DNA of 64,000 bases, from the IMG/VR virus record IMGVR_UViG_3300029305_001221, positions 18,537-82,536 of that record; one strand, written 5' to 3'. This document shows positions 1-64,000 of the stretch, piece after piece. The notes under the pieces were generated by a model. That model did no database searches. It was not told the DNA's origin and saw only the letters and a list, made by a program, of their open reading frames with translations. A program made the translations under genes and the position numbers. Each line of letters starts with the position of its first letter. Positions within the stretch are counted from its first letter, which is position 1. The DNA comes from a virus (Duplodnaviria; Caudoviricetes).

Positions 1-2
1 AC

Positions 3-3000
3 AGCTTTAAAGCTTTTCTATTCATGGGCACTAACAAGCCGGTCCGTATCACGGATGCCAAGTCTGGTCTAATTCGAAGACTGATTGATGTGACTCCGTC
101 CGGTAATAAGTTGAGTCTTAAAGAATATCGAGCTGCTGTTAAACGAGTCGACTTTGAGCTCGGAGCAATTGCGCATCATTGTCAAGAAGTATATTTGAGC
201 GACCCGAACGCGTATGACGATTATATTCCTATGGATATGATGGGAGCCACCAACGACTTCTATAACTATGTTTCTGAAATGTACTTCACATTCAAACAGG
301 AAGATGGTGTTACGCTCAAGTCTGCTTGGGAAGCTTATAAGACGTATTGCGATGATGCGAAAGTACCCTACCCGTTTTCACAAAGAAACTTTAAAGAGGA
401 GCTTAAAAACTATTTCCGGGACTATATGGAGCGCGGCACATTAGACGATGGAACTCGAGTGCGTAGCTACTATAGTGGATTTAAAACTGATAAATTTGAC
501 GGCCAAGATGATGATGTCGATGTAAAACCGGTCGTGAGTAATCGACATTTGATCCAGTTTGAATCTCAACCGTCGGTATTTGACGCAGAATGTGCTAATT
601 ATCCTGCTCAATATGCGAGTTCGAATGAGACTCCGCAGAAGGCGTGGGATAATGTGACTAAGACATTGCGGGATTTGAATACTTCGAAACTGCATTATGT
701 CAAAGTTCCGGAAAATCATATTGTTATCGACTTTGATATCAAAGGACCCGATGGGAGTAAATCCTTTGAGAAGAATGTCGAAGAGGCGAGTAAGTGGCCT
801 CCTACATACGCAGAATTAAGTAAGAGTGGAGCCGGCGTCCATCTTCATTATATTTATAGTGGGGATGTGACAAAACTTAGTCGCATATATGATGAAAATA
901 TCGAGGTTAAAGTTTTCACAGGCAAGAGTTCGCTTCGCAGAAAGTTAACGAAGTGTAATGACCTTGCTATTGCAACTATTAACGCTGGTCTACCGCTAAA
1001 GGGGGAGGATAAGGTGGTTGATTGGACCGGAGTAAAGAGTGAAAAGATTCTGCGGACGATGATCAAGCGGAATCTGAATAAAGAGTATCATGGAGCGACT
1101 ACTCCGAGTATTCATTTCATTAATAAGATCTTGGATGATGCATATAACAGCGGATTGAACTATGACGTTAGCGATATGCGAAATGCTGTGCTGAATTTTG
1201 CTGCTAATAGTACCAATCAGTCTGATGCATGTATCAAGATGGTTAATCAGATGAAGTTTAAGTCGGAAGAGATTGCTGAAATTGCTCCGACTGTTGATGA
1301 GGATGGTAGTGAGCCTCCGATCGTGTTTTACGATGTGGAGGTCATGCCCAACTTATTTATTGTTTGTTGGAAGGTTCGAGGTGAGGACAAGCCGGTTGTT
1401 AAAATGATTAACCCGAAGCCTCATGAGATTGAAGGTTTGTTGAAACATCGGCTAATCGGTTTTAACTGCCGAAAGTACGATAACCATATACTGTATGCAC
1501 GGTTAATGGGTTATACAAACGAACAGCTGTTCGATCTGTCGAATCGGATCATCAATAGCAAGAAGGGTGAAAACCGAGGCTGTTATTTCGGTCCTGCTTA
1601 TAACTTGTCTTATACGGACGTATACGACTTTGCAGCAAAGAAGCAGAGCCTTAAGAAGTGGGAAATCGAACTGTCTATCCATCACCAAGAACTTGGTCTG
1701 CCCTGGGATAAACCGGTTCCCGAAGAATTGTGGGAAAAGGTAGCCGATTATTGTTGCAATGACGTTGTCGCAACCGAAGCAGTATTTGAGCATCTGGCAG
1801 GCGACTGGATTGCTAGACAGATTCTGGCCGAGTTGTCTGGTGGCTCCGTTAACGATACTACCAATACTCTTACTACTAAGATCATTTTCGGCAATGAGCG
1901 AAAGCCCAAGCTGGTCTATACTGACTTGGCTACCGGTGAACAGTTTTATGATGAAGCTAGTCCTTCGGTAAAAACGCCTAACAATTCTTTCCATGGATAT
2001 TCGTTCGAGTATTCTGATAAGGATAAAAAGTACCACAACATGTATCGCGGTACGGATATCGGTTTCGGAGGATACATTATAAGCTATCCCGGAATATATG
2101 GAAATGTCGCGTTGTTAGATATTGCATCGCTGCATCCCAACTCTATCCGAGCGATGAATTGTTTCGGAGAGTATACGAAAAACTTCACGGATATTATCGA
2201 CGCACGAGTGGCTATCAAGCATAAGGATCTCGATGCTGCTCGACATATGCTGGACGGCAGACTCGCTCCTTATCTGGACGATGAATCTAAGGCAAAGGAT
2301 CTGGCACAGGCGCTTAAAATTGCAATCAACTCTGTGTATGGCTTAACGGCTGCCAGCTTCGACAATCCGTTTAGAGATAAGCGGAATAAAAACAATATCG
2401 TTGCCCTACGCGGAGCCTTGTTCATGAGAACGCTTCAGGACGAAATCGAAAGTCGTGGTTTCCAGATCGTAGCTATCAAAACCGACTCTATCAAGATTGC
2501 CGACGCAACGAAAGAGATTATCGAATTCTGCATGGACTTTGCAAAGCAGTATAACTACACGTTTGAGCATGAGGCCACGTATGATCGCATTTGTCAGGTG
2601 AACGATGCCGACTATGTTGCCAGAATTAAAGAGCCGGAATGGTGTATCACTCACTATGGTTATGCTCCTGGTGAGAATGCTAAACATGGTGGAGAGTGGA
2701 CTGTTACCGGCGCTCGATTTGCAGTGCCGTACGTGTTTAAGAAACTGTTTACCCATGAGGATATCGAATTCGGAGATCTTTGCGAGACCAAGGAAGTTAA
2801 AACGGCTTTATATTTGGATATGAACGAGAGCCTTCCCGAAGATGAGCATGACTATCATTTTGTCGGAAAGGTCGGTTTGTTCTGCCCGATTAAGTCTGGA
2901 TGCGGCGGAGGCCTACTGCTTCGAGAAGCTAAGGATGGCGACGGGAATATTAAGTACGATTCTGCTACTGGCGCAAAGGGTTATCGTTGGCTTGAAGCAG

Positions 3001-3284
3001 AGATGGTCAATGAGCTCGGTAAGGAAGCCGATATTGATCGGTCTTACTATGATTCTCTAGTCGATGATGCTATTTATGGTAGCGGAACTGGCAAACAGAG
3101 AAAGCCTGGTATTGCAGATTTCGGAGACTACGAATGGTTCGTTTCCGACGATCATTATATCGGACCTCAGTATGACGCTAACGGCAGACCCGTTTATTAT
3201 CCGTTTGAAGCAAATTACCACGATCAAGTATCTGACGATTCTCCTCCCTGGGATGAGGATGACGGGTCGTTTGATAGAAGATAA
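3..3284 (+). CDS. Multidomain replication protein, 5'-truncated at the window edge: SF3/D5-like helicase C-terminal part + AEP primase + 3'-5' exonuclease + family B DNA polymerase
   Basis: Frame is open upstream of Met at 24 (SFKAFLFMGTNKPVRITDAKSGLIRRLIDV, D5-type helicase motif C region). AEP motifs VIDFD and SKSGAGVHLHY; Exo I FYDVEV; PolB motifs LLDIASLHP, KIAINSVYG, IKTDS. Confidence 0.88.
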   Translation, partial: SFKAFLFMGTNKPVRITDAKSGLIRRLIDVTPSGNKLSLKEYRAAVKRVDFELGAIAHHCQEVYLSDPNAYDDYIPMDMMGATNDFYNYVSEMYFTFKQEDGVTLKSAWEAYKTYCDDAKVPYPFSQRNFKEELKNYFRDYMERGTLDDGTRVRSYYSGFKTDKFDGQDDDVDVKPVVSNRHLIQFESQPSVFDAECANYPAQYASSNETPQKAWDNVTKTLRDLNTSKLHYVKVPENHIVIDFDIKGPDGSKSFEKNVEEASKWPPTYAELSKSGAGVHLHYIYSGDVTKLSRIYDENIEVKVFTGKSSLRRKLTKCNDLAIATINAGLPLKGEDKVVDWTGVKSEKILRTMIKRNLNKEYHGATTPSIHFINKILDDAYNSGLNYDVSDMRNAVLNFAANSTNQSDACIKMVNQMKFKSEEIAEIAPTVDEDGSEPPIVFYDVEVMPNLFIVCWKVRGEDKPVVKMINPKPHEIEGLLKHRLIGFNCRKYDNHILYARLMGYTNEQLFDLSNRIINSKKGENRGCYFGPAYNLSYTDVYDFAAKKQSLKKWEIELSIHHQELGLPWDKPVPEELWEKVADYCCNDVVATEAVFEHLAGDWIARQILAELSGGSVNDTTNTLTTKIIFGNERKPKLVYTDLATGEQFYDEASPSVKTPNNSFHGYSFEYSDKDKKYHNMYRGTDIGFGGYIISYPGIYGNVALLDIASLHPNSIRAMNCFGEYTKNFTDIIDARVAIKHKDLDAARHMLDGRLAPYLDDESKAKDLAQALKIAINSVYGLTAASFDNPFRDKRNKNNIVALRGALFMRTLQDEIESRGFQIVAIKTDSIKIADATKEIIEFCMDFAKQYNYTFEHEATYDRICQVNDADYVARIKEPEWCITHYGYAPGENAKHGGEWTVTGARFAVPYVFKKLFTHEDIEFGDLCETKEVKTALYLDMNESLPEDEHDYHFVGKVGLFCPIKSGCGGGLLLREAKDGDGNIKYDSATGAKGYRWLEAEMVNELGKEADIDRSYYDSLVDDAIYGSGTGKQRKPGIADFGDYEWFVSDDHYIGPQYDANGRPVYYPFEANYHDQVSDDSPPWDEDDGSFDRR

Positions 3285-3312
3285 GTTTTTATATTTCTGA
3301 AAGGAGAAAAAC

Positions 3313-3468
3313 ATGTTTCACACTAAGGTATTGAATGACATCAAGCTGATCCCTGATGTCGAACATCCTGGTCGGACCTACTTCGAGGTTCCCGACGGTT
3401 ATCGTTTCATTTTCGAGAACGGTAAGTATGTAGGTCGCTATGACCCTAATCTGGAAACTGTAATTTGA
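3313..3468 (+). CDS. Small hypothetical protein (51 aa), not in the ORF track
   Basis: GAAAGGAG RBS, then ATG 3313 [15 protein letters not shown]...NLETVI-TGA. Confidence 0.7.
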
Positions 3469-3505
3469 TGAGTTTTATATTTTAACAAAAAAGGAGACTA
3501 CTATC

Positions 3506-3985
3506 ATGGCTTATAGAAGAGTTGACAATCTGATGATCGAGAACGCCCGCATTATGTGGCCTAACTTTGCTGGCGAGGAAAAGCAGTACAATCGTAAGGG
3601 CGATCGTAACTTCTGTGTCGTTATTGACGATCCCGACGAAGCACAGCGTCTGTCTGAAGATGGCTGGAATGTAAAGATCCTGGCTCCTCGCGATGAAGAC
3701 GAGATGCCTCTGCATTATATTCAGGTTACTGTTCGCTTCGACAACTTCCCGCCTAAGGTGTGGATGATTACCGGTCGCAAGAAGAACCTGCTGGATGAGG
3801 ACTCTGTCGGTTGTCTGGACTATGCTGAGATCCAGAATGCCGACGTTATCATTAGCGGTTCTTGCTGGGAGGTTAATGGTAAGACCGGTATTAAGGCTTA
3901 TCTGAAGACTGCTTACGTTGTCATCGAGCAGGACGATTTCGCTAGCAAGTATAACTGGGAAGAAGACGAGATCTCTGCGTTTTGA
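3506..3985 (+). CDS. Putative single-stranded DNA-binding protein (gp2.5-like phage SSB)
   Basis: Follows the polymerase; [11 protein letters not shown]...RNFCVVID pattern; acidic/aromatic C-terminus WEEDEISAF. Confidence 0.65.
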
Positions 3986-4050
3986 TGAGCTCCACGGCAT
4001 GCTCGAGACGTTAGAACATTGCTATTCCGGTCTACTTTCTGAGGATTAGA

Positions 4051-4075
4051 CGCGAGATAAACAGTCCCTTTTATG
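4051..4075 (+). promoter_or_regulatory. Conserved phage promoter-like motif, copy 1
   Basis: CGCGAGATAA ACAGTCCCTT TTATG, followed by AAGGGAG and an ORF. Confidence 0.75.
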
Positions 4076-4092
4076 AAGGGAGATGTCGGAAG

Positions 4093-4179
4093 ATGGCTAA
4101 CGAAAACGTTGTAAGAGAACTAGGAAGTATTGCGGTGATTATCGCATACTTCATATTCATCTACAAGATTCTTAAGTGA
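4093..4179 (+). CDS. 28-aa hydrophobic peptide MANENVVRELGSIAVIIAYFIFIYKILK
   Basis: Lies between motif copy 1/RBS and a terminator; one predicted TM helix. Confidence 0.65.
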   Translation: MANENVVRELGSIAVIIAYFIFIYKILK

Positions 4180-4200
4180 ATCTGATGACTTTAACTTATA

Positions 4201-4238
4201 AGGGGAGATCTGGTAAATAACTGGGTCTCCTCTTTATT
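4201..4238 (+). terminator. Intrinsic terminator
   Basis: AGGGGAGATCTGG...CTGGGTCTCCTCT stem followed by TTATT. Confidence 0.6.
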
Positions 4239-4240
4239 CT

Positions 4241-4317
4241 GGGCCTTTAGCTCAGCTGGTCAGAGCCCCCGGCTCATAACCGGGTAGTCCAGGGTTCGAA
4301 CCCCTGAAGGCCCACCA
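4241..4317 (+). tRNA. tRNA with CAT anticodon, most likely tRNA-Ile2 (elongator Met is the alternative)
   Basis: Cloverleaf GGGCCTTTAGCTCAG...CCCGG CT CAT AA CCGGG...GTTCGAA...GGCCC ACCA. G1-C72 excludes initiator tRNA; acceptor stem resembles the Bacillota Ile2 type; CCA encoded. Confidence 0.9.
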
Positions 4318-4420
4318 TTGCTAGGTTTTCTGGAGAGATAAAAAACGGGAATGTAACAAATCCAGTAAAATACAAAACGTTTCCTAGCTCAAAAATTATA
4401 CCCACAGGGAGTGGATCAGC

Positions 4421-5452
4421 ATGAACGAACAAGTAGAAAGAGAAATTAATATGTATGACGGTAAAGTCTTTGGTAAAGAGGTATCTAAATACGGTCTTGA
4501 GAATGGATATTTGGATTACCTTACGCTTTCTAAGATTGTTGGTGATTGCATTTTAAACAACAATATTGTCGAATTTGTAGGTTATGAGAATTGGGAACTC
4601 GTAAACGGAGATTATGAGAATGATAGTTATTTTGAAATCTTTCAGTATTTCATTATCTCATATGACGGTTACTCAATTCTTGAAACATTCACAGACGAGC
4701 TAGTGTATTATCACGAGGGACTCGACATGTTTGTATGGGGCATTACTCATTTCGGTACAGGCTGGGATTACGTACTTACCGATATCAAACTCAAGGAAAT
4801 AAAGTAAGATGGCTAGACGACTAATTATTAGAACTCAATGTCCTATTTGTGGAAAGCAAGTTGAAGCTGTTCCAGACGGAGTTCTAAAACAGAATCCTGG
4901 TACGAGTAATGCTGAAATGGTGGTAACAAGAACTGGTTATAAGCAATATATTCACAGTTCTTGCTGGTATGGAATGATCGCGGAACAAAAACAGAAACGA
5001 CCGACTCGTAAACTAAAGGAGGCCGAGTGATATGGATAAGTATGAACGCTGGTATCACAGACGTTTGCATAATTATTTCATGGAACATTATGAAGAAGCT
5101 GAAAATGCTGACGAAATAGAGTGGTTCAATGATCCGGCTCCTAATCAATGGTTATTCGATATTCCAAAATCAAATGTCCGAGTGGAGCTCAGTTGTGATA
5201 AAAAGGGCGTCGTTACTGAGGTAACATATCAATTAAAAGGGGATAGTTAAAATGGGTATAAAACATTGGTACAACATAGAACTGACACGAGAAGGTGCAG
5301 AGATATTAAAACGATATTTGGCTAGTCACTCAATCGATTATGAACCGAGTGAATGTGACAATCTTATACACATCGAATGTCTGATCGATGAATATGAGGC
5401 TGAGAATATCGAGGATTACTTATCTGCGAACTGGGCTCTATTTACTAGTTAA
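4421..5452 (+). other. Four small hypothetical CDSs: 4421-4807, 4809-5030 (CPIC zinc knuckle), 5032-5250, 5252-5452
   Basis: Tightly packed + strand ORFs with RBSs. Confidence 0.75.
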
Positions 5453-5467
5453 ACACAAGATGTATTC

Positions 5468-5552
5468 GTAGGAGTGGCGGAATTGGAAGACGTGACAGAT
5501 TTAGGTTCTGTTGCTTTATGGCGTGTGGGTTCAAGTCCCATCTCCTACACCA
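5468..5552 (+). tRNA. tRNA-Leu(TAG)
   Basis: GTAGGAG/CTCCTAC acceptor stem, ACAGA TT TAG GT TCTGT anticodon arm, long variable arm, GTTCAAG, ACCA. Confidence 0.92.
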
Positions 5553-5640
5553 GAGTTCTAAGAGGATGGGTGTCACCGCTCTTTGTCAGAGTTGGTGGCA
5601 TCTGTCCGTTTTAATCTCTATCATAAAGGAGGCAATTTTG

Positions 5641-6003
5641 ATGGACGACATTAACATTTACGAATGTAAGGACGGACGGCTTAGAGTGTATATAAAAGCC
5701 GAAAAGAGAGTTATGTCATATCCAAAGTATTTAATGGAGAAAGCTATCGGACGAAAATTAATGGAGAACGAGCAGACACATCATCTTGATAAAGATCCAC
5801 TAAATAACGATCCTAGTAATCTGGAGCTCACAGTACGCGGAGAACATCAAAGATTACATAACCCTCGTAAGTATTTTGATAAGCTAGTCTGCTGCGAATG
5901 GTGTGGGAAAGAATTCGTCTGGACAGCTCAGCAACAGTCGAATCATTACGGAAATCATACCAAAAACTCAGGACGTGAAGCCACTCTCGGAAAGCCATTT
6001 TGA
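5641..6003 (+). CDS. HNH (homing-type) endonuclease; C-terminal zinc finger cut by an in-frame TGA
   Basis: HHLDKDPLNNDPSNLELTVRGEHQRLH HNH motif. CEWC...KPF-TGA-SKSCSGK continues in frame to TAG 6067-6069. Confidence 0.75.
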   Translation: MDDINIYECKDGRLRVYIKAEKRVMSYPKYLMEKAIGRKLMENEQTHHLDKDPLNNDPSNLELTVRGEHQRLHNPRKYFDKLVCCEWCGKEFVWTAQQQSNHYGNHTKNSGREATLGKPF

Positions 6004-6051
6004 TCAAAATCATGTTCTGGAAAATTCGGCAAACATATTCAGCAAATAAAC

Positions 6052-6137
6052 GCGGGATTGGCGAAATAGGCAGTACGCTACGGTCTTAAAAACCGTTGGA
6101 GATATCCGTGAGGGTTCGAATCCCTCATCCCGCACCA
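6052..6137 (+). tRNA. tRNA-Leu(TAA)
   Basis: GCGGGAT/ATCCCGC acceptor stem, ACGGT CT TAA AA ACCGT anticodon arm, variable arm GGAGATATCC, GTTCGAA, ACCA. Confidence 0.92.
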
Positions 6138-6168
6138 AATTTATATCTCAAGAAAGGAGGAGGTGTGA

Positions 6169-7452
6169 ATGAGAAAAGAAAAACCGCCCTTCCTCTATCC
6201 ATACCAAATGGACGCTGTGAAGAGAATGCGAAATGGCTGTATCTTATGCGGAGGCGTCGGGAGTGGCAAGAGCAGAACTGGTTTATATTACTATTTCAAA
6301 GAACAAGGCGGTAGTATAGATCCAGATTATATTCCTATGAAAAAACCAAAAGATCTATACATTATAACGACTGCCCGTAAGAGAGATACTTTGGAGTGGG
6401 AAGGCGAACTTGCTAATTTCATAATCTCAAAAAATCCGGAGGCAAGTTATTACAAAAACAAAGTAGTTGTCGACTCGTGGAATAACATTGGTAAGTACGT
6501 GGATGTGAAAGGCGCATTCTTCATTCTAGACGAGCAGAGGCTAGTCGGAAGCGGTGCCTGGGTCAAAGCGTTCTATAAAATCGCTGCGAAAAACGATTGG
6601 ATTCTACTATCCGCTACTCCAGGAGATACATGGCAAGACTACAGACCGGTATTTATCGCAAACGGTTTCTATAAAAACAAAACCCATTTTAATAGGGATC
6701 ATATTGTGTGGGACCATCGAGTTAAGAAATATCCGAAAATCGATAGGTATATAAACGAAGGTCGACTGATTAGACTGCGTAATCGTATTCTAGTTGATAT
6801 GGATTTTAATCGACCGACTACTTCTCACCATGAAGACGTATATGTGCATTATGATATTCAGCTATACAAGGATACGACCCGAAATCGAGTCAACCCATTC
6901 GAGATGGAAGTCTGGGATGACGGATCTGAACATAATCCTCCCATTAAAAGTGCTAGCGAGTTGTGTTATATTTGGCGCAAAATTGTTAATTCTGCTGAAT
7001 CTCGTCAAGTTGCATTATGTGAGCTATTTGAGAAGCATCCGAAGATGATCGTGTTTTACAATTTTGACTATGAACTTGATATTTTAAAGAGTATCTATTT
7101 CGGCGAAGATGTCGAGGTAGCAGAATGGAATGGACATAAGCATCAACCGGTCCCAACAAGCGATAGGTGGGTATATTTATGCCAATATACGAGTTCTTGT
7201 GAGGGTTGGAATTGCATAACGACCGATACCGTCGTCTTCTATTCTCAGAATTACTCTTATAAAGTTATGGAGCAAGCCTCTGGTCGAATTGATAGATTGA
7301 ATACTCCTTTCCGAGACCTATATTATTATCACCTCAAAACGCGGGCTGGTATTGATTTGGCCATTAGTAAAGCTCTGAAAGAGAAGAAGAATTTCAACGA
7401 GGGTCGTTATGTGCAGCGAATGTCTAAAGGTTATGAGAGAAGAGCCGCATAA
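6169..7452 (+). CDS. Superfamily 2 DNA helicase
   Basis: Motif I GGVGSGKS, II ILDEQR, III SATP, VI QASGRIDR. Confidence 0.88.
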   Translation: MRKEKPPFLYPYQMDAVKRMRNGCILCGGVGSGKSRTGLYYYFKEQGGSIDPDYIPMKKPKDLYIITTARKRDTLEWEGELANFIISKNPEASYYKNKVVVDSWNNIGKYVDVKGAFFILDEQRLVGSGAWVKAFYKIAAKNDWILLSATPGDTWQDYRPVFIANGFYKNKTHFNRDHIVWDHRVKKYPKIDRYINEGRLIRLRNRILVDMDFNRPTTSHHEDVYVHYDIQLYKDTTRNRVNPFEMEVWDDGSEHNPPIKSASELCYIWRKIVNSAESRQVALCELFEKHPKMIVFYNFDYELDILKSIYFGEDVEVAEWNGHKHQPVPTSDRWVYLCQYTSSCEGWNCITTDTVVFYSQNYSYKVMEQASGRIDRLNTPFRDLYYYHLKTRAGIDLAISKALKEKKNFNEGRYVQRMSKGYERRAA

Positions 7453-7470
7453 TTAACAGCTCCTATTATA
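7446..7470 (+). promoter_or_regulatory. Conserved promoter-like motif, copy 2 (overlaps helicase stop)
   Basis: CGCATAATTA ACAGCTCCTA TTATA, then GAAAGGAG. Confidence 0.65.
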
Positions 7471-7488
7471 GAAAGGAGTTGATTTCTC

Positions 7489-7758
7489 ATGAAAGAGAAA
7501 CGAAATTTCAAACAAGAGTTTAAAGACTGGTGGAACGAAAACAAGAAAGTCATTAAGACTGGAGGTCTGTGTCTACTCATCGGGGCTTTTTACGGCTTTG
7601 TCAAAGGAGTTAGCAGTGGTACTGAACTTACTGGAAGACTGATTGACAGAATCCCGTATCAAAACAACGATAAGGACGAAGACTTCGTGTATGACGAAAC
7701 AAATGTCGATGATCCAGAACTGCTCGAGTTGATTCGTCTCGAGAATGAGGAGAAGTAA
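7489..7758 (+). CDS. Small protein with a hydrophobic helix (cassette gene)
   Basis: RBS after motif 2; KTGGLCLLIGAFYGFVKG; acidic tail. Confidence 0.75.
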   Translation: MKEKRNFKQEFKDWWNENKKVIKTGGLCLLIGAFYGFVKGVSSGTELTGRLIDRIPYQNNDKDEDFVYDETNVDDPELLELIRLENEEK

Positions 7759-7767
7759 CAAATTTTC

Positions 7768-7794
7768 GAAGAGATCGCATGGTCTCTTCTTTTT
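7768..7794 (+). terminator. Intrinsic terminator; 22-bp core repeated exactly at 8104-8125
   Basis: GAAGAGATCGCATGGTCTCTTC followed by TTTTT. Confidence 0.75.
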
Positions 7795-7808
7795 ATGAAA
7801 TTCGCTTT

Positions 7809-7833
7809 CGCGAAGTTTTCAGACTCCTTTATA
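7809..7833 (+). promoter_or_regulatory. Conserved promoter-like motif, copy 3
   Basis: CGCGAAGTTT TCAGACTCCT TTATA, then GAAGGGAG. Confidence 0.75.
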
Positions 7834-7851
7834 GAAGGGAGTTGAACAACT

Positions 7852-8094
7852 ATGGATAAAAACGATAGACGAGGAAGATGTTCGCGGTGTGAATATTGCG
7901 TAATACTGTATATGCAAGACGACCCCTGGAAGCGGGTGATGGCAAAATGTATGTGTGGTCACGTTAGAGGCGTGATGATACATCAACGTTGCTCTCACCT
8001 TGATACAGTAACGGTCGAGGCAGCTAGAACTGAGGTACGCGATTTGTGCGAGCGTTTGCTTTCGCCTAAATGGTGTCCATTGGACAAAAACTAA
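7852..8094 (+). CDS. Small Cys-rich protein (cassette gene)
   Basis: CSRCEYC...CMC...C...C...CP; sits between motif 3 and a terminator. Confidence 0.72.
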   Translation: MDKNDRRGRCSRCEYCVILYMQDDPWKRVMAKCMCGHVRGVMIHQRCSHLDTVTVEAARTEVRDLCERLLSPKWCPLDKN

Positions 8095-8103
8095 CAAAGG
8101 CAA

Positions 8104-8125
8104 GAAGAGATCGCATGGTCTCTTC
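8104..8125 (+). terminator. Terminator hairpin identical to 7768-7789
   Basis: GAAGAGATCGCATGGTCTCTTC; U-tract weak. Confidence 0.6.
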
Positions 8126-8130
8126 ACTTT

Positions 8131-8155
8131 CGCGAAGTTTTCACGTTGTATTATG
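8131..8155 (+). promoter_or_regulatory. Conserved promoter-like motif, copy 4
   Basis: CGCGAAGTTT TCACGTTGTA TTATG, then AAGGGAGG. Confidence 0.75.
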
Positions 8156-8171
8156 AAGGGAGGTCTAGAAT

Positions 8172-8366
8172 ATGACTCGTAAACAAATCGACAGCATGAG
8201 AGAAGCGAGACTTTGGTTGGGACAGATTTTCGTTCCGGTGGCGTTAGGCACCATGACGATTATGTCTAATCCTGAACTGAAGGAAAAAGTTAAGAAAAAG
8301 GCGTCGACTGTTAAGAACGTATTGACAGGCCGATACAAAATTAAAGTTGTAAAAGACGAAGAATAA
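8172..8366 (+). CDS. 64-aa protein with hydrophobic helix and basic tail (cassette gene)
   Basis: RBS; LWLGQIFVPVALGTMTIM. Confidence 0.72.
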   Translation: MTRKQIDSMREARLWLGQIFVPVALGTMTIMSNPELKEKVKKKASTVKNVLTGRYKIKVVKDEE

Positions 8367-8374
8367 AAAGATTG

Positions 8375-8414
8375 AGGGGGATCTGGCGTAATAACCAGGT
8401 CTCCTAGTCTTTTG
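8375..8414 (+). terminator. Intrinsic terminator related in sequence to the one at 4201
   Basis: AGGGGGATCTGG CGTAATAA CCAGGTCTCCT, then AGTCTTTT. Confidence 0.6.
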
Positions 8415-8431
8415 GTCTCTAACTTCACTTT

Positions 8432-8456
8432 CGCGAAATTTGCAAAACGTATTATG
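8432..8456 (+). promoter_or_regulatory. Conserved promoter-like motif, copy 5 (followed directly by a terminator-like hairpin)
   Basis: CGCGAAATTT GCAAAACGTA TTATG, then AGAGGGA...TCCCTCT TTTC. Confidence 0.72.
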
Positions 8457-8527
8457 AGAGGGAAACCACCGCGTATCCCTCTTTTCTATTTCGAGGAACA
8501 ACATTTATATTTTAGGAGGAACTATAT

Positions 8528-8824
8528 ATGACTCATTCGGTCTACTATGAAGAAGCCTTCACGCAGGCTACAGCAAGACGCCACGCAATCTGGAAACTGG
8601 TTAATGAGAACGAGCAACTCAGGACTGAGTTTCAGCAAACGTACCCATTTGTTTTCGACCGGGATAAGTTCACTCAGAATATCGAGAAATTTATTTCGGA
8701 TAAAGGAATCACTATTATCGAAGAAACCCCGATCGTAGAGGTCACGAAAGAAGGAAACTATCGAGTCGATGTTTTATTCACAATTGATATTCCAGATGAG
8801 AATGACGATACGATGACGGTTTAA
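8528..8824 (+). CDS. Hypothetical protein
   Basis: TAGGAGG RBS. Confidence 0.7.
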   Translation: MTHSVYYEEAFTQATARRHAIWKLVNENEQLRTEFQQTYPFVFDRDKFTQNIEKFISDKGITIIEETPIVEVTKEGNYRVDVLFTIDIPDENDDTMTV

Positions 8825-8841
8825 AAAGAAAGGAGTTAAAA

Positions 8842-9354
8842 ATGAGAATTGAAAATTGGCAGGGTCATGAGATCCGTTTCGTCGAGGTTAGGGGCGAGTG
8901 GTATGCCATTCTTAAAGATATTTGCGACGCCCTGGATCTGAGAACTGATGGTGTAGTTCAGAGACTTGATCCAGACATGATGACGCGAGTGAAGATTGAA
9001 GTATCTGACCCCACTTCAACTGGGGATAGATCCAGAGGCGAAAACAAAACTCGCTGGATGATCGCCGTCAATGAGATCGGTGTCTATGAAGCCCTGTTCG
9101 CTAGCCGACGTCTGGAAGCTCGTCAGCTGAGACGATGGACTGCTACTGTTCTGCAGAAGTTGCGTACTCATGTTGGTCTGCAAGGTTATGAGGTAATGCG
9201 AATGACCGAGACCGAGGTGCAGGAAGACATCGACGCGTTCTTAGACGATCTCTTCTGGGATGAGGATAAGAAAATGCTTATGATGAGCGTCACTGTTGCC
9301 GGTGGCGATGTCGAGCAGGTTCCGTTCGAGGATCAGGATTTGTTTAAGGATTGA
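8842..9354 (+). CDS. BRO-N domain protein (antirepressor-like DNA-binding)
   Basis: ENWQGHEIRFVEVRGEWYAILKDICDALDL...VNEIGVYEALFASRRLEARQLRRW is the BRO-N pattern. Confidence 0.85.
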   Translation: MRIENWQGHEIRFVEVRGEWYAILKDICDALDLRTDGVVQRLDPDMMTRVKIEVSDPTSTGDRSRGENKTRWMIAVNEIGVYEALFASRRLEARQLRRWTATVLQKLRTHVGLQGYEVMRMTETEVQEDIDAFLDDLFWDEDKKMLMMSVTVAGGDVEQVPFEDQDLFKD

Positions 9355-9367
9355 AAGGAGATAAAAG

Positions 9368-10024
9368 ATGCGATTTTGTGAAAAGATAGGACCTAAAACT
9401 CATATCAGTCGATATGCTGTTTGTAAAGAGGCATGTGCTCAGTTAGATCTTAAGTACTCGGACGATAATATCGATTCCCTGTATCCGAAGATGATCATGA
9501 AAGAAGCCTTTTTAAACTATTACAATACTCTGCGTGATAACAACCAGCCTATCAGCCATGAGCTGCGAGCAATCGCCGAACGTTACGCACAGCAGGATGT
9601 TGAGTTTACAAAAATCGTCGAAAGAAGGATTAATGAAATGAAAAATAAACATCGCATGCCCCAGATCAAAAACGTCATCTTCAATGACCCCGCGACTATC
9701 GTGCTCTGGGAAGATGGCACCAAGACCGTAGTCAAGTGCGGTGACTATGATATTTACGATCCTGAAAAGGGTCTGGCCATGGCTATCGCCAAGAAGACTC
9801 TCGGTAATCAGGGTAGCTATTATGAAACCTTCAAGAAGTGGTTGCCTGAAGAAGGCGAATGGGATACCACTCAGCCGTTTATCGATGAAAAGTCTCGTCT
9901 TGACGTAGAAACTGCGTATAAGATGCTGGTCGAGGTAGCTAGAAATAAGAAAGCGACTAAAGCGGATCTTGCTATGGCGATTGGAGACGCCATTGGTTAT
10001 CTTGGGGAGGTGCTGGCCGAATGA
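9368..10024 (+). CDS. Conserved phage protein with IFNDPATIV-W-DGTKTVVKC-DPEKGLAMAIAKK domain
   Basis: Same domain recurs in 14665-15636. Confidence 0.8.
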   Translation: MRFCEKIGPKTHISRYAVCKEACAQLDLKYSDDNIDSLYPKMIMKEAFLNYYNTLRDNNQPISHELRAIAERYAQQDVEFTKIVERRINEMKNKHRMPQIKNVIFNDPATIVLWEDGTKTVVKCGDYDIYDPEKGLAMAIAKKTLGNQGSYYETFKKWLPEEGEWDTTQPFIDEKSRLDVETAYKMLVEVARNKKATKADLAMAIGDAIGYLGEVLAE

Positions 10025-10740
10025 AAGGTAAACATGTGACAACTGCTGAAAGGAACACTCAGGGCATTATCTGGATCGCTATCGTCACTCTTCTGCTGTC
10101 TACTTTATGTTTCAACCGTGTCGTTATCAACTTGGAAAGCGAACTCGCAGCCCTTCAGGAAAGTTACAACGAACTGGTAGAAGAAGTGGAAGCTTTAAAA
10201 ACTGATATTTCTGAACCTATCGTCAAAACCGTTTATCTTGGCCCGAGCCCCGAAGCTGTTATGGAACCGGAAGTCATTGAGGTAATCGAAGAAGAGTCTG
10301 TCGAGTTTCCTGAATTAGATGAGTCGTATGACGAAGCGGCAATTTATCTGGCAAAGACCGTTTGGGGAGAGGCTAGAGGATGCTCCACTACTGAGCAGAG
10401 TGGGGTTATTTGGTGTATTCTGAATCGAGTCGACAGCGACCTGTCCTATATGCCGAACGACATCATTAGCGTTATTACGCAGAAAGATGCGTTCCATGGA
10501 TATAGTTCAAAACATCCAACAATCGATGACGAGGGTCAAGACCTGGTGGAGTTAAGCAAGGATGTCATTCAACGATGGCTTGCTGAAAAAGAAGGGATCG
10601 AAGACGTCGGACGTGTTTTGCCTGAGGAATATCTCTACTTCGCATCTGACGGCAAGGGTCATAATCGATTCCGAAGCGAATACAAAGGTACTGATTACTG
10701 GGATTGGTCGTTAGAAAGTCCTTACGAGGAGGTAGGTTAA
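10021..10740 (+). CDS. Membrane-anchored SleB-like cell-wall hydrolase (Hydrolase_2)
   Basis: N-terminal TM helix and coiled coil; LAKTVWGEARG...VIWCILNRV...VITQKDAF...YLYF. Confidence 0.8.
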   Translation: MKGKHVTTAERNTQGIIWIAIVTLLLSTLCFNRVVINLESELAALQESYNELVEEVEALKTDISEPIVKTVYLGPSPEAVMEPEVIEVIEEESVEFPELDESYDEAAIYLAKTVWGEARGCSTTEQSGVIWCILNRVDSDLSYMPNDIISVITQKDAFHGYSSKHPTIDDEGQDLVELSKDVIQRWLAEKEGIEDVGRVLPEEYLYFASDGKGHNRFRSEYKGTDYWDWSLESPYEEVG

Positions 10741-10741
10741 T

Positions 10742-10957
10742 ATGATCGAGGCAGGTCAAAAAGTCAAATTCAAACCTTTCGAAGATATGGGTATGAGATT
10801 TCCGAGGATGTTCGATGAGGATACGAGCGGAATTGTCGTATATGTTCACAAAAAACATGGATGGTTTATGGTTGAGTACGGCAATTGTCATAATCGGATC
10901 AGCTTTAAGTTCAGCGATATCGGTAACAACGTACATATTGTAAATGACGAGGAGTAA
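10742..10957 (+). CDS. Hypothetical protein
   Basis: RBS GAGGTAGG; operon packing. Confidence 0.65.
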   Translation: MIEAGQKVKFKPFEDMGMRFPRMFDEDTSGIVVYVHKKHGWFMVEYGNCHNRISFKFSDIGNNVHIVNDEE

Positions 10958-11283
10958 TGCATATTATGAACTTCCATGTTATAGCCGTCGATTTCGACGA
11001 TACGCTTAGTCTCGACGCTAAATGGCCTGATTGCGGTAAGCCAAATGAACCGCTGATTCGACATCTAATAAATCAGCAAAGACGTGGCAGCAAACTAATT
11101 CTCTGGACGTGCCGTTGCGGAGAAGATCTTGATGCTGCTATCGCTTGGTGCAAGGAGCATGGTCTTAATTTCGACGCCGTGAATGACAATATCCCGGAGG
11201 CTATTGAACTATTCAAGGATAATAGTCGGAAAGTATTTGCTCACGTCTATATCGATGATAAGAACTCATACATGAGGTGGTAA
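10957..11283 (+). CDS. HAD-superfamily phosphatase (BT0820-like, capless)
   Basis: IAVDFDDTL motif I, LWTCR motif II, KVFAHVYIDDK motifs III/IV. Confidence 0.85.
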   Translation: MHIMNFHVIAVDFDDTLSLDAKWPDCGKPNEPLIRHLINQQRRGSKLILWTCRCGEDLDAAIAWCKEHGLNFDAVNDNIPEAIELFKDNSRKVFAHVYIDDKNSYMRW

Positions 11284-11305
11284 AAACATTTTAAAATTTC
11301 TTTTT

Positions 11306-11334
11306 AAGGGCTGCTGTAGGAGGGCGGCCCTTTT
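11306..11334 (+). terminator. Intrinsic terminator
   Basis: AAGGGCTGC...GCGGCCCTTTT. Confidence 0.65.
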
Positions 11335-11356
11335 ATAATTTGAAAGGAGAAAAAAT

Positions 11357-13411
11357 ATGGAATTCATGAAGGTTAAGGAAAGACTGGCAGCCAACTTCGC
11401 AAACGTGCTGGGCGATAAGTATCTGCTCGAGGTTGAGTTGGATAAGGACGAGCTGTGGAACGTCTATCTCGATAGCTTCCCCGAGGGCACCAACCCTATC
11501 TATCGTACTCGTCGAGAATACGACTGTAGCTGCTGCCGACACTTCATCAAGAATATTGGCGGCACCGTGTTTATCGATGAGAATCTTGAAGTTCACACTA
11601 TCTTTGAGTTTGATACCGATAGCGCTGTGTTCCAGCCTGTAATGGATGCTCTAGATACTTTCGTCAAGAGCAAGCCCATTGCAGATCTGTATCTGAGCAA
11701 TGATCGTACTGTTGGTACTGATAAGTCTCGCGAACTCAGCCCTGGTGGTTCCGTCATTGTATGGGATCATTTCTTCCTGAGACTGCCCGATCAGTGCATT
11801 ACTCGTGGCGATTATCGAGACAGTATCGGCACTCTGAAGGGTCGTTTCCGCGATCGTCGAAATGTCTTCAAGCGGTCTCTGGATGAGATCAGCATGGATG
11901 CTATCGACACTGTCCTGGAACTGATCGCCTCTAACACTCTGTACAAGGGTGAAGAGTGGAAAAATAACCTCAATATCCTCAAGGAACATAAGACCGCATA
12001 TGAGAATCTTTCTGACGAAAAGAAAGAACTGTATACCTGGTATCACGCTACTACGATCGGCGATGTCCTGGGTAAGATCCGCAACCATTCCATCGGCGTC
12101 CTGCTGACTGATATTTCTGAAGGCATGGAGCTGGATGCTGCGGTGAGACGTTATGAAAAGATCGTCGCCCCCTCTAACTACAAGCGCCCCAAAGCTATCT
12201 TCACTAAGCGTATGCTGGAGGATGCGAAGAAGACCATTACCGAACTTGGTTATATGGATTCTCTGCAGCGCAGATACGCCACTCTGGATGATATCACCGT
12301 AAATAATATTCTGTTCTCCAATCGCGATGCGGCTAAGCGTATTGCTGGCGATGTATTCGATGACATGATGGCCGACATCCCAGTAAAGCAGTTCTCCAAA
12401 ATCGAAGAAGTCAGCGTAGATAAGTTCGTGTCTGATATTCTCCCCACTGCTAAGGAAATCGAAGTTCTGCTGGAAAATAAGCATGCTCAGAACATGGTTT
12501 CTCTGATTGCTCCCGTTAATAAAGACGCTAAGACCATGTTCAAGTGGGACAACGGTTTCAGCTGGGCATATTCCGGTAACATCACCGATAGCGACATGCG
12601 TGAACGTGTTAAGAATGCCGGTGGTAACGTCGATGGCGTCCTGCGTTTCAGCATTCAGTGGAATGACATCGAAGGCGCAGTGCATGACGGAAATGACCTG
12701 GATGCGCACTGTATTACTCCCTGTGGTCGGGCTGACCATATTTTCTTTGGTCATAAGCATTCCATTAGTACCGGCGGTTTCCTGGACGTCGATATCATTA
12801 ATCCTATTCCTGGCAAGCCTGCGGTTGAGAATATCGCATGGTCTACTAAGAACCACATGATTCCCGGAGAATATGCGTTCTTCGTGAATTGTTATAGCAA
12901 TCGAGGTGGACGAAACGGTTTCCGAGCCGAGATTGAGTTCGACGGCAAGATTTATAGCTATGACTATAAGAATACTCTGCGCACTGGAGAAAACGTTGTC
13001 GTCGCAACCGTCATTCTGGATAAGAACGGCAACTTCGCCATTAAGGAAAAGCTGAAGTCTACTCAGGCTTCTCGTGAGGTCTGGGGTCTGAAGACTAATA
13101 CCTTCATTCCTGCTACGGTTGTTATGTATTCGCCTAACTACTGGGATGATCAGCAGGGTATCGGTCATAGACATTATTTCTTCATGCTCAAGGACTGTGT
13201 AAACCCCGAGAATCCCAATTCCTTCTACAACGAGTTCCTGAAGCATGACCTGGAGAAGCATAAGCGAGTATTCGAAGCTCTGGGTAGCAAGCTGGCTGTT
13301 AAATCTGCTGATGATCAGCTCTCTGGTCTCGGCTTCAGCGCAACCAAGCGTAACGATCTGACCGTCAAGGTAAAGGGCGCTACTGAACGCGTCATTAAGA
13401 TTAAGTTCTAA
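11357..13411 (+). CDS. Large conserved phage protein (684 aa); C-terminal YfaP-like domain possible
   Basis: YDCSCCRHF cysteine cluster; SIQW...DLDAHC...GGFLDVD...VENI pattern; strongly biased codon usage. Confidence 0.7.
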   Translation: MEFMKVKERLAANFANVLGDKYLLEVELDKDELWNVYLDSFPEGTNPIYRTRREYDCSCCRHFIKNIGGTVFIDENLEVHTIFEFDTDSAVFQPVMDALDTFVKSKPIADLYLSNDRTVGTDKSRELSPGGSVIVWDHFFLRLPDQCITRGDYRDSIGTLKGRFRDRRNVFKRSLDEISMDAIDTVLELIASNTLYKGEEWKNNLNILKEHKTAYENLSDEKKELYTWYHATTIGDVLGKIRNHSIGVLLTDISEGMELDAAVRRYEKIVAPSNYKRPKAIFTKRMLEDAKKTITELGYMDSLQRRYATLDDITVNNILFSNRDAAKRIAGDVFDDMMADIPVKQFSKIEEVSVDKFVSDILPTAKEIEVLLENKHAQNMVSLIAPVNKDAKTMFKWDNGFSWAYSGNITDSDMRERVKNAGGNVDGVLRFSIQWNDIEGAVHDGNDLDAHCITPCGRADHIFFGHKHSISTGGFLDVDIINPIPGKPAVENIAWSTKNHMIPGEYAFFVNCYSNRGGRNGFRAEIEFDGKIYSYDYKNTLRTGENVVVATVILDKNGNFAIKEKLKSTQASREVWGLKTNTFIPATVVMYSPNYWDDQQGIGHRHYFFMLKDCVNPENPNSFYNEFLKHDLEKHKRVFEALGSKLAVKSADDQLSGLGFSATKRNDLTVKVKGATERVIKIKF

Positions 13412-13472
13412 AAATCCTCATTAGCATTCGGACTATTCTCATCATTATTCAAATAGAAAAGGAGAAAAAACT

Positions 13473-13865
13473 ATGAACATTCGTGTTGAAAACATTTTTG
13501 AGATGGCTACCCGCAATAAGTATCGTTTCCCCTACAAGGGCATGATCTCCGTGGAAGACCTGTGGGATCTGAACCAGACTCAGCTGGACAGCATCTACAA
13601 GGCTCTGAATAAGGAAGTTAAGGCAAACCAGGAAGATTCTCTGATGTTCTCTCAGACTCAGACCGATCTGGATCTGCAGGCTAAGATCGACATCGTGAGA
13701 CATATTTACACTACTAAGGAGCAGGATGCTGCACGCCGTTCCGCTGCTGCTGAGAACGCTGAGAAGAAGCGTCGCATTCTGGAGATCCTGGAACAGAAGC
13801 AGGAAGACTCTCTGAAGAATAAGTCCGAGGACGAGCTCCTCAAGATGCTGAACGAAATCGGCTAA
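13473..13865 (+). CDS. Conserved small coiled-coil protein, probable partner of the 684-aa protein
   Basis: IFEMATRNKYRFPYKGMISVEDLWDL; same codon bias as the neighbour. Confidence 0.75.
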   Translation: MNIRVENIFEMATRNKYRFPYKGMISVEDLWDLNQTQLDSIYKALNKEVKANQEDSLMFSQTQTDLDLQAKIDIVRHIYTTKEQDAARRSAAAENAEKKRRILEILEQKQEDSLKNKSEDELLKMLNEIG

Positions 13866-13925
13866 GAAAAAAAAAAGACCGGCACCGCAGCGGTATATCT
13901 GCGGCCCATTTGAAAGGAGAAGGGT

Positions 13926-16674
13926 ATGACTGATATTTACAAACGTCTCGGTTTTAAACAACCAGCCTTTTTAGAAAATCATGTTGGAATTCGAATCTAT
14001 ATCGGTTCCATTGGTAAAGATGACTGGACGGTCGTAATCCCTAAGGAAATTGCTCAGAAAAAATGTCCGAATTACACTTTGCAGTCCGATTATGTGAACT
14101 ATCTGGTTACGGAATCTGAAGCGCTTAGAATTGCCGAGGAATTCACCACGTTGGCTGAAAGGAGAAAAGACTATCGAGCGCCTACTTCTTCTAAGCCTAA
14201 GAGCGAACGGTTGATCCTAGAGCCTGATAAATATGCAGATGCTGACTGGGAAACTATCGTGAATGCTTTCGGTATGGCACATGCTGAGCAAATCATTATC
14301 GAAGACTGCACGATATATTATTGAAAAGGAGACCAGTATGAACGACCCTAAGGAAATGTTGAATAACATGTTCGAAGCTTATAGACATCGACAGGATTAT
14401 AAAGACGATTCGATGGTGGAGATCATGTGCAAACGTGAAAAATTCGAACAGAATCTCGATGATATTTGGCATAATATCAGTTTCAATGCTAAACAGATCG
14501 TGGAGTATAAAAAGGCCGTAAAGCAGATCAAAGAAGCCGGTCTGGTTGTGATGCGTAACAGCGTTGGTAAACACAAGATTGTTTATAAGAAGTAAGAGGA
14601 GTAACTTATGATTTTGTTTTCACAAAGACGCAAGCTCGAAATCCTAATCGAAAAGGAGTAAAGCATGTTATACAACAATAGAACATGGAATAAGGTACTG
14701 GAGAAAACTATGAACACTGGTAAGTGGAAAGTTATCGAAGCAACTATCGAACAAGAACTTTACGGAACAGATGAGCTTCAAGTTCGTATCGTGAAAGACG
14801 GCATGTATCCTTATTGCAGTTTTGATGATATCAAGAAAGATGTTGAAGCTAAACTGAATCCTCCTGAAGAGTTTTGGCCTAAAGAAAACCCTCATATTTA
14901 TATTTCCTCGGCTCGTGCCTGTGGGAAATCTATGTCTCAGTTAGAAATCTATAAGGAGTTGTTTAATAGTATGTATGGTTCTAGAAAAGCAATTTACAAA
15001 CCCTATATCGATCCTATGGAAATCAAAGACGTCATCTTCAACGACCCTGCGACTATTGTCTTCTGGGCTGACGGTACTAAGACTGTCGTGAAATGCCAGG
15101 AAGGCGACGAGTTCGATCCCGAGAAGGGTCTGACTATGGCTATCGCTAAGAAGGTCTATGGCAACAAGGGCTCCTACTGCAACGCGATCAAGAAGTGGAC
15201 TGAGCCTTATCATGAGAAGCAGCAAGAAAAGAACGATCTGGTAGCAAAAATCTGCGATCTCGGTAAGAAGGCAAGTGCAGCATTGGCGGCGTTGACTATT
15301 GCTGAAACGGCGATCGTTAACGCAAAGAAGCGTGAAGAAAAGCATTATACCCTGGTTACAGATAATACTTTTAACTACGACGAAGTCATTTTCGATACTA
15401 GAGGGGACGCCGAAAAGTGTCTTGATATCCTCAAAGATCTCATCGAAACGTATGGTTGTGCGACAGTTGCAGATATGTATGAAGCTTCGGGTATCGAAGA
15501 TGTTGTGCACTATATGATGAATAGGTACGGCTGGACTAGTCTTAAAGACTCCAAAATTTATCGGTCTCGTCATGGTTATATTATCGATCTTCCTAAAGCA
15601 ACGCTGATCGGTTCCGAAGAGAGTGATTCTAAGTGAAAAATGCAGAATACTTCGAGAAAATGTTGACTGAACTAACAGAGACCCTGACCGATGATCATTT
15701 CATTGACGACGAAGGTAATTTGATGTTCTGCGAGAGATCAGAAGGTAGCGCTAGGATCGATTTCGATAATCCTCGAAAAGAAGTCAGTACTCTTACCGTG
15801 GATTTGGATAGCGTGGACATTGCTCTCGAGATGGAGATGTTGGACGAGTATTATGCGAAGCATGATCCCTACCATGACTACAAAGCCGGTAGGGTATTAC
15901 AGATGATGAAAGAGAAAGGATTTATGTCATGAGCTGTAAAACTTGCGGTAATGCAATATTCGATGCGCTTTGGGGTGACTGGAAGTGCTCGGTACATAAG
16001 AGACTATGTCGTAAGACGGAGCTAGATGAAGGCTGCGATAAGTATAAAAATGGAAAACCTAAGGAGTCTGCTTCGAATGCGGAATATAGGCGGAGTCACG
16101 AAGAGGAGACGAAATAATGAGCGGCTATATGTCTAAGAAAAATGCATATAAGAACGAAGCACTTACCGCGGCTATGGAACTTAATTACGGTAAGGACGTT
16201 CTCGATGCAATTCAAGCAGCCAAGACTGATGCTGAAATTACTCGGATTTTGTCGACTGCTAGAAATGGTGGGTATAAGAAGGAGAAGTAAAGATGGATCT
16301 TAATCTCAACAAATGTTTGGAATGTAAGTATATCTTCTTTTCCTGGTGCGCTAAACGTGGAAATATCGCTGATCATGATATTTGTAAGGATTGCGATATG
16401 AGTACGGGCGATGGTTGCCACTGTCTTACCGTTGATAATTCTGATGAATGCGAACGTTTTATACCTAAGGAGGAATCTGATGAGAATTAAAAGAGATGAA
16501 CCCGTTGACGTGACCGTTCATTATGAATATGAATGTTCCGTCTGTCATGCATGTGTTACTGAAACTGAGAATTACTGTGCTGTGTGTGGAACTCAATTGG
16601 ATGAGACTCTGATTGCGGTTGCTGTCGCGACGGTTAAGGAGAATTCTGATGAGTCGCATAAAAGAGGTGATTAA
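13926..16674 (+). other. Small hypothetical CDS cluster: 13926-14324, 14338-14595, 14665-15636 (NDPATIV domain), 15633-15932, 15929-16117, 16293-16490, 16480-16674
   Basis: Contiguous + strand ORFs with RBSs; several Cys-rich. Confidence 0.75.
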
Positions 16675-16675
16675 T

Positions 16676-16948
16676 ATGGCATATGCGAATAGGGGTCTGT
16701 CTTGCCCTAAGTGTGAGCACAAGACGTTTATTTCAGACAGTGTTGCAGATAAGGAAAACAATGAAATCTATAGAGAGCGGACTTGCACTAATCCTAAGTG
16801 CTGTAATGTCTTCTTTACTAGTGAATTTATTGTTGAGGACAATGCAGTATTCCGCGAGTTGTGGCACGAAATGAAACGCCAATATAATCGGAATCAGAAA
16901 AAAGAAAGGGAGAAACGAGATGCCGATCAAGACCGACGAACTCTGTAA
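16676..16948 (+). CDS. NrdR-like zinc-ribbon protein (no ATP cone)
   Basis: CPKCEHKTFISDS...IYRERTCTNPKCCNVFFTSE resembles the NrdR N-terminal ribbon. Confidence 0.55.
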   Translation: MAYANRGLSCPKCEHKTFISDSVADKENNEIYRERTCTNPKCCNVFFTSEFIVEDNAVFRELWHEMKRQYNRNQKKEREKRDADQDRRTL

Positions 16949-17867
16949 GCAGTGTAAGTATAGCACCAAACACGATTGTTACGTAAACAAAGGATGTTAC
17001 GGATGCAATATGAAAGACCGCAAAACAGGTCGTTGCATCTGTCTTACCATCAAAGAAGGCGCGAACTGCAATCGATTTATCCCTTATGACCAGAATATGA
17101 AAGGAGAAAAAGAAATGAAGAATAACTTATTCGTTGACAATTGCGGCGATACTCTGGATTTGAGTAAAATGGCCTCGGCTATCGGAACCTTTGATCCGTA
17201 TAAAATTTCTTATGATCCGTCCCTCACTTCCATTCATATCGGAGCTGGTCCTGCTAGTGAACCCAAAAAGCCTGAGGAATGGATCTGGGTTGTCGGCTAT
17301 AAGGGGACCAATAGCGATATGTCTTGTCGAGATGTCAAGTATGAGATCGGTAAGCAGTTCGATATGCCTGAAGACTCTGAAATCGAAGCGTGTCGCAACG
17401 GCTATCATCTGTGTATGAACCTGCGCGATGTGTTCGGATATTATGAGATCGGCAAAGGTCATCGATTCTTTGAGGTTAAGGCTCTGGTTCGAAAGAGCGA
17501 TATTGCTAATTATCCCGCATACACTCAGAGACCGTATACCGGCAACAGTAATATGAGTTTGTGGAGTGTAGATTCTCGAAAGCTCGCAGCCAAGTCTATC
17601 GAATTTGTCAGAGAATGCACTCTCGACGAGATCTTCAAGGACACTATTGCTGCCGACTGGGATGAGAAGTATAAGAAGATGGCTCTGACTAGCGGTATCG
17701 GTGAGACCGAGAGTATGATTCAGGTTGAGGAGCTGACTCAGTATGGATATTCTCTGCCGTTTGCCGATTATATCATTCAACAGGGTCGTTATGAGCAGGC
17801 CAAAGCCGTCGGTTCTCAGTCTGATCTGAGCATGGATATGAAGGCTCTGTGGATTTTAAAAATGTGA
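16920..17867 (+). CDS. Conserved phage protein (Cys-rich N-terminus + GYKG...C-NG-H-C domain); internal start possible at 17115
   Basis: GYKGTNSDMSCRDVKYEIG...EACRNGYHLC...VFGYY...RFFEV. Confidence 0.7.
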   Translation: MPIKTDELCKQCKYSTKHDCYVNKGCYGCNMKDRKTGRCICLTIKEGANCNRFIPYDQNMKGEKEMKNNLFVDNCGDTLDLSKMASAIGTFDPYKISYDPSLTSIHIGAGPASEPKKPEEWIWVVGYKGTNSDMSCRDVKYEIGKQFDMPEDSEIEACRNGYHLCMNLRDVFGYYEIGKGHRFFEVKALVRKSDIANYPAYTQRPYTGNSNMSLWSVDSRKLAAKSIEFVRECTLDEIFKDTIAADWDEKYKKMALTSGIGETESMIQVEELTQYGYSLPFADYIIQQGRYEQAKAVGSQSDLSMDMKALWILKM

Positions 17868-17877
17868 GGTGTGATGT

Positions 17878-18762
17878 ATGGAAATCGTATTCATCTGTGA
17901 CAGCATAAAACAGCGTCAACAGGTATTTAGAATGTTTCAAGAGGTTTATCAGGACGAGCTTCGACATGTTAATTTCCGCGACTATTCGTTCGAGTATAAA
18001 GGATTGTTTACAAAGTTCGTCACCCCGTATAACGAGGAACAGTATCTTCGTGGACGTAGAGATGTCACACTGGCTTATCCCGAACACGTCCTGCCGTTGC
18101 TGAAGAAGCTGTTGAAGGAAAAGGAGAAAACAAAATGAAGCTTATTGACGCCCCTGTCGGATTGTTTATGTACGGTCGAACGATGTGTTTAAAAACCGAA
18201 TATATCGTCGAATGGGGCGTTGAAGCTTATATTGTGTCGACCGGCGAAGCCTTTTGGGGCGGTGTGAAAACTGCAGAAGAACGTAACAATTTAGAGGTTA
18301 CACCCATCAAAGTAAAACCCGTTCGACATGGCCGGTGGAAAAGCATAGGTCTCGCGACACTGAGATGTAGCAGGTGCCGATACGAAGACTTTAATAAAAT
18401 GTATCACAAATATTGTCCCGGCTGTGGGGCTAAAATGGACGGTTGAAAGGAGAGTAAAAATGAGCAAGTACACTGAAATGAAGGAGTTCTATGAAGTAGA
18501 AATAAAAGACCTGAGAAAAGCAGTCGATTATTGGTGTTCGAGAGCTTCCGAACTCGGTTGTGAAAAACGTATGCTCGATGGTAAAGTCGAAATCTATGAA
18601 AAGGTCTTTAGCAAAATTATGGATGGTCCGAATAAACACACCGACGCTGTTGTTATATTCGAAGGAAAGACCTATAGTATTACTGGCTTCAATCTGAACC
18701 ATACCGAGGGTGAGGCTGACACCTTGACCGTCGAGTGTACCAGAGTAAACCTTCCCGGTTGA
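17878..18762 (+). other. Small CDSs: 17878-18138, 18135-18446 (HGRW zinc ribbon), 18460-18762
   Basis: RBSs and operon packing. Confidence 0.72.
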
Positions 18763-18783
18763 TATTTTGAAAGGAGAAGTAAA

Positions 18784-19365
18784 ATGAACTTTAACGACAT
18801 TGTTAGTAACGTCCACGTATACGGTCTCGAAAATGCTATTCGAGGTAGCAAGTTTCCCATGGCTACTGATATTAGCAAACTCACCGATACTCCCACTACG
18901 CGTACCGTTAGCCTTGCTCAGTGTGAGCGGGGTAGTGGTCACGATCAGTTTCTCACCGGTATTATCGTTCAGTTCGATCTGACACTCACTGTTAAGGCTT
19001 GGACCGAAGCTGAGCGTTACCATTTCCTCGATTTTATTTCCAGCCAATCTACCATGCACCGTATTGCTAAATTTGACCTCGATAAGCAGTACATCACCTA
19101 TACGGATCCCCGTATTATCGAAATCATGAACGAGCTTAAAGATCGTTATAATGAGAGTCAGGATCCTGAGGACTATCTCCGTTTGTTATATTCCAATCCT
19201 TGTGGATTCAAACTCACTGCCGCAATGACTACTAATTATCGTCAGCTCAAGACTATCTATGCTCAGCGTAAGACGCACCGACTTCCGGAATGGAGAGCTC
19301 TGGCGGCATGGATCGAAACGCTCCCCGAAAGCTGGATGATTACTGGTGCTCCTCATAACGTGTGA
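18784..19365 (+). CDS. ThyX-like (flavin-dependent thymidylate synthase-related) protein
   Basis: GHDQFLTGIIVQFDL...EAERY...SQSTMHR...TNYRQLKTIYAQRKTHRLPEWR resembles divergent phage ThyX; canonical RHRx7S motif absent. Confidence 0.6.
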   Translation: MNFNDIVSNVHVYGLENAIRGSKFPMATDISKLTDTPTTRTVSLAQCERGSGHDQFLTGIIVQFDLTLTVKAWTEAERYHFLDFISSQSTMHRIAKFDLDKQYITYTDPRIIEIMNELKDRYNESQDPEDYLRLLYSNPCGFKLTAAMTTNYRQLKTIYAQRKTHRLPEWRALAAWIETLPESWMITGAPHNV

Positions 19366-19379
19366 AAGGAGAAAAAAAC

Positions 19380-21269
19380 ATGAACAACACTAATTACTAC
19401 GACTTCATGACCGTGAAGGATCTCAAGGATATTCTCACTGATCTCCCTGACGAGATGCTGGTTGTTATTCCTGTCGTTGATGTAGACGATGTGAATGATA
19501 TTTTGGCTTTCCGAAAAGTAAGAACCGCTGGCATCCTGCGATGCGAATTCGAGCGAGAAAACGAAGTATTTTGTCTCACTGGTGCTTCTAATGGCTACGA
19601 TATCGCCGACCAGGTTGACTCCAGCGGAAAGGAGATCAGTGCGGTGAAAGTTCTGTATGGAAAGCATGAAAATGATGAGGTGAAGAAGGATGAGGCATAA
19701 AACCACATATGATATCGTGGCATACGATAAAGATGCAGATGTATATGTGCGTATAGCAACTATTTACTACTCTCTGTCGTTAGCCATTGCATGCGCAGAT
19801 CGAGCATCTGAATTACGTCTAAAACGATCTAATGGAGAGCCGTTCGATTGGATTGAGGTTATAACTCCGCACGCCAATGTTATGCATTATCAGGTGCCTT
19901 GTAAGTAACCGGCTTTATATTTGAAAGGAGCTGAACTGACAATGCGACCAATTGATGCTGATGCGCTGTTACACAAATTAGTGAATACTGACCCGAACAC
20001 AAAGGGGAAGTTTGGCGATGGCATAGCGAAAGCATTATGCTTTATTATTAACGCTCCTGCCATCGAAGCTGAACCTGTGAGACATGGTCGGTGGGATAGA
20101 GGACAGTGTACTAATTGCAAGGTCATAAACCCCGCCTACAACAAAGATTGGAGCGGAGACTATATATTCAAAGAAACGCCGTATTGCCCAAACTGCGGAG
20201 CGAAGATGGATAAGGAGGGGTGATATGTACGGAGAATATTGTAACACTTGTGCTTGTGTTAATGTTTGTAAAGATAAAGCAGCCCACATTCGTAATTGTC
20301 CCGACCGCATTGAACCTGTGCGGCATGGTCGGTGGATTATCGAAAAGAGACATTCCGTTTCAAAAAATCCTTATATGGACGATAACTACTTTGCCAGCGC
20401 AACTTGTTCTGAATGTGGTTTTTGTATCCATGCTGAAATCAAAAGCTTTGGCTATCCAGAGTTGAATGTAACAAACTACTGCCCCCATTGTGGAGCGAAG
20501 ATGAATTTTTGAAAGGAGAATAATATGGATTGCGTAGGCTATGTTTTTTTCGGAATTGCCATTGGATGTTTTATCTGTTTGATTATTAACTTGTGCGGAG
20601 ATAGATAGGGAAAGAGGAGAAAATTATGCTTGAACTGAAAAACTGGAATGAGGTAACAACAGGCCTTTATCGTTACGTGATTGCAGCGAAAGTATGCTAT
20701 GAAATTCATGTTTTTCACCATGACGAAGGTACTGATATTTTAAATGCAGAAGCAAGTCTTTTTCTTGTCGGACTGTGGCGAGGCGAACGCGGTGGGTACT
20801 TCGAGCGGGAATGCTTGCTTGAGGGACTGCCTGTTTTCGAGTGCTTGAAAATGGCGCAGAAAGATAATGAGGAAAACAATGCCTAGTGATATTTTAGCCC
20901 CTATCGCTTTTATGGTTTTCTTTATTGTTTTTGTTGCTTGGTCTTGCAAAGAGAACACCTAATGGATATTTGAAAGGAGAAAAAATGAAAGTCGTCTATG
21001 ATCCTGGCGAGAAGGAACGATTGGAAAAAATCCATAGCCAATATGGAAAATTCGTATTCGGAGATGAGTCGGAAGGAAAGATGTATGGTTTGACTTTCAA
21101 GGTTACCAATCCTGCGATTGCAGAATACGTCCTTACCGGTTTGCTTCATAATCATCTGAAGGATTTCGATATCGGCATCGATGTGCAGTCTATCGAATTT
21201 AACACTATCACGATGAACAGAAGCGAGCTTAAGAGAGAACTTATGGAGTATATCGATAAACTTCTGTGA
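19380..21269 (+). other. Small CDS cluster: 19380-19700, 19690-19908, 19942-20223 and 20225-20512 (HGRW zinc ribbons), 20626-20886, 20985-21269
   Basis: Several are preceded by TTTGAAAGGAG. Confidence 0.72.
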
Positions 21270-21288
21270 TATTTGAAAGGAGTAAAAA

Positions 21289-21852
21289 ATGAAAAAGTTT
21301 GTAATCGTCATGCTGGCCGCTGTTATGCTGCTGGTTGTTTGCGCTGGATGCGAGTTCGAAGAAACTGCTTTCCAGGAAGATGTAAAGACCACGATCGAGA
21401 ATGCTAATAAGCTGCTTGATAATCAGCCTACCCCGTCTGATATCGATTATTCGTTGGAACGCTATAACCTGATTCGTCGAGCATATTGGGTTAACGGTCA
21501 TCGAGAAAAGGCTATGTCCGTTACCTGCCCTCTGGATAAGCCTCTCGGTTATATTGTTCTGTTTACAGACAATGGTGCCGTTGTTAACAAGTTCATCGTC
21601 GATGGTAAGGTATCCAGTCTGAACAGCTACCTGACTCCCGACTCCATGTATTACGAAGTCGCTGGCGATTATGTGGCAAATAGTAACACCGAAAACGAAT
21701 GGCTGGCTGATGTTGATGGTTCTTACGGTGCGAACGATAACGGTATTTTCTTCTTCACTCCCGATGGTAAGTATGTCGAATGGACCGGCACTTATCTGTA
21801 CTCCGATATTCCGTTCGAAATCGATGATCCTGTTGTAAAGATTGGAGGCTAA
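21289..21852 (+). CDS. Lipoprotein
   Basis: MKK + hydrophobic core + lipobox-like CAG-C; conserved-looking SLERYNL...GYIVL...GKVSSLNSYLTP...DGSYG. Confidence 0.8.
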   Translation: MKKFVIVMLAAVMLLVVCAGCEFEETAFQEDVKTTIENANKLLDNQPTPSDIDYSLERYNLIRRAYWVNGHREKAMSVTCPLDKPLGYIVLFTDNGAVVNKFIVDGKVSSLNSYLTPDSMYYEVAGDYVANSNTENEWLADVDGSYGANDNGIFFFTPDGKYVEWTGTYLYSDIPFEIDDPVVKIGG

Positions 21853-21853
21853 C

Positions 21854-22228
21854 ATGAAAGTTGTTGCTTGGATTCTGGTTCTTGTTCTGGTGGTCGGTGG
21901 CTGTACCGCTTTCGGCTTTGTCAGTCATTATATCGACAATAAAGTCGAGTATGCTCATAACAAGATCGATGAGGCTACCAGCTATGAGCTGAAAAAAGAA
22001 GTGGAAGATACTTGTCGCGCTATGATCTCTTCTTATGAAGCTGATCGTATGACTTATATTCAGTATAAGGATAGTACGAATTCTGAACAGAAGTCCTGGG
22101 CTGATCAGGCTAAGATGCGCGCTAATCGCACTGCTTCCAATTACAACAATTATATTCTGAAGAACTCTTATGTCTGGAAGGGTAATGTTCCTTCGGACAT
22201 TCGAGAGACTTTGGATATTGTGGATTAA
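21854..22228 (+). CDS. Membrane-anchored protein, likely partner of the lipoprotein
   Basis: N-terminal TM helix; gene abuts the lipoprotein gene. Confidence 0.75.
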   Translation: MKVVAWILVLVLVVGGCTAFGFVSHYIDNKVEYAHNKIDEATSYELKKEVEDTCRAMISSYEADRMTYIQYKDSTNSEQKSWADQAKMRANRTASNYNNYILKNSYVWKGNVPSDIRETLDIVD

Positions 22229-22239
22229 GGAGGTATACT

Positions 22240-23120
22240 ATGACTTTCGGCATTTGTCAGATTATCTTCACCGGCTTGCTGTTCCTGTCTCTCGGAATGC
22301 ACCTGGCTATGGACGGAAAACCCAAGACTGGTAACTATAGCTTCTGGACTGCGTTGGTAAGTTGCGTTATTCAGTTCGTGCTGCTTTATTTCGGCGGCTT
22401 TTACGGTTAATTGTACATATTTGAAAGGAGAAAATCATGCTGTTCTTTGTGTTTATCGCTATTCTTGTCGCGTCGCTCGTTATATTTGACAAGGCGTTTG
22501 ACAGTGATCTTATCGCTGGTAGTTGTGCTGTTTTAGCTGTGCTTGCTATTGTCGCTGTTATTGTGTCTCTTATTATCATGGGTGTCAACTACATCAACGT
22601 TGACGGCTATGTTGATAGGATGAATGTTCGATATGATACTCTGGTCTATCAGTACGAGAATGATATTTACGACAATGACAACGATCTTGGTAAGCGTGAG
22701 CTGATGAAGGACATTCAGAATTGGAACGAGGATCTGGCAGCTAATCGCGAGAGACAGGACGACTTCTGGGTTGGCATTTATCAGCCTAACATCTATGATC
22801 AGTTCGAGTTCATCCAGTTGGAGAAGGAGTAAGATATGTTTCTCTTTGTCTATCATTATGTCTCAAAAGATACGAGAAGTGATCGGAAGGAATATGAGAT
22901 CATTAGTGCTTATAACTGGCGCACCGCTCTGATTAAGCTCTTCGATAAAGTGAGTACGAAGGTGGAGATCGATATTGGTATGTTTGAAAAAATGATCACC
23001 GCTGTAAGTGATGACGATGCAGTGGCCATGTTCAACGCTCTTACCAGCTACCATATCGATAAGATTTACAAGAACCTTGAAGAATTCTATACAGAACCTG
23101 TGGTTAAGGAGGAAGTATGA
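22240..23120 (+). other. Small CDSs: 22240-22410 (membrane peptide, not in track), 22437-22832 (2 TM), 22836-23120
   Basis: RBSs; hydrophobic segments. Confidence 0.7.
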
Positions 23121-23854
23121 CTAATTGTGTAAAGGAGACTCTGTGCACTTCTTGTGTGCATCGTGAGGTCTGTTCGAAAAAAGAAGAGTACTTGGCCGCG
23201 CAAAAGGCCGTGGATAATCTGTTCGTGAAGAAGAATGACGTTATCGGCAATTACCTCAATACTATGACATGGATCAAACCTGTGCAGCTGCAGTGTATTT
23301 ACCATATGAGTAATTGCTATAGTACCGTTCGTGGAATTACTGTTACGGACTGCACCGGCAGCACTAGCGACAACGTCTTTAGCCATATTGTTGGTGGGGA
23401 TACGATTGCCAGATAAGGAGGACGTATGACTTGGCTGGAAAAATTCTATGCGGATAACCCTAGTAGACTAGGCGCTAGTCCCCATAGCATCGGTTGTCCT
23501 ACAGATTATTACGCCAGAACGGATTGTCCCAAAGAAACAGACGGATCTACAATGACTTGTGTAAGATGCTGGAACCGAGAAATGCCTGAAATCCCCGAAG
23601 AAAAAGAAAAGGAGAATGAACCCGCTATGGAACTGAAGATCAAAGATTCTGCTAGCCTTAACATGATCGTTGAGGCTTTGACCAGAAACGGTTACCATTT
23701 GGAGATTGCTACTAAATGGAAAGAGTGGCCGCAGAATGGTATCGACTATTTCTGTGTCTTGGTGAAGGAAAGGGAGGAAGTATGACTAATTGTGTAAAGG
23801 AGACTCTGTGCACTTCTTGTGTGCATCGTGAGGTCTGTTCGAAAAAAGAAGAGT
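23108..23854 (+). repeat. 82-bp exact direct repeat (23108-23189 and 23773-23854) marking a duplicated two-gene unit
   Basis: GGAGGAAGTATGACTAATTGTGTAAAGGAGACTCTG...GAAAAAAGAAGAGT occurs twice, 665 bp apart. Confidence 0.92.
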
Positions 23855-24537
23855 TCCAGGCTGCTCAGGACGCTGTATATAATCTGCGTATCGGCGCTAC
23901 GGAGACTAGCACGGGCGTTTATCTTAACAGCATTTCGTGGATTCGTCCGGTACAGCTGCAGTGTACTTATTACATGAGTAATGGCTATGGAACTCTTCGC
24001 GGTGTCACTGTTACGGGATGTCTTGACGCTGTTAGCGATTACCACAATGCTGATAAGATTGCCAGTGCTACAGTTGGCGGTCCGACGATTGCTAGATAAG
24101 GAGGATGTATGACCTATAGAGAGAAATTCCATATGGAACATCCTGATAGAGATACTGTTAATACTCTAGGACTGGGATGCCCTGCGGATTACGAGCACAA
24201 TGACAATTGTCCTGAGTACTCTGATGGCACTGTTATGTCTTGCAAAGATTGCTGGGACCGTGAAATCCCTGAAGAAAAAGAAGAAAAGGAGAATAAACCT
24301 ATGAAGAAGACCAAGGCTATGCTGGAGGAAGAGCTGGATCAGAAGAGAGCCGAGATCGAGGATCTGAAGAAGGAACTCGAGAATGAGATCAATAGAACTG
24401 AGAAGTATAAGCAGTTTGAAGAGTGTGCGGATGATCTCAAGGCTCTTCAGAACAGCTTTATCAATTCTGGTTTCAGCGATAAGCAGGCTTTCATGATGGT
24501 TCTTCAGATCATTGGTGGCGCTCATCCGAGAACTTAA
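23117..24537 (+). other. Tandem paralogous gene pairs A (23117-23416), B (23426-23785), A' (23782-24099), B' (24109-24537)
   Basis: A/A' begin MTNCVKETLCTSCVHREVCSKKEE and end TIAR; B/B' share the GCP-DY...C...C--CW-RE-PEEKE module. Confidence 0.85.
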
Positions 24538-24546
24538 GGAGGAAGT

Positions 24547-25047
24547 ATGACTACACTCGAAGAAAAAATTGATCTGGTTCTGAGATGGATCATGACGGAC
24601 GATAGTCTTGAGAAGATGGATATCGAAATGCAGATCTCGAAAATTCTCAACGACACCTCTACGAATGCGCAGCCCTCGGAAACCGAAACTGAGATTATTA
24701 AGAGCTACCTTCTCGAGATCGGTATTATGCCTAATCTCGCTGGGTTCCGGTATCTGACTCGTGCTATCGAGCTGTATAGAGATCGACGTGATTATTACCG
24801 AGAGGGTATTACCAGCCGTCTCTATCCGGACGTCGCTAGGTGGTTTGACACTACCCCTCCCCGAGTAGAACGCTCTATCAGACATGCTATCGAGACCGCT
24901 TATGATGGAGGTCTTGGCTATAAGCATCACGCTGCAGATTTCAGTAGTAGCGTTAATTTCAAGAAGGGTAAATGTACAAATTCGGCCTTTATCGCTATCT
25001 GCGATGAGGTCATCGAGAGAAGAATGAAGAGGAGGGTGTGCGTATGA
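24547..25047 (+). CDS. Spo0A C-terminal effector (DNA-binding) domain protein without a receiver domain
   Basis: LLEIGIMPNLAGFRYLTRAI...ITSRLYPDVARWFDTTPPRVERSIRHAIE...K-TNSAFIA matches Spo0A_C. Confidence 0.88.
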   Translation: MTTLEEKIDLVLRWIMTDDSLEKMDIEMQISKILNDTSTNAQPSETETEIIKSYLLEIGIMPNLAGFRYLTRAIELYRDRRDYYREGITSRLYPDVARWFDTTPPRVERSIRHAIETAYDGGLGYKHHAADFSSSVNFKKGKCTNSAFIAICDEVIERRMKRRVCV

Positions 25048-25967
25048 CCACTTTCAGAGAAAAACTGATTCAAGAGCATCCGGAGAAAAAAACCTTACGC
25101 ATCACTGCGGTCGGCTGTCCGGCTGACTATGACTATGAGCATTATGAAAACGACCATTTCAAGTGCCCTCCTGGCGTTGTTAGATGTGAGGAATGCTGGG
25201 ACCGTGAGATTCCTGAGACCAATCTCGTGGTCGGTGATTCTAAGGTAGAACATCCCGATACGGATATTTCTGAGAAAAAAGAAGAGAATAAAATGATTTA
25301 CGCTCATATCGGTTGTACCGATTCTATTGACGACATTAACGAAGGTCCTATGAGTGAAGAATATAATCGCATTCTCAAAGAGCATCTTGCCAAGAATAGC
25401 GAGCCTGTAAACTCTCCCAAAATCCTCGACGAACAGACTAAACCCAAAGTCATCTGCATCTCTGGCAAGGCTCAGCATGGTAAAGACACCACTGCTGGAT
25501 ATTTGAAAGAGTATCTGGAGGAGAAGGGTAAACGGGTTCTCATCGCTCATTACGGAGATCTGGTCAAGTATATCTGTACGACCTTCTTTGATTGGGACGG
25601 ACAGAAAGACGAGCGCGGACGTTCTCTTCTCCAGGAGGTCGGTACGGATGCTGTTCGCACTAAAACTCCTGACTTCTGGGTTAAGTTCATCAAGGATGTT
25701 CTCGATCACTTCCCGGATAAATGGGATTATGTCATTATTCCCGATTGTCGATTCCCGAATGAGGTTGAGTATCTGAAAGAGCATGGATATTCTGTCAAGC
25801 ACGTCCGTGTTATTCGGAGTAACTTCATCAGCCCTCTGACCATCGAGCAGCAGAAGCATGTATCTGAGGTAGCTCTGGATGATGTGATTCCCGACGTGAT
25901 TCTGTTCAATACTTTTGGTCTGGAAGAGTTGAGATACGCTGTAAGAAATAGGGGGTTGGATAAGTAA
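25044..25967 (+). CDS. dNMP kinase fused to an N-terminal Cys-rich module
   Basis: ISGKAQHGKDT P-loop, RSLLQEVGTD, IIPDCRFPNE; N-terminus paralogous to B/B'. Confidence 0.85.
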   Translation: MTTFREKLIQEHPEKKTLRITAVGCPADYDYEHYENDHFKCPPGVVRCEECWDREIPETNLVVGDSKVEHPDTDISEKKEENKMIYAHIGCTDSIDDINEGPMSEEYNRILKEHLAKNSEPVNSPKILDEQTKPKVICISGKAQHGKDTTAGYLKEYLEEKGKRVLIAHYGDLVKYICTTFFDWDGQKDERGRSLLQEVGTDAVRTKTPDFWVKFIKDVLDHFPDKWDYVIIPDCRFPNEVEYLKEHGYSVKHVRVIRSNFISPLTIEQQKHVSEVALDDVIPDVILFNTFGLEELRYAVRNRGLDK

Positions 25968-26374
25968 TGAAAATACTAACTACAGACGACCTCATCTTAC
26001 TGCTCCGTCATCACAAAAGTAATACTTTTTCGCTTGAAGATCTTGGGCGCGTGCTGGATCACTATGGCGATGATTGGTTTATCGAGGGCGACAGGTGGGT
26101 CAAATTCAGAGATAACGAGAAAATGGCCGAGTTTCGGAACAGAATTAATGGCGGAGGCAATATCCTCAAACCCTGCCCGTTCTGTGGTGGCGAAGCGAGA
26201 CTTGTAAAGGACACCGAATGCTGGGGTCATGGCGAATATCACGATGTCAGATATATTGCTTGTACAAAGTGCGGAATCAAAGGCCCGAGCGTTTGTGACA
26301 TGGAAGTAATGTATGAAAAAACAGCCACTTGGGATTCTGTTGCCGAGAGATGGAATAGGAGAGTTGGAGTGTGA
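25967..26374 (+). CDS. Protein with C-terminal Lar-like (restriction alleviation family) zinc finger
   Basis: LKPCPFCGGEA...IACTKCG...AERWNRR. Confidence 0.7.
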   Translation: MKILTTDDLILLLRHHKSNTFSLEDLGRVLDHYGDDWFIEGDRWVKFRDNEKMAEFRNRINGGGNILKPCPFCGGEARLVKDTECWGHGEYHDVRYIACTKCGIKGPSVCDMEVMYEKTATWDSVAERWNRRVGV

Positions 26375-26558
26375 TCGCTATTAAGATGTTCCTTATATGG
26401 CTTGGTCATATGGCGCTAGCTATGCTCGTGTTCGGTCTACGGCCTGATTTTCTGCGGTATAACACATTTATGTCCGGAATGCTGTTCGCTTTGGCGATGT
26501 GTATATCGACAGTAATGCTGTATCTATTGTTTGACATTTTGGAGTAAGGAGGCGCTGG

Positions 26559-26771
26559 GTGGTTAACAGTATCGATACCAATAACCTAATCGAAGCGTGC
26601 AAACGAGTCGATCTGTTTACGTTTTGTAATTGGCGCGAGCAGACTGTATATTTCATCTATCGAGACGAACGAACTTTAACGATCGGTCAAGAAGCTGCTA
26701 TCCGCAGTTTGATCAGATCGCATTTGCCAGATTACGAGATTGTATTTGGTAAATGTAAACCGGCTACATAA
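26559..26771 (+). CDS. Hypothetical protein
   Basis: TAAGGAGG RBS before GTG. Confidence 0.55.
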   Translation: MVNSIDTNNLIEACKRVDLFTFCNWREQTVYFIYRDERTLTIGQEAAIRSLIRSHLPDYEIVFGKCKPAT

Positions 26772-26777
26772 CTAAAT

Positions 26778-26813
26778 AAAAGGAGGAGGTCTGAGATACG
26801 GCTTCCTCCTTTT
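26778..26813 (+). terminator. Intrinsic terminator upstream of the cassette
   Basis: AAAAGGAGGAGGTC...GGCTTCCTCCTTTT. Confidence 0.75.
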
Positions 26814-26823
26814 AATTAACCCT

Positions 26824-26848
26824 CGCGAAGGAAACAAGCTCCTTTGTG
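26824..26848 (+). promoter_or_regulatory. Conserved promoter-like motif, copy 6
   Basis: CGCGAAGGAA ACAAGCTCCT TTGTG, then AAAGGAG. Confidence 0.72.
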
Positions 26849-26864
26849 AAAGGAGATGAGCTAA

Positions 26865-27104
26865 ATGCTTGTTATTAATGAGGGGTTTAAACTAACCACT
26901 TATCCGGAGAATGAGAATAAGCTAATGGATATTCTAGACGCATTCGATGTGGCTATAACTGACAAACGATATATGTATAATTATCAAATCAGTAAAGAGC
27001 CCGTTCGACTGGTATTAGAATGCCACATTAGGGACTCTGAGTATGCCGAATTTGTGGATTACTTGAGAAATCACTTTGATGGCTGGATTAGTTTAGTCGA
27101 ATAA
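26865..27104 (+). CDS. 79-aa cassette protein
   Basis: Lies between motif 6 and a terminator. Confidence 0.75.
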   Translation: MLVINEGFKLTTYPENENKLMDILDAFDVAITDKRYMYNYQISKEPVRLVLECHIRDSEYAEFVDYLRNHFDGWISLVE

Positions 27105-27111
27105 AAAAACG

Positions 27112-27146
27112 AAGAGCTTCGGAGAAATCTGAGGCTCTTTACTTTT
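27112..27146 (+). terminator. Intrinsic terminator closing the cassette
   Basis: AAGAGCTTCGG...CTGAGGCTCTT TACTTTT. Confidence 0.7.
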
Positions 27147-27173
27147 AATTTTTAACATCAAAGGAGTAGCACT

Positions 27174-30100
27174 ATGATATTTCTAAAGATAGTTTTATGG
27201 ACAGCGATTGTTACCGCATCATTAGTCGCCATTGCGTTTTTATGTATCACGATCTGCGAATATTCTAGTTACAAAAAAGATACTTTACGCTATACATATC
27301 AGAAATTAAACGCCAAGGTATTCATGTCTACATATCATCTGTTTCCCAATCGATATAGTTATGATTGGTCCGGAGATGGATATATCGAATCATTAACCTA
27401 CGCGATTGTTGAACCTGGCGGTAATGCGTTTTTCCCAAATAAAACAGAGTATTGTATTTTGCTCAACTTTATCGATTACTGCAGGGTTAACGTGTTTTTA
27501 ACTAGAGAAGAGTCGACAAAGAAACATAAAGAAATCGTTGACCGTGAAACTAACGTCGTTTTGGAAGACCTGCAGAAATTAACCAAAGAGGAAATTGAAA
27601 AGGCTAGTCGAGAAGTCGATAACGCGATTGCAGATGTTAGAAAGCATATGGTGAATGTTTGAGGAGGTGGAGGAATGGATCGTAAAGAAGCGATAATGCG
27701 TATTGTGGAGCATATGCATATTCACAAAATCGGGGAGTATCCGCATATTTATATCAAAGAAGCTTTAGTAATGGCGATCGCAGCTTTGCAGGAAGAACCT
27801 GTGAAACATGGACGGTGGGTTGATCGATATGGCGGGAAATATGCAAACTCATTATATGAGTGTTCTGAATGCAAAGGGAAGGCTCTTTACAAGTTCGAGG
27901 TGGATGTATTAGATCGCGAGCAGATCGTTCAGGCGTTGACCGCTATTTGCCCCCATTGCGGAGCGAAGATGGATAAGGAGGAATAACGATGTCTATATTA
28001 TTCAACAAAGATCGTTCTGAAATGATCGTTTCTTGTAAATGCGGATGTGAGGATAGTGTTCATATTCGAATCGATAAGGACGATCCGGACACCTTTGCTA
28101 TTGTAACATACCTTAATGGCAACTTCTACTCCGAGCAGAACGAAAAAGTATTTCGTATTATTGGCGAGAAACTCAAGAAAATCTGGGCCATTATTCGAAA
28201 TAAGGACTATTACTATTCTGACATTCTGATGTCTAAGTCGGAATGGGAAGAGTTCGTCGAGTTTGTGAATGGGTGTCTGGAGGACTAAGTCTATGAAGTT
28301 TGTACTTATGGAAGATGGTTTTGATGAGGCGGTCAACGATATTCGAGGTTACTTAAAGAAGGCTCTGGAAACTAAAAATACAAAAGAAAAAAATCTTATG
28401 ATTGCCCATGCCAGTGGTATTGCCAACGCGATTTATAAGCTGGTGACAACGAGAGAAGAGGAGAAGGCTGGGAAGTATGAAGATTCTAGTGAATAAAATG
28501 CCTGAGAAAAAAGAGGCGTGTCTGTTCTATAGAACGGAAAAATACTACGATCGTGTTATGCGTGTATATTGTGGCGTGAATAATAAACCGTGCAGCTTCA
28601 AGGATGGCAGTTGCAGATGTTTGCGAATGAATGTCGATAAGGTGGAGTAATAACATCTATGGTAGATTACGTTTTCGCTGGTATTGCTTTCGGTTGTTTC
28701 ATCTGTCTTGTTATCATGACCGCTGCTAAATTTATGAGGTGAAAAAATGAAAGTAGAAGATCTGACAGTCGATGCTTCGATGTTGGCTGATGGCTGTTAT
28801 GCTATCCGTGTCCCTAAACACGTAGCCACAATAACCATTTGCGGTGCGGTTCACTGTGTCATCGATGATACTATGAGTTTTACAAAACCTACGCCGGAGC
28901 AAATTAAGAATCTAAAAGAGACGTTTTGCATTGACGTAGAATTATTTGATGAGGAATAAGGAGGAATAAAAAATGGATGGAGCAAGCTTTTTCACTGCGG
29001 AACTGAATAAGGTATTCGGTAAAGAAATGGCAAACATGATCTCTGCGGAGATTACAGACGAGGAACTGCTGCGGCATGCTAAAAATGCTTGGCAGGATAT
29101 TACTACTTCGAGGAATTACTACAGCGATCCTGAACTCCGGTCGTATCTCAAGAAGGAATACATGGAGCGTCTTAAGAAACACATCAGCGACGTTATCCAG
29201 GAACAGGACGAAAAAGCCCTGCGAGCAGAAGCTGAGAGTATCGTTAAGCAAATCATGGACGAGGCTCGCAAGAAGATGATCGATCAGGTTAGCGATAATA
29301 TGGCTTATCTGGTATGCGGCAGCCCTCAGGGCGGCGGTATGAGATCGTTCACGGAGCATATTATTTATGATGTGATGAATCGGTAAGGAGTGATGATGCG
29401 CAATGGAAGAGTATGTTCTGGATAATGGACGAATAAAACTCGGTCCAGATTGCATGGGCGCTGTCGAGTTTGAAGATGGTCGTTACGAACCTATTACCAG
29501 TATAGATTTCATTACGAAAGCTTATTTCCGATTCATGACAGCGAGCGGTTTGTATGCTTACAAGGAAGGCTATGAACAAGAAGAAATATTATATTGCGAT
29601 CCGAGACCGTATACATTTTTCCATTTGAGATACGAGTTTGGAAAATTTGATTATGATCGGTTGGAATGGATGCATATAAGTAACATAGCTAGAGTGTACG
29701 TATACGAACCTGCTTTTTCAGATGTGTTTAATAAGGAGGAAGTATGAACGAAATAAATTACAACGAACTCTCGCTGGAAGAGTTGAGTACGGTGGTTAGA
29801 TCGGCTTTATCGACTATCTACAATAAACTTCGAGAAGAAGAGGACTTCAGTTGGGATCAAAAGTGCGTGGTCGAGAATTTCGGCGGTGAAGAGCACGAAG
29901 TACAACTTCTTATCTTTAACGGCACTTCTGGTACTCCGGGTATTCACTGGCCCGAAACATATTATATTTAACTATGAAATCCACAAGCTCAATAATTAAG
30001 TGCTGTTACAAATGTATCGACAGATTCATAGGCTGCCATAGTACGTGCGAGAGGTACAAAGCCGAAAAACAACACTATGAGGGGTTGAAGGCTGAATATA

Positions 30101-30640
30101 ACAAAGGTCATGAAGCAGATGCGTATACAATGCAGGGTTCGCTTCAGAGACGAAACAGGGCAGCTCTAGCTCGGAGAAAAAATGTAACATTCAGGCGAAA
30201 TTACAAGTGAGGTCATTATGGAAGTATTGAAACACGGTGGTAAGATCTATGGAGGTAGGTTGACTGCTGCTGAGAAAAAGGCTTTGCAGCTTGAACTCGA
30301 TAGAATGATTGCGGAAGAACGAGCTGCTATGAAAGCCGAGTACGAGAAAATGCGGCAGGATATTCTCAAGGATCTTGAGGAATTTAACAACAATAATTTA
30401 AAAGAGATCGATGCTATGTTCCTCTGGAGACTACATGAGCATGAGGGCTGGGGTCGTATTAAAATGAAGCGCTTTTATATTGACTTTCACAACGATATGA
30501 AGGCTTTGGGTGAGCGCTATGAGATGGAGACCTCTGAGGAGAAGATCTGGCTCTGCACTCATAAGCTTAAGGAATATGGCGTTGATCTCGATGAGTGGGA
30601 GAAGGAAGTAAAAATGCTGAACTCTGAGGACGCGAAGTAA
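27174..30640 (+). other. Small CDS cluster: 27174-27662 (TM), 27675-27986 (HGRW zinc ribbon), 27989-28288, 28293-28496, 28747-28959, 28973-29386, 29403-29747, 29744-29971, 29974-30210, 30218-30640
   Basis: Contiguous + strand ORFs with RBSs. Confidence 0.72.
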
Positions 30641-30655
30641 ACAGACTCCTTTATG
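30631..30655 (+). promoter_or_regulatory. Conserved promoter-like motif, copy 7 (overlaps last codons of the upstream gene)
   Basis: CGCGAAGTAA ACAGACTCCT TTATG, then AAAGGAG. Confidence 0.75.
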
Positions 30656-30670
30656 AAAGGAGTGATTGTT

Positions 30671-30952
30671 ATGATCATCAAAATTATTATCATTTGGATT
30701 GTATTGCAGATTATCGCTGGCATTATCGTCGGTGTAATTCAGGCTAAGAAACAGGAGCGAGCTGAAATCGAATTCGCTAATAAACCTAAAGAGGAACTAT
30801 TAGCAATCGCATTACAGCAACCTAATCTCGAGGCTGCGTATTACACATTCGGCAGATGTATGCCATATGACGAAGCTGCAGACCTTGTGATTAATAAAAT
30901 GTTGATAGATCTGCGCATCATTGGCTATCGAAAAGACGAGGAGGAGCTCTGA
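30671..30952 (+). CDS. Small membrane protein (cassette gene)
   Basis: MIIKIIIIWIVLQIIAGIIVGVI TM helix. Confidence 0.75.
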   Translation: MIIKIIIIWIVLQIIAGIIVGVIQAKKQERAEIEFANKPKEELLAIALQQPNLEAAYYTFGRCMPYDEAADLVINKMLIDLRIIGYRKDEEEL

Positions 30953-30971
30953 ACAAGGGCTCTTTCGTTTT
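30944..30971 (+). terminator. Intrinsic terminator overlapping the stop codon
   Basis: GAGCTCT GAACA AGGGCTC TTTCGTTTT. Confidence 0.6.
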
Positions 30972-31006
30972 ATTTCTGAAGTTATCTTAGGAAATTCTGA
31001 AGGTAG

Positions 31007-31324
31007 GTGAAAAAAATGCCAAAATATATCGATATGGAAAAAGTGTGGTGTGGCTCTTGCAGTTATAGATCTGTTTGTCCTGATGCTGCGCTCTTTTGTA
31101 AGCTGAAAGATCTGGAGACTATTGATATTCCGACTAGATCTGAGGAAGGTTGCGAGTATTGCAATAATACCGAAGTCCCTAATGATTGGAAGTTTGACGG
31201 TAGAGATTTCATTGTCGGAGATAAGGAATATTTACCGAATATAGACGATGAATACTATTCTTTTACGAGAACTGTAAAGTTCTGTCCCAAGTGCGGAAGG
31301 CGGTTGAATAAATGCCTGAAATAA
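31007..31324 (+). CDS. Cys-rich hypothetical protein
   Basis: CGSC, CEYC, FCPKCG. Confidence 0.65.
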   Translation: MKKMPKYIDMEKVWCGSCSYRSVCPDAALFCKLKDLETIDIPTRSEEGCEYCNNTEVPNDWKFDGRDFIVGDKEYLPNIDDEYYSFTRTVKFCPKCGRRLNKCLK

Positions 31325-31653
31325 AAATTTACGATAAGCTCGTTCGTGATCGGATTCCCGAAATTATTGAGAAAAGCGGGCGAAAAGCGTGTTATTGGGA
31401 ACTTGGGGATGAAGCATTCGAACTCGAACTGAGACGTAAGCTGGTTGAAGAAGCTAACGAATTGCTGAATGCCAAGACAAAGGACGAGTTTTATGAAGAG
31501 CTGGCCGATGTTATGCAGGTTTTGGATAGTTTTCTCGATATGATCGAAGGTACTGAGGCTGATCGCGTTGTCGATACCATTTACCTCGATAAGCGTAGCG
31601 AAAAGGGCGCTTTCGATAAACACATTTACCTGCATAGTGTGGAAGGCGGTTGA
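31312..31653 (+). CDS. MazG-like / HisE-type nucleotide pyrophosphohydrolase
   Basis: YDKLVRDRIPEII...KLVEEANE...EELADV...KRSEKGAF. Confidence 0.85.
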   Translation: MPEIKIYDKLVRDRIPEIIEKSGRKACYWELGDEAFELELRRKLVEEANELLNAKTKDEFYEELADVMQVLDSFLDMIEGTEADRVVDTIYLDKRSEKGAFDKHIYLHSVEGG

Positions 31654-31669
31654 ATAAGGAGAAAAAAGT

Positions 31670-32281
31670 ATGGAATGGTTAAGTGTTAAAGATCGACTTC
31701 CTCCGTGCGAGGGGTATCTCGATTGCATGGTTGTAGTTAAGGTCGGAGACGAGTATCACATCGACTGCGGTGGTTGGACTTGCGCTACGAGCTGGGATGA
31801 AAACGGTAACCGGGTTGAAACTTGGGGTTGGTGGGTTATGAATGACTGGGATGAAGGACAGGGTTGCATTGTTCAATATTGGATGCCTTATCCAGAACTT
31901 CCCCCGGAGATTTCTAATAATCTAAAGTAAGGATTCGAGATTTGAAATTAGAGAAACTCTATATTCGAACGACTGGAGGATGACTAAATGAGGATATTTA
32001 CAAGAGGTCGTGATGCAGCGGAATATATGCAAAAACTTGAAAGTATGGTTATTGCAATGGCTGTAGATATTTCTAAATTACTGCAAACTGCTGACACCAA
32101 TATATGTTTATATACTGCTGAAGAAATTATCGACAATTATACATTTGTTACGTCAGAGCCGTCAGTTTTAGAAGAGGTATTATATCAACAAAACGGGACT
32201 CCATATCTTGAAAGAGAGAGCATACTTGCTTATCTTGTAAGAACGGGCGTTGTTGTGCGAGATGAATATATGAAGGGATGA
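31670..32281 (+). other. CDSs 31670-31930 (DUF551-like, starts EWLSVKDRLP) and 31988-32281
   Basis: Typical phage WIS-DRLP start; RBSs. Confidence 0.7.
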
Positions 32282-32285
32282 TTCT

Positions 32286-32840
32286 ATGAAAGTTCTTGTA
32301 GTTGTAGACATGCAAAACGATTTCGTTAGCGGTTCTCTAGGTACTCCTGAAGCTCAGGCTATCGTGCCGAAGGTAAAGAGAAAAATCGAGGAGTATCGTG
32401 AAAATGGTGATTTGGTTTGCTTTACGCTAGACACGCACTCTGGTGATTATCTTGAGACTAGAGAAGGTAAAAAACTTCCTGTAAAGCATTGTATTTACCC
32501 TACTTGGGGGTTTCAGATCGTAGACGAATTGTGTGATGGGTCAGAAGCCCTTATTGTCAATAAACACACTTTCGGATCCGAAAAGCTTGTCGAATTGCTC
32601 AAAGAAGAACGCGAATGCCGCATTGAAAATGACTATATGTATACAAATATTGATGAGATCGAGTTAGTCGGCCTTTGTACTGATATTTGTGTGGTGAGTA
32701 ACGCGCTGATGCTGAAGGCAGCTTTCTACAATGATTGCGAGATCTCTGTTGACGCTAATTGCTGTGCTGGTACAACTCCCGAGATGCATGAGGCAGCTTT
32801 GAAAGTTATGGAGTCCTGTCAGATTAATGTGAAGCGTTGA
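32286..32840 (+). CDS. pncA: Nicotinamidase/isochorismatase family cysteine hydrolase
   Basis: VVDMQNDF, DTH, HC...W, K, GLCTDICV catalytic pattern. Confidence 0.85.
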   Translation: MKVLVVVDMQNDFVSGSLGTPEAQAIVPKVKRKIEEYRENGDLVCFTLDTHSGDYLETREGKKLPVKHCIYPTWGFQIVDELCDGSEALIVNKHTFGSEKLVELLKEERECRIENDYMYTNIDEIELVGLCTDICVVSNALMLKAAFYNDCEISVDANCCAGTTPEMHEAALKVMESCQINVKR

Positions 32841-32853
32841 AGGAGCATGCTAA

Positions 32854-33186
32854 TTGACTACTAAACAACTCGTAGAGATCAGACGACGAAACGAAGCTGG
32901 GGAAAGCGATACCATGATTTCAGAAGCTCTTGGAATCGATCAATCTTACGTGTCCCATTGGCGAAGAACTCTTGGATTAAAACCGCAGGGTATCCATAAG
33001 CATCGCACCAAATACATATATTATATTTGGGATTCGAAAACTGACGAGCTATTATTCGTAGGTAGAGCCTCTGAGTGCGCTGAATTTCTCGGATATACAG
33101 CTATACAGAGCTTCTACGCATTGGCCAGCAGATCGAAGCATAAGCGCCGTAATACATATTACGTATTAAAGGAGAAAGAGGAGTAA
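32854..33186 (+). CDS. HTH DNA-binding protein with a NUMOD1-like C-terminal segment
   Basis: SDTMISEALGIDQSYVSHWRR; LLFVGRASECAEFLG. Confidence 0.6.
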   Translation: MTTKQLVEIRRRNEAGESDTMISEALGIDQSYVSHWRRTLGLKPQGIHKHRTKYIYYIWDSKTDELLFVGRASECAEFLGYTAIQSFYALASRSKHKRRNTYYVLKEKEE

Positions 33187-33189
33187 ATT

Positions 33190-34026
33190 ATGCAATACAT
33201 AAACTGTAAGGAATACGCTCAGGAGATCTTGGATAAGGTTAGAGATACTCCTGCTGAGAAAAAGAAAAAGTTGCTCATTTTGACTGTTGGTAACGATCCT
33301 GCTTCGGCTTCTTATGTGAAGGGAAAGATCAAGGATTGCGAGTATTGTGGGATTCCGTATGAGCATGTGAAGATTGATGACACTTGTTCTAAGATTGGCG
33401 ACATTTATGTACGCGAAGCTGATATTCTACTCAAACATCGCATTGCGGATGGAAACCGTGATCCCGAGGTCGGTGGTATTATCGTTCAGTTACCTTTGCC
33501 TGGTGATTTGGATGAGGATCGATTTACGCATCTGGTGTTTCCTGAAAAAGACGTGGATGGGTTCACATATGCCAGTCATTTCAAGCCTTGCACGCCTGAG
33601 GGAATCGTATATCTGCTGAAAAAAGAGCTTGGCGAGAATTTAGCAGGTAAAGATATTCTGCTCATCGGTAAAGGTAAGCTTGTCGGTAAGCCTCTGATCG
33701 AGATGTTGCTAGACGAGGGCGCGACGTTGACAATTGCTCATAGTAAGACGAAAGATTTGGGTAAACTGTTGTGGCAGATGCGAGATGCTATTGTCACTGC
33801 TGTCGGGATCCCGGAGCTTGTTCATCTTGATACTACAAAGGCCAGAGTCGTTATCGATGCTGGTATTGCTCGAGGTAAGGATGGGAAGCTGCATGGAGAT
33901 TGCTATGGGTTCGATGGAGCTGAGTATAGCAGACCTACTCGTGTGACTCCTGTTCCTGGTGGAGTGGGTCTTATGACTCGGGCCATGCTTATGAGTCATA
34001 TGGTTAGAGATTTGGAGGAAAAGTAA
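33190..34026 (+). CDS. folD: Bifunctional methylene-THF dehydrogenase/cyclohydrolase
   Basis: YVKGK (YxxxK), GIIVQLPLP, KDVDGF, PCTPEGI, TPVPGGVG. Confidence 0.92.
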   Translation: MQYINCKEYAQEILDKVRDTPAEKKKKLLILTVGNDPASASYVKGKIKDCEYCGIPYEHVKIDDTCSKIGDIYVREADILLKHRIADGNRDPEVGGIIVQLPLPGDLDEDRFTHLVFPEKDVDGFTYASHFKPCTPEGIVYLLKKELGENLAGKDILLIGKGKLVGKPLIEMLLDEGATLTIAHSKTKDLGKLLWQMRDAIVTAVGIPELVHLDTTKARVVIDAGIARGKDGKLHGDCYGFDGAEYSRPTRVTPVPGGVGLMTRAMLMSHMVRDLEEK

Positions 34027-34336
34027 TGCTTAGTTTCTTACTCGCCTTGGTTGCTATTTATATTCTGTTAGCGGTACCAAGGTCATACATACGGTTTCTG
34101 GTAGTATTGTCGATTGCGTTGGATGCTCTTCTGATTGGCGGAGCGTTGTGGTTGATTTTTGGGAGATAATTTATGCGTGATAAAAAGAATTTACGTAGAG
34201 TGAGCTTTGTGGTTAATTCGCAAACCCTTTGGCATTTGAAAAAGCTGGCTTCTGAGGCTGGATATTCTGATCGGGAGCTGGGAAGAGTTATAGATAAACT
34301 GGTTCGCGAGAGAGTTGCGGAAAGGAATAATGACAG

Positions 34337-35261
34337 ATGACAGAATGTAAATATGCCAGGAATTATGGTGCTGATCGAGTTGGTCTAGTTGATATTCGCT
34401 GTATGGGAACTAAAGAGTTAGATCCATGTTCTGGGTTTGATAACTGTCCGCGGTACACGCCGAATTATAAGACGAACGAGAATTGGCTGAAGGGTCTGAG
34501 TAAAACTGAGTTTGCTCGGTTTATGGCTACGACTACCGATATTTGTCAGCATTGTGCTAGTCTAGACTGCTACGAGGTTGACTGTATTGATGCGTGGGAA
34601 CACTGGCTTGGTTTGGAACATACGGAGGGCAAGTGATGGATACGTGGGACTTTAAATATCGAATTCCTTGTCTTATTTGCGGTGATGTGGTCGAGACAGT
34701 TTATCCTGATACCAATCCTAAGATCTGCGAGTCTTGTCGGTGTACGATAATGGCTCTGAAAAAGAGAAAATGTTTGATTTGTGGTGAGGATGTGGAGGAT
34801 GCAGGTGACCAGTTCGTGTGCAATTCTTGTAAAGGGGTAATAGCGCCATTTAGATATCCTAGAGAAGTTGACGCCGATGTGGCCGTGCATGAATTAATGA
34901 CGAAGCATCTGATTATTCCTGTCGAGACTGCGGAACCTATGAAAGATCCTTGTATCGACTGTGATAAGAGTTGGACTGATAGTTCGGGTTGGAAATGCAA
35001 ATATGAGTGCCCGAAGAGATTCGCGTATCTGGATAGTTTGATGAATGGGTAGGAGGAGGCTCTGTAATTATGATTGATGTTATCGACGATATCATGACTG
35101 AACTTAAGGATTGTAAAGCTAGAATCAATGAACTTGAGGCGGAACTTGATAAGGTTAAGCGCGAACGAGATGGATATTTTCGTAAATTGGAGATCGTTCG
35201 GAAGTATTTGAATACTCTCCAGAAGCAGGGCAAACAAGCTAAGCCGGTAAAGAAAGCGTGA
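34337..35261 (+). other. CDSs 34337-34636, 34636-35052 (two CLICG zinc ribbons), 35070-35261 (coiled coil)
   Basis: ORFs with plausible starts and Cys patterns. Confidence 0.68.
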
Positions 35262-35463
35262 GCAAATGTGGTGGCATTGGATTAAGGTTATTTATCTCGC
35301 TATTTCTGGCACTGTATTCTTTTGGCTTATGAATACAGAGAAAGAGCATATCGGTTTTACGGAGGTTTTGGCGGGCCTGATTGTCGGTGGTTTATGGCCT
35401 ATTGCGCTCGTAATTGGGTGGTTTAAGGTTCTTAAAAAGTAGTGAAAAGGGTGGTGAAACTTA

Positions 35464-35691
35464 TTGAATCGTAAGGAATTTGGCGATATGTTTCGAGAAA
35501 AAGTGGCTGGCGAGCTCGTTAAGCAGGGTATTAATAAGGCTGAATTGGCTCGAAAATCTGGCTTGGCAGCCTCTACTGTGACCGAATATATGCACGGGGA
35601 TAAGGTCCCAAGCCTTCTAAATGCTGCAAAAATTGCGTCTGTTTTAGGCTTTTCACTGAGCGAATTTGACGTTGAAAATAGGAAAAGATGA
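35464..35691 (+). CDS. XRE-family HTH regulator
   Basis: GINKAELARKSGLAASTVTEYMHGDKVPSLLNAAKIASVLG. Confidence 0.85.
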   Translation: MNRKEFGDMFREKVAGELVKQGINKAELARKSGLAASTVTEYMHGDKVPSLLNAAKIASVLGFSLSEFDVENRKR

Positions 35692-35699
35692 GTAAAATC

Positions 35700-36085
35700 A
35701 TAAAAATTCGTGGCCACTTTTAAAAACAGGATTTGGCCAATTGGACAAATATTTGGCCAATTTTGCAACTTTTTAAGAAAAACGTTGTTCGAGGTCACTT
35801 AAATATTCTTAATCGGGCTCGAAAAATTGACCAATTTTGCTCGTTTTTCGGCATTTTTTGGCCATTTTTTGCATTAGGATTTGGCCATTGGCCACTTTTG
35901 AAAATGGATTTGGCCACGGGAAAACCCAGTAATTGCAAGGGTTTGAGGGCTCTCTGGCCAAATGGTCAATTATTTTTCTTATTTAGTATAGAGTAAAATT
36001 GTAAAATATTTAATTTTAAAATTAAAAAAAGTGAAATTTCAATTCTATAATAAATAAGGGTAAAATGCGGAAAAGTGGCCACAAG
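35700..36085. repeat. AT-rich intergenic region with 9 TGGCCA palindromes (putative origin or operator array)
   Basis: TGGCCA at 35711, 35734, 35754, 35859, 35882, 35889, 35911, 35955, 36076; near matches TGGACA/TGACCA/TGGTCA; nearly pure A/T tract about 35970-36064. Confidence 0.7.
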
Positions 36086-36115
36086 TTGATTTTATGCGTA
36101 ACAAGGAGAACTTCT

Positions 36116-36559
36116 ATGGAATACGTGAATAACGCTGCTCGACTAGTCTATGACGATTTCGTCAACAATTATCCAAATCTGGCTAGAGAGATTGTCGACT
36201 GGTATCAGAGCGGTCAACTAGAGATTGTAATTAAACTTCGTAATGATGAACGTCTCGCCTATGACTTCACAAATCATACCTATAGATATTTGAAAAAGTT
36301 TAAAGAGAGCGAGTACGGCCTACCCGACTTCTCGGAAGAAGAATGGTCTAGAGGTTTCGCTAGTAAACTTAGAAAAAAAATGCGAGTCAAGGGCATGAGT
36401 GGAAAAGAGCTTGCAGCTCGATCTGGAATTAGCGAGTCTCGCATTAGTCAATACTTAAATGGTAAGACAGTGCCGAGTGCAGTGGCCGTCGCTAGACTTG
36501 CCCTTGCGCTGGAATGCTCCGTGTCGGAATTGTCGTGGTTCGCTGAGTTGAGTTTGTGA
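36116..36559 (+). CDS. Protein with C-terminal XRE HTH
   Basis: GMSGKELAARSGISESRISQYLNGKTVPSAVAVARLALALECSVSEL. Confidence 0.85.
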   Translation: MEYVNNAARLVYDDFVNNYPNLAREIVDWYQSGQLEIVIKLRNDERLAYDFTNHTYRYLKKFKESEYGLPDFSEEEWSRGFASKLRKKMRVKGMSGKELAARSGISESRISQYLNGKTVPSAVAVARLALALECSVSELSWFAELSL

Positions 36560-36581
36560 GGGTGGAGGAGAGGGAAGTAAA

Positions 36582-36842
36582 ATGAAAAAGAAGAGTAATA
36601 GAAAAGATACCATTGACGACATTAAAAGAAAGATCGAGAGTTTGAACGGGCGCATCAATGCCGCGAACATACGTAACGATAAAATTAAACGGTCCAAACC
36701 TCGTGGTATCACAGATATTGTTATTAACCAACATACTATAGATCGGAATGACCGCATCATTGCTAAAAACCAACATGACGTCGAAGTGCTAAGAGAAGCC
36801 GCCCATATCTTAGCTGGAAGAACTTATAAGGTGGACTTCTAA
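36582..36842 (+). CDS. Basic hypothetical protein
   Basis: RBS GGAGAGGGAAG. Confidence 0.65.
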   Translation: MKKKSNRKDTIDDIKRKIESLNGRINAANIRNDKIKRSKPRGITDIVINQHTIDRNDRIIAKNQHDVEVLREAAHILAGRTYKVDF

Positions 36843-36853
36843 TACATATTCTT

Positions 36854-36878
36854 CGCGAATCTAACAATCAGCTTTATA
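36854..36878 (+). promoter_or_regulatory. Conserved promoter-like motif, copy 8
   Basis: CGCGAATCTA ACAATCAGCT TTATA, then GAAAGGAG. Confidence 0.75.
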
Positions 36879-36894
36879 GAAAGGAGTGAACTTT

Positions 36895-37149
36895 ATGTTC
36901 GGAAACACGATTTTCAAAAACACACAAGGTTACTTCACCAAAGCAGCTAGCGATCAGCTCGATGTTACTCTCGAAGCTGCCAAGAAACTTGTGAAACTTA
37001 CTTCTATGGATTGGTATCTTGTAGAAGGAACACTGTATAACAAGGTTCGTGGTGCTTGCTTCGCAGAGGGCATCGTATGCGGTCTGGCCTGCGCTGGTGC
37101 AGCCTGTGTGGTAAACAAAGCTGTCAAGAAGCATAAAGAAGAAACCTAA
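36895..37149 (+). CDS. Small cassette protein with hydrophobic Cys/Gly/Ala-rich C-terminal helix
   Basis: ATG 8 nt after AAAGGAG; GACFAEGIVCGLACAGAACVV. Confidence 0.72.
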   Translation: MFGNTIFKNTQGYFTKAASDQLDVTLEAAKKLVKLTSMDWYLVEGTLYNKVRGACFAEGIVCGLACAGAACVVNKAVKKHKEET

Positions 37150-37159
37150 TTTAAAGACT

Positions 37160-37197
37160 AGAGGTTTGCGTAAAACACGCAGCCTCTTTTCTTTTTC
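37160..37197 (+). terminator. Intrinsic terminator closing the cassette
   Basis: AGAGGTTTGCGT AAAAC ACGCAGCCTCT TTTCTTTTT. Confidence 0.78.
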
Positions 37198-37290
37198 TGG
37201 GAGAGCGCAGCGATAGCAGCCTCTTTTATTTTTTTGTCCGAAAGTATTGAAGACAATCCACCTCCACATAATTTTACTCAAAAATAGGGA

Positions 37291-37315
37291 CGCGAAAAAA
37301 ACAGGTCCTTTTATG
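37291..37315 (+). promoter_or_regulatory. Conserved promoter-like motif, copy 9, upstream of the nuclease-RNAP operon
   Basis: CGCGAAAAAA ACAGGTCCTT TTATG, then a leader hairpin. Confidence 0.75.
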
Positions 37316-37423
37316 GAGAGAAGAGAAAATAAACGGCGAAATTTTACAAACACCATTATTTTTTCATTCTCTCTGAGACTGTAACGATATTGAATAAAAA
37401 CTAACAAGAAAGGAGGCTCATTC

Positions 37424-37723
37424 GTGGCAAGAAGTTCAAAATTAGAAAGCGGATTTCAAGACAGACTTATTTCGGAACTTAAAACGCTTTTCCCAGGCTG
37501 CATGGTCTTCAAGATGGACCAGATTCAAGGCATCCCTGATCTACTCATTCTATATGGAAAGAAATGGGCCTCCCTTGAAAATAAGAAATCGCTCAAAGCT
37601 AAGCGTCAACCAAATCAAGAGTACTATGTGGAGCTTATGAACAAGATGTCGTTCTCGAGATTCATCTGTCCAGAGAACAAGGAGGAAGTGTTAAGTGAAC
37701 TTCGCAAAGTTTTTATGGGCTAA
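37424..37723 (+). CDS. VRR-NUC domain nuclease (Holliday junction resolvase-like)
   Basis: ESGFQDRLISELK...GIPDLLILY...LENK...RPNQEYY. Confidence 0.82.
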   Translation: MARSSKLESGFQDRLISELKTLFPGCMVFKMDQIQGIPDLLILYGKKWASLENKKSLKAKRQPNQEYYVELMNKMSFSRFICPENKEEVLSELRKVFMG

Positions 37724-38216
37724 GGACTTCGAGTATAACGTCGACAAGTTCGGTAAAGATCCGAAACATAATGTCTTATACATCGTGGGTCTTAGCGGTT
37801 CTGGAAAAACATACACCGCTGAAAGACTTGCGGATGCTGACACGGACGTTGTGAATCTTGACGACTATAACAATGATTATCTATCAGACGAAGCTTACTA
37901 TTATACAGTCGATAGAATCATTTATGATAGTACACAATTTGCGAGTAACCTGTATCCGAAGCGAAAACTAATTGTCGAAGGGATACAGCTGATCGACATG
38001 CATCCCAATTTCTTCAAGGACTACTGTCTTATTGTAAAGCGCACTAACATCCTTACTGCTTTTTACAGAAAGACCGAACGAGATAGAGGTGAAGAGAGTC
38101 TCGTAAAAACTCTTTGGAGAAATCGGCACTATTTGAAATGGTACATAACCTGTAGTAGGAAATTAAACACTCTTGTGAAAAGTTTGAGGGGAGACGCTTA
38201 TGGGATTCGTATTTAA
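37695..38216 (+). CDS. P-loop kinase-like protein
   Basis: YIVGLSGSGKT Walker A; LIVEG. Confidence 0.65.
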   Translation: MNFAKFLWAKDFEYNVDKFGKDPKHNVLYIVGLSGSGKTYTAERLADADTDVVNLDDYNNDYLSDEAYYYTVDRIIYDSTQFASNLYPKRKLIVEGIQLIDMHPNFFKDYCLIVKRTNILTAFYRKTERDRGEESLVKTLWRNRHYLKWYITCSRKLNTLVKSLRGDAYGIRI

Positions 38217-38763
38217 TGAACATCACAAATTATCAGGTCTGCATGCGCCTTTCAGTCCTAGTCAGCCTAGCTGGTTGAACTACGATGATGAGAAGGTTCT
38301 AGATGTATACCGAAATAAGAAAGCCGCTGAGATGGGCACCAGACTTCATGCCTGGGCAAAGGAGACCATCGATCTCGGCATCAAACAGCCTCGTTCCAAG
38401 AAAACTCTTTGCGCATATGTAAATGATGCAATTGGTTTCGGTATGGACACAGAGGTTGTTCTATTTTATTCTGAAAGATTCTTTGGCACTGCTGATGCTA
38501 TCTGCTTTAGAGATGGCGTTCTCAGAATTCATGATCTTAAAACTGGAAGCACTAAAGTCAAGATTGAACAGTTGGAAGTCTATGCTGCCCTTTTCTGTCT
38601 TGAGTATCAGATCAAACCTACTAAGATCGAATTCGAGTTAAGAATCTATCAGAATGACGAAGTGCTATACGCAAATCCGACTCCTGAAAAGATTCAGGAA
38701 ACTATGGATACGATTGTCCATCTTGACAAATTATTACAAAAAGCTGAGTACGAGGGGGTATAA
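38200..38763 (+). CDS. Cas4-like / DUF2800-type PD-(D/E)xK exonuclease
   Basis: HAPFSPS, GTRLH, E...FGTADAI...IHDLKTG, QLEVYA. Confidence 0.82.
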   Translation: MGFVFNEHHKLSGLHAPFSPSQPSWLNYDDEKVLDVYRNKKAAEMGTRLHAWAKETIDLGIKQPRSKKTLCAYVNDAIGFGMDTEVVLFYSERFFGTADAICFRDGVLRIHDLKTGSTKVKIEQLEVYAALFCLEYQIKPTKIEFELRIYQNDEVLYANPTPEKIQETMDTIVHLDKLLQKAEYEGV

Positions 38764-38766
38764 ACC

Positions 38767-41514
38767 ATGAATTCCGTTGTGGAAGAAATGAGAGCCATAC
38801 TCGAAGGCGACGAAGATGCGCTGTTACACTATGGCGTCAAGAGACGTTCTGGCAGATACCCCTGGGGCTCGGGGGATACGCCTTTCCAGCGTAGCGGAGA
38901 TCTATTGAGTCGAGTTGATGAACTCAAAGATCAGGGCTTGTCTGAGAAAGAAATTGCTGACAGCATTGGTCTGTCTACCACTGATTTGAGAATGCAGGTT
39001 CGAGTTGCTAATCATGAGAGAAAGCAGCTTGAATACGACAGAATCAAGTCTATTATGGACGACGGTATTACTAGTCCTACTGAGATTGGTAGAATTATGG
39101 GTAAATCTGAATCTACCATTCGTTCTATGATTAAGGAAAACACCGTTGCCAATCGTAACAGAGCTCGTGCTACTGCCGAGACTCTTAAGGCCGAGCTTGA
39201 GACGAAGGGAATCCTGGACGTTGGTGCTAATGTCGAATATGACTTGGGCTGTTCTAAGGGAACTCTGAAAGAAGCTCTGTTTATTCTGGAAACTGAAGGC
39301 TATAAGCACTTTGGTGTTGGTATGCCTCAGGTTACTAACAAGAAGCAGCAGACTAACCTGGAATTGATTGCTAAATCCGATAAGGATATTAGTGAACTTC
39401 AGAGAGACGTTTACAATGACTATAGTCTTGTTAAGTCTGTCGGTGAATACCATTCCAAAGATGGTGGTAAAACCTATGCAAAGCTTGAGTATCCTGCTAG
39501 TTTGGACTCTAATCGAGTAGGTATTCGTTATGCCGAAGAAGGCGGTAAGAGTAAAGATGGCGTCATGGAGATTCGTCGTGGTTGCGCTGATCTGGATCTC
39601 GGTAACTCTCATTATGCTCAGGTTCGAATCCTTGTTGATGGAACTCACTATCTCAAGGGCATGGCTATGTATGGTGATGACAAGGACTTTCCTCCTGGCA
39701 TCGACCTGATGTTCAATACTAACAAGTCTGTTGGTACCGATAAGATGAAGGTCCTTAAGAAGATTAAGGAAGATGACCCTGACAATCCGTTTGGTGCGAA
39801 CATCAAAGCCAACGGTCAGAGTAAATACATAGACAAAGACGGTGTTGAAAAGCTTTCTCCTATTAATAAATTAAAAGAAGAAGGCGAATGGGACACTGCA
39901 TCTTCTAAGAATCTGTCGTCTCAGTTCCTTTCTAAGCAGCCTATGCAGCTTATTAGAAAGCAGCTTGATCTTACTTATGCTGACGCAGCTGCTGAATACG
40001 ATGAGATCTGTTCTCTGAACAACCCGACCATCAAGAAGAAACTCTTGCTTGAATTCGCTGATAACTGTGACGGTTCTGCCGTCCATCTTAAGGCTGCAGC
40101 TCTGCCTAGACAGAAGACTCAGGTTATCCTGCCTGTCGATGCATTAAGAGACAACGAGATCTACGCTCCTAACTTTAGACATGGCGAAGAAGTATTCCTG
40201 GTTCGTTATCCTCATGGTGGTACTTTCGAAATCCCTCGTCTGAAGGTTAACAACAATAATAAGTCTGCTAAGAATGCCTTGGGTAACACTACTGATGCAG
40301 TTGGTATTAACTCCAAGGTTGCAGAGAAGCTGTCTGGTGCGGACTTCGATGGTGATACTGTCATCGTCATCCCTAGTAACAACAAGGTTAAGATCTCGTC
40401 CAAGGATACGCTGAAGGATCTTAAGGACTTCGATGCTAAGGTCCAGTACTCCACTGAAGGTAAGACTGGTATCCGTCTGATGAAGGAGTCTGAGAAGCAG
40501 AAGCAGATGGGGATTGTCTCTAACCTTATTACTGACATGACCCTGCAGGGGGCTAAGGAATCGGAGATTGCTAGAGCGGTTAAGCACAGCATGGTTGTTA
40601 TCGATGCTGTTAAGCATAAGCTGGACTTCAAGCAGTCTGAAAAAGACAACGGTATTGCCGAGCTTAAACAGCGGTACCAGAAGCACATCAATGAGGATGG
40701 TACTGAGAAGTATGGTGGCGCATCCACTCTGCTCTCTCGCCGTAAACAGACGGTAGAAGTACCTGAGACTAGAGGCTCCGGTAGGATAGACCCCGAGACT
40801 GGTAAGGTTATCTACAAGACTACTGGTCGTACCTACATCGATAAGGATGGTAAGGTTAAGGAGGCTACTAAGAAGGAGAAGCTCCTCCTCATGGTGGATG
40901 ATCTACACGACCTATCTACTGGTACCCCTCAGGAGGAGGCCTATGCTGACTATGGTAATAAGATGAAGGCGTTAGCTAACCAGGCTCGTAAAGAGTATCT
41001 GGCAACCCCTCGTCTTAAGTACGATCCTAGTGCAAACGTTACTTATAAGGATGAGGTTAACTCTCTGCTGTCTAAGCTTAATACTGCAGCTAAGAACGCT
41101 CCTAGAGAACGACAGGCACAGGCTATTGCTAACTCTGTAGTCAAGGCCAAGACCAATGCTAATCCTGATATGGGTAAAGATGAGGTTAAGAAGCTTAGAG
41201 ATCGTGAGCTTCATAAAGCTCGTGAATCTGTTGGCGCTGACAGTAAGGGCTCTAAGTTCACACTTACTGACAGAGAATGGGAAGCTATTCAGGCTGGCGC
41301 TATCAGTGACTCTAGACTGACCAGCATTCTTCGCTACACTGAAGACAGTGAGATCAGACAGCGCGCAACGCCTAGAACTGTTAGCACATTGTCTAGCGCT
41401 CAAGTCACTAGAATCAAAGCCCTTGCCGCGAATGGTCACACAAACCAAGAGATCGCTGACATCATGGGCAAATCTACATCTACAATTTCTAAGTATTTGA
41501 AAGGAAGTGATTGA
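38767..41514 (+). CDS. Putative single-subunit two-barrel (double-psi beta-barrel) RNA polymerase with four HTH motifs
   Basis: Catalytic loop LSGADFDGD preceded by LVRYPH (the conserved R-x-P of DPBB-B); candidate DPBB-A lysine in THYLKG; three N-terminal HTHs and one C-terminal HTH. Confidence 0.75.
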   Translation: MNSVVEEMRAILEGDEDALLHYGVKRRSGRYPWGSGDTPFQRSGDLLSRVDELKDQGLSEKEIADSIGLSTTDLRMQVRVANHERKQLEYDRIKSIMDDGITSPTEIGRIMGKSESTIRSMIKENTVANRNRARATAETLKAELETKGILDVGANVEYDLGCSKGTLKEALFILETEGYKHFGVGMPQVTNKKQQTNLELIAKSDKDISELQRDVYNDYSLVKSVGEYHSKDGGKTYAKLEYPASLDSNRVGIRYAEEGGKSKDGVMEIRRGCADLDLGNSHYAQVRILVDGTHYLKGMAMYGDDKDFPPGIDLMFNTNKSVGTDKMKVLKKIKEDDPDNPFGANIKANGQSKYIDKDGVEKLSPINKLKEEGEWDTASSKNLSSQFLSKQPMQLIRKQLDLTYADAAAEYDEICSLNNPTIKKKLLLEFADNCDGSAVHLKAAALPRQKTQVILPVDALRDNEIYAPNFRHGEEVFLVRYPHGGTFEIPRLKVNNNNKSAKNALGNTTDAVGINSKVAEKLSGADFDGDTVIVIPSNNKVKISSKDTLKDLKDFDAKVQYSTEGKTGIRLMKESEKQKQMGIVSNLITDMTLQGAKESEIARAVKHSMVVIDAVKHKLDFKQSEKDNGIAELKQRYQKHINEDGTEKYGGASTLLSRRKQTVEVPETRGSGRIDPETGKVIYKTTGRTYIDKDGKVKEATKKEKLLLMVDDLHDLSTGTPQEEAYADYGNKMKALANQARKEYLATPRLKYDPSANVTYKDEVNSLLSKLNTAAKNAPRERQAQAIANSVVKAKTNANPDMGKDEVKKLRDRELHKARESVGADSKGSKFTLTDREWEAIQAGAISDSRLTSILRYTEDSEIRQRATPRTVSTLSSAQVTRIKALAANGHTNQEIADIMGKSTSTISKYLKGSD

Positions 41515-41517
41515 TGA

Positions 41518-41790
41518 ATGAGAGTTTCCATGTTAACTACTGTTGACAATCCTTACGATCCTTTCGATAACTTCGATTCTTGGTATCGTTATGACATGGA
41601 CAAAGGTTATTCTACTTGCTGCTATCTCGATAGAATCTCTCGAACTTCCGATCAATTGACTGAGGAAGAGAATAATGATGAGAATGAACGTGCTATCAAC
41701 GAGATTCTTAAGTATGATTTCCAAAATCTATACAAAAAAGTTAGCAGAGAAGAAACAAACGAGATACGTGTGAGTACTGGTGAGGAGTAA
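41518..41790 (+). CDS. Small acidic protein downstream of the RNAP
   Basis: [33 protein letters not shown]. Confidence 0.75.
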
Positions 41791-41910
41791 ACCACCCAAG
41801 GGGGGGGTCTTCGAAAAATACACCCCCTACCCAGATCGCGCGCCTCATTGATATTTTCCCGGGGGTCGATTTTTGAAAAACAATTTCACTTTTCGCCCCC
41901 TGGGTTGTTT
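41791..41910. other. Probable physical genome end (cos region); candidate 9-nt overhang CGCGCGCCT at 41837-41845
   Basis: Intergenic junction between RNAP module and virion module; G8 run 41800-41807, C5 41823-41827, CCCGGGGG around 41858-41865. Confidence 0.5.
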
Positions 41911-41947
41911 TATATTATCAGAAATTTTAGAAAGGAGCTGACATCCG

Positions 41948-43576
41948 ATGGCCCATGAACATAGGATCTATGATACTGACAGGCATTTTCAGATCAATCC
42001 TGTTACTCGAGCAATTTCTAATCCCAGTAACAAGGTAACTCTTATTCAGTATGACCATAATTCAGAGCTGTTCGGCTTTGAGATTCCGCGTTATGTCGAC
42101 GGCCACGACATGTCGCTCTGTAATCGCGTCGAAGTTCATTATATTAACATCGGTGCGAAGTCTCAGAATACTGGTTTATACGAAGTAACTGATTTACAGG
42201 TTCTTCCCGAAGATGAGGATATAGTTACTTGTACCTGGCTTATTTCTCAGAATGCAACACAGCTTGTCGGTAGTCTTCATTTCATTGTTAGATATGCTTG
42301 TGTCGAGGAAGATAATACAATTTCCTATAACTGGAACACGGCAATTTATTCTAGCATTAAGGTCTCGAGCGGTATCTATAACTCTGAGCATGTGATCGAT
42401 CAGTATGCCGACATTCTCGAGGAGTGGAAACAGGCTCTCTATGCAGAAGGTCTTAAGATTAGTTCTGTTGAACAGACTGTTGTCTCCACAGAGGATAGTG
42501 GTGTAAATGAGTTTACCTTTACCATGACTGACGGTAGTAAAAACATTTTCATCGTGAGAAATGGTTCCAAGGGTGATATTGGTAATCCTTTCACTTATGA
42601 GGATTTTACTGCTGAACAGTTGGCAGCACTTACTGGACCGACTGGCTCCTCCATCAAGACTATCACTAGAACTTCTGGCACTGGAGCTGCTGGTACCATC
42701 GACACTTACACGGTCGCTATGACCGATGGTTCAACTTCGACTTTCCAGGTTTATAATGGCGCTGATGGTGAGGATGGAGCCTCTATTCAGTCTATTACTC
42801 GAACTTCTGGTACAGGTGCCGCTGGTACTACTGACACTTACACCGTTACTCGGACTGACGGAACTGTGTGTGGCACCTTTAATGTCTATAACGGCGCTAA
42901 CGGAACAGGTGCTGGCGATATGACTATGGCTGTCTATGATCCTCAGGGAAAGGCGCAGGATATTTTTGCTTATGTCGATAACGCAATTAGCGACATTCCG
43001 ACTCCTGATGTATCCGGACAGATCAAGATTCATAATACCGACACCACTGCTCACGCGGATATTCGTGCTGCCATAGACGCGATTGAGATCCCGACGGTTC
43101 CCACCAAGGTGAGTGCGCTTGAGAATGATAGTGGCTATATAACTGCAGACGTAATTCCCACGGATGTAAGCGCTTTTACGAATGATAGCGGCTATATCAC
43201 TACAGATGCAATTCCTACGAAGACTAGCGAATTGACTAATGATAGCGGTTATATCACCGAAAGCGCAGTTCCTACGAAGACTAGCGAATTGACTAACGAT
43301 AGCGGCTATATCACTACAGATGCAATTCCTACGAAGACTAGCGAATTGACTAATGATAGCGGTTATATCACTGCAGACGCAATTCCTACGGTTCCTACGA
43401 ATGTTAGCGCTTTTACAAATGATAGTGGCTATATAACCGCGGAAGCAATTCCTACGATTCCGACCAACGTAAGCGCGTTCACGAACGACAGCGGTTATGC
43501 GACTGAGACATATGTGGACTCCGCTATCGGCGATATCGCTACTGTACTCGATTCTATTAATGGCGAGGTGATCTAA
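41948..43576 (+). CDS. Virion fibre/adhesin with BppU-like N-terminal domain, collagen-like triplets and NDSGY repeats
   Basis: N-terminal QYDHNSE-F-FEIPRYVDGHDMSLCN domain shared with 52307 and 58634; GxxG triplets. Confidence 0.72.
   Translation: MAHEHRIYDTDRHFQINPVTRAISNPSNKVTLIQYDHNSELFGFEIPRYVDGHDMSLCNRVEVHYINIGAKSQNTGLYEVTDLQVLPEDEDIVTCTWLISQNATQLVGSLHFIVRYACVEEDNTISYNWNTAIYSSIKVSSGIYNSEHVIDQYADILEEWKQALYAEGLKISSVEQTVVSTEDSGVNEFTFTMTDGSKNIFIVRNGSKGDIGNPFTYEDFTAEQLAALTGPTGSSIKTITRTSGTGAAGTIDTYTVAMTDGSTSTFQVYNGADGEDGASIQSITRTSGTGAAGTTDTYTVTRTDGTVCGTFNVYNGANGTGAGDMTMAVYDPQGKAQDIFAYVDNAISDIPTPDVSGQIKIHNTDTTAHADIRAAIDAIEIPTVPTKVSALENDSGYITADVIPTDVSAFTNDSGYITTDAIPTKTSELTNDSGYITESAVPTKTSELTNDSGYITTDAIPTKTSELTNDSGYITADAIPTVPTNVSAFTNDSGYITAEAIPTIPTNVSAFTNDSGYATETYVDSAIGDIATVLDSINGEVI
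43090..43510 (+). repeat. Seven coding tandem repeats of about 57 nt (19 aa, IPTKTSELTNDSGYITxxA)
   Basis: NDSGY x7; near-exact DNA duplication at a 114-nt period around 43191-43370. Confidence 0.9.
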
Positions 43577-44472
43577 TGGGAACGATTGTTGATAAGTTGA
43601 ATAAACTCCTTTCTACGAAGAATGCGATTAAGGCTTCTATCATAGCTAAGGGTCAGACTATTTCCGATACCGACCCCTTCGCTAGCTACCCCGCAAAGAT
43701 CGATGCCATTGAGACCGGAGTTGACACGAGCGACGCTACAGCTACTGCTGGCGATCTACCAGAAGGTGTGACTGCTTATGTTAATAGTGAGAAGGTAACT
43801 GGTACTGTTCCTGTAAGTAAGGCCGGAAGCTCTTTACCATCTGATTATTACACAGTAGGTGTAAGCGCAAACGGAGTCGTTGCAAGAGGTAAGGTAACAT
43901 CTGACTACTTAGTTCGCTCTGGTGGATATACCAGAATCGAGATTCCCGCAGAAAATTTCGGTGACGCTACCGCCGTCGATGTTGCTTCCGGCAAGACCTT
44001 CACTAGTGCTGCTGGTTTGAAAGTTACCGGTACCATGGTTGCAGATGGTTGGGAAAAAGTTCAATTCATGCTCGAAGGTTCCGGAGAAGCTAGTTTGTCG
44101 ACTGATATTTACGGCAACGGCGTGTTTTATATAGATTTCGCATCTCCTATATCGGATTTTTGCGGTTTATCTATATTTTACGAATACGATGATGGTCCTG
44201 GTTATCAATCGTATGCTTCGTCTATTGTGCCCGGATTTAGTGATGATACGTTTATAGGTATGTATCATAATTTTGACTGGGCTAATGAAGATTCTGATGG
44301 ATTTATTTCTGGAACAGAGGGAGACGCCCTCTATGATTGGGGTATTACTGCTTCCTTAGTATCGTCCACGAGAATTAAAGTAGATATGAACGAATTAGGC
44401 AATTGGCTCATGGACTCTAGTGATGCTAGCGGTCACTATGGGACCGGAACCGTCTTTGTCAAATACGTATAA
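43576..44472 (+). CDS. Tail fibre-like virion protein
   Basis: DKLNKLLSTKNAIKASIIAKG N-terminus and DATATAGD...TAYVN-EKVTG repeat typical of phage fibres. Confidence 0.65.
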   Translation: MGTIVDKLNKLLSTKNAIKASIIAKGQTISDTDPFASYPAKIDAIETGVDTSDATATAGDLPEGVTAYVNSEKVTGTVPVSKAGSSLPSDYYTVGVSANGVVARGKVTSDYLVRSGGYTRIEIPAENFGDATAVDVASGKTFTSAAGLKVTGTMVADGWEKVQFMLEGSGEASLSTDIYGNGVFYIDFASPISDFCGLSIFYEYDDGPGYQSYASSIVPGFSDDTFIGMYHNFDWANEDSDGFISGTEGDALYDWGITASLVSSTRIKVDMNELGNWLMDSSDASGHYGTGTVFVKYV

Positions 44473-44512
44473 TAATATACACACGCTGCCAATGTTAAAA
44501 GGAGGAATGTCC

Positions 44513-45337
44513 ATGTCTGTTTATAAAATTCCTCGCAAAATTGCACGCTTTGAGATTTTTCGACCCAAGACGACGTTAAAGTCCTGGCTATCGAAACAGT
44601 CGGATAAACCTGATATTCTGTTTAATGCGAGCTTATATACAGGCTCATACGTTCCATGTGGCACGATATGGAACGATGGGGAATTAGTTAGCAACCAGGG
44701 TAAAGGTTTCGGCTTCGGTACAGTTGATAAAAAGACTGTTGAATTTGGACAACCTTGGGACAAGAAATGGTACGATTTTATAACCGGTTATTATGGGCTT
44801 GTCCAAAACGGTAAAGCTATCGACCCTCCCTGGAAGGACGCTTATGTATTCGACAAAGCTCTGAACCGTATCGCTTTTGGTCAACTTAAGTCCGGAGAAT
44901 TCGCAATATTCTGTGAAAATGGAAAAACCATCAAGCAGTATGCTGTCGATGCGGAACGAGCTGGTTTCAAATCCCTCTGTAATCTGGACGGCGGAGGTTC
45001 CAGAGCCCTCTATTGGCTCGGCAAGTGGGTTCACACTAGCACGAGAACTCCGTACAACGCCGTCGCTATATGGTTGGAGCCAAAGAAAACTATCGTAAAA
45101 CCATCTATAAGTGCTGGTAAAGAGGTGAGTTCTGTGCAGGTAGTCTGTAATGCGAAGACGAAAGTCTACAATTCTAGTGGTAAAGTCGAAATTGGTCGCT
45201 ATATCACCAAAGGCGACATTTGTGAACTGACGAACAAACTAGACCTCGACAATCTTCAGGTTGAGATCATCTATCCTGCAGGTGTCAACATGCGAACTGC
45301 GTATATTAAAGACTTGGCTAATTTTACCAAACTATAA
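44513..45337 (+). CDS. Phosphodiester glycosidase (NAGPA-like) domain protein with a possible SH3-like C-terminus
   Basis: FNASLY, NRIAFG, NLDGGGS motifs. Confidence 0.75.
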   Translation: MSVYKIPRKIARFEIFRPKTTLKSWLSKQSDKPDILFNASLYTGSYVPCGTIWNDGELVSNQGKGFGFGTVDKKTVEFGQPWDKKWYDFITGYYGLVQNGKAIDPPWKDAYVFDKALNRIAFGQLKSGEFAIFCENGKTIKQYAVDAERAGFKSLCNLDGGGSRALYWLGKWVHTSTRTPYNAVAIWLEPKKTIVKPSISAGKEVSSVQVVCNAKTKVYNSSGKVEIGRYITKGDICELTNKLDLDNLQVEIIYPAGVNMRTAYIKDLANFTKL

Positions 45338-45355
45338 AATCATTAATTAAGGTCG

Positions 45356-45390
45356 GGAGGGGATGCATAGTGCTTCTCCTCTCTATATCT
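45356..45390 (+). terminator. Possible terminator
   Basis: GGAGGGGATGCA TAG TGCTTCTCCT CTCTATATCT. Confidence 0.45.
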
Positions 45391-45415
45391 TATTACTAAG
45401 GAGGTTATATAACAT

Positions 45416-47365
45416 ATGTCTTTTAACGCACGAATTAAAAACAAAAGAGACACAGCTTCCAATTGGGAAACCAACAATCCGATACTGTTAGCCGGTGAAT
45501 TGATCATCGTCGATACCAATGCAGGTGACGTCAGATTCAAGATCGGTGACGGTACCAAAACCTACACTCAGCTTCCGTTCCAGGACGAATCGTTATATAA
45601 CGTCCTGAGTACTAAGGCCGATTCCGCCGATCTAGAGTCTCTTCAGGCTTCCATCGTTCAGTCCGACCTCTCTCAGACCGACTCCACTCAGATTGACTAC
45701 GTGAAGGGTGTTCTTAGAAATGAGCATCTACCCGAGGGGTATCCGTATAAGAGCGAAGAAACCATTCTGGATGGTACTTTTGAGTTTGTAGACAGTGATG
45801 GTGTGTATATGCGCCAGATCGCGGATGAGAACTTTACCTATGTCGATGGTAAATCTTATACTGTTATTTGGGATGGCGAAGCTTATCAATGTGTTGCTAC
45901 TACCGTTTATAATATACCTGTACTTGGAAATCTTGGGATTGCGGGTATGACCGATACAGGCGAACCGTTTTTGTTCATGGATCAGGGCAATGGTCAGAAA
46001 ATTATTGGAACAAACGACACTGCCGCTACTCATACGGTTACCGTTTGTGCGGAAATCGCCTACCCCATGTCCGAGGAGTACTTGCCTGACCATACTCACA
46101 GTCAGTATCTAACCGCTATTCCTAGTGAATACGTCACTGAGACTGAACTGACCGCTAAAGGTTATCTAACCGCTATTCCTAGTGAATACGTCACTGAGAC
46201 TGAACTGACTGCCAAGGACTATGCTACCAAGACCGAAGTGGCAGCTAAGGCCGATTCCGCCGATCTAGAGTCCCTTCAGTCTGAATTCGATGACCATACT
46301 CACGACTTCTCCGAACTGACCGTCACCGATCCCGAAGCTGCCAAGACCGCTCTCGCTATTGAGAATGGGATGGTGCTGAAGAATCTGCAGGCGGCGATGC
46401 CGAGTTCTAAAATCTGGAATACGGTCGCCTACGGTAACGGTAAGTTTGTAGCAGTAACATCTAGCGCTAGTTCTAAAATCATAGCATACAGTGAAGACGG
46501 TGTCACCTGGACATCTGCTGGCCTGCCTACGTCTTCAAAATGGAACTCCATTACCTATGGTAACGGTAAGTTTGTAGCATTGGCGTATTCATCCAATCTT
46601 GTAGTATACAGCGAAGATGGTATCACTTGGAATTATGCCACACTCCCTATTAGTGACATTCGGATTGCCGTCGCCTATGGTAACGGTAAGTTTGTAACAT
46701 TAGAACGTGGGGGTGACGCCGCAGCATATAGCGAAGACGGTATCGCTTGGACTGCTACCACGTTGTCTATTATTAAAAATTGGAGCTCCATTACCTATGG
46801 TAACGGTAAGTTTGTAGCAATATCGGAATCTGCTACTGCAGCATACAGCGAAGACGGTATCACTTGGACTGCTACTACTATGCCTAACAATGGCAATTGG
46901 AAGACCGTCATCTACGGTAATGGAAAGTTTGTAGCTGTGGGAAGCGGTGAGACCATTGCGGCCTATTCCGAAGATGGTATCGCGTGGGCTGCTACTAATA
47001 ATATGCCTATTGGTCAAAGATGGTGGTCTGTCGCTTATGGTAATGGTAAGTTTGTAGCAACAGCGGAGTCTTCTGATATTGCAGCATACAGCGAAGACGG
47101 TATTACTTGGACTGCTACTACTATGCCTGGGTCTAAAAACTGGTATTCCGTCGCCTACGGTAATGGTAAGTTTGTAGCTGTGTCAAATGATGTTGCAGCA
47201 TATAGCGAAGACGGTATCACTTGGCATTCCGAACTTAAGATGATCACCCAAAATGGAGAAGATGTCACTGCCGACACTCTGATCGTCCTGGATCACACTC
47301 ATGATGAGTATCAACGTACTCTGACTATCACAGACGATGGCGCCGGTAATGTAGTCATTTCTTAA
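45416..47365 (+). CDS. Receptor-binding-type protein: Mtd_N/hyaluronidase-like N-terminus + 7-bladed YGNGKFV beta-propeller
   Basis: NWETNNPILLAGE...FKIGDG; 7 x W..YGNGKFV...YSEDG.W; 60-nt duplication YLTAIPSEYVTETELTAK. Confidence 0.78.
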   Translation: MSFNARIKNKRDTASNWETNNPILLAGELIIVDTNAGDVRFKIGDGTKTYTQLPFQDESLYNVLSTKADSADLESLQASIVQSDLSQTDSTQIDYVKGVLRNEHLPEGYPYKSEETILDGTFEFVDSDGVYMRQIADENFTYVDGKSYTVIWDGEAYQCVATTVYNIPVLGNLGIAGMTDTGEPFLFMDQGNGQKIIGTNDTAATHTVTVCAEIAYPMSEEYLPDHTHSQYLTAIPSEYVTETELTAKGYLTAIPSEYVTETELTAKDYATKTEVAAKADSADLESLQSEFDDHTHDFSELTVTDPEAAKTALAIENGMVLKNLQAAMPSSKIWNTVAYGNGKFVAVTSSASSKIIAYSEDGVTWTSAGLPTSSKWNSITYGNGKFVALAYSSNLVVYSEDGITWNYATLPISDIRIAVAYGNGKFVTLERGGDAAAYSEDGIAWTATTLSIIKNWSSITYGNGKFVAISESATAAYSEDGITWTATTMPNNGNWKTVIYGNGKFVAVGSGETIAAYSEDGIAWAATNNMPIGQRWWSVAYGNGKFVATAESSDIAAYSEDGITWTATTMPGSKNWYSVAYGNGKFVAVSNDVAAYSEDGITWHSELKMITQNGEDVTADTLIVLDHTHDEYQRTLTITDDGAGNVVIS

Positions 47366-47380
47366 AGGGGCTGATAATTC

Positions 47381-49555
47381 ATGAAAGAGATGAAGACATT
47401 AAAGTTCCCTAATCAAGACGAACCTTATGAAATCGTAGATGCTCATGCTAGAAGTCAAATATCTAATGCGCAACAGAAAATAAGTCATATTATTGAATCA
47501 ATGTCTATCTCTACAATTGAGCCATCAGATGATGACATTCCAAAAGTTTTTATTGATGGCGCAATGCCTACGACAAAAGATGATGTGTCTGCTGAATTGA
47601 CCTATATTTCAAAAACACTTAGTTTTCATTCATACGTAACAATTAAATGTCAAGGCACATCTTCTATGAAATATCCGAAAAAGAATTACACCATCAAGTT
47701 GTTTACAGACGAAGATCGTACAATAAAACTAAAAAATAATTTTAGAGGATGGGGAGAACAAAATAAGTTCTGTTTAAAAGCAAACTGGATTGATTTATCG
47801 CATTCACGAAATATTGTCTCTGCAAGACTTTGGGGAGACATTGTAAAGTCTCGTGAAAATTATAATGAGCTACCAGAAATGCTACGTACCAGCCCCAACC
47901 AAGGCGCGATCGATGGATTCTTTATAAAAGTATACTACAATGGTGTGTATCAAGGGCGTTACACATGGAATATTCCAAAAGATGCTTGGATGGCAAATAT
48001 GGATGACGAACTTGATACGCACTGTATTCTTTGTGGAGAAAACTATGATGGCGGATGTTTCAGAGCATTACCAATTATAGACGAGTCGGACTGGTCAGAT
48101 GAAGTTCATGATACCTGCCCTGATAGTATAAAGGCTAGATGGACCGAAGTAGTAAATTTCATTATGACCAGTTCTGACGAAGATTTTAAGGCGAACTTGA
48201 GTAGTTATTTCGATATTAAAAGCTTGATTGACTATCATATATTTGGTCTAGCCATGTGTGGACTTGACTCATATGGTAAAAACCAAATATATATGACATA
48301 TGACGGCAATAAATGGATTGCTTCAATGTATGATTTAGATAGCACTTGGGGTTTGTATTGGAATGGCGAAACGCTTGTCTCTTCGGATTATGCTCGTACT
48401 AGCTTTGAAGATATGGTAAATGGTCGCCAAGGAAACTTGCTATATGAGCGTTTAGAGCAAAATTTTTATGAAGATTTACAAACAAGATGGGAATGTTTGA
48501 AAAATAATGCATTGTCATTGACAAATATTATCAATCGCTTTGAGCGATTCACAGATACAATGACTTCCGACTTAATAAAAGAGGATTATGCTTCTACTAC
48601 TGCCAACGGTGGTTATACTGGCATCCCGTCTATAGCAAAAAATAACATTCAACAGATAAGAAATTTTGCTGCATCAAGACGCACTTGGACTGACGAGTAT
48701 TTAGAGTCTCTCACTCCTATTGTAAGAGTTCCTTGTATCGGCATCACCTTGTCTGCAAATGAGCTTGCGTTTACAGAAAAGGGAACTCAAACTATAGTTG
48801 CGACAGTTGAACCTACAGATACTACTGACAAGATTGTATGGATAACTAGCGATGAAAATGTTGCAACTGTTGATAATGGAGTTGTAACTGCTGTGTTTAA
48901 TGGTAATGCGACTATCACCGCGACTTGTGGTGACTACTCTGCGACATGTTCTGTTGCAGTTAGTGGTATCGAAGAACCTAGTATTCCTGACGAACCTGAT
49001 GAAACCATACTTTATAGCTTACCTGCTGTAACAGAATTCGATGGTACAAATTATATTGATACTGGAGTTGCTCCGTTGGCAACAGATGTCCCATTTACTA
49101 TTTTCATAGATTGGACTCATACAGGCGAGAGTGATTTCGTTGGAAGTATGCATGTTATTGCTCATGCGATGACAGAAAATACTCCATACCCCGGAATTAT
49201 CTTACAATATAATAACAATGGTATCGTTTCTGAATATAGACAAGGATCTAATACGATTTCTTCTAACTCTACTTCTGCTCTTATTGAAAACGCCGATTTA
49301 CAGCGAGTTAAAGTAATATTCAGAAAAGAAGCCGATGGATATATCACAGTATCTAGATGTTACAATGAGAATGGTCAAATTCACACCAATAGAAAACAGA
49401 TCGATTATGTCGCTGTTCCTGAAGAACTGCGTCTCGGCTGTTATCGTTCTAATGTTGGTGGAACAGGCCGTTTTGCAAAGGGTATCATGAACGATTGTAA
49501 GATTTACAATTATGCATTAAGTGATGAAGAAATTCAAGAGCTTATTGCATCTTAA
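47381..49555 (+). CDS. CotH-kinase-like domain + Big_2 Ig domain + LamG-like domain
   Basis: QGTSSMKYPKKNY, CLKANWID, KN...YDLDSTWG; V-P-DTTDKIVW-TSD..VATVDNGVVTAV..G.ATITAT. Confidence 0.75.
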   Translation: MKEMKTLKFPNQDEPYEIVDAHARSQISNAQQKISHIIESMSISTIEPSDDDIPKVFIDGAMPTTKDDVSAELTYISKTLSFHSYVTIKCQGTSSMKYPKKNYTIKLFTDEDRTIKLKNNFRGWGEQNKFCLKANWIDLSHSRNIVSARLWGDIVKSRENYNELPEMLRTSPNQGAIDGFFIKVYYNGVYQGRYTWNIPKDAWMANMDDELDTHCILCGENYDGGCFRALPIIDESDWSDEVHDTCPDSIKARWTEVVNFIMTSSDEDFKANLSSYFDIKSLIDYHIFGLAMCGLDSYGKNQIYMTYDGNKWIASMYDLDSTWGLYWNGETLVSSDYARTSFEDMVNGRQGNLLYERLEQNFYEDLQTRWECLKNNALSLTNIINRFERFTDTMTSDLIKEDYASTTANGGYTGIPSIAKNNIQQIRNFAASRRTWTDEYLESLTPIVRVPCIGITLSANELAFTEKGTQTIVATVEPTDTTDKIVWITSDENVATVDNGVVTAVFNGNATITATCGDYSATCSVAVSGIEEPSIPDEPDETILYSLPAVTEFDGTNYIDTGVAPLATDVPFTIFIDWTHTGESDFVGSMHVIAHAMTENTPYPGIILQYNNNGIVSEYRQGSNTISSNSTSALIENADLQRVKVIFRKEADGYITVSRCYNENGQIHTNRKQIDYVAVPEELRLGCYRSNVGGTGRFAKGIMNDCKIYNYALSDEEIQELIAS

Positions 49556-49587
49556 AATTAAAACTTCTTTTTAGGAGGTTGATTATA

Positions 49588-50253
49588 TTGAAAGAAATGA
49601 AAACTCTGAAATTTCCTAATCAGGAAGAAGCGTACGAAATTGTAGATGCTCATGCGAGAGAACGTATCGATGAACTTGAAGCTCTTCAGTCTGAAGTCGA
49701 CGGTAAACAGAATGTCCTCACCGGCACTGAAGGTCAGATTGTCGGTTTCGATGCCTCTGGTAATGCTGTTGCCACTGAGATGCCTGCTTCTGGTCTTCCG
49801 ATCGTCACCACTGATGGCGGTGATGGTTCCTATTATACTGCCACTGTTCCGGGTATCACTGCGCTGACTCCTGGTATTACTTTCATCATGATTCCTCATG
49901 TTGACAGTACGTCCACTCAGCCGGCTCTTAAGGTTAACGGTCTGACTTCTAAAATGTTGAACAGACAGGTTTCTGCCAGCATCACGTTTGCTACGGCTGC
50001 TACCGATGCAAATTGGCTTCCTGCTGGTTATCCGGTCCAGGTCATGTATAACGGCTCGAAGTGGATTGTCAAGGATCTGCCTAAGCCTTATGCTGCTGAT
50101 CTGTATGGTACTGTTCCTATCTCTAAGGGTGGTACTGGCGTAACTTCTATCGAGGACACCGTGTATACTACAGCTCGATACCGAGCATCCGCACTTGTAA
50201 GTTCGGAGACCGATCCTACTGTTAACGGCGTGATTAACTGGACTTACGAATAA
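49588..50253 (+). CDS. Tail fibre-like protein; shares its first about 23 aa with 47381
   Basis: KEMKTLKFPNQ..YEIVDAHAR; YTATVPGITALTPG...LKVNGL. Confidence 0.68.
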   Translation: MKEMKTLKFPNQEEAYEIVDAHARERIDELEALQSEVDGKQNVLTGTEGQIVGFDASGNAVATEMPASGLPIVTTDGGDGSYYTATVPGITALTPGITFIMIPHVDSTSTQPALKVNGLTSKMLNRQVSASITFATAATDANWLPAGYPVQVMYNGSKWIVKDLPKPYAADLYGTVPISKGGTGVTSIEDTVYTTARYRASALVSSETDPTVNGVINWTYE

Positions 50254-50267
50254 GGAGGTGTTGACCT

Positions 50268-51114
50268 ATGGCACACAAAACGCTTGTAGGTGGCACAGCC
50301 TATGAAGTAAGCGGTGGCAAGACCCTTGTGGACGGTACTGGCTACGAAATCGCAAAAGGAAGAACGCTTGTAGGCGGTACTGGCTATGATATTCCGTTTA
50401 CTAAATCGTATCTTGTGAGAATCACAGGAGGGTGGGATATTCAAGCAGGCTCTACTTGCTATGTGATGATTGGCGGTGTGACATATAACACAGACCAAGA
50501 ACTTTGGGTTGAAGAAGGAACTTCAATTGTAGTGTATTGCGGTGGTACAGAGAGATTGGGTAGCGGTAATATCCGAGTTATATCCACGGACAATGGCGCT
50601 CAATCGGTTGCAACCGCAACTTATCCAAGCAAAGCGAGTTATGATTACACTAAACTCTTCAATGCTGAAACTGAAATCTATATCACAATGGGCAGTTCAA
50701 ATAGTCGTGTAGTTTCTATCACTTCAAACGATACACAGGCAGAAATCCTAAGTAATACGCTATAAGGGGGAATAAACCATGACTTATGTAAAAATCAACG
50801 GTAACCTTTACCCGGCTAATATCGAAGGTAAGATGAATGATCGGGAATGGGACAACCGTGCTAGTAAAACCATCAAGCTGGAAATGACCCACTCTGAAGC
50901 CGACTCTATTTTTGTGGATGGCTTGATCTGGGACATCATCATGGATGTGGATCAGCCTCAGGAAGACGGCTCTATTATCACTGTTCAGGAAGAATACGAC
51001 AACAGCGAATTCTGCGTAGCTGGCGACATCACTGACCATCGTGACGGTACTCTGTCCGTTAAGATGGGTAAGTTCACCACTGAAGAGATGCTGCTGATGG
51101 AGGTGCTGGCATGA
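50268..51114 (+). other. Fibre-associated small CDSs 50268-50765 and 50779-51114
   Basis: RBSs; position after the fibre gene. Confidence 0.7.
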
Positions 51115-51251
51115 AAGTAAGCGCTAATTCTATTCGCATCCTATATCGCGCTGGTAAGATCACTATTGAAGGCGTGAAGCAGGCTTACGACCGCGGTTGG
51201 ATTACTGCCGAGGATTATGAAAAGATCACCGGCGAAGTCTACGCTGCTTAA
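51111..51251 (+). CDS. XkdX-family small protein (46 aa), not in the ORF track
   Basis: GVKQAYDRGWITAEDYEKITGEVY. Confidence 0.75.
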   Translation: MKVSANSIRILYRAGKITIEGVKQAYDRGWITAEDYEKITGEVYAA

Positions 51252-51310
51252 AATTCAAAATGGAGTAAATGACTCATACACAAGCATACTCCTAGGCTAA
51301 AACTCAAATC

Positions 51311-51491
51311 GGTCCAAACCAAGATAGCATTAGCAAGGGTTCATAGGGGTCTTCCTCCTACACCTCCTTTCACATATTTAGCGCGCCATCTCTCCCCTGG
51401 CAGCGCTTTATTTCTTTTTCATGGGTTCTTTGCTCCTTTCAGACCCGACGATCTCTATGAACCCTTACCAATGCTATCTTGGTCTTGGACC
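51311..51491. ncRNA. Candidate structured ncRNA: long closing stem, multiloop with SD/anti-SD motifs; minus strand slightly favoured
   Basis: 51311-51352 pairs with 51441-51491; the two A.C mismatches become G.U on the minus strand; inner hairpin 51380-51407. Confidence 0.7.
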
Positions 51492-51552
51492 TAAAATACA
51501 AATCTAATGCAAAATCATATTAACAAAATCTATCGGAGAGGAGGCAGTAAAT

Positions 51553-51897
51553 ATGGCAAAAGCTAAATCTACAGGCTCGTCTACTACAAGAAAGATGAGA
51601 CCCGCATTAACCCCAGAGGCTAGAGAGAACCAGCTGATCGCTTTAGCAACAGATCTTGTAGAGCAGCGACTAATCGATGGTACTGCCTCTTCGCAAGAGA
51701 CTACACATTTTCTTAAGCTCGCCACAACGAAGGCGAGGCTTGAACGTGAGATTCTCGAAAAGCAGAAAGAGCTTATCGTCGCTAAGACCGAGACTCTGCA
51801 GTCTGCTAAGAGAATGGATGAGATGTATCAGGAGGCCATTAAGGCTATGAGTCGATACCAAGGACATGGTGATCCAGATGAAGAAGACGATTATTAG
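51553..51897 (+). CDS. Probable terminase small subunit-like protein
   Basis: Helical 114-aa protein overlapping an HNH gene near the putative genome left end; no decisive motif. Confidence 0.45.
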   Translation: MAKAKSTGSSTTRKMRPALTPEARENQLIALATDLVEQRLIDGTASSQETTHFLKLATTKARLEREILEKQKELIVAKTETLQSAKRMDEMYQEAIKAMSRYQGHGDPDEEDDY

Positions 51898-52300
51898 AAC
51901 ATATTCCGAACTGATCACTCTGCCGACTTTTGAAGAGCGATATCGCTATCTGCAACTCAATGGAGCAGTTGGCAAGGATACGTTTGGTTTCGACAGATAT
52001 ATCAATCAACAATTTTATAGGTCTAAAGAATGGCAAAGAATTAGAGACGAAGTGATTATTCGAGATAATGCATGCGATTTAGGGATGGAAGGCTACGAGA
52101 TTCATGGTCGTATTTACGTTCATCATATGAACCCGATCATGGTCCGAGATATCCACTCTAATAGCAACTATCTCATGAATCCAGAGTTTCTGATATGCAC
52201 AACTCATCGAACCCATAATGCTATCCACTATGGCGATGAAGACCTGCTTGCCAGAGCTCCGATCGAGCGAACAAAAAACGACACATGCCCTTGGAGGTGA
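51866..52300 (+). CDS. HNH endonuclease (packaging-associated type)
   Basis: FYRSKEWQRIRDEVIIRD..C...VHHMNP...N...L...H..IH. Confidence 0.82.
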   Translation: MVIQMKKTIIRTYSELITLPTFEERYRYLQLNGAVGKDTFGFDRYINQQFYRSKEWQRIRDEVIIRDNACDLGMEGYEIHGRIYVHHMNPIMVRDIHSNSNYLMNPEFLICTTHRTHNAIHYGDEDLLARAPIERTKNDTCPWR

Positions 52301-52306
52301 TGATCT

Positions 52307-55300
52307 ATGGCGCATTCGCACAGTGTAAAAGACTCTGATTCGTATTTTACTATTAATCCAGCAACCAGGTCGATTGAAAACAAGTCTGGAAAGTTGACCC
52401 TCGTCCAGTACGACCACAATTCCGAGCACTTCACTTTCGAAATGCCTAGATACATCGAGGGTCATGACATGTTGTTATGTAATAAAACGGAAATTCATTA
52501 TAACAATATAAGCGATGCTAAGACTAACCCAGGTCTTTATCCGGTATCGGACATGCGAACCAAGCCTGACCACGATGATCGTATCGTTTTCACTTGGCTT
52601 ATTTCCAGGAATGCTACGAAACTTGTCGGTCGTTTGGCGTTTATCGTTCGATTTGCATGTGTATCCGATGAAACTATCGTCGAATATGCCTGGAACACAC
52701 AGCCGTATAGCGATATTAAGATTGTGACTAGCATCAACAATACAGATGCCATTACCGACGAGTTCGAGGACCAGTATACTGACGTTCTCGCTGAATGGAA
52801 GAATAATTTCATTGGACTTGAGGAAGCTGAGGCCATCCAATCCCAATTAGATCTAAAAGGCGATAGTCTCTACTTCGATACGACTACCAATTTATTGTAT
52901 TTAATGAGTAATGGTGAAATCGTTGGCGATGGTGTGGCTGTAGCAGCATCTGGAGGTGGCGGCGGTGGTGGAGGTACCACTACCGAGTACACTATCACAC
53001 TTAAGAATCTCCTAGACGATCGAGTTTTTTCAGTCCCCGGAGGGTCTAGTGTAATTCTGAAATTCTCCTATTCCAGCGTTGATGCCGATGGTTATAGCGA
53101 TGGTTCCGGCGTAGGTACGATTACCATTAATAACATTAAGAAAGCTACGGTTAGCATCAGTCAGGGAGAAAACACTCTCGACATTTCCAGCTATCTCGTA
53201 GATGGTCTCAATACTGTTAAGTTATCTATAGCAAATAGTGAAGGTAGCAGCAGGAGCGTCACTTATACAATAACCGTTGTAACTTTGACTATTAGTACTA
53301 CGCTGGAAGATTTCACAATTCAAAATGGAGATATGACCTTGTATTATACTCCGACTGGCTCGGGTGAGAAGACCGTGTATTTCGATATCGATGACAAAAA
53401 CATCGGTACTCAGTCTGTATCGTCCAGCGGAAAGAGTCAGAGTTATGTCATTCCTGCCCAGTCTCATGGCGGTCACATCTTGGAACTCTACGCGAGTATG
53501 ATAAATGGTGATTCTTTGATCGTCAGCGAGACTTTGAAACGAGGGATTATTTGGGTCGATTCCTCTGATATGACCCCGGTCGTCTTGATTAAATTCGATA
53601 TGGCCAAGGCTACGCAAGGCGAATCTCTTACCATTCCTCATATGGTGTACAATCCGGCAAATGAGACCGCTGACGTTATATATACCGTCTTAAATGAAGA
53701 TGGTAGCGTTTATAGTGAGAAGTCTTTGAGCGTTGGTAGAACGGCTCAGAACTGGATCGTGCAAGATTATCCGCTTGGAAAGGTAACGTTCCGCATCTCC
53801 TGTGGATCGGTTTCTTCGAGTAAGACCGTCACCGTCGAAAAGAGCAACATAGTGATTGAGACCGTCAGTGATTCGCTCGTTCTCGACTTTAATCCTGCCG
53901 GCAGAACCAACCAGGAAGCAACTCCCGCTACTTGGACTGATGGTAATGTCACTGCTACATTCACGAACGTCGGTTTCTCTGGAGCAGATGGTTGGCTGGC
54001 AGATAGTGATGGATCTTCTAAACTGCGAATTCTACCTGGCGGTGAGATGACGATTCCGTATCAGCTTTTCGCCTCTGACCGAAGAGACTCTGGTCTGACT
54101 GTTGAAGTTGAAATGGCTACGCATAACGTGCGAGACTACGATAGCATCGTCTTGTCTTGTCTATCGGGTGGTCGAGGCTTCAAAGTGGCTTCTCAGTATG
54201 CGCAACTTAACTCTGAGCAGTCTAGCATTTCCATGCAATTTAAGGAAGACGATCGAGTACGACTGACCTTTGTGGCCGAGCCGAAAGCTTTGAACCGTCT
54301 GATTTACGTTTACGTAGACGGCGTCATGTGTGGCTCGATCCAGTATCCTGAGGACGATAACTTCCAGCAGAATCCGGCAACCGGTATCACTATTGGCGCC
54401 GAGAGCTCGGGTATCGATATTTATCGAATTCTGCTGTATACGAAGGGTTTGAGTCGAAACGAGGTTCTGGACAACTATATCGCTGGCAGAGCAACTCTGC
54501 AGGAGCGATTGACCGCCCATGCACGTAACGATATTTTAAGTGTTGCTGAGGAATTAGTGATTTCTAAGCTCCCCGCAACTCTTCCTTATATGATCATCGC
54601 ATGCCCTGAACTCCCGCAGTTTAAAGACGATAAGAAGACTTGCACGATCACTTATGTGAATACTGCAGATCCTTCTAAGAGTTTTACTGCCGAGGGCGTG
54701 CAGATCGATGTTCAGGGTACCTCTTCGGCAGGTTATAAGAAGAAGAACTTTAAACCTAAGTATAAGAAGGGCTTTACCTACACGTCGACTGGCGAGTTCA
54801 GCGAGACCTATAAACTTCGGGATAATTCGATTCCTGTATCGGTATTTTGTTTAAAGGCTGACGTCGCTTCGTCTGAAGGTGCAAACAACGTAGAATTGGT
54901 TCGTTTCTATAACGACGTGTGCCCTTATATTCATCCCGCTGCCGCATCCGATAATCGTGTTCGTTGGGGTATCGATGGCTTGCCGATCGTTGTGTTCTGG
55001 CAGAATACGGATACGGGTGTGGTTAAGTTCTGGGGTAAGTACAATGCGAACAATGATAAAAGTACCGCAGAAACATACGGTCTAACTAATGGATGCGAAT
55101 CTTGGGAAATTTGTAACAATACCAGCGACCGTGTCATCTTCAAGAAGAGTGACTATGGTGATGGCTGGACCAGTGACTTCGAAGCTCGCTATCCTGAGGA
55201 TAATCTCGACTATACTAATCTTAAACGCCTGACAGATTGGTTGGTATCCACCGATCGTTCTGCGGTCGATACTGACGAAGAGAAGACTGCTCGACTTGAG

Positions 55301-57841
55301 AAATTCAAAATGGAGTTCGAGGACTACTTCGTCAAAGAACCGACCCTGTTCTACTATTTATTCACTGAAGTATTTCTGATGGTGGATAGTAGAGCTAAGA
55401 ACTTCTTCCCATCTACGTATGATGGTATACATTGGTTGCCGCTTCCTTACGATATGGATACTGCTATCGGCATTAACAACGAAGGCGCCCTGGTCTTTGA
55501 TTATGACTTGGAAGACACTGACGTTATCGATGGAGCAGATGTATTCAACGGTCAGCATTCCGTTCTTTGGTGTAACGTCCGTGATGCATTCTACGATGAT
55601 ATCAAAGATATGTATGCTGAACTCCGAGGCGGCACTCTGTTTAATTACGATACCATTATCAAGCGTTTCAGCGACCATCAGACCGTGTGGCCTGAGGTTG
55701 TCTGGAACGAAGATGCCTGGGAGAAGTATCTTGAACCTCTTATTAATGATAAAGATGGTTCATATTTGACTATGCTTCAGGGTAGTAAAGCCAGCCAGCG
55801 TGAATGGTGGTTATATAACGGTTTCAGATACCGTGATAGCAAATACCAGACTGGCGACGCTCAGAAGCAATATATTACTCTTAGATGCTACGCGGTCGGT
55901 AATATTACTGTCACCCCGTATTCACACATTTGGCCTCGTATTAAGTACGGTTCTTATCCCGTGACTGAACGCGGTAAGCGAAACGTGCCTGTTACCCTGG
56001 AATGTCCGCTTGATAATATGAACGATACCGAAGTCTATATCTATTCTTCGGATCGATTGATTGACATCGGCGACCTTTCTCACCTTATGGTTGGCTATGC
56101 TAACTTCTCCATGGCTAACAAACTTACGAGCTTGAAACTTGGCGACGGGGCGGAAGGTTATCAGAATACGAGATTGAACGAGCTATATGTCGGTAACAAC
56201 GAACTATTGACTAGCCTGGACATTCGTAATTGTGCGAATTTGACCATGACTGTCGATCTTAGCGGTTGCGCTGGCCTTGAGACTATTGAAGCAGAAGGAA
56301 GTAGCGTGACTGGTTTCACCCTTCCAATTGGTGGCAATCTTCAGACCATGCATCTGCCTGGCACGATGACAAACTTGACCCTGCGTAACATGAAGCAGCT
56401 CACGGAGTTGACGATGGAAGGTTATTCCGCGTTGACTACTCTCCGTATCGAAAATACTCCTAACGTTCCCCTGGAGACCATTATTAATGGCGCCAGTAGC
56501 CTTGAACGTGTGAGACTAGTCGATATTGAGTGGACTGCCACAGACGAGGCTTCACTAACCACAACGATTAATCGTTTGAAGACCTGCGGAGGTCTTAATG
56601 CAGATGGTAGTAACAGTACTTCTGCGGTTATTAACGGCAGAGTTTATGTCGATAGTGCGTCTGATGAATTGTTAGAGACTATTTACACTAACTTCCCCGA
56701 TCTGGTGGTTGTTGTTGCCGGCTCTGTGAGTTATCTGGTTCGTTATCTGGATTACGATGGTACTCTGCTGTATAGCGTGTTGCTTGGAGAAGGCGAAGAT
56801 CTTATCGATCCTGTTGAAGCTGGACTGATTGATGTTCCTACACGAGAACTCTCTGATGAGAGTATCTATGTATACGCAGGATGGTCTGAGAATCCGACAA
56901 ATATTACTAGAAACTATACCCTGGTTGCGCAGTATGTTATCGCCCATCGTGTTCGTTTTCTCGTGGATGACAATGTGTATGATATTCAGTGGATAATCGC
57001 TGGTGAAAGCGCAGTCATTCCAGCTAATCCTACGAAAGATAGTACCGTCCAGTACGTGTATACGTTCGATTCGTGGGATATGGATCATACCAATATCGCT
57101 GCTCCGACTGATATTTCTGCTATATTCGTAGCGACTCTTCAGGTTTACACCGTGTCTTTCTATAACGGAACAGTATTATTACAGACTGTCACTGCTGAGT
57201 ATGGTAGCGACGCTGTATATACTGGCGCTACGCCGGAGTATGACGAGGTGGACTATGAGTTCTACGGATGGAATCCAGAGCCTATCGCTATTACCGGAAA
57301 TATGAACTGCTATGCGAAATTTAAGTATACCGGTCTATATTCTGTTAAGATCGCGGACCGCACGCTTGCTGGATCGTATGAGAATGATCGAGTTACTTCG
57401 GTTGGTCTTTATACATTCTATAGCTGCCCCGACTTAGAGTCTATAAGTCTACCTTCTGCGACTTCTATTGGTAGAAACGCGTTTAGGTATTGCTACGCAT
57501 TGACTAATGTCAACATCCCGAGCGTGAAGACGCTTGATAGCTCTGCGTTTAGTTACTGCACAGCACTGACGAGAATCGATATCCCTGCGGTGACATCTAT
57601 CGCCAATCAGGCATTTTATAGATGCTCCGCGCTGAATACTTTGATTCTGCGCAGTAATACAATGTGCGCTCTAACGGGTACTAATGTATTTGTCGATACG
57701 CCGATTGCGGATGGTACTGGTTATATTTACGTTCCGGCTGCTCTGCTTGAGGAGTATATCTCTGCAACAAACTGGAGTGCTATGGCCGATCAATTCCGCG
57801 CTATTGAAGACTATCCTGATATTACTGGAGGTGCCGCATGA
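52307..57841 (+). CDS. 1844-aa multidomain virion protein: BppU-like N-terminus, LamG-like, CotH-like, LRR, InlB B-repeat-like, BspA-type LRR C-terminus
   Basis: Shared N-terminal domain; QGTSSAGYKKKN, CLKADVASSE, KN...PYDMDTAIG; Y.V.F...F.GW repeats; SIG..AF..C..L repeats. Confidence 0.78.
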   Translation: MAHSHSVKDSDSYFTINPATRSIENKSGKLTLVQYDHNSEHFTFEMPRYIEGHDMLLCNKTEIHYNNISDAKTNPGLYPVSDMRTKPDHDDRIVFTWLISRNATKLVGRLAFIVRFACVSDETIVEYAWNTQPYSDIKIVTSINNTDAITDEFEDQYTDVLAEWKNNFIGLEEAEAIQSQLDLKGDSLYFDTTTNLLYLMSNGEIVGDGVAVAASGGGGGGGGTTTEYTITLKNLLDDRVFSVPGGSSVILKFSYSSVDADGYSDGSGVGTITINNIKKATVSISQGENTLDISSYLVDGLNTVKLSIANSEGSSRSVTYTITVVTLTISTTLEDFTIQNGDMTLYYTPTGSGEKTVYFDIDDKNIGTQSVSSSGKSQSYVIPAQSHGGHILELYASMINGDSLIVSETLKRGIIWVDSSDMTPVVLIKFDMAKATQGESLTIPHMVYNPANETADVIYTVLNEDGSVYSEKSLSVGRTAQNWIVQDYPLGKVTFRISCGSVSSSKTVTVEKSNIVIETVSDSLVLDFNPAGRTNQEATPATWTDGNVTATFTNVGFSGADGWLADSDGSSKLRILPGGEMTIPYQLFASDRRDSGLTVEVEMATHNVRDYDSIVLSCLSGGRGFKVASQYAQLNSEQSSISMQFKEDDRVRLTFVAEPKALNRLIYVYVDGVMCGSIQYPEDDNFQQNPATGITIGAESSGIDIYRILLYTKGLSRNEVLDNYIAGRATLQERLTAHARNDILSVAEELVISKLPATLPYMIIACPELPQFKDDKKTCTITYVNTADPSKSFTAEGVQIDVQGTSSAGYKKKNFKPKYKKGFTYTSTGEFSETYKLRDNSIPVSVFCLKADVASSEGANNVELVRFYNDVCPYIHPAAASDNRVRWGIDGLPIVVFWQNTDTGVVKFWGKYNANNDKSTAETYGLTNGCESWEICNNTSDRVIFKKSDYGDGWTSDFEARYPEDNLDYTNLKRLTDWLVSTDRSAVDTDEEKTARLEKFKMEFEDYFVKEPTLFYYLFTEVFLMVDSRAKNFFPSTYDGIHWLPLPYDMDTAIGINNEGALVFDYDLEDTDVIDGADVFNGQHSVLWCNVRDAFYDDIKDMYAELRGGTLFNYDTIIKRFSDHQTVWPEVVWNEDAWEKYLEPLINDKDGSYLTMLQGSKASQREWWLYNGFRYRDSKYQTGDAQKQYITLRCYAVGNITVTPYSHIWPRIKYGSYPVTERGKRNVPVTLECPLDNMNDTEVYIYSSDRLIDIGDLSHLMVGYANFSMANKLTSLKLGDGAEGYQNTRLNELYVGNNELLTSLDIRNCANLTMTVDLSGCAGLETIEAEGSSVTGFTLPIGGNLQTMHLPGTMTNLTLRNMKQLTELTMEGYSALTTLRIENTPNVPLETIINGASSLERVRLVDIEWTATDEASLTTTINRLKTCGGLNADGSNSTSAVINGRVYVDSASDELLETIYTNFPDLVVVVAGSVSYLVRYLDYDGTLLYSVLLGEGEDLIDPVEAGLIDVPTRELSDESIYVYAGWSENPTNITRNYTLVAQYVIAHRVRFLVDDNVYDIQWIIAGESAVIPANPTKDSTVQYVYTFDSWDMDHTNIAAPTDISAIFVATLQVYTVSFYNGTVLLQTVTAEYGSDAVYTGATPEYDEVDYEFYGWNPEPIAITGNMNCYAKFKYTGLYSVKIADRTLAGSYENDRVTSVGLYTFYSCPDLESISLPSATSIGRNAFRYCYALTNVNIPSVKTLDSSAFSYCTALTRIDIPAVTSIANQAFYRCSALNTLILRSNTMCALTGTNVFVDTPIADGTGYIYVPAALLEEYISATNWSAMADQFRAIEDYPDITGGAA

Positions 57842-58443
57842 GTGATTTTATCAACACGACCGATGTCTTAGGTGACGATGCGGTATGCGATGGGATGATC
57901 ATGAAGACTTTGTCAGAGTATGCAGACAGTCACGTCACCACTATAGGCGATTATGTGTTTTATAACTGCAATAAACTGACGAAGCTCGATCTACCAAACG
58001 CCGCGTCAATCGGGGTATTCGCGTTCTATGGCTGTTCGGCGATGAAGACTATTAATCTACCTGTTGCAACACTGATCGATAACTATGCGTTCTACAACGG
58101 TTATGCACTTGAATCGGTGAATACTCCGCTTGTAACAGAAATTGGTAAATCTGCATTTCGGTATTGTACAAAACTCGCATCGATCGACCTACCTTCGGCG
58201 ATACTGATCGACTCGTATGCGTTCTATAACTGTACGTCTTTAACTGCGATTATCCTACGCAGCGAAACGACGTGCGAATTGACCGACACAAATGTATTTA
58301 CCAATACTCCGATTGCCGATGGTACTGGTTATATCTACGTGCCTAGCACACTCGTAGAAATATATCAAAATGGGACCAATTGGTCTCTCTATTCCAGTCA
58401 ATTCCGAGCTATCGAAGACTATCCCGATATCATTGGAGGTTAA
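57838..58443 (+). CDS. BspA-type leucine-rich repeat protein
   Basis: TIGDYVFYNCNKLTKLDLPNAASIGVFAFYGC repeats; C-terminus paralogous to the upstream gene. Confidence 0.85.
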   Translation: MSDFINTTDVLGDDAVCDGMIMKTLSEYADSHVTTIGDYVFYNCNKLTKLDLPNAASIGVFAFYGCSAMKTINLPVATLIDNYAFYNGYALESVNTPLVTEIGKSAFRYCTKLASIDLPSAILIDSYAFYNCTSLTAIILRSETTCELTDTNVFTNTPIADGTGYIYVPSTLVEIYQNGTNWSLYSSQFRAIEDYPDIIGG

Positions 58444-58445
58444 AT

Positions 58446-58616
58446 ATGATTGTAACTGAACATTTTACCACTCGCTCCGATGGTGTTGAGCTTATTCGCA
58501 CCTATTCTGATGCTGGTATGATGATTGAACGGGATGGTATTCGCTATTCCGAGGCTGTGGACCCTATTCATATTGGTAGGGTCTACACCGAAACAACCGA
58601 GCGAGTAGAAGAATAG
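58446..58616 (+). CDS. Small hypothetical protein (56 aa)
   Basis: GGAGG RBS before ATG 58446. Confidence 0.7.
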   Translation: MIVTEHFTTRSDGVELIRTYSDAGMMIERDGIRYSEAVDPIHIGRVYTETTERVEE

Positions 58617-58633
58617 AAAGGAGATGATACCAG

Positions 58634-59197
58634 ATGGCACACGCTCATAATATTGTTGATTCGGATCTACACTTTACGATCAATCCTTTGACTAGAGTGA
58701 TTTCGAATAAGACTAATAAGATTACTATTATCCAGTATGACCATAACTCCGAGCGGTTTACTTTTGAGATCCCCAGATATGTTGATGGACATGATATGTC
58801 GCTTTGTAACAAGGTAGAAGTTCACTACAACAACATCGGAACCTCGGGTAAGAGTCAGGATTCTTACGAAGTCACAGACCTTGCGATTAGTCCCGTTGAT
58901 GAAAATCTTGTTACCTGTAGCTGGCTGATCTCTAATACCGCGACTAAGTATGCCGGACAGTTGAACTTCCTTGTCCGATATGCTTGCATGACTGACGATA
59001 CCATCGACTATGCCTGGAGTACAGCAATCTATTCTGGCATATCCATTTCCAACGGCATCTATCACGGTTCTGATGTCACAACGGTTGTTGATACTGCCGA
59101 TGCGACCGCAACCGCCGAAACTATTCTTAGTGGTTATACCGCTTATGTGAACGGTAGAAAGATTACCGGCACGTATGTACCGCCCGCAACTACTTAA
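58634..59197 (+). CDS. BppU-like domain protein with a DATATA fibre repeat
   Basis: Third copy of the QYDHNSE domain. Confidence 0.75.
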   Translation: MAHAHNIVDSDLHFTINPLTRVISNKTNKITIIQYDHNSERFTFEIPRYVDGHDMSLCNKVEVHYNNIGTSGKSQDSYEVTDLAISPVDENLVTCSWLISNTATKYAGQLNFLVRYACMTDDTIDYAWSTAIYSGISISNGIYHGSDVTTVVDTADATATAETILSGYTAYVNGRKITGTYVPPATT

Positions 59198-59215
59198 TTA
59201 AAAGGAGGCTCACTC

Positions 59216-59608
59216 ATGAGCAATAAGCATAGAGACTATACCAAGTATGCAAAGACCCAGGACGAGCCTGTCATGACTGTTATCGACGCGCCCTCCTTTG
59301 AAGAGGTTAAGGACGCCGAGGTTATCGAGCCTGTCGAGACTGCAGAGATTGTCGAACCTATTGAGGCTGTGGAGCCTATTATCGAGACTGCTCCCGCGCC
59401 TAAAATCGGTAGAGTATTTGGCTGCACCAGTCTGAATGTCCGTAAGGCTCCTAAGACTAATGCTGTGGTTATCTGCACGATCAACTGTCATGCCGAAGTC
59501 GAGATCGATGAGTTGGAATCCACTGACGATTTCTATAAGATTTGCACTGCTTCCGGCGTCGAAGGCTATTGTATGAAGAAATTCATTCGAGAGTCGGACG
59601 CCAAGTAA
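59216..59608 (+). CDS. SH3b domain protein
   Basis: CTSLNVRKAPKTNAVVICTI...GVEGYCMKKFI. Confidence 0.72.
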   Translation: MSNKHRDYTKYAKTQDEPVMTVIDAPSFEEVKDAEVIEPVETAEIVEPIEAVEPIIETAPAPKIGRVFGCTSLNVRKAPKTNAVVICTINCHAEVEIDELESTDDFYKICTASGVEGYCMKKFIRESDAK

Positions 59609-59620
59609 AGGAGATTCAAA

Positions 59621-59962
59621 ATGGATAGCATACTGACATCGATAAAGAAGTTGCTTGGCATCACGGCCGAGTATACGCAGTTTGATACGGATCTGATTAT
59701 ACATATCAACTCCGTATTCTCGATTCTGACTCAGCTCGGTGTCGGCCCATCTACTGGGTTTTCTATTCATGACGAGTATCGCGCATGGACTGACTTCTTG
59801 CCGGAAGATCCCAGACTCGAAATGGTGAAAACTTATGTTTATCTGAAGGTTAGACTTATGTTTGACCCTCCGGATAGATCCGCTGTGGCAGACGCTATAA
59901 AGCGACAGATCGACGAATTGGAGTTTAGGCTCAATGTCGCCGCGGACCAAGCGTCTCAGTAA
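59621..59962 (+). CDS. Putative head-tail connector/adaptor
   Basis: SILTSIKKLLGI...FDTDLIIHINS helical gp6/gp15-like pattern. Confidence 0.6.
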   Translation: MDSILTSIKKLLGITAEYTQFDTDLIIHINSVFSILTQLGVGPSTGFSIHDEYRAWTDFLPEDPRLEMVKTYVYLKVRLMFDPPDRSAVADAIKRQIDELEFRLNVAADQASQ

Positions 59963-59992
59963 TATTATTATATTTACGATAGGGGTGACAAA

Positions 59993-60343
59993 ATGAAACC
60001 TAAAATCTCCATTAAGGTCGGAAATGGTCATGATCCTGTAGAGATACAGAAGGCTATTGATACCGATCTGCAGACTACGAGTAAAACTGTCGTGGGTGCC
60101 ATTAATGAGCTGTATGATGAGATCGCGAATCTCCAGAACGAGGAAGTAGGTGAGAAATCTGTATATAATGCGGATACTCACTATGATTTCCCCTCCATTG
60201 GCGATGTCGATGTCGTCTATAAAGCGCAGAGCGAAAAACTGCTCTATCAGTGGGATCCTGATAGTTTGAAATACGTTATCCTCTGTGAGTCCACAGTGGA
60301 TATCGGTGATGTGGATGTAATCCATGGTGGAAATGCATCTTAA
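59993..60343 (+). CDS. Hypothetical virion-associated protein
   Basis: LQTTSKTVVGAINEL fibre-type repeat. Confidence 0.65.
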   Translation: MKPKISIKVGNGHDPVEIQKAIDTDLQTTSKTVVGAINELYDEIANLQNEEVGEKSVYNADTHYDFPSIGDVDVVYKAQSEKLLYQWDPDSLKYVILCESTVDIGDVDVIHGGNAS

Positions 60344-60369
60344 ACAAATCGAACACATTTAACGAAGGA

Positions 60370-61620
60370 GTGATTAATTTGGCTACCATCAATACTCGTA
60401 TCGTGCTGAGAAATGACTCTACTGCCAATTGGCTTCTGAATGAGGCTCAGGTCCTGCTAAAGGGCGAAGTTGGCATTGAATTTCTCGCTAACGGCACGGC
60501 AAAGATGAAGATCGGCGACGGCACTACTGCCTGGTCCGCTCTGCCTTATTTCGGCGGCGAAGAAGCTCATGTCTTTGAGGCTGAGATTGCTGCCGGTGGT
60601 AATCACGCTGCTGCTATCGCTACTGAAGTCGGTGAGACTACCCTTGTTAAGGGTGACGTGGCGATTATTAAGGAGCTGATTTCCGAAGACAATTATCAGC
60701 ATACTGCTTACGTTTATAACGGCTCTGCTTGGGCTGCTATGGACGGTAATTACAATGCCGAGAACGTCTATTTCGACGAAGACTTCGTGTTTACCAAGGC
60801 CCTGGGTACTGTTACTATCCCTTCTAGCGGTAGTACCACTGTGACCGCTGCTGGTAAGAATCTGAAGGAATTCTTCGCCGGTCTGTTTGCTGCTGAGCAG
60901 AATCCTAGTAAGACTGACCCCTCTGTTAGTGTTACTCTGACTGGCGCTGGCTCTTACGAAGTCGGTACTGTTCTGACTCCCAGCTATTCTGCCACTTTCG
61001 AGGATGGTAAGTATACTTATGGTCCCGAACCCACTGGCGCCACTGTCACTGGTTGGGCTGTTACTAGCACTGCCGGTGAGTCCTTTAGCGCTGCTTCTGG
61101 TACCTGTGCCGAACTGACTGTTACGGATGACATGTCTTATTCCGTCACTGCCAAGGCTACTCATACTGCCGGTTCCGTTCCCAAGACCAACCTGGGCAAC
61201 GATTGTGCTGACGCCACCAAGCAGATCGCTTCCGGTACCAAGTCTAAGACTTCCGGTACTATTACTGGTTATCGTAATAGCTTCTACGGCACTATGACCA
61301 CTAAGCCTGAGACCATGGTTTCTGCGGATATTCGCGCCCTGGCTGGTAAGTCCGATAAGGCTCTGGTTAATGGCGATGTGTTTAATGTCGACGTCGCAGT
61401 TGGTGCCATGCGTACTGTGATTGCTTATCCCGCAACCCTGAATGATCTGTCTGCTATCCAGGATAATAACGACTCCATGTCTAATATTATCTCTTCTTTC
61501 ACCAAGACCACCGTGTCTGTTGCGGATGCTAAGGGTGAGAACGCGATCAACTACAAGGTGTATTATATGGATTATGCTAATCCCTACGACACCGCTAATA
61601 AATACACTGTGACCATTTAA
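60370..61620 (+). CDS. Virion protein with Mtd_N-like N-terminus and Thr-rich Ig-like region
   Basis: NTRIVLRNDSTANW...LLKGE...KIGDG. Confidence 0.72.
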   Translation: MINLATINTRIVLRNDSTANWLLNEAQVLLKGEVGIEFLANGTAKMKIGDGTTAWSALPYFGGEEAHVFEAEIAAGGNHAAAIATEVGETTLVKGDVAIIKELISEDNYQHTAYVYNGSAWAAMDGNYNAENVYFDEDFVFTKALGTVTIPSSGSTTVTAAGKNLKEFFAGLFAAEQNPSKTDPSVSVTLTGAGSYEVGTVLTPSYSATFEDGKYTYGPEPTGATVTGWAVTSTAGESFSAASGTCAELTVTDDMSYSVTAKATHTAGSVPKTNLGNDCADATKQIASGTKSKTSGTITGYRNSFYGTMTTKPETMVSADIRALAGKSDKALVNGDVFNVDVAVGAMRTVIAYPATLNDLSAIQDNNDSMSNIISSFTKTTVSVADAKGENAINYKVYYMDYANPYDTANKYTVTI

Positions 61621-61635
61621 GGAGGTTGGATAAAT

Positions 61636-63420
61636 ATGGCTATTTCTTTTGGTAAAGTAAATCGTTCTGCCAGTTTCAACCCCACTTCGGCATTCCCTCT
61701 TGACGCAAGATATTACTTCGAAACTCTTGCCGCTGCTGAGGCTGCCGCTGCTGCTGCCGTAGAGGTTGGTAGTGCTGAAGGCACTTACTTCTATGGTCAG
61801 AACGTGGTTGTGGTTACTGAAACTGACGCTACTCTTTATGTAATCAACCCTGATAAGAAGCTGAAGCAGGTTGGTAAGGTGCCTCTGGGCGATGGTAAGT
61901 CCATTGCTGTTGCCGATGATGGTACCATTAGCATGCTTGGCTTCGCTGACGCTGAAGAAGGCGCTCAGCCTCGTAAGAAAGCCGACGGCACTATCGAGTG
62001 GGTTGTTCCCAGCACCGATACTGTTGATGGTCTGCAGTCTACTGTGGCCGGTCTGCAGTCCGATGTGGATGCTATCGAGGCCGATTATCTGAAGGCTGCC
62101 GATAAGACCGAGCTGGAGGGTAAGATTGCTACCGCTCAGAGCGCTGCTGAGGCTGCTCAGACTGATGTCGATAACCTTGAAGCTTATGTCGGCACCTTCA
62201 CCGCTGTTGGCGAAGAGACCACTGTCATCGGCTATATCGACGCTAAGATCGGTGCCATTCCCGAGCAGACTGATTACTCTGTAACTGTCGAGGAGTCTTC
62301 TCCCGAGGGTTACGCCAAGGCCTATACCTTCAAGCAGCTCGGTGAGACTGTCGCTACTATCAACATTCCCAAGGATATGGTTGTTGAATCCGGTAGCGTC
62401 GTTACCAATCCCGAGGGTCAGGCCGAGGGTACCTACATCAAGCTGGTCCTGGCTAATGCTAACGAGGACGAGCTGTATATTGATGTCGGCACTCTGATCG
62501 AGTACATCACTGGCGATACTGCCGCCGACGGTATGATTACCGTGGCTGTGGATCCCACTACTCATGTCGCTACTGCTACCATTAATGATGGTACTGTGAC
62601 CCTGGCCAAGCTCGAGACTAGCATCCAGACTGCTATCGGCAAGGCTCACGAGCATGAGAATGCTGATACCCTGGCCACTATTACCGAGGAGAAGGTTTCC
62701 GCTTGGGATGCCGCTCAGGTCAACGTGATCGATTCTGTTGACGAGGCTCAGTTTGCCATCGATGAGGCTAAGAATCTGACTCTGCTCGACATTGCTATGT
62801 CCAAGGTTACTGGTCTGAGCGATGCTCTGGCTGGTAAGGTCGATGTGGTCGAAGGTTCTCGTCTGATCAGTGAGGATGAGGCCGAGAAGCTGGAGAAGCT
62901 GGTCCTTGGCGATGACGGCTCCGTCTCTGTCAGTGGTACTATTGCTGCCGGTAATGTCGATGGTCTGGCTGACTGGATCACTAATCGCGCCGGCACTCTG
63001 AAGGGCCTTTCCGAGAATAACCTGGATGACACCCTGCTGGCTAAGCTGAATGGCATTGCTGAGGGTGCTCAGGTCAATGTGATCGACGGTGTGTCTGATG
63101 AGTTTACCATCTCTACCGATGGTAAGGTTCTCAGCGTCAACACTATCTCTCAGGATAAGATCACTGGTCTGCCCGAGGCTCTGGCTGGTAAGGTTGACGC
63201 AGTCGAAGGCATGGGTCTGTCCAGCAACGATTTTACCGACACTCTGCTGGCTAAGCTGAATGGTATTGCCGAGGGTGCCGAGGTCAATTACATCAAGTCT
63301 GTCAGCGATGAGTTTGCTGTCTCTGCCGAAGGTCAGCTGTCCATCGGTTCTATTAGCGTAAACAAGCTGGTTCAGGCTGAAGACGAAGTTCTGATCCTCA
63401 ATGGCGGCGCTTCTATGTGA
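61636..63420 (+). CDS. Fibre/decoration protein with coiled coil and KLNGIAEGAQVN repeats
   Basis: Repeated LAKLNGIAEGA(Q/E)VN and LAGKVD segments; high-expression codon bias. Confidence 0.7.
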   Translation: MAISFGKVNRSASFNPTSAFPLDARYYFETLAAAEAAAAAAVEVGSAEGTYFYGQNVVVVTETDATLYVINPDKKLKQVGKVPLGDGKSIAVADDGTISMLGFADAEEGAQPRKKADGTIEWVVPSTDTVDGLQSTVAGLQSDVDAIEADYLKAADKTELEGKIATAQSAAEAAQTDVDNLEAYVGTFTAVGEETTVIGYIDAKIGAIPEQTDYSVTVEESSPEGYAKAYTFKQLGETVATINIPKDMVVESGSVVTNPEGQAEGTYIKLVLANANEDELYIDVGTLIEYITGDTAADGMITVAVDPTTHVATATINDGTVTLAKLETSIQTAIGKAHEHENADTLATITEEKVSAWDAAQVNVIDSVDEAQFAIDEAKNLTLLDIAMSKVTGLSDALAGKVDVVEGSRLISEDEAEKLEKLVLGDDGSVSVSGTIAAGNVDGLADWITNRAGTLKGLSENNLDDTLLAKLNGIAEGAQVNVIDGVSDEFTISTDGKVLSVNTISQDKITGLPEALAGKVDAVEGMGLSSNDFTDTLLAKLNGIAEGAEVNYIKSVSDEFAVSAEGQLSIGSISVNKLVQAEDEVLILNGGASM

Positions 63421-63479
63421 TCGCTATTGTAGATAAATCCACAAATCCACTATAAATTTCAAAATGGAGGAATTTAATT

Positions 63480-64000
63480 ATGGCTGAGAAAATTCTGAAC
63501 ACTCGCATCCAGCTCAAGTATGACTCTTATACTAACTGGACTACTAACAATCCCAAGCTGAAGAAGGGTGAGGTCGCTATTGCTACCATCGATAATAACG
63601 CCGATGGTATTAAGAACGCTCCTTCCATCGTCGTCAAGGTTGGTGATGGTGAACATAACTATAACGATCTGAAGTTCATCTCCGGTCTGGCTGCTGACGT
63701 GCATGGTTGGGCTAAGGCTGAGAACAGACCTACCTACACTGCTGACGATATCGAGGGTCTGTCCGAGTACATCTCTGGCGAGATCCAGGATACCGACACC
63801 CAGTATAAGCTGGTCAAGGTTGACGACTACAACTACAAGCTGCAGTCTAAGGCTCTGGACGGCGCTTGGGCTGATGTCGCTGATGGTGCCATCGTTATTC
63901 CCAAGTACGATGATACCGAGGTCCGTGGTCTGATCACCGCTATCAAGGACGGCACTTCTATCGACAGCTTTGCCGACGTTGAGCCTGCTCTGGCTGGTAA
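63480..64000 (+). CDS. Mtd_N-like virion protein, 3'-truncated at the window end
   Basis: ATG 63480 MAEKILNTRIQLKYDSYTNW...LKKGE...KVGDG; open to the end. Confidence 0.75.
   Translation, partial: MAEKILNTRIQLKYDSYTNWTTNNPKLKKGEVAIATIDNNADGIKNAPSIVVKVGDGEHNYNDLKFISGLAADVHGWAKAENRPTYTADDIEGLSEYISGEIQDTDTQYKLVKVDDYNYKLQSKALDGAWADVADGAIVIPKYDDTEVRGLITAIKDGTSIDSFADVEPALAG

Follow-up and report, generated by a model that had tools for sequence, protein, structure and literature searches.

Phage polymerases with promoters of their own are already known from T7, N4, phiKZ/AR9, P23-45 and crAss-like phages. In the Thermus phage P23-45, ONT-cappable-seq and ChIP-seq were used to map AT-rich promoters of the virion enzyme gp96 and GC-rich promoters of the non-virion enzyme gp64 (PMC10770324). 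The late promoters of the phiKZ non-virion polymerase have the form T-3 A T G+1 and those of AR9 the form AACA-N6-T-R+1, and most known multisubunit two-barrel polymerases require an initiation factor (PMC7598289). YonO, from the Bacillus prophage SPbeta, uses a single start site to transcribe a long late operon, and its promoter sequence was left undetermined in the 2017 paper (PMC5467207). YonO and the phage 1706 family belong to the same broad YonO-like group (PMC2919709). Here we analyzed a 64,000-nucleotide window of an 82.5-kb IMG/VR phage contig, in which a recurrent 25-base motif lies ahead of small genes and of an operon encoding a predicted polymerase of the PHROG 4291 family. Our literature search found no description of this promoter.

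A one-sided array of a 25-base motif

The initial annotation had reported nine copies of the motif in the window, and all nine were found at the positions it gave, on the plus strand. They are listed here with the neighboring features.

4051..4075, +, motif copy 1, ahead of a 28-codon ORF, then tRNA-Met, small genes and tRNAs
7446..7470, +, motif copy 2, CGCAT variant, overlapping the last 7 bases of a helicase-like ORF and heading an 89-aa gene
7809..7833, +, motif copy 3, 20 bases past a terminator-like hairpin (7768-7789), heading an 80-aa gene
8131..8155, +, motif copy 4, immediately past a hairpin (8104-8125), heading a 64-aa gene
8432..8456, +, motif copy 5, past a terminator-like hairpin (8376-8405)
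8456..8483, +, hairpin at copy 5 with its first base at motif position 25 and a T-run behind it (RNAfold -13.8 kcal/mol, 70-nt leader)
26824..26848, +, motif copy 6, TTGT variant, heading a 79-aa gene and the block behind it
30631..30655, +, motif copy 7, overlapping the last 10 bases of the upstream ORF
36854..36878, +, motif copy 8, heading an 84-aa gene
37166..37182, +, terminator-like hairpin closing the cassette before copy 9
37291..37315, +, motif copy 9, the contig's last, heading the nuclease-exonuclease-polymerase operon
37315..37374, +, long imperfect hairpin with its first base at motif position 25 of copy 9 (-18.3 kcal/mol)
37424..38763, +, genes for proteins of 99, 173 and 187 aa, lying between copy 9 and the polymerase gene
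38767..41514, +, predicted RNA polymerase, 915 aa, single-chain two-barrel, PHROG 4291
41518..41790, +, 90-aa protein, PHROG 4303, also the immediate downstream neighbor of the polymerase gene in each of the four comparison phages

The composition was as described in that annotation. Every copy has CGC at positions 1-3 (CGCGA in eight, the exception being CGCAT at 7446), CA at positions 12-13 and purines at positions 25-28, and eight of the nine have TTAT at positions 21-24 (TTGT in the copy at 26824). A Shine-Dalgarno run follows directly 3' of the motif in seven copies, and in those at 8432 and 37291 the 5' arm of a hairpin begins at position 25. When the window was scanned with the pattern CGC-N8-CA-N7-TTRTR, nine matches were obtained on the plus strand and none on the minus strand. 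Among 100 dinucleotide-preserving shuffles of the window, the mean was 0.58 matches and the maximum 3, so that none reached nine.

The set of nine holds for the window, but not for the contig. The motif search was extended to the whole contig and to relatives, as had been proposed, and returned 28 copies (22 strict and 6 weaker) as well as matching arrays in related phages; the total is 28 because the part of the contig preceding the window (18.5 kb) contributes 19 more. All are on the plus strand and intergenic, apart from small overlaps with ORF ends (in the window, the copies at 7446 and 30631 overlap the final 7-10 bases of the preceding ORF). On a weight matrix derived from the 22 strict copies, these scored 24-39 bits and all 28 copies 16-39 bits, compared to 0.4 bits for the best minus-strand site in the 82.5 kb. 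The matrix scan detected no additional copy within the window, and the 26.7 kb downstream of copy 9 contain no further one.

Most copies are preceded by a terminator-like hairpin. Such hairpins are enriched on the plus strand of the early region (34 found, 12.6 expected), where they end a few to about 50 bases upstream of a motif copy, and the same arrangement is seen in the window at 7768, 8104, 8376 and 37166. The cassettes are closed by ordinary intrinsic terminators, and the genes behind the motif copies include non-coding RNAs, some of them tRNA-like, besides ORFs.

The motif opens with CGC (positions 1-3), continues with CA (12-13) and a T-rich or TATAAT-like hexamer (19-24), and is followed by four purines. 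The latter are present in 22/22 strict copies, even where the ribosome-binding site lies 20-30 bases further downstream. Motif position 26 is the exact first base of a tRNA-like gene in three diverged phages, namely this contig (11437), where the motif copy is located directly behind a terminator, FP_oengus (2935) and the IMG/VR contig G018. Position 25 is the first base of the leader hairpins of copies 5 and 9 and of FP_oengus 27684; the one at 8456..8483 is a stem-loop at the 5' end or else a terminator close to the promoter. Since the tRNA-like genes begin at 26 and the 5' hairpins at 25, transcription probably starts at motif position 25-26. A start at one of these purines would therefore place the promoter at about -24 to -1, with G-R-A-R as the first transcribed bases. 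The earlier proposal of a compact promoter with initiation right after TTAT is well supported by this anatomy and by the comparison of polarity, cassettes, tRNA-like genes and hairpins. Judged by these sequence features, the 25-base motif is almost certainly a promoter.

The predicted polymerase and its relatives

The 915-aa protein matches PHROG 4291 over its full length (1186 bits). It has N-terminal HTH segments and a C-terminal HTH_38/sigma-70 region-4-like domain, three to four HTH segments in total, and a DFDGD sequence at residues 526-530 that is invariant among 29 relatives and five lineages. The top Foldseek matches of its AlphaFold model (pLDDT 76.5) were QDE-1 (E 9e-9), the Thermus phage polymerases P74-26 gp62 and P23-45 gp64 and gp96, RDR2 from plants, and cellular-polymerase largest subunits. 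According to this model, the protein is of the two-barrel fold with a catalytic DxDGD loop. Pfam and GenBank name its relatives RNA-dependent RNA polymerase or HTH protein; most GenBank records annotate them as DNA-binding protein, and that of phage 1706 labels the homolog a structural protein. The family comprises more than 8000 matching 90%-identity clusters and is found in 250 isolate phage genomes. Sequence-based predictions of it date from 2010 and 2021, and we found no assay of it in the literature, including of RNA synthesis from DNA.

Upstream in the operon, the 99-aa protein is homologous to VRR-Nuc/endonuclease genes of relatives, the 173-aa product is a P-loop protein and the 187-aa product an exonuclease (PHROG 3953). 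A motif copy precedes the nuclease-exonuclease-polymerase operon in four lineages. Positive autoregulation, suggested initially from copy 9, is plausible, because this operon-leading copy is real and conserved in FP_oengus, Circum and Rima. In each of the five lineages PHROG 4303 comes next after the polymerase gene, and its conservation equals that of the polymerase; the early-middle region of these phages also retains three DUF6353 paralogs.

The same geometry, spelled in lineage-specific letters, was found in Faecalibacterium phage FP_oengus, Arthrobacter phage Circum, Streptomyces phage Rima and Lactococcus phage 1706, all of which encode a PHROG 4291 two-barrel polymerase with HTH domains at both ends. 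The FP_oengus polymerase is 54% identical, and the phage carries 12 near-identical motif copies. For Circum (48% identical) the motif reads CGCGTA...TTACA...TATAAT, for Rima (45%) CGCA...TTACA...TATART, with 12 copies in a genome of 59% G+C, and for phage 1706 (37%) CACATG...TTTACA...TATAGT, with about 11 copies. Common to the set are C-R-C at 1-3, CA at 12-13, a T-rich or TATAAT-like stretch at 19-24 and a purine at 25, on the coding strand only. Besides this contig and the four phages, the fixed geometry was seen in G011, G018, G019 and MT835485.1. By sequence comparison, motif and PHROG 4291 polymerase occur together in phages of two bacterial phyla.

Co-occurrence among relatives had been named beforehand as a test, and it is present in the four phages and in 20/23 IMG/VR contigs. 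The contigs were 24 in number, chosen via a 14-base form of the motif; 20/24 have the polymerase gene, one is a lone chance match, and the three array-bearing contigs without the gene end before its syntenic position. MT835485.1, which also lacks the gene, is a truncated contig as well. However, a tblastn search with pol/primase returned 253 phage records whose counts per genus equal those of the 250 polymerase-holding records, and the link of the motif to the pol/primase, helicase, exonuclease, DUF6353 and PHROG 4303 genes is just as strong. The polymerase belongs to the core genes of a single phage lineage, so co-occurrence cannot single it out among them.

Candidate readers of the promoter

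The initial annotation had taken the motif for the cognate promoter of the phage RNA polymerase. Cross-phylum co-occurrence and lineage-specific letters on a fixed geometry speak for this, and make the phage polymerase a candidate reader; the core-gene linkage limits the assignment. What we infer concerns the start site, the reading enzyme and the need for a helper. The phage's own predicted single-chain RNA polymerase is probably the reader, and we regard a phage-specific promoter read by the 915-aa polymerase as a fairly likely explanation of the whole. Such a promoter would present three blocks along one face of the gene-sense strand, namely CGCGWA at 1-6, CA at 12-13 (usually within WWACA) and the hexamer at 19-24. 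The enzyme would bind the upstream blocks through its fused HTH domains, and strand opening would take place in the AT-rich hexamer beside the start site. Each early-region promoter would drive a short gene-plus-terminator cassette, while copy 9 would drive the polymerase-holding operon, creating positive feedback, and probably the long motif-free late region behind it.

A bolder version is possible, although doubtful: the 915-aa protein might be a self-sufficient, sigma-fused minimal RNA polymerase whose HTHs read CGCG and ACA in duplex DNA, which starts without a helper at 25-26, is carried in the virion, as the GenBank label of the 1706 homolog hints, and with its 25-bp promoter carries out nearly all of the phage programme with no need of the host polymerase. 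If so, a compact orthogonal transcription system would already be working in Firmicutes and Actinobacteria.

Alternatively, host RNA polymerase could read the motif, with 19-24 as the -10 element and the CGCG and ACA blocks bound by a phage activator or sigma-remodelling factor, which could be the HTH-bearing 915-aa protein itself. T4 MotA-dependent middle promoters are the model for such activator-assisted reading, and the distance of about 12 bp from the CGCGWA block to the hexamer resembles the MotA-box spacing. Like bacterial sigma-A promoters, the actinophage and 1706 variants have a TATAAT-like hexamer at 19-24; the sequence there in Circum, Rima and 1706 (TATAAT or TATAGT) matches the sigma-A -10 hexamer perfectly or almost so. 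The ordinary type of the terminators and the three to four HTH segments, mostly annotated as DNA-binding in GenBank, also fit. Moreover, the phage, which encodes a serine integrase and an XRE repressor, is temperate; the host enzyme must be able to start it, and prophage induction needs some host-driven start. We nevertheless consider host reading unlikely. Unlike sigma-A promoters, the motif has no -35 element at 16-18 bp, and the inferred start is 1-2 bases past the hexamer instead of 6-8. A start near position 31, as predicted from a -10 at 19-24, would cost the tRNA-like genes of three phages 5 bases, and the 5' hairpins start at position 25. In this phage and FP_oengus the hexamer is mostly YTTTAT, and the Firmicute form usually lacks A at -11. 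The misfit to sigma-70 sequence and spacing noted initially was confirmed: by a lenient rule (9-of-12 matches, -35-like hexamer 16-18 bp upstream of a -10 hexamer whose second base is A and sixth T), only 3/28 copies overlap a match; sigma-70-like sites were not enriched in the scans, and none is located at the window's copies. Finally, an intact DFDGD loop and a two-barrel fold would be needless in a mere DNA-binding factor.

The phage polymerase could also depend on a separate conserved phage protein for recognition or melting, either PHROG 4303 or a DUF6353 paralog, to which we assign a rather low probability. The AR9 non-virion polymerase, for which gp226 supplies promoter recognition or melting, sets the example. 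The equal conservation of PHROG 4303 and its position behind the polymerase gene in all five lineages are consistent with a helper, as are the three conserved DUF6353 paralogs and the initiation-factor requirement of most known multisubunit two-barrel polymerases (PMC7598289). Against it stand the polymerase's own HTH domains at both ends, one of them sigma-70 region-4-like; PHROG 4303 and DUF6353 have no recognisable DNA-binding domain.

It is very improbable that the motif is no promoter at all, being instead a repressor operator array or an RNA-level processing or ribosome-loading signal: it does lie 16-40 bases upstream of start codons, and in some copies its 3' half is complementary to the Shine-Dalgarno run (stem of at least 5 bp in 11/28 copies), but most copies follow a terminator, which would leave little upstream transcript to process, non-coding RNAs, tRNA-like ones among them, are headed by copies as well, the inverted repeat lacks conservation, and the strictly lytic relatives 1706, Circum and Rima carry the array without a lysogeny module. 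Two further candidates were rejected. For an N4 virion-polymerase hairpin promoter, the perfect stem bracketing 22-25 reaches at least 5 bp in 11/28 copies and at least 6 bp in 3/28, attributable to chance RBS complementarity. For a T7-class promoter, the sole polymerase-like protein among the larger and conserved core proteins scanned is the two-barrel PHROG 4291 protein.

Comparison with described systems

The PHROG 4291 family is distinct in being one chain of about 900 aa with built-in DNA-binding domains. What a single-chain two-barrel polymerase recognises, the question of the 2017 YonO paper, becomes testable in this related family, because the promoter is defined, information-rich and multi-copy: the system reduces to a single protein and a single 25-bp DNA, with point mutations that suggest themselves. 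Phages 1706, Circum and Rima, which have the system, can be cultivated. Should the enzyme work unaided, it would provide a small orthogonal expression system for Gram-positive bacteria and a natural case of promoter-recognition modules fused to a two-barrel catalytic core.

As in T7, T3 and SP6, the promoter is compact and contiguous, about 23-25 bp up to the start, with an AT-rich melting segment at -4 to -1 and a purine start; many copies lie on one strand, and the enzyme's own gene is under such a promoter. The enzyme classes, however, are unrelated (Pol-I-like single-subunit versus two-barrel). With YonO, the 915-aa protein shares the single-chain two-barrel form, DNA-dependent in YonO, and a temperate Firmicute phage as its source. 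It is assigned to a different family within the YonO-like group, and for YonO no multi-copy motif has been reported.

Compared to phiKZ and AR9, the enzyme is likewise two-barrel and probably sigma-independent, and a short AT-rich element abuts a purine start, with TATG at positions 22-25 in this phage and an ACA element upstream. The ACA-to-start spacing is 10-11 bases here and 6 in AR9, and the motif is far longer and more informative than TATG. Those enzymes are multisubunit, and the one of AR9 depends on a distinct specificity subunit and on template-strand uracil.

P23-45 differs in that sequence similarity is undetectable and the motifs are unrelated; the 915-aa enzyme has fused HTH domains at both ends and no tape-measure fusion. 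Nevertheless, gp64, gp62 and gp96 of P23-45/P74-26 are among the best structural matches of the 915-aa model. In both systems a phage single-chain two-barrel polymerase is accompanied by its own motif, just upstream of mapped starts in P23-45 and of predicted ones here, and the presence of the motif follows the presence of the enzyme among relatives.

Copies and anatomy of the motif

The 25-base motif is present at nine sites in the window (4051, 7446, 7809, 8131, 8432, 26824, 30631, 36854 and 37291), all on the plus strand, as the initial annotation had proposed. The letters reported there were also recovered: all nine copies have CGC at positions 1-3 (CGCGA in eight), CA is invariant at positions 12-13, TTAT is found at positions 21-24 in eight copies (TTGT at 26824), and every copy carries four purines at positions 25-28. 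When the window was searched with the pattern CGC-N8-CA-N7-TTRTR, we found nine matches on the plus strand and none on the minus strand. In dinucleotide-preserving shuffles of the window the mean number of matches was 0.58 and the maximum 3, with none of 100 shuffles reaching nine.

A genome-wide scan had been suggested as a check, and we ran it by pattern and by weight matrix over the whole 82,536-bp IMG/VR virus contig, in which the window covers bases 18537-82536. The pattern occurs 22 times, always on the plus strand, and 13 of these strict copies lie upstream of the window (contig 3011-11412). A weight matrix was built from the 22 copies, and both strands of the contig were scored. The strict copies scored 24-39 bits, compared with 0.4 bits for the best minus-strand site. 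The matrix added six weaker plus-strand intergenic sites (16-28 bits), none of them inside the window and each located upstream of it, giving a total of 28 copies, all on the plus strand. Downstream of 37291, where the window's final 26.7 kb carry the polymerase and tail-like genes, neither scan detected a copy.

In the strict copies the conserved blocks are CGCGWA at positions 1-6, CA at 12-13 (usually within WWACA) and Y-W-T-T-A-T at 19-24, followed by G/A, R, A and R at 25-28. The purine run had been described as the ribosome-binding site in seven window copies and as a hairpin arm in the other two. Indeed, a Shine-Dalgarno sequence directly abuts the motif in seven of the nine, and the leaders of copies 5 (8432) and 9 (37291) fold as hairpins with the 5' arm starting at position 25 (8456-8483 and 37315-37374). 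However, in the early-region copies the ribosome-binding site lies 20-30 bases further 3', and positions 25-28 are still purines in all 22 strict copies. The run is therefore part of the motif and not merely a ribosome-binding site.

Copy 1 (4051) heads a 28-codon ORF, and the block that would be transcribed from it contains three tRNA genes:
Window 4241-4317: tRNA-Met-CAT
Window 5468-5552: tRNA-Leu-TAG
Window 6052-6137: tRNA-Leu-TAA

The early region is rich in plus-strand terminator-like hairpins (34 found, 12.6 expected). For most of these the gap between the hairpin end and the motif copy 3' of it is between a few and about 50 bases, so that terminator, motif and small gene form a unit. 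By contrast, the window's final 26.7 kb show no enrichment of terminators. Terminator-like hairpins before motif copies in the window are:
Window 7768-7789
Window 8104-8125
Window 8376-8405
Window 37166-37182

Inferred transcription start and promoter class

The position of the start can be deduced from a tRNA-like gene located 7 kb upstream of the window (contig 11437-11512; ARAGORN tRNA-???), which has a complete cloverleaf and an abnormal anticodon loop. Its first base is position 26 of the motif copy at contig 11412, and this copy sits directly after a terminator. The same arrangement was observed in Faecalibacterium phage FP_oengus (motif at 2910, tRNA-like gene at 2935-3006 of that genome) and in the IMG/VR contig G018, where the tRNA-like gene also begins at motif position 26. 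The product may be a leaderless tRNA-like RNA that does not take part in decoding. Because the acceptor stem must be transcribed and a terminator lies just upstream, transcription has to start at or before position 26. As in copies 5 and 9, a hairpin begins at position 25 of the FP_oengus copy at 27684 (27708-27746 of that genome). A T-run follows the hairpin at copy 5 and at the copy that precedes the polymerase operon in FP_oengus, and these two promoter-proximal hairpins look like attenuators or terminators, or 5' stabilisers. From the tRNA-like gene starts together with the leader hairpins, we infer that transcription starts at position 25 or 26, in agreement with the earlier prediction of initiation right after TTAT. 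A search for sequencing runs containing the early region listed none from RNA, a result with no bearing on expression.

An N4-like hairpin promoter was considered and rejected. A sigma-70-type promoter was rejected on element spacing, scans and inferred start. As the initial annotation had stated, the motif does not fit the -35/-10 arrangement: there is no -35-like hexamer 16-18 bp upstream of positions 19-24. The hexamer itself is mostly YTTTAT in this phage and lacks the A at -11. Even under a lenient 9-of-12 rule, sigma-70 sites overlap only 3 of the 28 copies, and two scans showed no enrichment of sigma-70-like sites (55 found vs 45.9 +/- 6.0 expected, and 13 vs 11.8). Sigma-70 polymerase starts 6-8 bases downstream of the -10 hexamer, so the start inferred here, 1-2 bases after the hexamer, is wrong for this enzyme.

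A single good sigma-70-like site (TTGACA, 16 bp, TAGTAT; contig 6009-6036) was found by the lysogeny module:
Contig 3568-6058, minus strand: serine integrase (617 aa) and XRE-type repressor (127 aa)

The site points toward the early genes and away from the repressor gene, which adjoins the serine integrase gene. A temperate phage would be expected to have a switch promoter read by the host enzyme at such a position. Both this phage and FP_oengus are temperate; phage 1706 and the actinophage relatives have no lysogeny module.

The polymerase and its association with the motif

The candidate reader of the motif is a predicted single-chain two-barrel RNA polymerase:
Window 38767-41514, plus strand: 915-aa protein, full-length match to PHROG 4291 (1186 bits)

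Pfam searches gave a weak RdRP match and a C-terminal HTH_38/sigma-70 region-4 match. The DFDGD motif at residues 526-530 shows no variation among 29 close relatives or across five distant lineages. A sequence search of solved structures gave no match to the polymerase. An AlphaFold model (mean pLDDT 76.5) was compared with the PDB using Foldseek. It most closely matched Neurospora QDE-1 (E 9e-9), the Thermus phage polymerases P74-26 gp62 and P23-45 gp64, the P23-45 virion enzyme gp96, plant RDR2 and the largest subunits of cellular polymerases. In the second N-terminal HTH, an S-E-S-x-x-R helix is almost invariant across five lineages, while the other HTHs vary. The polymerase is a member of the YonO-like phage 1706 family that Ruprich-Robert and Thuriaux named (PMC2919709). 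It is also the HTH-flanked putative polymerase described in a 2021 preprint (10.1101/842583) as a signature gene for a group of phages that extends across the Actinobacteria and the Firmicutes. Neither source mentions a promoter or reports an assay. The family comprises more than 8000 clusters at 90% identity (E <= 1e-20).

The polymerase gene is directly followed by a second conserved gene in this phage, FP_oengus, Circum, Rima and 1706:
Window 41518-41790: PHROG 4303, 90-aa acidic protein, no Pfam domain

In its degree of conservation this protein is similar to the polymerase (61-73% identity along the complete alignment in 25 close relatives), and it is a candidate accessory factor. Its predicted complex with polymerase residues 41-915 scored 0.22 (mark, 0.32), a value that has no bearing either way on binding.

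Between the polymerase operon and a conserved HNH gene, this phage carries about 10 kb of tail-fibre-like genes that are extra relative to FP_oengus (window 41948-51251), including Mtd_N-domain proteins and a CotH kinase-like protein with Big_2 domains. No homologs of the relatives' terminase, portal or capsid genes were detected before the contig end, so the record looks truncated.

In every phage examined the motif has the same geometry (C-R-C at 1-3, CA at 12-13, hexamer at 19-24, purine at 25) and lies only on the coding strand, and its upstream block is most diverged where the enzyme is most diverged.

Polymerase identity and motif form in the comparison phages (phage; polymerase identity; motif; copies)
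Faecalibacterium phage FP_oengus; 54%; near-identical to this phage; 12
Arthrobacter phage Circum; 48%; CGCGTA, TTACA, TATAAT; at least 8
Streptomyces phage Rima (59% G+C); 45%; CGCA, TTACA, TATART, then AGACCC; 12
Lactococcus phage 1706; 37%; CACATG, TTTACA, TATAGT; about 11

The copy that had been noted ahead of the polymerase operon is real, and the nuclease-exonuclease-polymerase operon is likewise preceded by the motif in FP_oengus, Circum and Rima (in a weaker form). For co-occurrence on a larger scale, we searched IMG/VR with a 14-base version of the motif and checked 24 of the matching contigs for the polymerase. It was found in 20 of them, including four long contigs with one exact match each. 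The exceptions are a lone, evidently chance match (G020) and three contigs with full motif arrays (G011, G018 and G019), each of which ends before the syntenic position of the polymerase gene, as judged by tblastn against this contig. Motif and polymerase occur together in the four named phages and in most of the motif-selected contigs that were checked, as the initial annotation would have it. Among the 80 matches listed for the 14-base pattern in bacterial genomes, all were lone singles in unrelated phyla. A megablast of 20 kb of the window against isolate phages found nothing.

One of the three contigs, G011 (55.6 kb), is rated 90% complete by CheckV, although by synteny its end corresponds to about 38 kb of this contig. 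It lacks the polymerase and much else, and completeness estimates for this lineage can accordingly mislead presence/absence tallies.

In the isolate-phage collection, tblastn detected pol/primase in 253 records and the polymerase in 250, with the same genus counts, indicating that the polymerase is a core gene of one lineage. No relative without the polymerase, which would serve as a natural control, was found in this collection; the sole candidate, GenBank scaffold MT835485.1, is incomplete and ends early, like G011. The motif co-occurs equally with pol/primase, helicase, small nuclease, exonuclease, PHROG 4303 and three DUF6353 paralogs (PHROG 2152) of the early-middle region:
Contig 11549-12322
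Contig 12593-13369
Contig 15031-16053

Each of the four comparison phages has DUF6353 homologs, which form a core family of the lineage. Co-occurrence cannot single out the polymerase among these core genes. Its proposed role as reader of the motif rests instead on its being the sole core protein with a polymerase fold and HTH domains, on a geometry that is wrong for the host enzyme, and on the lineage-specific letters of the motif.

Proposed mechanism and comparison with known systems

Taken together, we consider it probable that the phage polymerase uses the motif as its promoter, which would extend from about -24 to -1 and from which transcription would begin at a purine. The HTH domains would contact the CGCG and ACA blocks, and the AT-rich hexamer would be melted beside the start. 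The early region would then be a row of self-contained cassettes, and the last promoter (copy 9) would drive the polymerase operon and probably also the long late region behind it. Positive autoregulation through copy 9 had been put forward earlier; the placement of this copy ahead of the operon was borne out, and feedback would follow if it drives the operon. Upon prophage induction, the host-type promoter by the repressor gene could act as the trigger.

Virion-borne RNA polymerases are known from N4, crAss-like phages and P23-45. There is a hint that the polymerase could likewise be carried in the virion, as its homolog in phage 1706 (orf75) has the GenBank product name structural protein. 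A literature search on orf75 found nothing relevant. In the lytic relatives the polymerase gene lies at the genome end, adjoining structural genes. The idea of a shared capsid-targeting leader was followed with a six-frame regex for the N-terminal HYG...YPWGSG segment, which occurs nowhere outside the polymerase gene in this incomplete contig.

Our literature search found no published description of this promoter. YonO is the one assayed single-chain relative, and it has no defined promoter. Like T7-class promoters, the motif is compact, ends at the predicted start site, is AT-rich from -4 to -1, would have a purine start and precedes the enzyme's own gene; the T7 enzyme class, however, is not that of the polymerase described here. 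The closest worked two-barrel examples include the phiKZ non-virion enzyme (T-3 A T G+1) and the AR9 enzyme (AACA-N6-T-R+1) (PMC7598289). The motif resembles these in its TATG at positions 22-25 and in the ACA block upstream, but its spacing, its length and its information content are different, and the phiKZ and AR9 enzymes consist of several subunits.

Follow-up and report, generated by a model that had tools for sequence, protein, structure and literature searches.

The locus considered here raises the question of whether a single phage polypeptide could serve as an RNA polymerase (RNAP) and also find its own promoters. It lies in a 64,000-nt stretch of a Caudoviricetes genome, hereafter the window. 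The original prediction proposed a single-chain two-barrel RNAP in which built-in helix-turn-helix (HTH) modules replace a sigma factor. The gene, its product (P0001) and the parts of that product that enter the argument are as follows.

38767..41514, + strand: RNAP gene, P0001, 915 aa, ATG start (ORF call, PHROG 4291 match, predicted fold)
38809..38898, + strand: N-terminal leader, residues 15-44, box L-x-HYG-x-K-R-x-SGRYPWGSG, candidate virion-incorporation signal
38902..39207, + strand: two tandem HTH units, residues ~46-147 (domain model pLDDT 93.6; fold class only)
39211..39438, + strand: winged-helix domain, residues ~149-224 (matches TFIIIC eWH, GntR-type, Rpc34 and chain W of Pol II pre-initiation complexes at Z 5.3-7.3; fold class only)
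39493..39891, + strand: barrel 1, beta-like double-psi barrel, residues ~243-375 (all-beta in the model; within the QDE-1 681-1196, RDR2 and gp62 alignments)
40105..40410, + strand: barrel 2, beta-prime-like double-psi barrel, residues 447-548 (matches isolated and designed double-psi barrel domains at rmsd 1.9-2.1 Å, Z ~9)
40204..40215, + strand: R480-Y-P482-H483 loop (R, P and H invariant in 88 representatives)
40342..40356, + strand: metal-binding loop D526-F-D-G-D530, putatively catalytic (all five residues invariant)
41380..41511, + strand: C-terminal HTH, residues 872-915 (Pfam HTH_38 E 9e-11, HTH_23, Sigma70_r4_2)

P0001 is an ordinary member of the PHROG 4291 family, whose profile it matches over its full length (residues 11-914 on profile positions 4-908 of 909; E=0, 1186 bits). 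The family includes Lactococcus phage 1706 orf75, Faecalibacterium phage FP_oengus and more than 250 actinophages. Among the tblastn matches listed, 249 of the 250 phage records span 80% or more of P0001, with identities of 54% for FP_oengus and 45-48% for Arthrobacter, Gordonia and Streptomyces phages; 1706 orf75 is 37% identical over 1000 residues. At E<1e-30 the family comprises 894 clusters at 50% identity, and there are more than 8000 clusters at 90% identity. As had been anticipated, annotation often stops at the DNA-binding domain, and 24 of 40 sampled GenBank homologues are named 'helix-turn-helix DNA-binding domain protein' and nothing else. A polymerase label is already attached to PHROG 4291 and to several RefSeq records, and the FP_oengus entry reads 'putative RNA polymerase'. 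The same interpretation, with HTHs at both ends, an RdRP-like core and DxDGD, was published earlier for this family (Koert et al. 2021, bioRxiv 10.1101/842583), and a PSI-BLAST analysis gave five distant 'YonO-like' families, with the 1706 protein among them (Ruprich-Robert & Thuriaux 2010, PMC2919709). The polymerase reading of P0001 is supported but not new in kind, since the family was previously predicted by computation; the searchable literature yielded no biochemical or transcript-mapping evidence for any member. The present analysis adds to the known family a 27-nt motif, likely a promoter, that is conserved in phages of very different bacteria, and a leader box common to virion-module proteins.

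The structure model of P0001 is confident (pLDDT 85.9, pTM 0.77), and its best Foldseek matches are two-barrel polymerases throughout, with QDE-1 first (E 3e-9). By structural alignment, residues ~242-750 match QDE-1 (2j7n) at Z 15.1 (376 residues, rmsd 4.4), and the model matches plant RDR2 at Z 15.0, P74-26 gp62 at Z 13.5 over 362 residues, gp64 at Z 11.5 and gp96 at Z 7.3. Barrel 2 matches Rpb1/beta-prime chains at Z 9.5-10.9, and matches in BFVD are phage RNAPs, crAss-like vRNAP fragments, giant-virus Rpb1 homologues and LEF-9. The proposed pair of barrels is therefore present in the model: residues ~242-750 align with single-chain two-barrel polymerases and residues 447-548 lie on isolated double-psi barrels at ~2 Å rmsd. 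The claim that a chain of 915 residues would be very compact was overstated, given that YonO has 839 aa and the solved gp62/gp64 chains ~590 residues.

The peptides that had drawn attention to the gene are all present, LVRYPH at residues 478-483 and LSGADFDGD at 522-530. Alignment of 88 representatives shows no variation at R480, P482, H483 or D526-F-D-G-D530, nor at many further core residues, so the predicted conservation of the aspartates was borne out. Since the representatives have only 44-56% identity to P0001, the R-x-P-H and DFDGD elements are not a chance motif. The R480/P482 loop lies 46 residues ahead of D526, compared with a spacing of 43 in YonO and 45 in QDE-1 (PMC2919709), and throughout the superfamily an Arg-x-Pro stands ~45 residues before DxDGD (Rpb1 R446/P448; QDE-1 R962/P964; PMC2919709). 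The beta-like barrel of the superfamily is defined by one acidic and two basic invariant residues (Rpb2 D837, K979, K987; QDE-1 D709, R738, K743). In P0001, residues 251-371 are all-beta as assessed within the whole-chain model; Q285, R287, K297, D313 and K331 are invariant there and D264 is nearly so (at least 90%). D264, D313, R287 and K297 fall in a stretch aligned to QDE-1 from residue 681 onward, an alignment at the level of the stretch and not residue by residue, and we infer that the barrel 1 residues correspond to QDE-1 D709/R738/K743. The Pfam RdRP family (PF05183) matches residues 517-627 weakly, at 21.3 bits under a gathering cut-off of 23.8. These data support membership of P0001 in the two-barrel RNA polymerase superfamily, with fold and residue conservation established and the chemistry predicted from them.

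The HTH-like segments noted in the sequence were located at LSEKEIADSIGLS (residues 58-70), SPTEIGRIMGKSESTIR (103-119), EYDLGCSKGTLK (157-168) and TNQEIADIMGKSTSTISKYL (892-911), and the corresponding modules are real: in the N-terminal domain model (pLDDT 93.6) two HTHs are followed by a winged helix, and the HTH at the C-terminus scores above Pfam cut-offs. Like the PHROG 4291 family, P0001 carries HTH domains at either end. The HTH and winged-helix fold matches are middling (Z 5-7.3), with residues 40-103 matching HTHs of the sigma-28, sigma-L region 4, GerE and NarL types at Z 5-6.8, and the C-terminal HTH matching those of Tc3, IstA and serine recombinases at Z ~7 and rmsd 1.6-2.5. Region-4-type profiles match residues 888-911 and 106-123, the latter through Pfam Sigma70_r4, and generic HTH families score better. 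P0001 as a sigma factor was considered and rejected: Pfam reports no sigma region 2 family in the protein, residues 40-103 align with HTH domains only, and generic families outscore region 4. An HTH of P0001 may function like sigma region 4. That the HTHs stand in for a sigma factor is an interpretation made more plausible by the promoter-like motif that travels with the gene.

This motif of 27 nt reads CGCGAAAAaaACA..c.CttTTATG followed by purines, with C1 G2 C3 G4, an A-rich segment at positions 5-11, C12 A13, C18, T21 T22 A23 T24 G25 and then purines. A position weight matrix (PWM) trained on other phages only finds 28 sites on the + (coding) strand of the whole 82.5-kb genome, none on the - strand and ~0 in shuffles. 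The window holds nine copies, where shuffles predict 0.2.

4051..4077, + strand: motif copy
7446..7472, + strand: motif copy
7809..7835, + strand: motif copy
8131..8157, + strand: motif copy
8432..8458, + strand: motif copy with no ATG within the next ~50 nt
26824..26850, + strand: motif copy
30631..30657, + strand: motif copy
36854..36880, + strand: motif copy
37291..37317, + strand: best-scoring motif copy, 40.3 bits (PWM from other phages only), heading the nuclease-RNAP operon

De novo discovery in phages whose hosts belong to seven genera of two phyla (Rhodococcus, Gordonia, Streptomyces, Arthrobacter, Bifidobacterium, Lactococcus and Faecalibacterium) recovers this architecture in register. 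A strict pattern finds five forward sites in FP_oengus, with no reverse and no control sites. The coding strands of 70 related metagenomic loci together carry 172 sites, with none on the opposite strand or in shuffles and with 68 of the 70 loci positive; in 68 of 70 a copy equivalent to that at 37291 sits 600-1600 nt upstream of the RNAP gene and heads its operon. Motif density is 0.28/kb upstream of the RNAP gene and 0.005/kb downstream, a 58-fold difference. The motif thus travels with the RNAP gene. That the RNAP reads the motif, and through which module, we infer from this co-occurrence, and since all carriers are relatives part of the association could reflect shared ancestry. Among blocks conserved across the phage group the RNAP is the sole annotated DNA-binding protein noticed (Koert et al., 10.1101/842583), and the promoters of the P23-45 RNAPs were assigned by the same kind of co-occurrence argument (PMC10770324).

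The geometry of the motif points to transcription beginning right after TATG, at about position 25-26. A tRNA-like gene starts exactly at motif position 26, and Shine-Dalgarno sequences begin at positions 27-29, so that a sigma-type start 6-8 nt beyond the hexamer would truncate both. The copy at 8432..8458 could head a non-coding unit. Because the motif heads non-coding units as well as open reading frames, it is not a translation signal.

The best-scoring copy opens a gene neighborhood, which also contains a regulatory gene upstream.

36065..36559, + strand: XRE/Cro-type HTH regulator upstream of the RNAP operon (Pfam HTH_3 E 9e-12)
37424..38763, + strand: three co-oriented genes between the 37291 motif and the RNAP gene, encoding an endonuclease (phrog_93), a P-loop protein and a Cas4/PD-(D/E)XK exonuclease (phrog_3953)
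41518..41790, + strand: 90-aa gene, phrog_4303 (E 5e-35), conserved LTT-x-DNPYDPF motif, candidate accessory factor, starting 4 nt past the RNAP stop

Synteny of the exonuclease and RNAP genes is repeated in FP_oengus, ReqiPoco6, Miek, Secretariat and 1706, and a phrog_4303 gene lies immediately downstream of the RNAP gene in 66 of 80 loci; neither Pfam nor the Atlas gave a lead for the 90-aa protein. A sigma-70-like site lies near the XRE gene at 36022-36051; in front of the RNAP operon, from 36600 to 38400 on the + strand, no such site was scored. The XRE switch is a possible entry point for host RNAP after prophage induction. The phage is probably temperate, and a serine recombinase is encoded elsewhere in the record.

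We consider it probable that P0001 is a promoter-specific, sigma-independent, single-polypeptide two-barrel DNA-dependent RNAP, possibly delivered in the virion. Such an enzyme would need no sigma factor and would use promoters of its own to transcribe the non-structural (early/middle) genes of the phage. Catalysis would be carried out by D526-F-D-G-D530 together with R480-x-P482 of barrel 2, with the conserved acidic and basic residues of barrel 1 taking part. Promoter choice would fall to the fused modules, the two HTHs and winged helix at the N-terminus and the HTH at the C-terminus, which would read the 27-nt element, with transcription expected to begin at about motif position 25-26. The 28 sites would then stand at the front of small gene cassettes, of RNA genes and of the nuclease-RNAP operon, and the presence of a site ahead of that operon implies positive feedback. 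The first enzyme molecules could be supplied in either of two ways: virion-carried polymerase, marked by the HYG...WG leader, would be injected with the DNA, or, in a temperate member after induction, host RNAP would read through from the XRE switch upstream. More tentatively, the whole may form a self-contained system in which a ~100-kDa polymerase finds promoters with its own HTH and winged-helix modules, starts after the invariant TATG and is carried in the capsid by a leader that also loads other cargo, with this grammar kept from Actinomycetota to Bacillota phages.

Virion carriage is suggested by the 1706 annotation and by a leader in common with virion-module proteins. Leader residues H21, G23, S28, G29, R30, G34 and G36 are invariant or nearly so in the 88 representatives, and the segment, with pLDDT below 50, resembles a linear motif that is disordered. 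Proteins with related boxes are encoded beside the terminase gene, mostly between terminase and portal (ReqiPoco6, Secretariat, FP_oengus). In the original record of phage 1706 the depositor annotated orf75 as 'structural protein'; orf7, the sole other box-bearing 1706 protein, is likewise labelled structural, and a record note gives the ReqiPoco6 homologue the same label. Against the virion route, the RNAP gene belongs to the early/replication arm and has a motif copy of its own at its head. In N4 and crAss-like phages the genes for the known virion RNAPs are located with the late or structural genes. Since this phage is probably temperate, virion delivery is not the sole way to start.

It is possible, although we do not favor it, that the enzyme and its promoters are as proposed but that no polymerase is carried in the virion, so that host RNAP makes the first copies, as with T7 RNAP or YonO, before the phage enzyme takes over the motif-headed units. 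The markers of a temperate lifestyle (serine recombinase, XRE regulator), the sigma-70-like site just upstream of the RNAP operon in the same orientation, the place of the RNAP gene in the non-structural arm and the production of YonO after induction (PMC5467207) would all suit such a course, which sits less easily with the depositor's structural label on 1706 orf75, with the N-terminal box in common with virion-module proteins, and with the finding directly ahead of the operon of a strong motif copy but no scored host-type promoter. The virion and host-RNAP routes are not mutually exclusive and can coexist. More doubtful is the proposal that the motif is a host sigma-A promoter, or the site of another phage regulator, and that the polymerase transcribes something else such as late genes. 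The core is CTTTATG in this phage and TATAATG in actinophages; because the latter contains a perfect TATAAT, host sigma-A could use the motif there. YonO, moreover, transcribes late genes from a single start site (PMC5467207), and the RNAP gene adjoins the late region. The upstream half of the motif (CGCG, A-tract, ACA) nevertheless keeps its register in phages of two host phyla and does not correspond to a -35 element, and flanks read by eye contain no -35-like hexamer at 17 bp. At the '-10' position the Clostridia-type motif has TTTATG or TATGAA, without T at hexamer position 6, which sigma-A requires, making it a poor -10. The tRNA-like gene and Shine-Dalgarno positions favor a start right after TATG, and no shared motif was noticed in the structural arms, in searches not aimed at finding a different one there.

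Two further explanations concern the enzyme itself. That P0001 is an RNA-dependent RNA polymerase, amplifying or priming on RNA instead of transcribing DNA, is very unlikely: QDE-1 and RDR2 are its nearest solved structures, Pfam gives the weak RdRP match, and PHROG and RefSeq carry a label of that kind, but these database labels stem from the fold relationship alone, and QDE-1 itself was crystallised on DNA templates (structure entry titles). YonO, whose active site is laid out in the same way, is a DNA-dependent RNAP (PMC5467207), the structural neighbors gp62/gp64 are phage transcription enzymes (PMC10770324), and P0001 combines four modules of double-strand-DNA-binding type with a promoter-placed DNA motif that travels along with it. 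It is scarcely credible that the protein is a catalytically inactive relic acting only in DNA binding or as a structural (pilot) protein. Most annotations do name an HTH DNA-binding protein, and the structural labels in 1706 and ReqiPoco6 would accord with such a role. The catalytic signature is absolutely conserved across the 88 representatives at ~45-55% identity, however, and the additional invariance of many core residues indicates selection on catalysis.

The preferred reading of P0001 as a sigma-independent RNAP bears on a general problem, since characterised two-barrel RNAPs either use separate initiation factors (cellular enzymes) or, as with YonO, recognize promoters in a manner still not understood (PMC5467207). 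In this very abundant family four DNA-binding modules are fused to a minimal catalytic core, and the gene travels with a 27-nt element that is sharply defined, which makes promoter finding by a minimal two-barrel RNAP alone directly testable with one protein and one oligonucleotide. If the self-contained reading is true, no two-barrel RNAP before this one would have had a mechanism of promoter recognition that is both defined and portable; the enzyme would be a candidate tool for orthogonal expression in Gram-positive bacteria and would model promoter recognition by an ancestral single-chain RNAP. If the leader-box idea holds, it would point to a signal used generally for capsid loading among these phages. 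In hundreds of phage genomes the existing annotation, which names an HTH protein only or an 'RNA-dependent' polymerase, is corrected.

Among known systems, YonO of SPbeta is likewise a phage-encoded single chain with L-R-x-P-H, then ~43-46 residues, then D-x-D-G-D, and the two signatures lie at nearly equal chain positions (R492-S-P-H and D535-N-D-G-D in YonO; R480-Y-P-H and D526-F-D-G-D in P0001). Beyond the signature no alignable similarity was detected between the family profile and the single YonO sequence (hhalign probability 0.2), and no Bacillus phage is among the 250 tblastn matches listed. YonO was shown experimentally to be a single-chain DNA-dependent RNAP made after induction, and its paper leaves its promoter and factor requirement open and makes no mention of HTH domains (PMC5467207). 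P0001 travels with dozens of sites in the early region, whereas YonO serves a late operon from one start (PMC5467207). The closest solved phage structures are the non-virion RNAPs of Thermus phages, P74-26 gp62 and P23-45 gp64, to which P0001 has no detectable sequence similarity; HTH domains go without mention in the paper that describes them (PMC10770324). A separate conserved promoter motif goes with each Thermus-phage RNAP, and relatives that lack the virion enzyme also lack the AT-rich motif (PMC10770324). The Thermus virion RNAP gp96 enters the particle as a tape-measure fusion, unlike the short leader proposed for P0001.

QDE-1 and plant RDR2 share with P0001 both barrels, the helices after them (Z 15) and the R-x-P/DxDGD spacing, but they are eukaryotic RNA-silencing enzymes acting on RNA or single-stranded templates, and the terminal HTH modules of P0001 have no counterpart in them, the alignments spanning residues ~240-750 only. 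If the virion reading is right, N4 vRNAP and phi14:2 gp66 would follow the same strategy of an injected polymerase and host-independent early transcription. N4 vRNAP is a T7-like right-hand enzyme of ~3500 aa, and phi14:2 gp66 has ~2180 aa. Unlike for these virion RNAPs, presence in the virion for the PHROG 4291 family rests on the depositor's annotation. Closest of all are the PHROG 4291 relatives (1706, FP_oengus and the actinophages), which like P0001 combine terminal HTHs and the catalytic motifs with a Cas4-like exonuclease upstream, phrog_4303 downstream and the promoter-like motif. The present phage differs from them in its larger genome (>82 kb), its probably temperate lifestyle and its denser promoter array of 28 sites. 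In actinophages, 1706 and P118 the RNAP gene lies no more than ~450 nt from the physical right end of a lytic genome of ~55-60 kb (78 kb in ReqiPoco6), and in the FP_oengus record it lies mid-genome.

The open reading frame originally predicted to encode a compact two-barrel RNA polymerase (RNAP) with built-in HTH modules has a product, P0001, in which all of the quoted peptides are found (LVRYPH at residues 478–483 and LSGADFDGD at 522–530), together with the HTH-like segments at the N-terminus (58–70, 103–119 and 157–168) and C-terminus (892–911), and the observation is confirmed.

38767–41514, + strand: RNAP gene, open reading frame of 915 residues

The two-barrel polymerase reading itself is supported. 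In an alignment of 88 representatives 44–56% identical to P0001, R480, P482, H483 and D526-F-D-G-D530 are invariant, as are Q285, R287, K297, D313 and K331, which lie N-terminal to R480. The AlphaFold2 model computed with this alignment (pLDDT 85.9, pTM 0.77) has as its top Foldseek matches in the PDB exclusively two-barrel polymerases, namely the cellular RdRPs QDE-1 (E 3e-9) and RDR2 and the Thermus-phage enzymes gp62/gp64 and gp96, with Rpb1/beta-prime chains ranking next, after the single-chain enzymes. A second structural aligner, independent of Foldseek, concurs for RDR2 (Z 15.0) and for QDE-1, the comparison proposed with the prediction, where residues 242–750 of the model were aligned against 681–1196 of the cellular enzyme (Z 14–15.1, ~370 residues aligned); the corresponding values for the Thermus-phage polymerases are Z 10.7–13.5 for gp62 and 11.5 for gp64. 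Isolated or designed double-psi beta-barrel domains overlay residues 447–548 at ~2 Å rmsd, and matches in BFVD include phage 'RdRP' entries, P23-45 gp64, crAss-like vRNAP fragments, giant-virus Rpb1 homologues and LEF-9. Eight residues are universal among two-barrel enzymes (QDE-1 D709, R738, K743, R962, P964 and D1007/1009/1011; PMC2919709), of which five are unambiguous in P0001, and D264 or D313, R287 and K297 are good candidates for the barrel-1 counterparts of the other three.

Comparison with YonO, the proven DNA-dependent RNA polymerase of SPbeta late genes whose mode of promoter recognition is unknown (PMC5467207), gave a divided result. The catalytic signature is shared, since YonO carries R492-S-P-H and, 43 residues on, D535-N-D-G-D, identical in kind to that of P0001 and at nearly the same position; the family profile could not be aligned with it (hhalign probability 0.2), and YonO is absent among the listed BFVD and PDB matches of the model. 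At the level of sequence, searches of the PDB with P0001 and with the family profile returned HTH matches only, leaving the polymerase core undetected. The sole confident Pfam match is HTH_38 (E 9e-11) at the C-terminal HTH; Sigma70_r4 matches best at residues 106–123, and RdRP at 517–627 falls under threshold (21.3 vs 23.8 bits). The PHROGs family phrog_4291, 'RNA-dependent RNA polymerase', covers the protein at full length (E=0, 1186 bits).

The family is large. A tblastn search with P0001 retrieved at least 250 phage records, with query coverage of at least 80% in 249 of 250, from hosts that include Arthrobacter, Gordonia, Streptomyces, Rhodococcus, Curtobacterium, Microbacterium, Bifidobacterium, Lactococcus and Faecalibacterium. 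Metagenomic homologues scored at 90% identity form more than 8000 clusters, and 894 clusters at 50% identity have E<1e-30; DNA near-identical to 36000–44000 was not found in the phage collection. Annotation as a mere HTH protein was foreseen correctly: 24 of 40 sampled records label the homologue only as HTH DNA-binding, four use RdRP, and one, that of Faecalibacterium phage FP_oengus (54% identity to P0001), reads 'putative RNA polymerase'. The polymerase reading is right yet already published, and so not new. The protein of Lactococcus phage 1706 was placed earlier among five distant YonO-like families (Ruprich-Robert & Thuriaux, PMC2919709), and Koert et al. (10.1101/842583) reported for the P0001 family the DxDGD loop, an RdRP match in HHpred and HTH domains at each terminus, proposed polymerase activity, and recognized it as a signature gene of a phage group infecting Actinobacteria and Firmicutes. 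The RNAP gene is a further member of this known, computationally predicted family, for which no biochemical study was found in the literature. Promoters go unmentioned in Koert et al., genomics papers on Arthrobacter, Rhodococcus and Microbacterium phages mention neither the motif considered below nor a role for the enzyme, and literature searches with literal motif strings gave unrelated matches only. What is new here is a conserved promoter-like element with a start-site geometry, plus hints of a virion-borne enzyme.

Modelled alone (pLDDT 93.6), residues 40–245 begin with a tri-helical HTH (sigma-region-4/LuxR type), continue with another HTH and end in a long helix and a winged helix. Structural matches of this N-terminal module are middling (Z 5–7.3) and informative for fold class only, and Foldseek against the PDB returned nothing for the domain at E<=0.001. 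The C-terminal residues 872–915 align with HTHs of Tc3, IstA and serine recombinases (Z ~7).

The promoter-like element is ~27 nt long, is counted here from its CGCG end, and finishes in TTATG followed by purines. Nine + strand copies, directly upstream of genes, span 4051–37291 in the window, vs 0.2 expected from shuffles. A PWM derived from other phages only, applied to the whole 82.5-kb record, found 28 sites, all of them on the + strand and none past the RNAP gene; shuffled sequence gave no site.

Window 37291, + strand: best motif site, 40.3 bits by PWM, heading the nuclease–RNAP operon
Whole record 11412–11512, 7025–7125 nt before the window start and outside it: tRNA-like gene (ARAGORN)

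Among 70 IMG/VR loci, each at least 8 kb, 68 were positive, with 172 sites on the coding strand and none on the opposite strand or in shuffles; density is 0.28/kb upstream of the RNAP gene vs 0.005/kb downstream, and in 68 of the 70 a copy lies 600–1600 nt upstream of the RNAP start. C1, G2, C3, C12, T21, T22, A23, T24 and G25 are conserved in 91–100% of the 172 sites, and positions 26–28 are purines in every one. FP_oengus also has the motif. The strict window-type pattern has no match in ReqiPoco6, P118, Miek, Secretariat or BitterVaud1; it was too narrow, because unbiased self-similarity scans recovered diverged, in-register versions in these phages and in Mudcat. The two motif classes divide along phylogeny. 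The Miek variant (~24569) contains CCCTATAGTGAG, which we take to be the reverse complement of the T7 promoter core; given the opposite orientation, the likeness is probably coincidental.

We infer that the motif is the promoter of the P0001-family enzyme because of several features taken together. It stays in register across phages from hosts in two phyla, whose promoters have only the -10 hexamer in common, and the motif flanks showed nothing resembling a -35 element at the spacing expected of one. The aberrant tRNA-like gene ('tRNA-???', with an irregular anticodon loop) begins exactly at motif position 26 and Shine-Dalgarno sequences start at positions 27–29, which points to initiation at about position 25–26 rather than 6–8 nt past a -10 hexamer; a start at position 26 would yield the tRNA-like RNA without a 5′ leader. 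T7-type promoters likewise run into +1, a geometry to which that of the motif may be likened. Some copies precede non-coding units, and no annotated DNA-binding protein other than the RNAP was seen in the group-wide conserved blocks of Koert et al. (10.1101/842583). Co-occurrence was argued similarly for the P23-45 polymerases (PMC10770324); all motif carriers here are relatives, and part of the co-occurrence could come from shared ancestry. The hexamer of the Clostridia-type motif, TTTATG or TATGAA, is poor for sigma-A. The host enzyme might use the motif in actinophages, where its core is a perfect TATAAT. A role as a translation signal was dropped, many copies having no nearby start codon and one abutting the tRNA-like gene.

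How the first enzyme is supplied may be reflected in its leader. Residues 15–44 are predicted to be disordered despite near-invariant residues, and their pattern L-x-HYG-x-K-R-x-SGRYPWGSG is similar to a box, L-x-H-Y/F/R/K-G-V-K-G-M-K-W-G. In ReqiPoco6 this box occurs close to the N-terminus of five to seven proteins whose genes lie between those for terminase and portal, and box-bearing counterparts exist in Secretariat, Miek, P118, BitterVaud1 and FP_oengus.

ReqiPoco6 17.6–21.9 kb: box-protein locus
Secretariat 9.4–12.5 kb: box-protein locus
FP_oengus ~40.2 kb: box-protein locus
BitterVaud1 ~7.1 and 9.2 kb: box-protein loci
1706 2501–3889: orf7, box-bearing

In the original GenBank record of 1706 the depositors labelled orf75, 37% identical to P0001 over 1000 residues, 'structural protein', a label that recurs in the ReqiPoco6 homologue (the single instance among the 40 sampled records); orf7, the only other box-bearing protein of 1706, is also labelled structural. 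Leader likeness and labels together suggest that the P0001 leader is a capsid-loading signal and that the polymerase is injected, and box proteins in general could be cargo loaded through a common leader. Injection would account for the start-up of an operon that stands under the enzyme's own promoter; the location of the RNAP gene outside the structural module counts against carriage in the virion. The phage is probably temperate, since the record encodes a serine recombinase and, immediately before the RNAP operon, there is an XRE regulator with a sigma-70-like site; after induction the first enzyme would then have to come from host RNAP. The form (D/E)xxL-x-H-Y/F-G-V-K-G-M-K-W-G is common to otherwise unrelated proteins, one of them annotated as an acetyltransferase; most are encoded in the variable terminase–portal slot, with 1706 orf7 and its counterparts located immediately ahead of the gene for terminase.

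In the window, genes for DNA polymerase, helicase, dNMP kinase and a FolD-like enzyme, along with many small cassettes, precede the XRE switch; after it come the operon of endonuclease, P-loop protein, Cas4-like exonuclease, RNAP and phrog_4303, and finally repeat-rich tail-fibre-like genes.

Window 41518–41790: phrog_4303 gene, 90 aa, no known family, starting 4 nt after the RNAP stop
Window 4241–4317: tRNA Met(cat), early region; like the next two, a regular tRNA gene called by ARAGORN in the full record
Window 5468–5552: tRNA Leu(tag), early region
Window 6052–6137: tRNA Leu(taa), early region

The phrog_4303 gene directly follows the RNAP gene in 66 of 80 loci, and also in those named phages for which this flank was displayed; T8, D10, N11, P12, P15 and W22 are invariant in its product, an Atlas look-up of which gave no usable match, and which may be an accessory subunit. 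In many members the RNAP gene is at the physical right end, as many related contigs, and likewise finished actinophage genomes, stop 300–450 nt past it. The non-coding stretch after the operon, 41790–41948, contains runs of G and C (GGGGGGGG, CCCCC, CCCGGGGG, CGCCCCC), and may be the cos region, since the cohesive end of finished relatives sits at the matching place. The genes at 41948–47365, with tail-fibre, Ig-like or hyaluronidase-like PHROG matches, probably encode receptor-binding proteins; they hold tandem coding repeats (57-nt units at 43088–43456, ~120-nt units at 46397–47224). CheckV rates the record 100% complete; it may be an incomplete fragment of a larger genome, because the window ORFs scanned yielded no gene for terminase, portal or major capsid protein and the end of the record falls within the tail-fibre-like region.

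Arthrobacter phage Mudcat has 45% G+C vs 63.4% for its host (PMC5513430), and the Rhodococcus and Gordonia relatives measured reach only 53%; carrying a polymerase and promoters of its own may loosen a phage's tie to host base composition. Window segments 9665–9841 and 15022–15198, 5357 nt apart and in different ORFs, are 71–80% identical in nucleotides, suggesting that a protein domain was duplicated. At 23104–24553, small paralogous genes in a row share blocks 72–90% identical, with near-identical RBS/start regions (TTAAGGAGGAAGTATGACTA, six copies).

Follow-up and report, generated by a model that had tools for sequence, protein, structure and literature searches.

The 6C RNA of actinobacteria is a small RNA (sRNA) with C-rich loops that binds Shine-Dalgarno (SD) regions (PMC6486639). 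In 6C, in RsaE/RoxS and in the RNAIII hairpins of S. aureus, several pyrimidine motifs complementary to the SD are unpaired or held in hairpin loops (PMC6486639). The same arrangement is predicted for a phage hairpin located between positions 51,311 and 51,491 of a 64,000-nucleotide stretch, here called the window, of the Caudoviricetes record IMGVR_UViG_3300029305_001221. All positions refer to the window. Unlike RsaE/RoxS and 6C, the hairpin showed no recognisable promoter or terminator of its own, and its motifs were clamped by a stem of 28-44 bp within what would be a polycistronic phage transcript. Its motif was CUCCUUUC instead of UCCC/CCCC, it was encoded by a phage, and it had no sequence or Rfam similarity to these sRNAs. 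The icaR mRNA carries an anti-SD motif (UCCCCUG) in its 3'UTR that pairs with the SD of the same mRNA and thereby makes an RNase III site (PMC3868564). It is comparable to the phage element in having the anti-SD motif in cis on the same RNA and RNase III as a likely partner. In icaR the duplex is the SD:anti-SD pairing itself, whereas the long duplex of the element is a separate stem and its pairing with an SD is predicted; no co-variation with a cognate SD was seen for the element.

Phages T7 and lambda use RNase III-type processing sites. The T7 R sites, the lambda N leader and sib, together with CJnc190, an sRNA released by RNase III (PMC8687705), resemble the element, which would form a long double-stranded stem between the genes of a phage operon message, and from which a small RNA might be excised. 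The T7 and lambda sites differ in having no conserved loop motif, and cleavage of the element is putative. The lambda cosB region consists of sites for the terminase small subunit and IHF beside cosN. Comparable to it, the element was located in most relatives between the cos cut and the first packaging gene, with two inverted arms around a spacer. In contrast to cosB, it was not tied to cos, since distances reached 9.4 kb and one relative had it across cos, and it had an RNA-type strand asymmetry. The cabRNA of staphylococcal phages is a structured RNA from the terminase genes that is sensed by CBASS (PMC10686824). By description, it is likewise a structured phage RNA from the neighbourhood of packaging genes, but it is part of the coding sequence of terS-terL, and host sensing defines it. 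The kind of element described here is already known, namely an anti-SD-displaying regulatory RNA and a long-stem processing site. The family architecture is new and comprises a long covarying clamp, a multi-motif loop, one copy per phage and a cos-proximal location at the early/late boundary. The published accounts of the Oengus/1706-like phage group that were examined made no mention of a hairpin element.

Genomic setting and fold of the window copy

All genes around the hairpin were located on the plus strand. The hairpin was found in the spacer between the right-end RNA polymerase operon and the packaging block of gene 1, HNH endonuclease, connector and TerL. The upstream neighbours were a CotH/Big_2 fibre-like protein, three unknown genes and XkdX (51111-51251). 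Downstream followed an A-rich leader with repeated (A/T)AAAA(C/T) words (51492..51552), including the SD GGAGAGGAGG of gene 1 at 51535-44. Gene 1 (51553..51897) encoded a 114-aa protein of phrog_4259 and was the first gene after cos in most relatives. Its conserved partner was an HNH endonuclease of phrog_4321 (51866..52300), followed by a 1844-aa CotH-like/LRR protein and, further on, a connector protein (PF24829). A two-barrel, YonO-like RNA polymerase was encoded at 38767-41514. This polymerase marks the 'BI supercluster' of Oengus, Lactococcus 1706 and actinophages (bioRxiv 10.1101/842583).

A preliminary description of the locus, made from the sequence alone, had labelled gene 1 as TerS. 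The position after cos and before HNH and TerL fits this label, but position is its only basis and gene 1 cannot be called TerS on this evidence. Gene 1 had no match in Pfam or NCBIfam, and its PHROG family was annotated as 'unknown function'. The best match in a PDB profile search was a TetR helix with E = 0.15. An AlphaFold model with a pLDDT of 77.8 comprised two helices and had no match in a Foldseek search of the PDB at E <= 0.001. In public metagenomes, relatives of gene 1, a marker of this phage group, were present with at least 7,988 distinct clusters. A search for TerL in the 82.5-kb virus record of the window phage found none. The record is therefore a fragment, despite its label '100% complete'.

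An inverted repeat with 86% complementarity over 37 nt was detected at 51318-51354 / 51447-51483. It extended to a 5' arm at 51311..51354 and a 3' arm at 51447..51491, giving 44 aligned positions around a 92-nt interior. A conserved 28-bp core, in which the arms covaried in 38 relatives, started at 51321 and ended at 51480. The 44 arm positions comprised 39 Watson-Crick pairs, two G.U pairs on the plus strand, two A.C mismatches and one transversion. The predicted fold had an energy of -79.1 kcal/mol (z -10.7) on the plus strand and -86.7 kcal/mol (z -8.9) on the minus strand, and none of 200 shuffles matched either value. The long-stem palindrome of the preliminary description is thus real. 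The hairpin was present as a single copy in the window as well as in the whole 82.5-kb record.

The interior loop (51355..51446) consisted of 74% C+T on the plus strand, which placed it in the top 0.02% of all 92-nt windows of the sequence. The word CCTCCT was located at 51354-59 and CACCTCCTTTC at 51361-71. Two exact copies of the 9-mer CTCCTTTCA were present at 51364-51372 and 51433-51441. An inner hairpin with the loop TCTCTCCCC was predicted at 51381-51406 and a second one at 51422-51447. The 9-mers, CCTCCT and the first inner hairpin had been reported before, and each was found in its place. The second 9-mer coincided with the family-invariant motif CTCCTTTC(A) at 51433..51441, complementary to the phage ribosome-binding site (RBS) TGAAAGGAG. 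Fold prediction placed this motif inside the 14-nt loop of a small hairpin. The sequence CACCUCCUUUC of the window copy comprised 11 nt identical to what we take to be the 3' end of Firmicute 16S rRNA.

The stem was flanked by an imperfect direct repeat of 14 nt (12/14), CTAAAACTCAAATC, with the left copy at 51297..51310 and the right copy at 51491-51504. Terminal inverted repeats inside a direct repeat would be expected of a miniature inverted-repeat mobile element (MITE) with a target-site duplication. This origin has next to no probability and was refuted, since every genome held one syntenic copy across the clade and the flanking repeat was not common to the closest relative. In all relatives the A-rich leader downstream of the element contains the 14-nt repeat as one of its words, and the repeat was absent to the left of the near-identical element of the related phage L135. 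It was read as a recombination scar of the A-rich leader and not as a target-site duplication. The homology of L135 to the window sequence began at the base of the 5' arm, and the hairpin is therefore also a mosaic boundary.

Promoters and terminators were searched for between 50900 and 51700, and neither a promoter, a terminator-like site nor a U-tract was found. The 3' arm was directly followed by CTAAAATACAAATC, and an intrinsic terminator was rejected. A weak minus-strand -10 element, TGTTAATAT, had been proposed earlier. This sequence was present, but the scan found no sigma-70-like promoter.

Family extent, covariation and strand

In a scan of 80 related loci, most contained an inverted repeat with 22-40 nt per arm and an interior of 35-165 nt. 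A set of 38 non-redundant copies of the hairpin formed alignment A1. RNAalifold predicted a single 28-bp helix for this alignment, with both-sided changes in 27 of the 28 pairs, and the covariation check suggested in the preliminary description thus gave a very strong result. Paired cells accounted for 93.9% of the core, compared with 70.2% for shuffled partners, where none of 500 shuffles reached the observed value, and 34-48% for partners slid by 1-3 columns. The covariation score was 0.788 and fell to 0.307 with shuffled partners. Across the family, a stem of 28 to about 44 bp closes a pyrimidine-rich loop of 35-165 nt.

A covariance model, R1, was built with 121 positions and 28 pairs after trimming from 140 positions. 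One strong sense-strand match per genome was obtained in 16 of 17 whole genomes. Among the 80 related loci, R1 matched 66, with 61 full-length matches and five cut at the contig end. Matches were also obtained in closer relatives of the window phage and in a human faecal phage record. The cultured phage FP_oengus held a match of 37.8 bits. A weak match of 22.6 bits (E = 0.0013) was located 40 nt from the left end of Lactococcus phage 1706, where the long stem was formed by the plus strand (z -3.9) and not by the minus strand (z -1.6). The element was found neither in Streptomyces phage ClubPenguin nor in the examined stretch of Rhodococcus phage ReqiPoco6, and a blastn search of the 401-nt region against cultured phages gave no match. 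Only three tRNAs of the 64-kb window passed the gathering thresholds of Rfam 15. The best match of a permissive Rfam search between 51200 and 51600 reached 14.8 bits with E = 1.5, in agreement with the earlier statement that the structure resembles no known RNA family. On comparative sequence evidence, the hairpin is assigned to a new, widespread family of predicted structured elements in Oengus-/1706-like cos phages of Firmicutes, a phage group very common in gut and dairy settings.

The pairs of the 28-bp core were counted in all 38 copies to compare the two strands. The core comprised 890 Watson-Crick cells, 100 sense-strand G.U cells, 20 A.C cells, which are G.U on the opposite strand, and 44 other cells. 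A G.U : A.C ratio of 1.3 would be expected from base composition alone, and the observed ratio was 5. Sense-strand G.U was found at 22 of the 28 core positions. It was more frequent than A.C in 32 of 38 copies and less frequent in only one. At one core position G.U was the commonest state, alternating with G-C and A-U. Sense-strand scores of R1 exceeded the antisense scores by 30-45 bits in every genome, and the hairpin was always in gene orientation across the family. The phages L134 and L135, which are 97% related to the window phage, showed three C/T substitutions in the 3' arm relative to the window copy. These changed G.U to G-C, A.C to A-U and G-C to G.U, so that plus-strand pairing was kept or gained each time.

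It follows from the 100:20 asymmetry that the stem was selected in the plus-strand transcript. A protein-binding palindrome in duplex DNA and a cruciform are excluded because neither yields 5:1 G.T over A.C. In one form or another, the element very probably functions as plus-strand RNA.

A hairpin in plus-strand single-stranded DNA would yield the same G.T bias but is less plausible than RNA. Such a hairpin could act, for example, as a priming or single-strand initiation signal in rolling-circle replication. The strand bias fits, since G.T is the most stable DNA mismatch, and the element occurs once per genome. However, nothing ties it to replication genes, its position shifts with inserted structural genes, and its loop motif equals the anti-SD sequence and so has an obvious meaning as RNA. 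A role as single-stranded DNA is therefore considered very unlikely.

The preliminary description had also considered the minus strand, on which the element would display GGAG motifs like CsrB or trap ribosomes with an SD and a mini-ORF (MKKK). The window copy folds slightly better on this strand, where it carries a well-spaced SD-ATG-AAA-AAG-AAA-TAA, and an ATG followed the SD in 21 of 38 copies, which is above chance. The strand counts and the model scores of the family favour the plus strand and speak against such a product. In 17 of 38 copies the ATG was absent, with differences even between close kin (L006 and L037 compared with L015), and the encoded peptides of 1-24 residues were unrelated. 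All genes run in the opposite direction and no minus-strand promoter was found. A minus-strand product thus has hardly any standing among the readings considered. A CsrB/RsmZ-type sponge was rejected, as GGAG words occur on the minus strand only and the structure was selected on the plus strand. The two A.C mismatches that had been pointed out in the window copy are real, but they are balanced by an equal number of plus-strand G.U pairs (two). The window copy was one of only six among 38 in which plus-strand G.U does not outnumber minus-strand G.U. The minus strand had drawn attention because the two A.C pairs set this copy apart from what is typical of the family.

Position relative to the cos site

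More than 25 related IMG/VR contigs ended 100-300 nt from the homologue of gene 1. These ends coincided at the motif C(C/T)TT.A.ATT(C/T)YCCGGRGG, and several of them directly abutted Illumina adapter. The right end of a complete relative read ...CCCTTCAT followed by adapter, and its left end read adapter followed by CTTTATATT.... A second relative read through this junction as ...CCCTTCAT CGCGCCGGT CTTTATATT. The contig ends would fit a 9-nt 3' cohesive end that was removed in library polishing. For 1706-like phages, 3' overhangs of 9-10 nt are documented (PMC4110766). The same cos motif is found at the start of Streptomyces phage ClubPenguin, for which the ends are known from experiment. The real cos site and the genome ends of this phage group are thereby fixed. 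By homology to the ends of relatives, the cos region of the window phage was located at 41790..41880 on the plus strand. It comprises a G-run hairpin, a predicted 9-nt 3' overhang, CGCGCGCCT, at 41837-45 and the palindrome CCCGGGGG at 41858-65. It was found 9.4 kb upstream of the hairpin, with a block of fibre genes (41948-51251) in between.

The position of the hairpin varied among the phages. In most relatives about 44 nt separated it from the left end, and gene 1 followed directly. In six genomes (G008, G009, G011, G012, G014 and G015) it adjoined cos, and inserted genes of 1-4 kb separated it from gene 1. In the window phage and G022 it adjoined gene 1 and was away from cos. In G006, G007, G010, G017 and G018 inserted genes lay on both sides of it, and its distance was 1-2.6 kb to cos and 2.3-5 kb to gene 1. 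In G021 it was located about 165 nt to the left of cos. The hairpin is free in its position relative to cos and gene 1, which fits an autonomous RNA module. The region from cos to gene 1 is a hot spot for exchange, with tail-fibre-type genes brought in to the left or to the right of the hairpin.

The variable position argues against a cosB-like packaging site. Such a DNA signal would consist of arms that serve as inverted sites for the gene 1 protein or terminase and are bent around the interior. The usual location immediately ahead of gene 1, where the element starts about 44 bp from the physical left end, would suit a site of this kind, and co-evolving half-sites could imitate covariation. 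The distance of 9.4 kb in the window phage, the five relatives with the element remote from both cos and gene 1, and the one with the element across cos are at odds with it. ClubPenguin has kept the cos motif and gene 1 and has no room for the element. A site in duplex DNA is also incompatible with the 5:1 excess of G.T over A.C. A cosB-like packaging role is largely refuted by position and has only a slight chance. Position and strand asymmetry likewise oppose a palindrome acting only as DNA, which the preliminary description had named as an outcome that would overturn it.

The loop and its proposed role

The sole invariant block of the family in the alignments A1 and A2 was CTCCTTTC. The family loop always carried a (U)CUCCUUUC(A) that was predicted to be exposed, often together with one to four further CCUCC-type motifs, some of which were located in the loops of small inner hairpins. 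A second CCTCC-type word was present in about 22 of 38 copies. The loops contained on average 63% pyrimidine, compared with 47% for the genome strand, and held 2.47 CTCC/CCTC words per loop against 0.05 GGAG/GAGG. The predicted probability of being unpaired was 0.78 for the invariant motif and 0.50 for the rest of the loop, and the motif was the more accessible in 32 of 38 copies. The inner hairpin around the motif changed from GUCAUU/AAUGAC to GUCGUU/AACGAC and GCCAUU/AAUGGU, with both sides of the stem changing together. An inner stem of >=6 bp was found in 24 of 38 copies with 14.7 expected, which gives modest support. Exposed pyrimidine motifs complementary to the SD, by which C-rich-loop anti-SD sRNAs are recognised, were thus predicted for the element.

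The RBS consensus of 24 genes in the window was TGAAAGGAGA, and CTCCTTTC is complementary to it. With its flanks, the motif reads UCUCCUUUCA and is the exact complement of the consensus UGAAAGGAGA of these genes, most of which are located in the early and middle region. The core GAAAGGAG occurred 24 times on the plus strand as part of an RBS and four times on the minus strand, and two of these four were inside the loop. Of the roles suggested in the preliminary description, an anti-RBS RNA on the plus strand is favoured by the strand test and by this complementarity. Duplexes between loop and SD were predicted at about -18 kcal/mol. They were not stronger with the cognate downstream gene than with genes of other phages (-18.3 and -17.8 kcal/mol, p = 0.14). 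A specific cis target is therefore not supported, and any SD would pair.

The preferred reading, with a probability of roughly 45%, is an RNA-level element for the display of anti-SD motifs that is possibly released or stabilised via its long stem. The hairpin would be part of a long rightward transcript that crosses cos after the genome has circularised, or it would be cut out of that transcript. Its exposed motifs would pair with SD sequences, either that of the next gene downstream or, in trans, those of many phage messages starting with UGAAAGGAGA, and would lower translation of the target in cis or in trans. The long stem may hold the loop open and protect the RNA, and it is a plausible RNase III substrate, whose cleavage would set the loop free as a small RNA of its own. 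Counted against the display of anti-SD motifs were the weak titration expected from a single RNA copy in each transcript and the lack of an own promoter or terminator at the element.

The stem could also act purely in RNA processing or stability. As a site for RNase III, or as a barrier to decay, it would set the upstream message of the RNA polymerase operon apart from the downstream packaging and structural messages, with no pairing role for the loop. RNase III requires about 20 bp, and the stem is longer, with 28 bp in the conserved core and about 44 bp in the window copy. The element was always found in an intergenic spacer on the path into the late genes. A weak hint comes from one RNA contig of a relative, which stops just past the 3' arm. 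A pure processing site leaves the invariant, exposed CUCCUUUC in an otherwise drifting loop unexplained, as well as the extreme pyrimidine bias, and appears rather unlikely as the whole function.

Control of transcription at the entry of the late operon was considered as well, in the form of an attenuator or of put- or EAR-like processive antitermination of the host polymerase or the YonO-like phage polymerase. In line with such control, the element is a single, orientation-specific copy upstream of most late genes and bound to no one gene, and the phage encodes its own two-barrel RNA polymerase (bioRxiv 10.1101/842583). It showed no similarity to any Rfam antitermination family and has no U-tract, and in G021 it precedes cos and occupies the extreme end of the virion DNA. 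Transcription control is thus judged improbable.

Public sequencing runs were also searched for the locus. One DNA run contained a 331-nt contig identical over 51234-51564. Three RNA libraries contained contigs over the coding part only, which began at about 51517 or 51525 and came from relatives with 85-95% identity.

A more far-reaching form of the anti-SD reading is that the element is excised from the late transcript as a stable small RNA imitating the 3' tail of 16S rRNA. This is doubtful. If true, the RNA would be a global translation switch that shuts off the phage's own early and middle messages or those of the host, or alternatively a decoy for a host factor or a defence that acts on the anti-SD tail. 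It would then be a translation-reprogramming RNA in one of the commonest phage groups of the human and animal gut. Oengus alone was reported to occur in up to 40% of human viromes (PMC5883640). As a single-copy covarying RNA with an invariant anti-SD loop and no Rfam family in abundant phages, the element is therefore a regulatory component that is both widespread among gut phages and unstudied. It makes it possible to test whether a phage RNA resembling the rRNA tail controls translation or the processing of messages where early expression gives way to late. Two systems are available in culture, the FP_oengus prophage of Faecalibacterium prausnitzii and Lactococcus phage 1706. In the latter, two of the motifs were located inside hairpin loops.

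Physical ends and completeness of the record

The real cos region of the phage lies at window positions 41790-41880. This stretch contains a hairpin with a G run, the predicted 3' overhang of 9 nt (CGCGCGCCT, 41837-45) and the palindrome CCCGGGGG. Over 25 related contigs have physical ends homologous to it, as does Streptomyces phage ClubPenguin at its left end. Remnants of Illumina adapters were present on the ends of public IMG/VR contigs, namely at L012:1-32, L006:1-33, the starts of L032, L053 and L060, and in the last 26 nt of L085. These remnants directly adjoined the true cos ends. The adapter sequence is a contamination of the records, yet it serves as proof of physical termini.

The whole record, G000 (82,536 bp), was estimated to be 100% complete by CheckV. 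The large terminase was not found in G000 by protein search or by profile search with PHROG_9, and the start and the end of the record both fall within genes. Therefore, G000 is a fragment despite the CheckV estimate.

Genes flanking the cos region

The final large gene ahead of cos (38767-41514) encodes a protein of 915 aa with a match to PF05183 (RdRP / two-barrel polymerase) and several HTH domains. It is a YonO-like RNA polymerase, a marker of this phage group. Genes of fibre or adhesin type formed two large blocks, one at 41948-51251, between cos and the long-stem hairpin, and one at 52307-59200, between the HNH endonuclease gene and the connector gene. Both were insertions in comparison with the relatives of 40-65 kb. 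Other inserts occupied these spots in relatives. The products encoded across the two blocks included DUF4097, CotH/Big_2 and XkdX proteins, a CotH-like/BspA-LRR protein of 1844 aa and an LRR protein of 201 aa. In Rhodococcus phage ReqiPoco6, tail genes were likewise situated ahead of gene 1.

Gene 1 (51553-51897) was affiliated with PHROG 4259, a very large family without assigned function; clustering at 90% identity gave at least 7,988 clusters. In phages of Streptomyces, Arthrobacter, Gordonia, Rhodococcus, Lactococcus and Faecalibacterium, this gene comes first at the left cos end and HNH comes next. The protein model predicted a short helix (residues 21-42) and a helix of 58 residues (47-104); a fold match to this model was not found in the PDB.

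Early region and minor sequence features

Three tRNA genes were present in the early region, at 4241-4314, 5468-5549 and 6052-6134. Plus-strand copies of the RBS core GAAAGGAG were mostly located before 37.5 kb of the window (21 of 24). At 7471, 26848, 30655, 36879 and other positions, these cores lay directly 3' of a candidate phage promoter motif, and the respective messages would therefore begin almost at their own Shine-Dalgarno sequence.

In the relative G017, a short additional copy of the end of the 3' arm of the hairpin, AATGCTATC, was observed just upstream of the element (L121:1150-1200). This copy can base-pair with the outer portion of the 5' arm; it could form a small hairpin as an alternative structure or be the remnant of a duplication.
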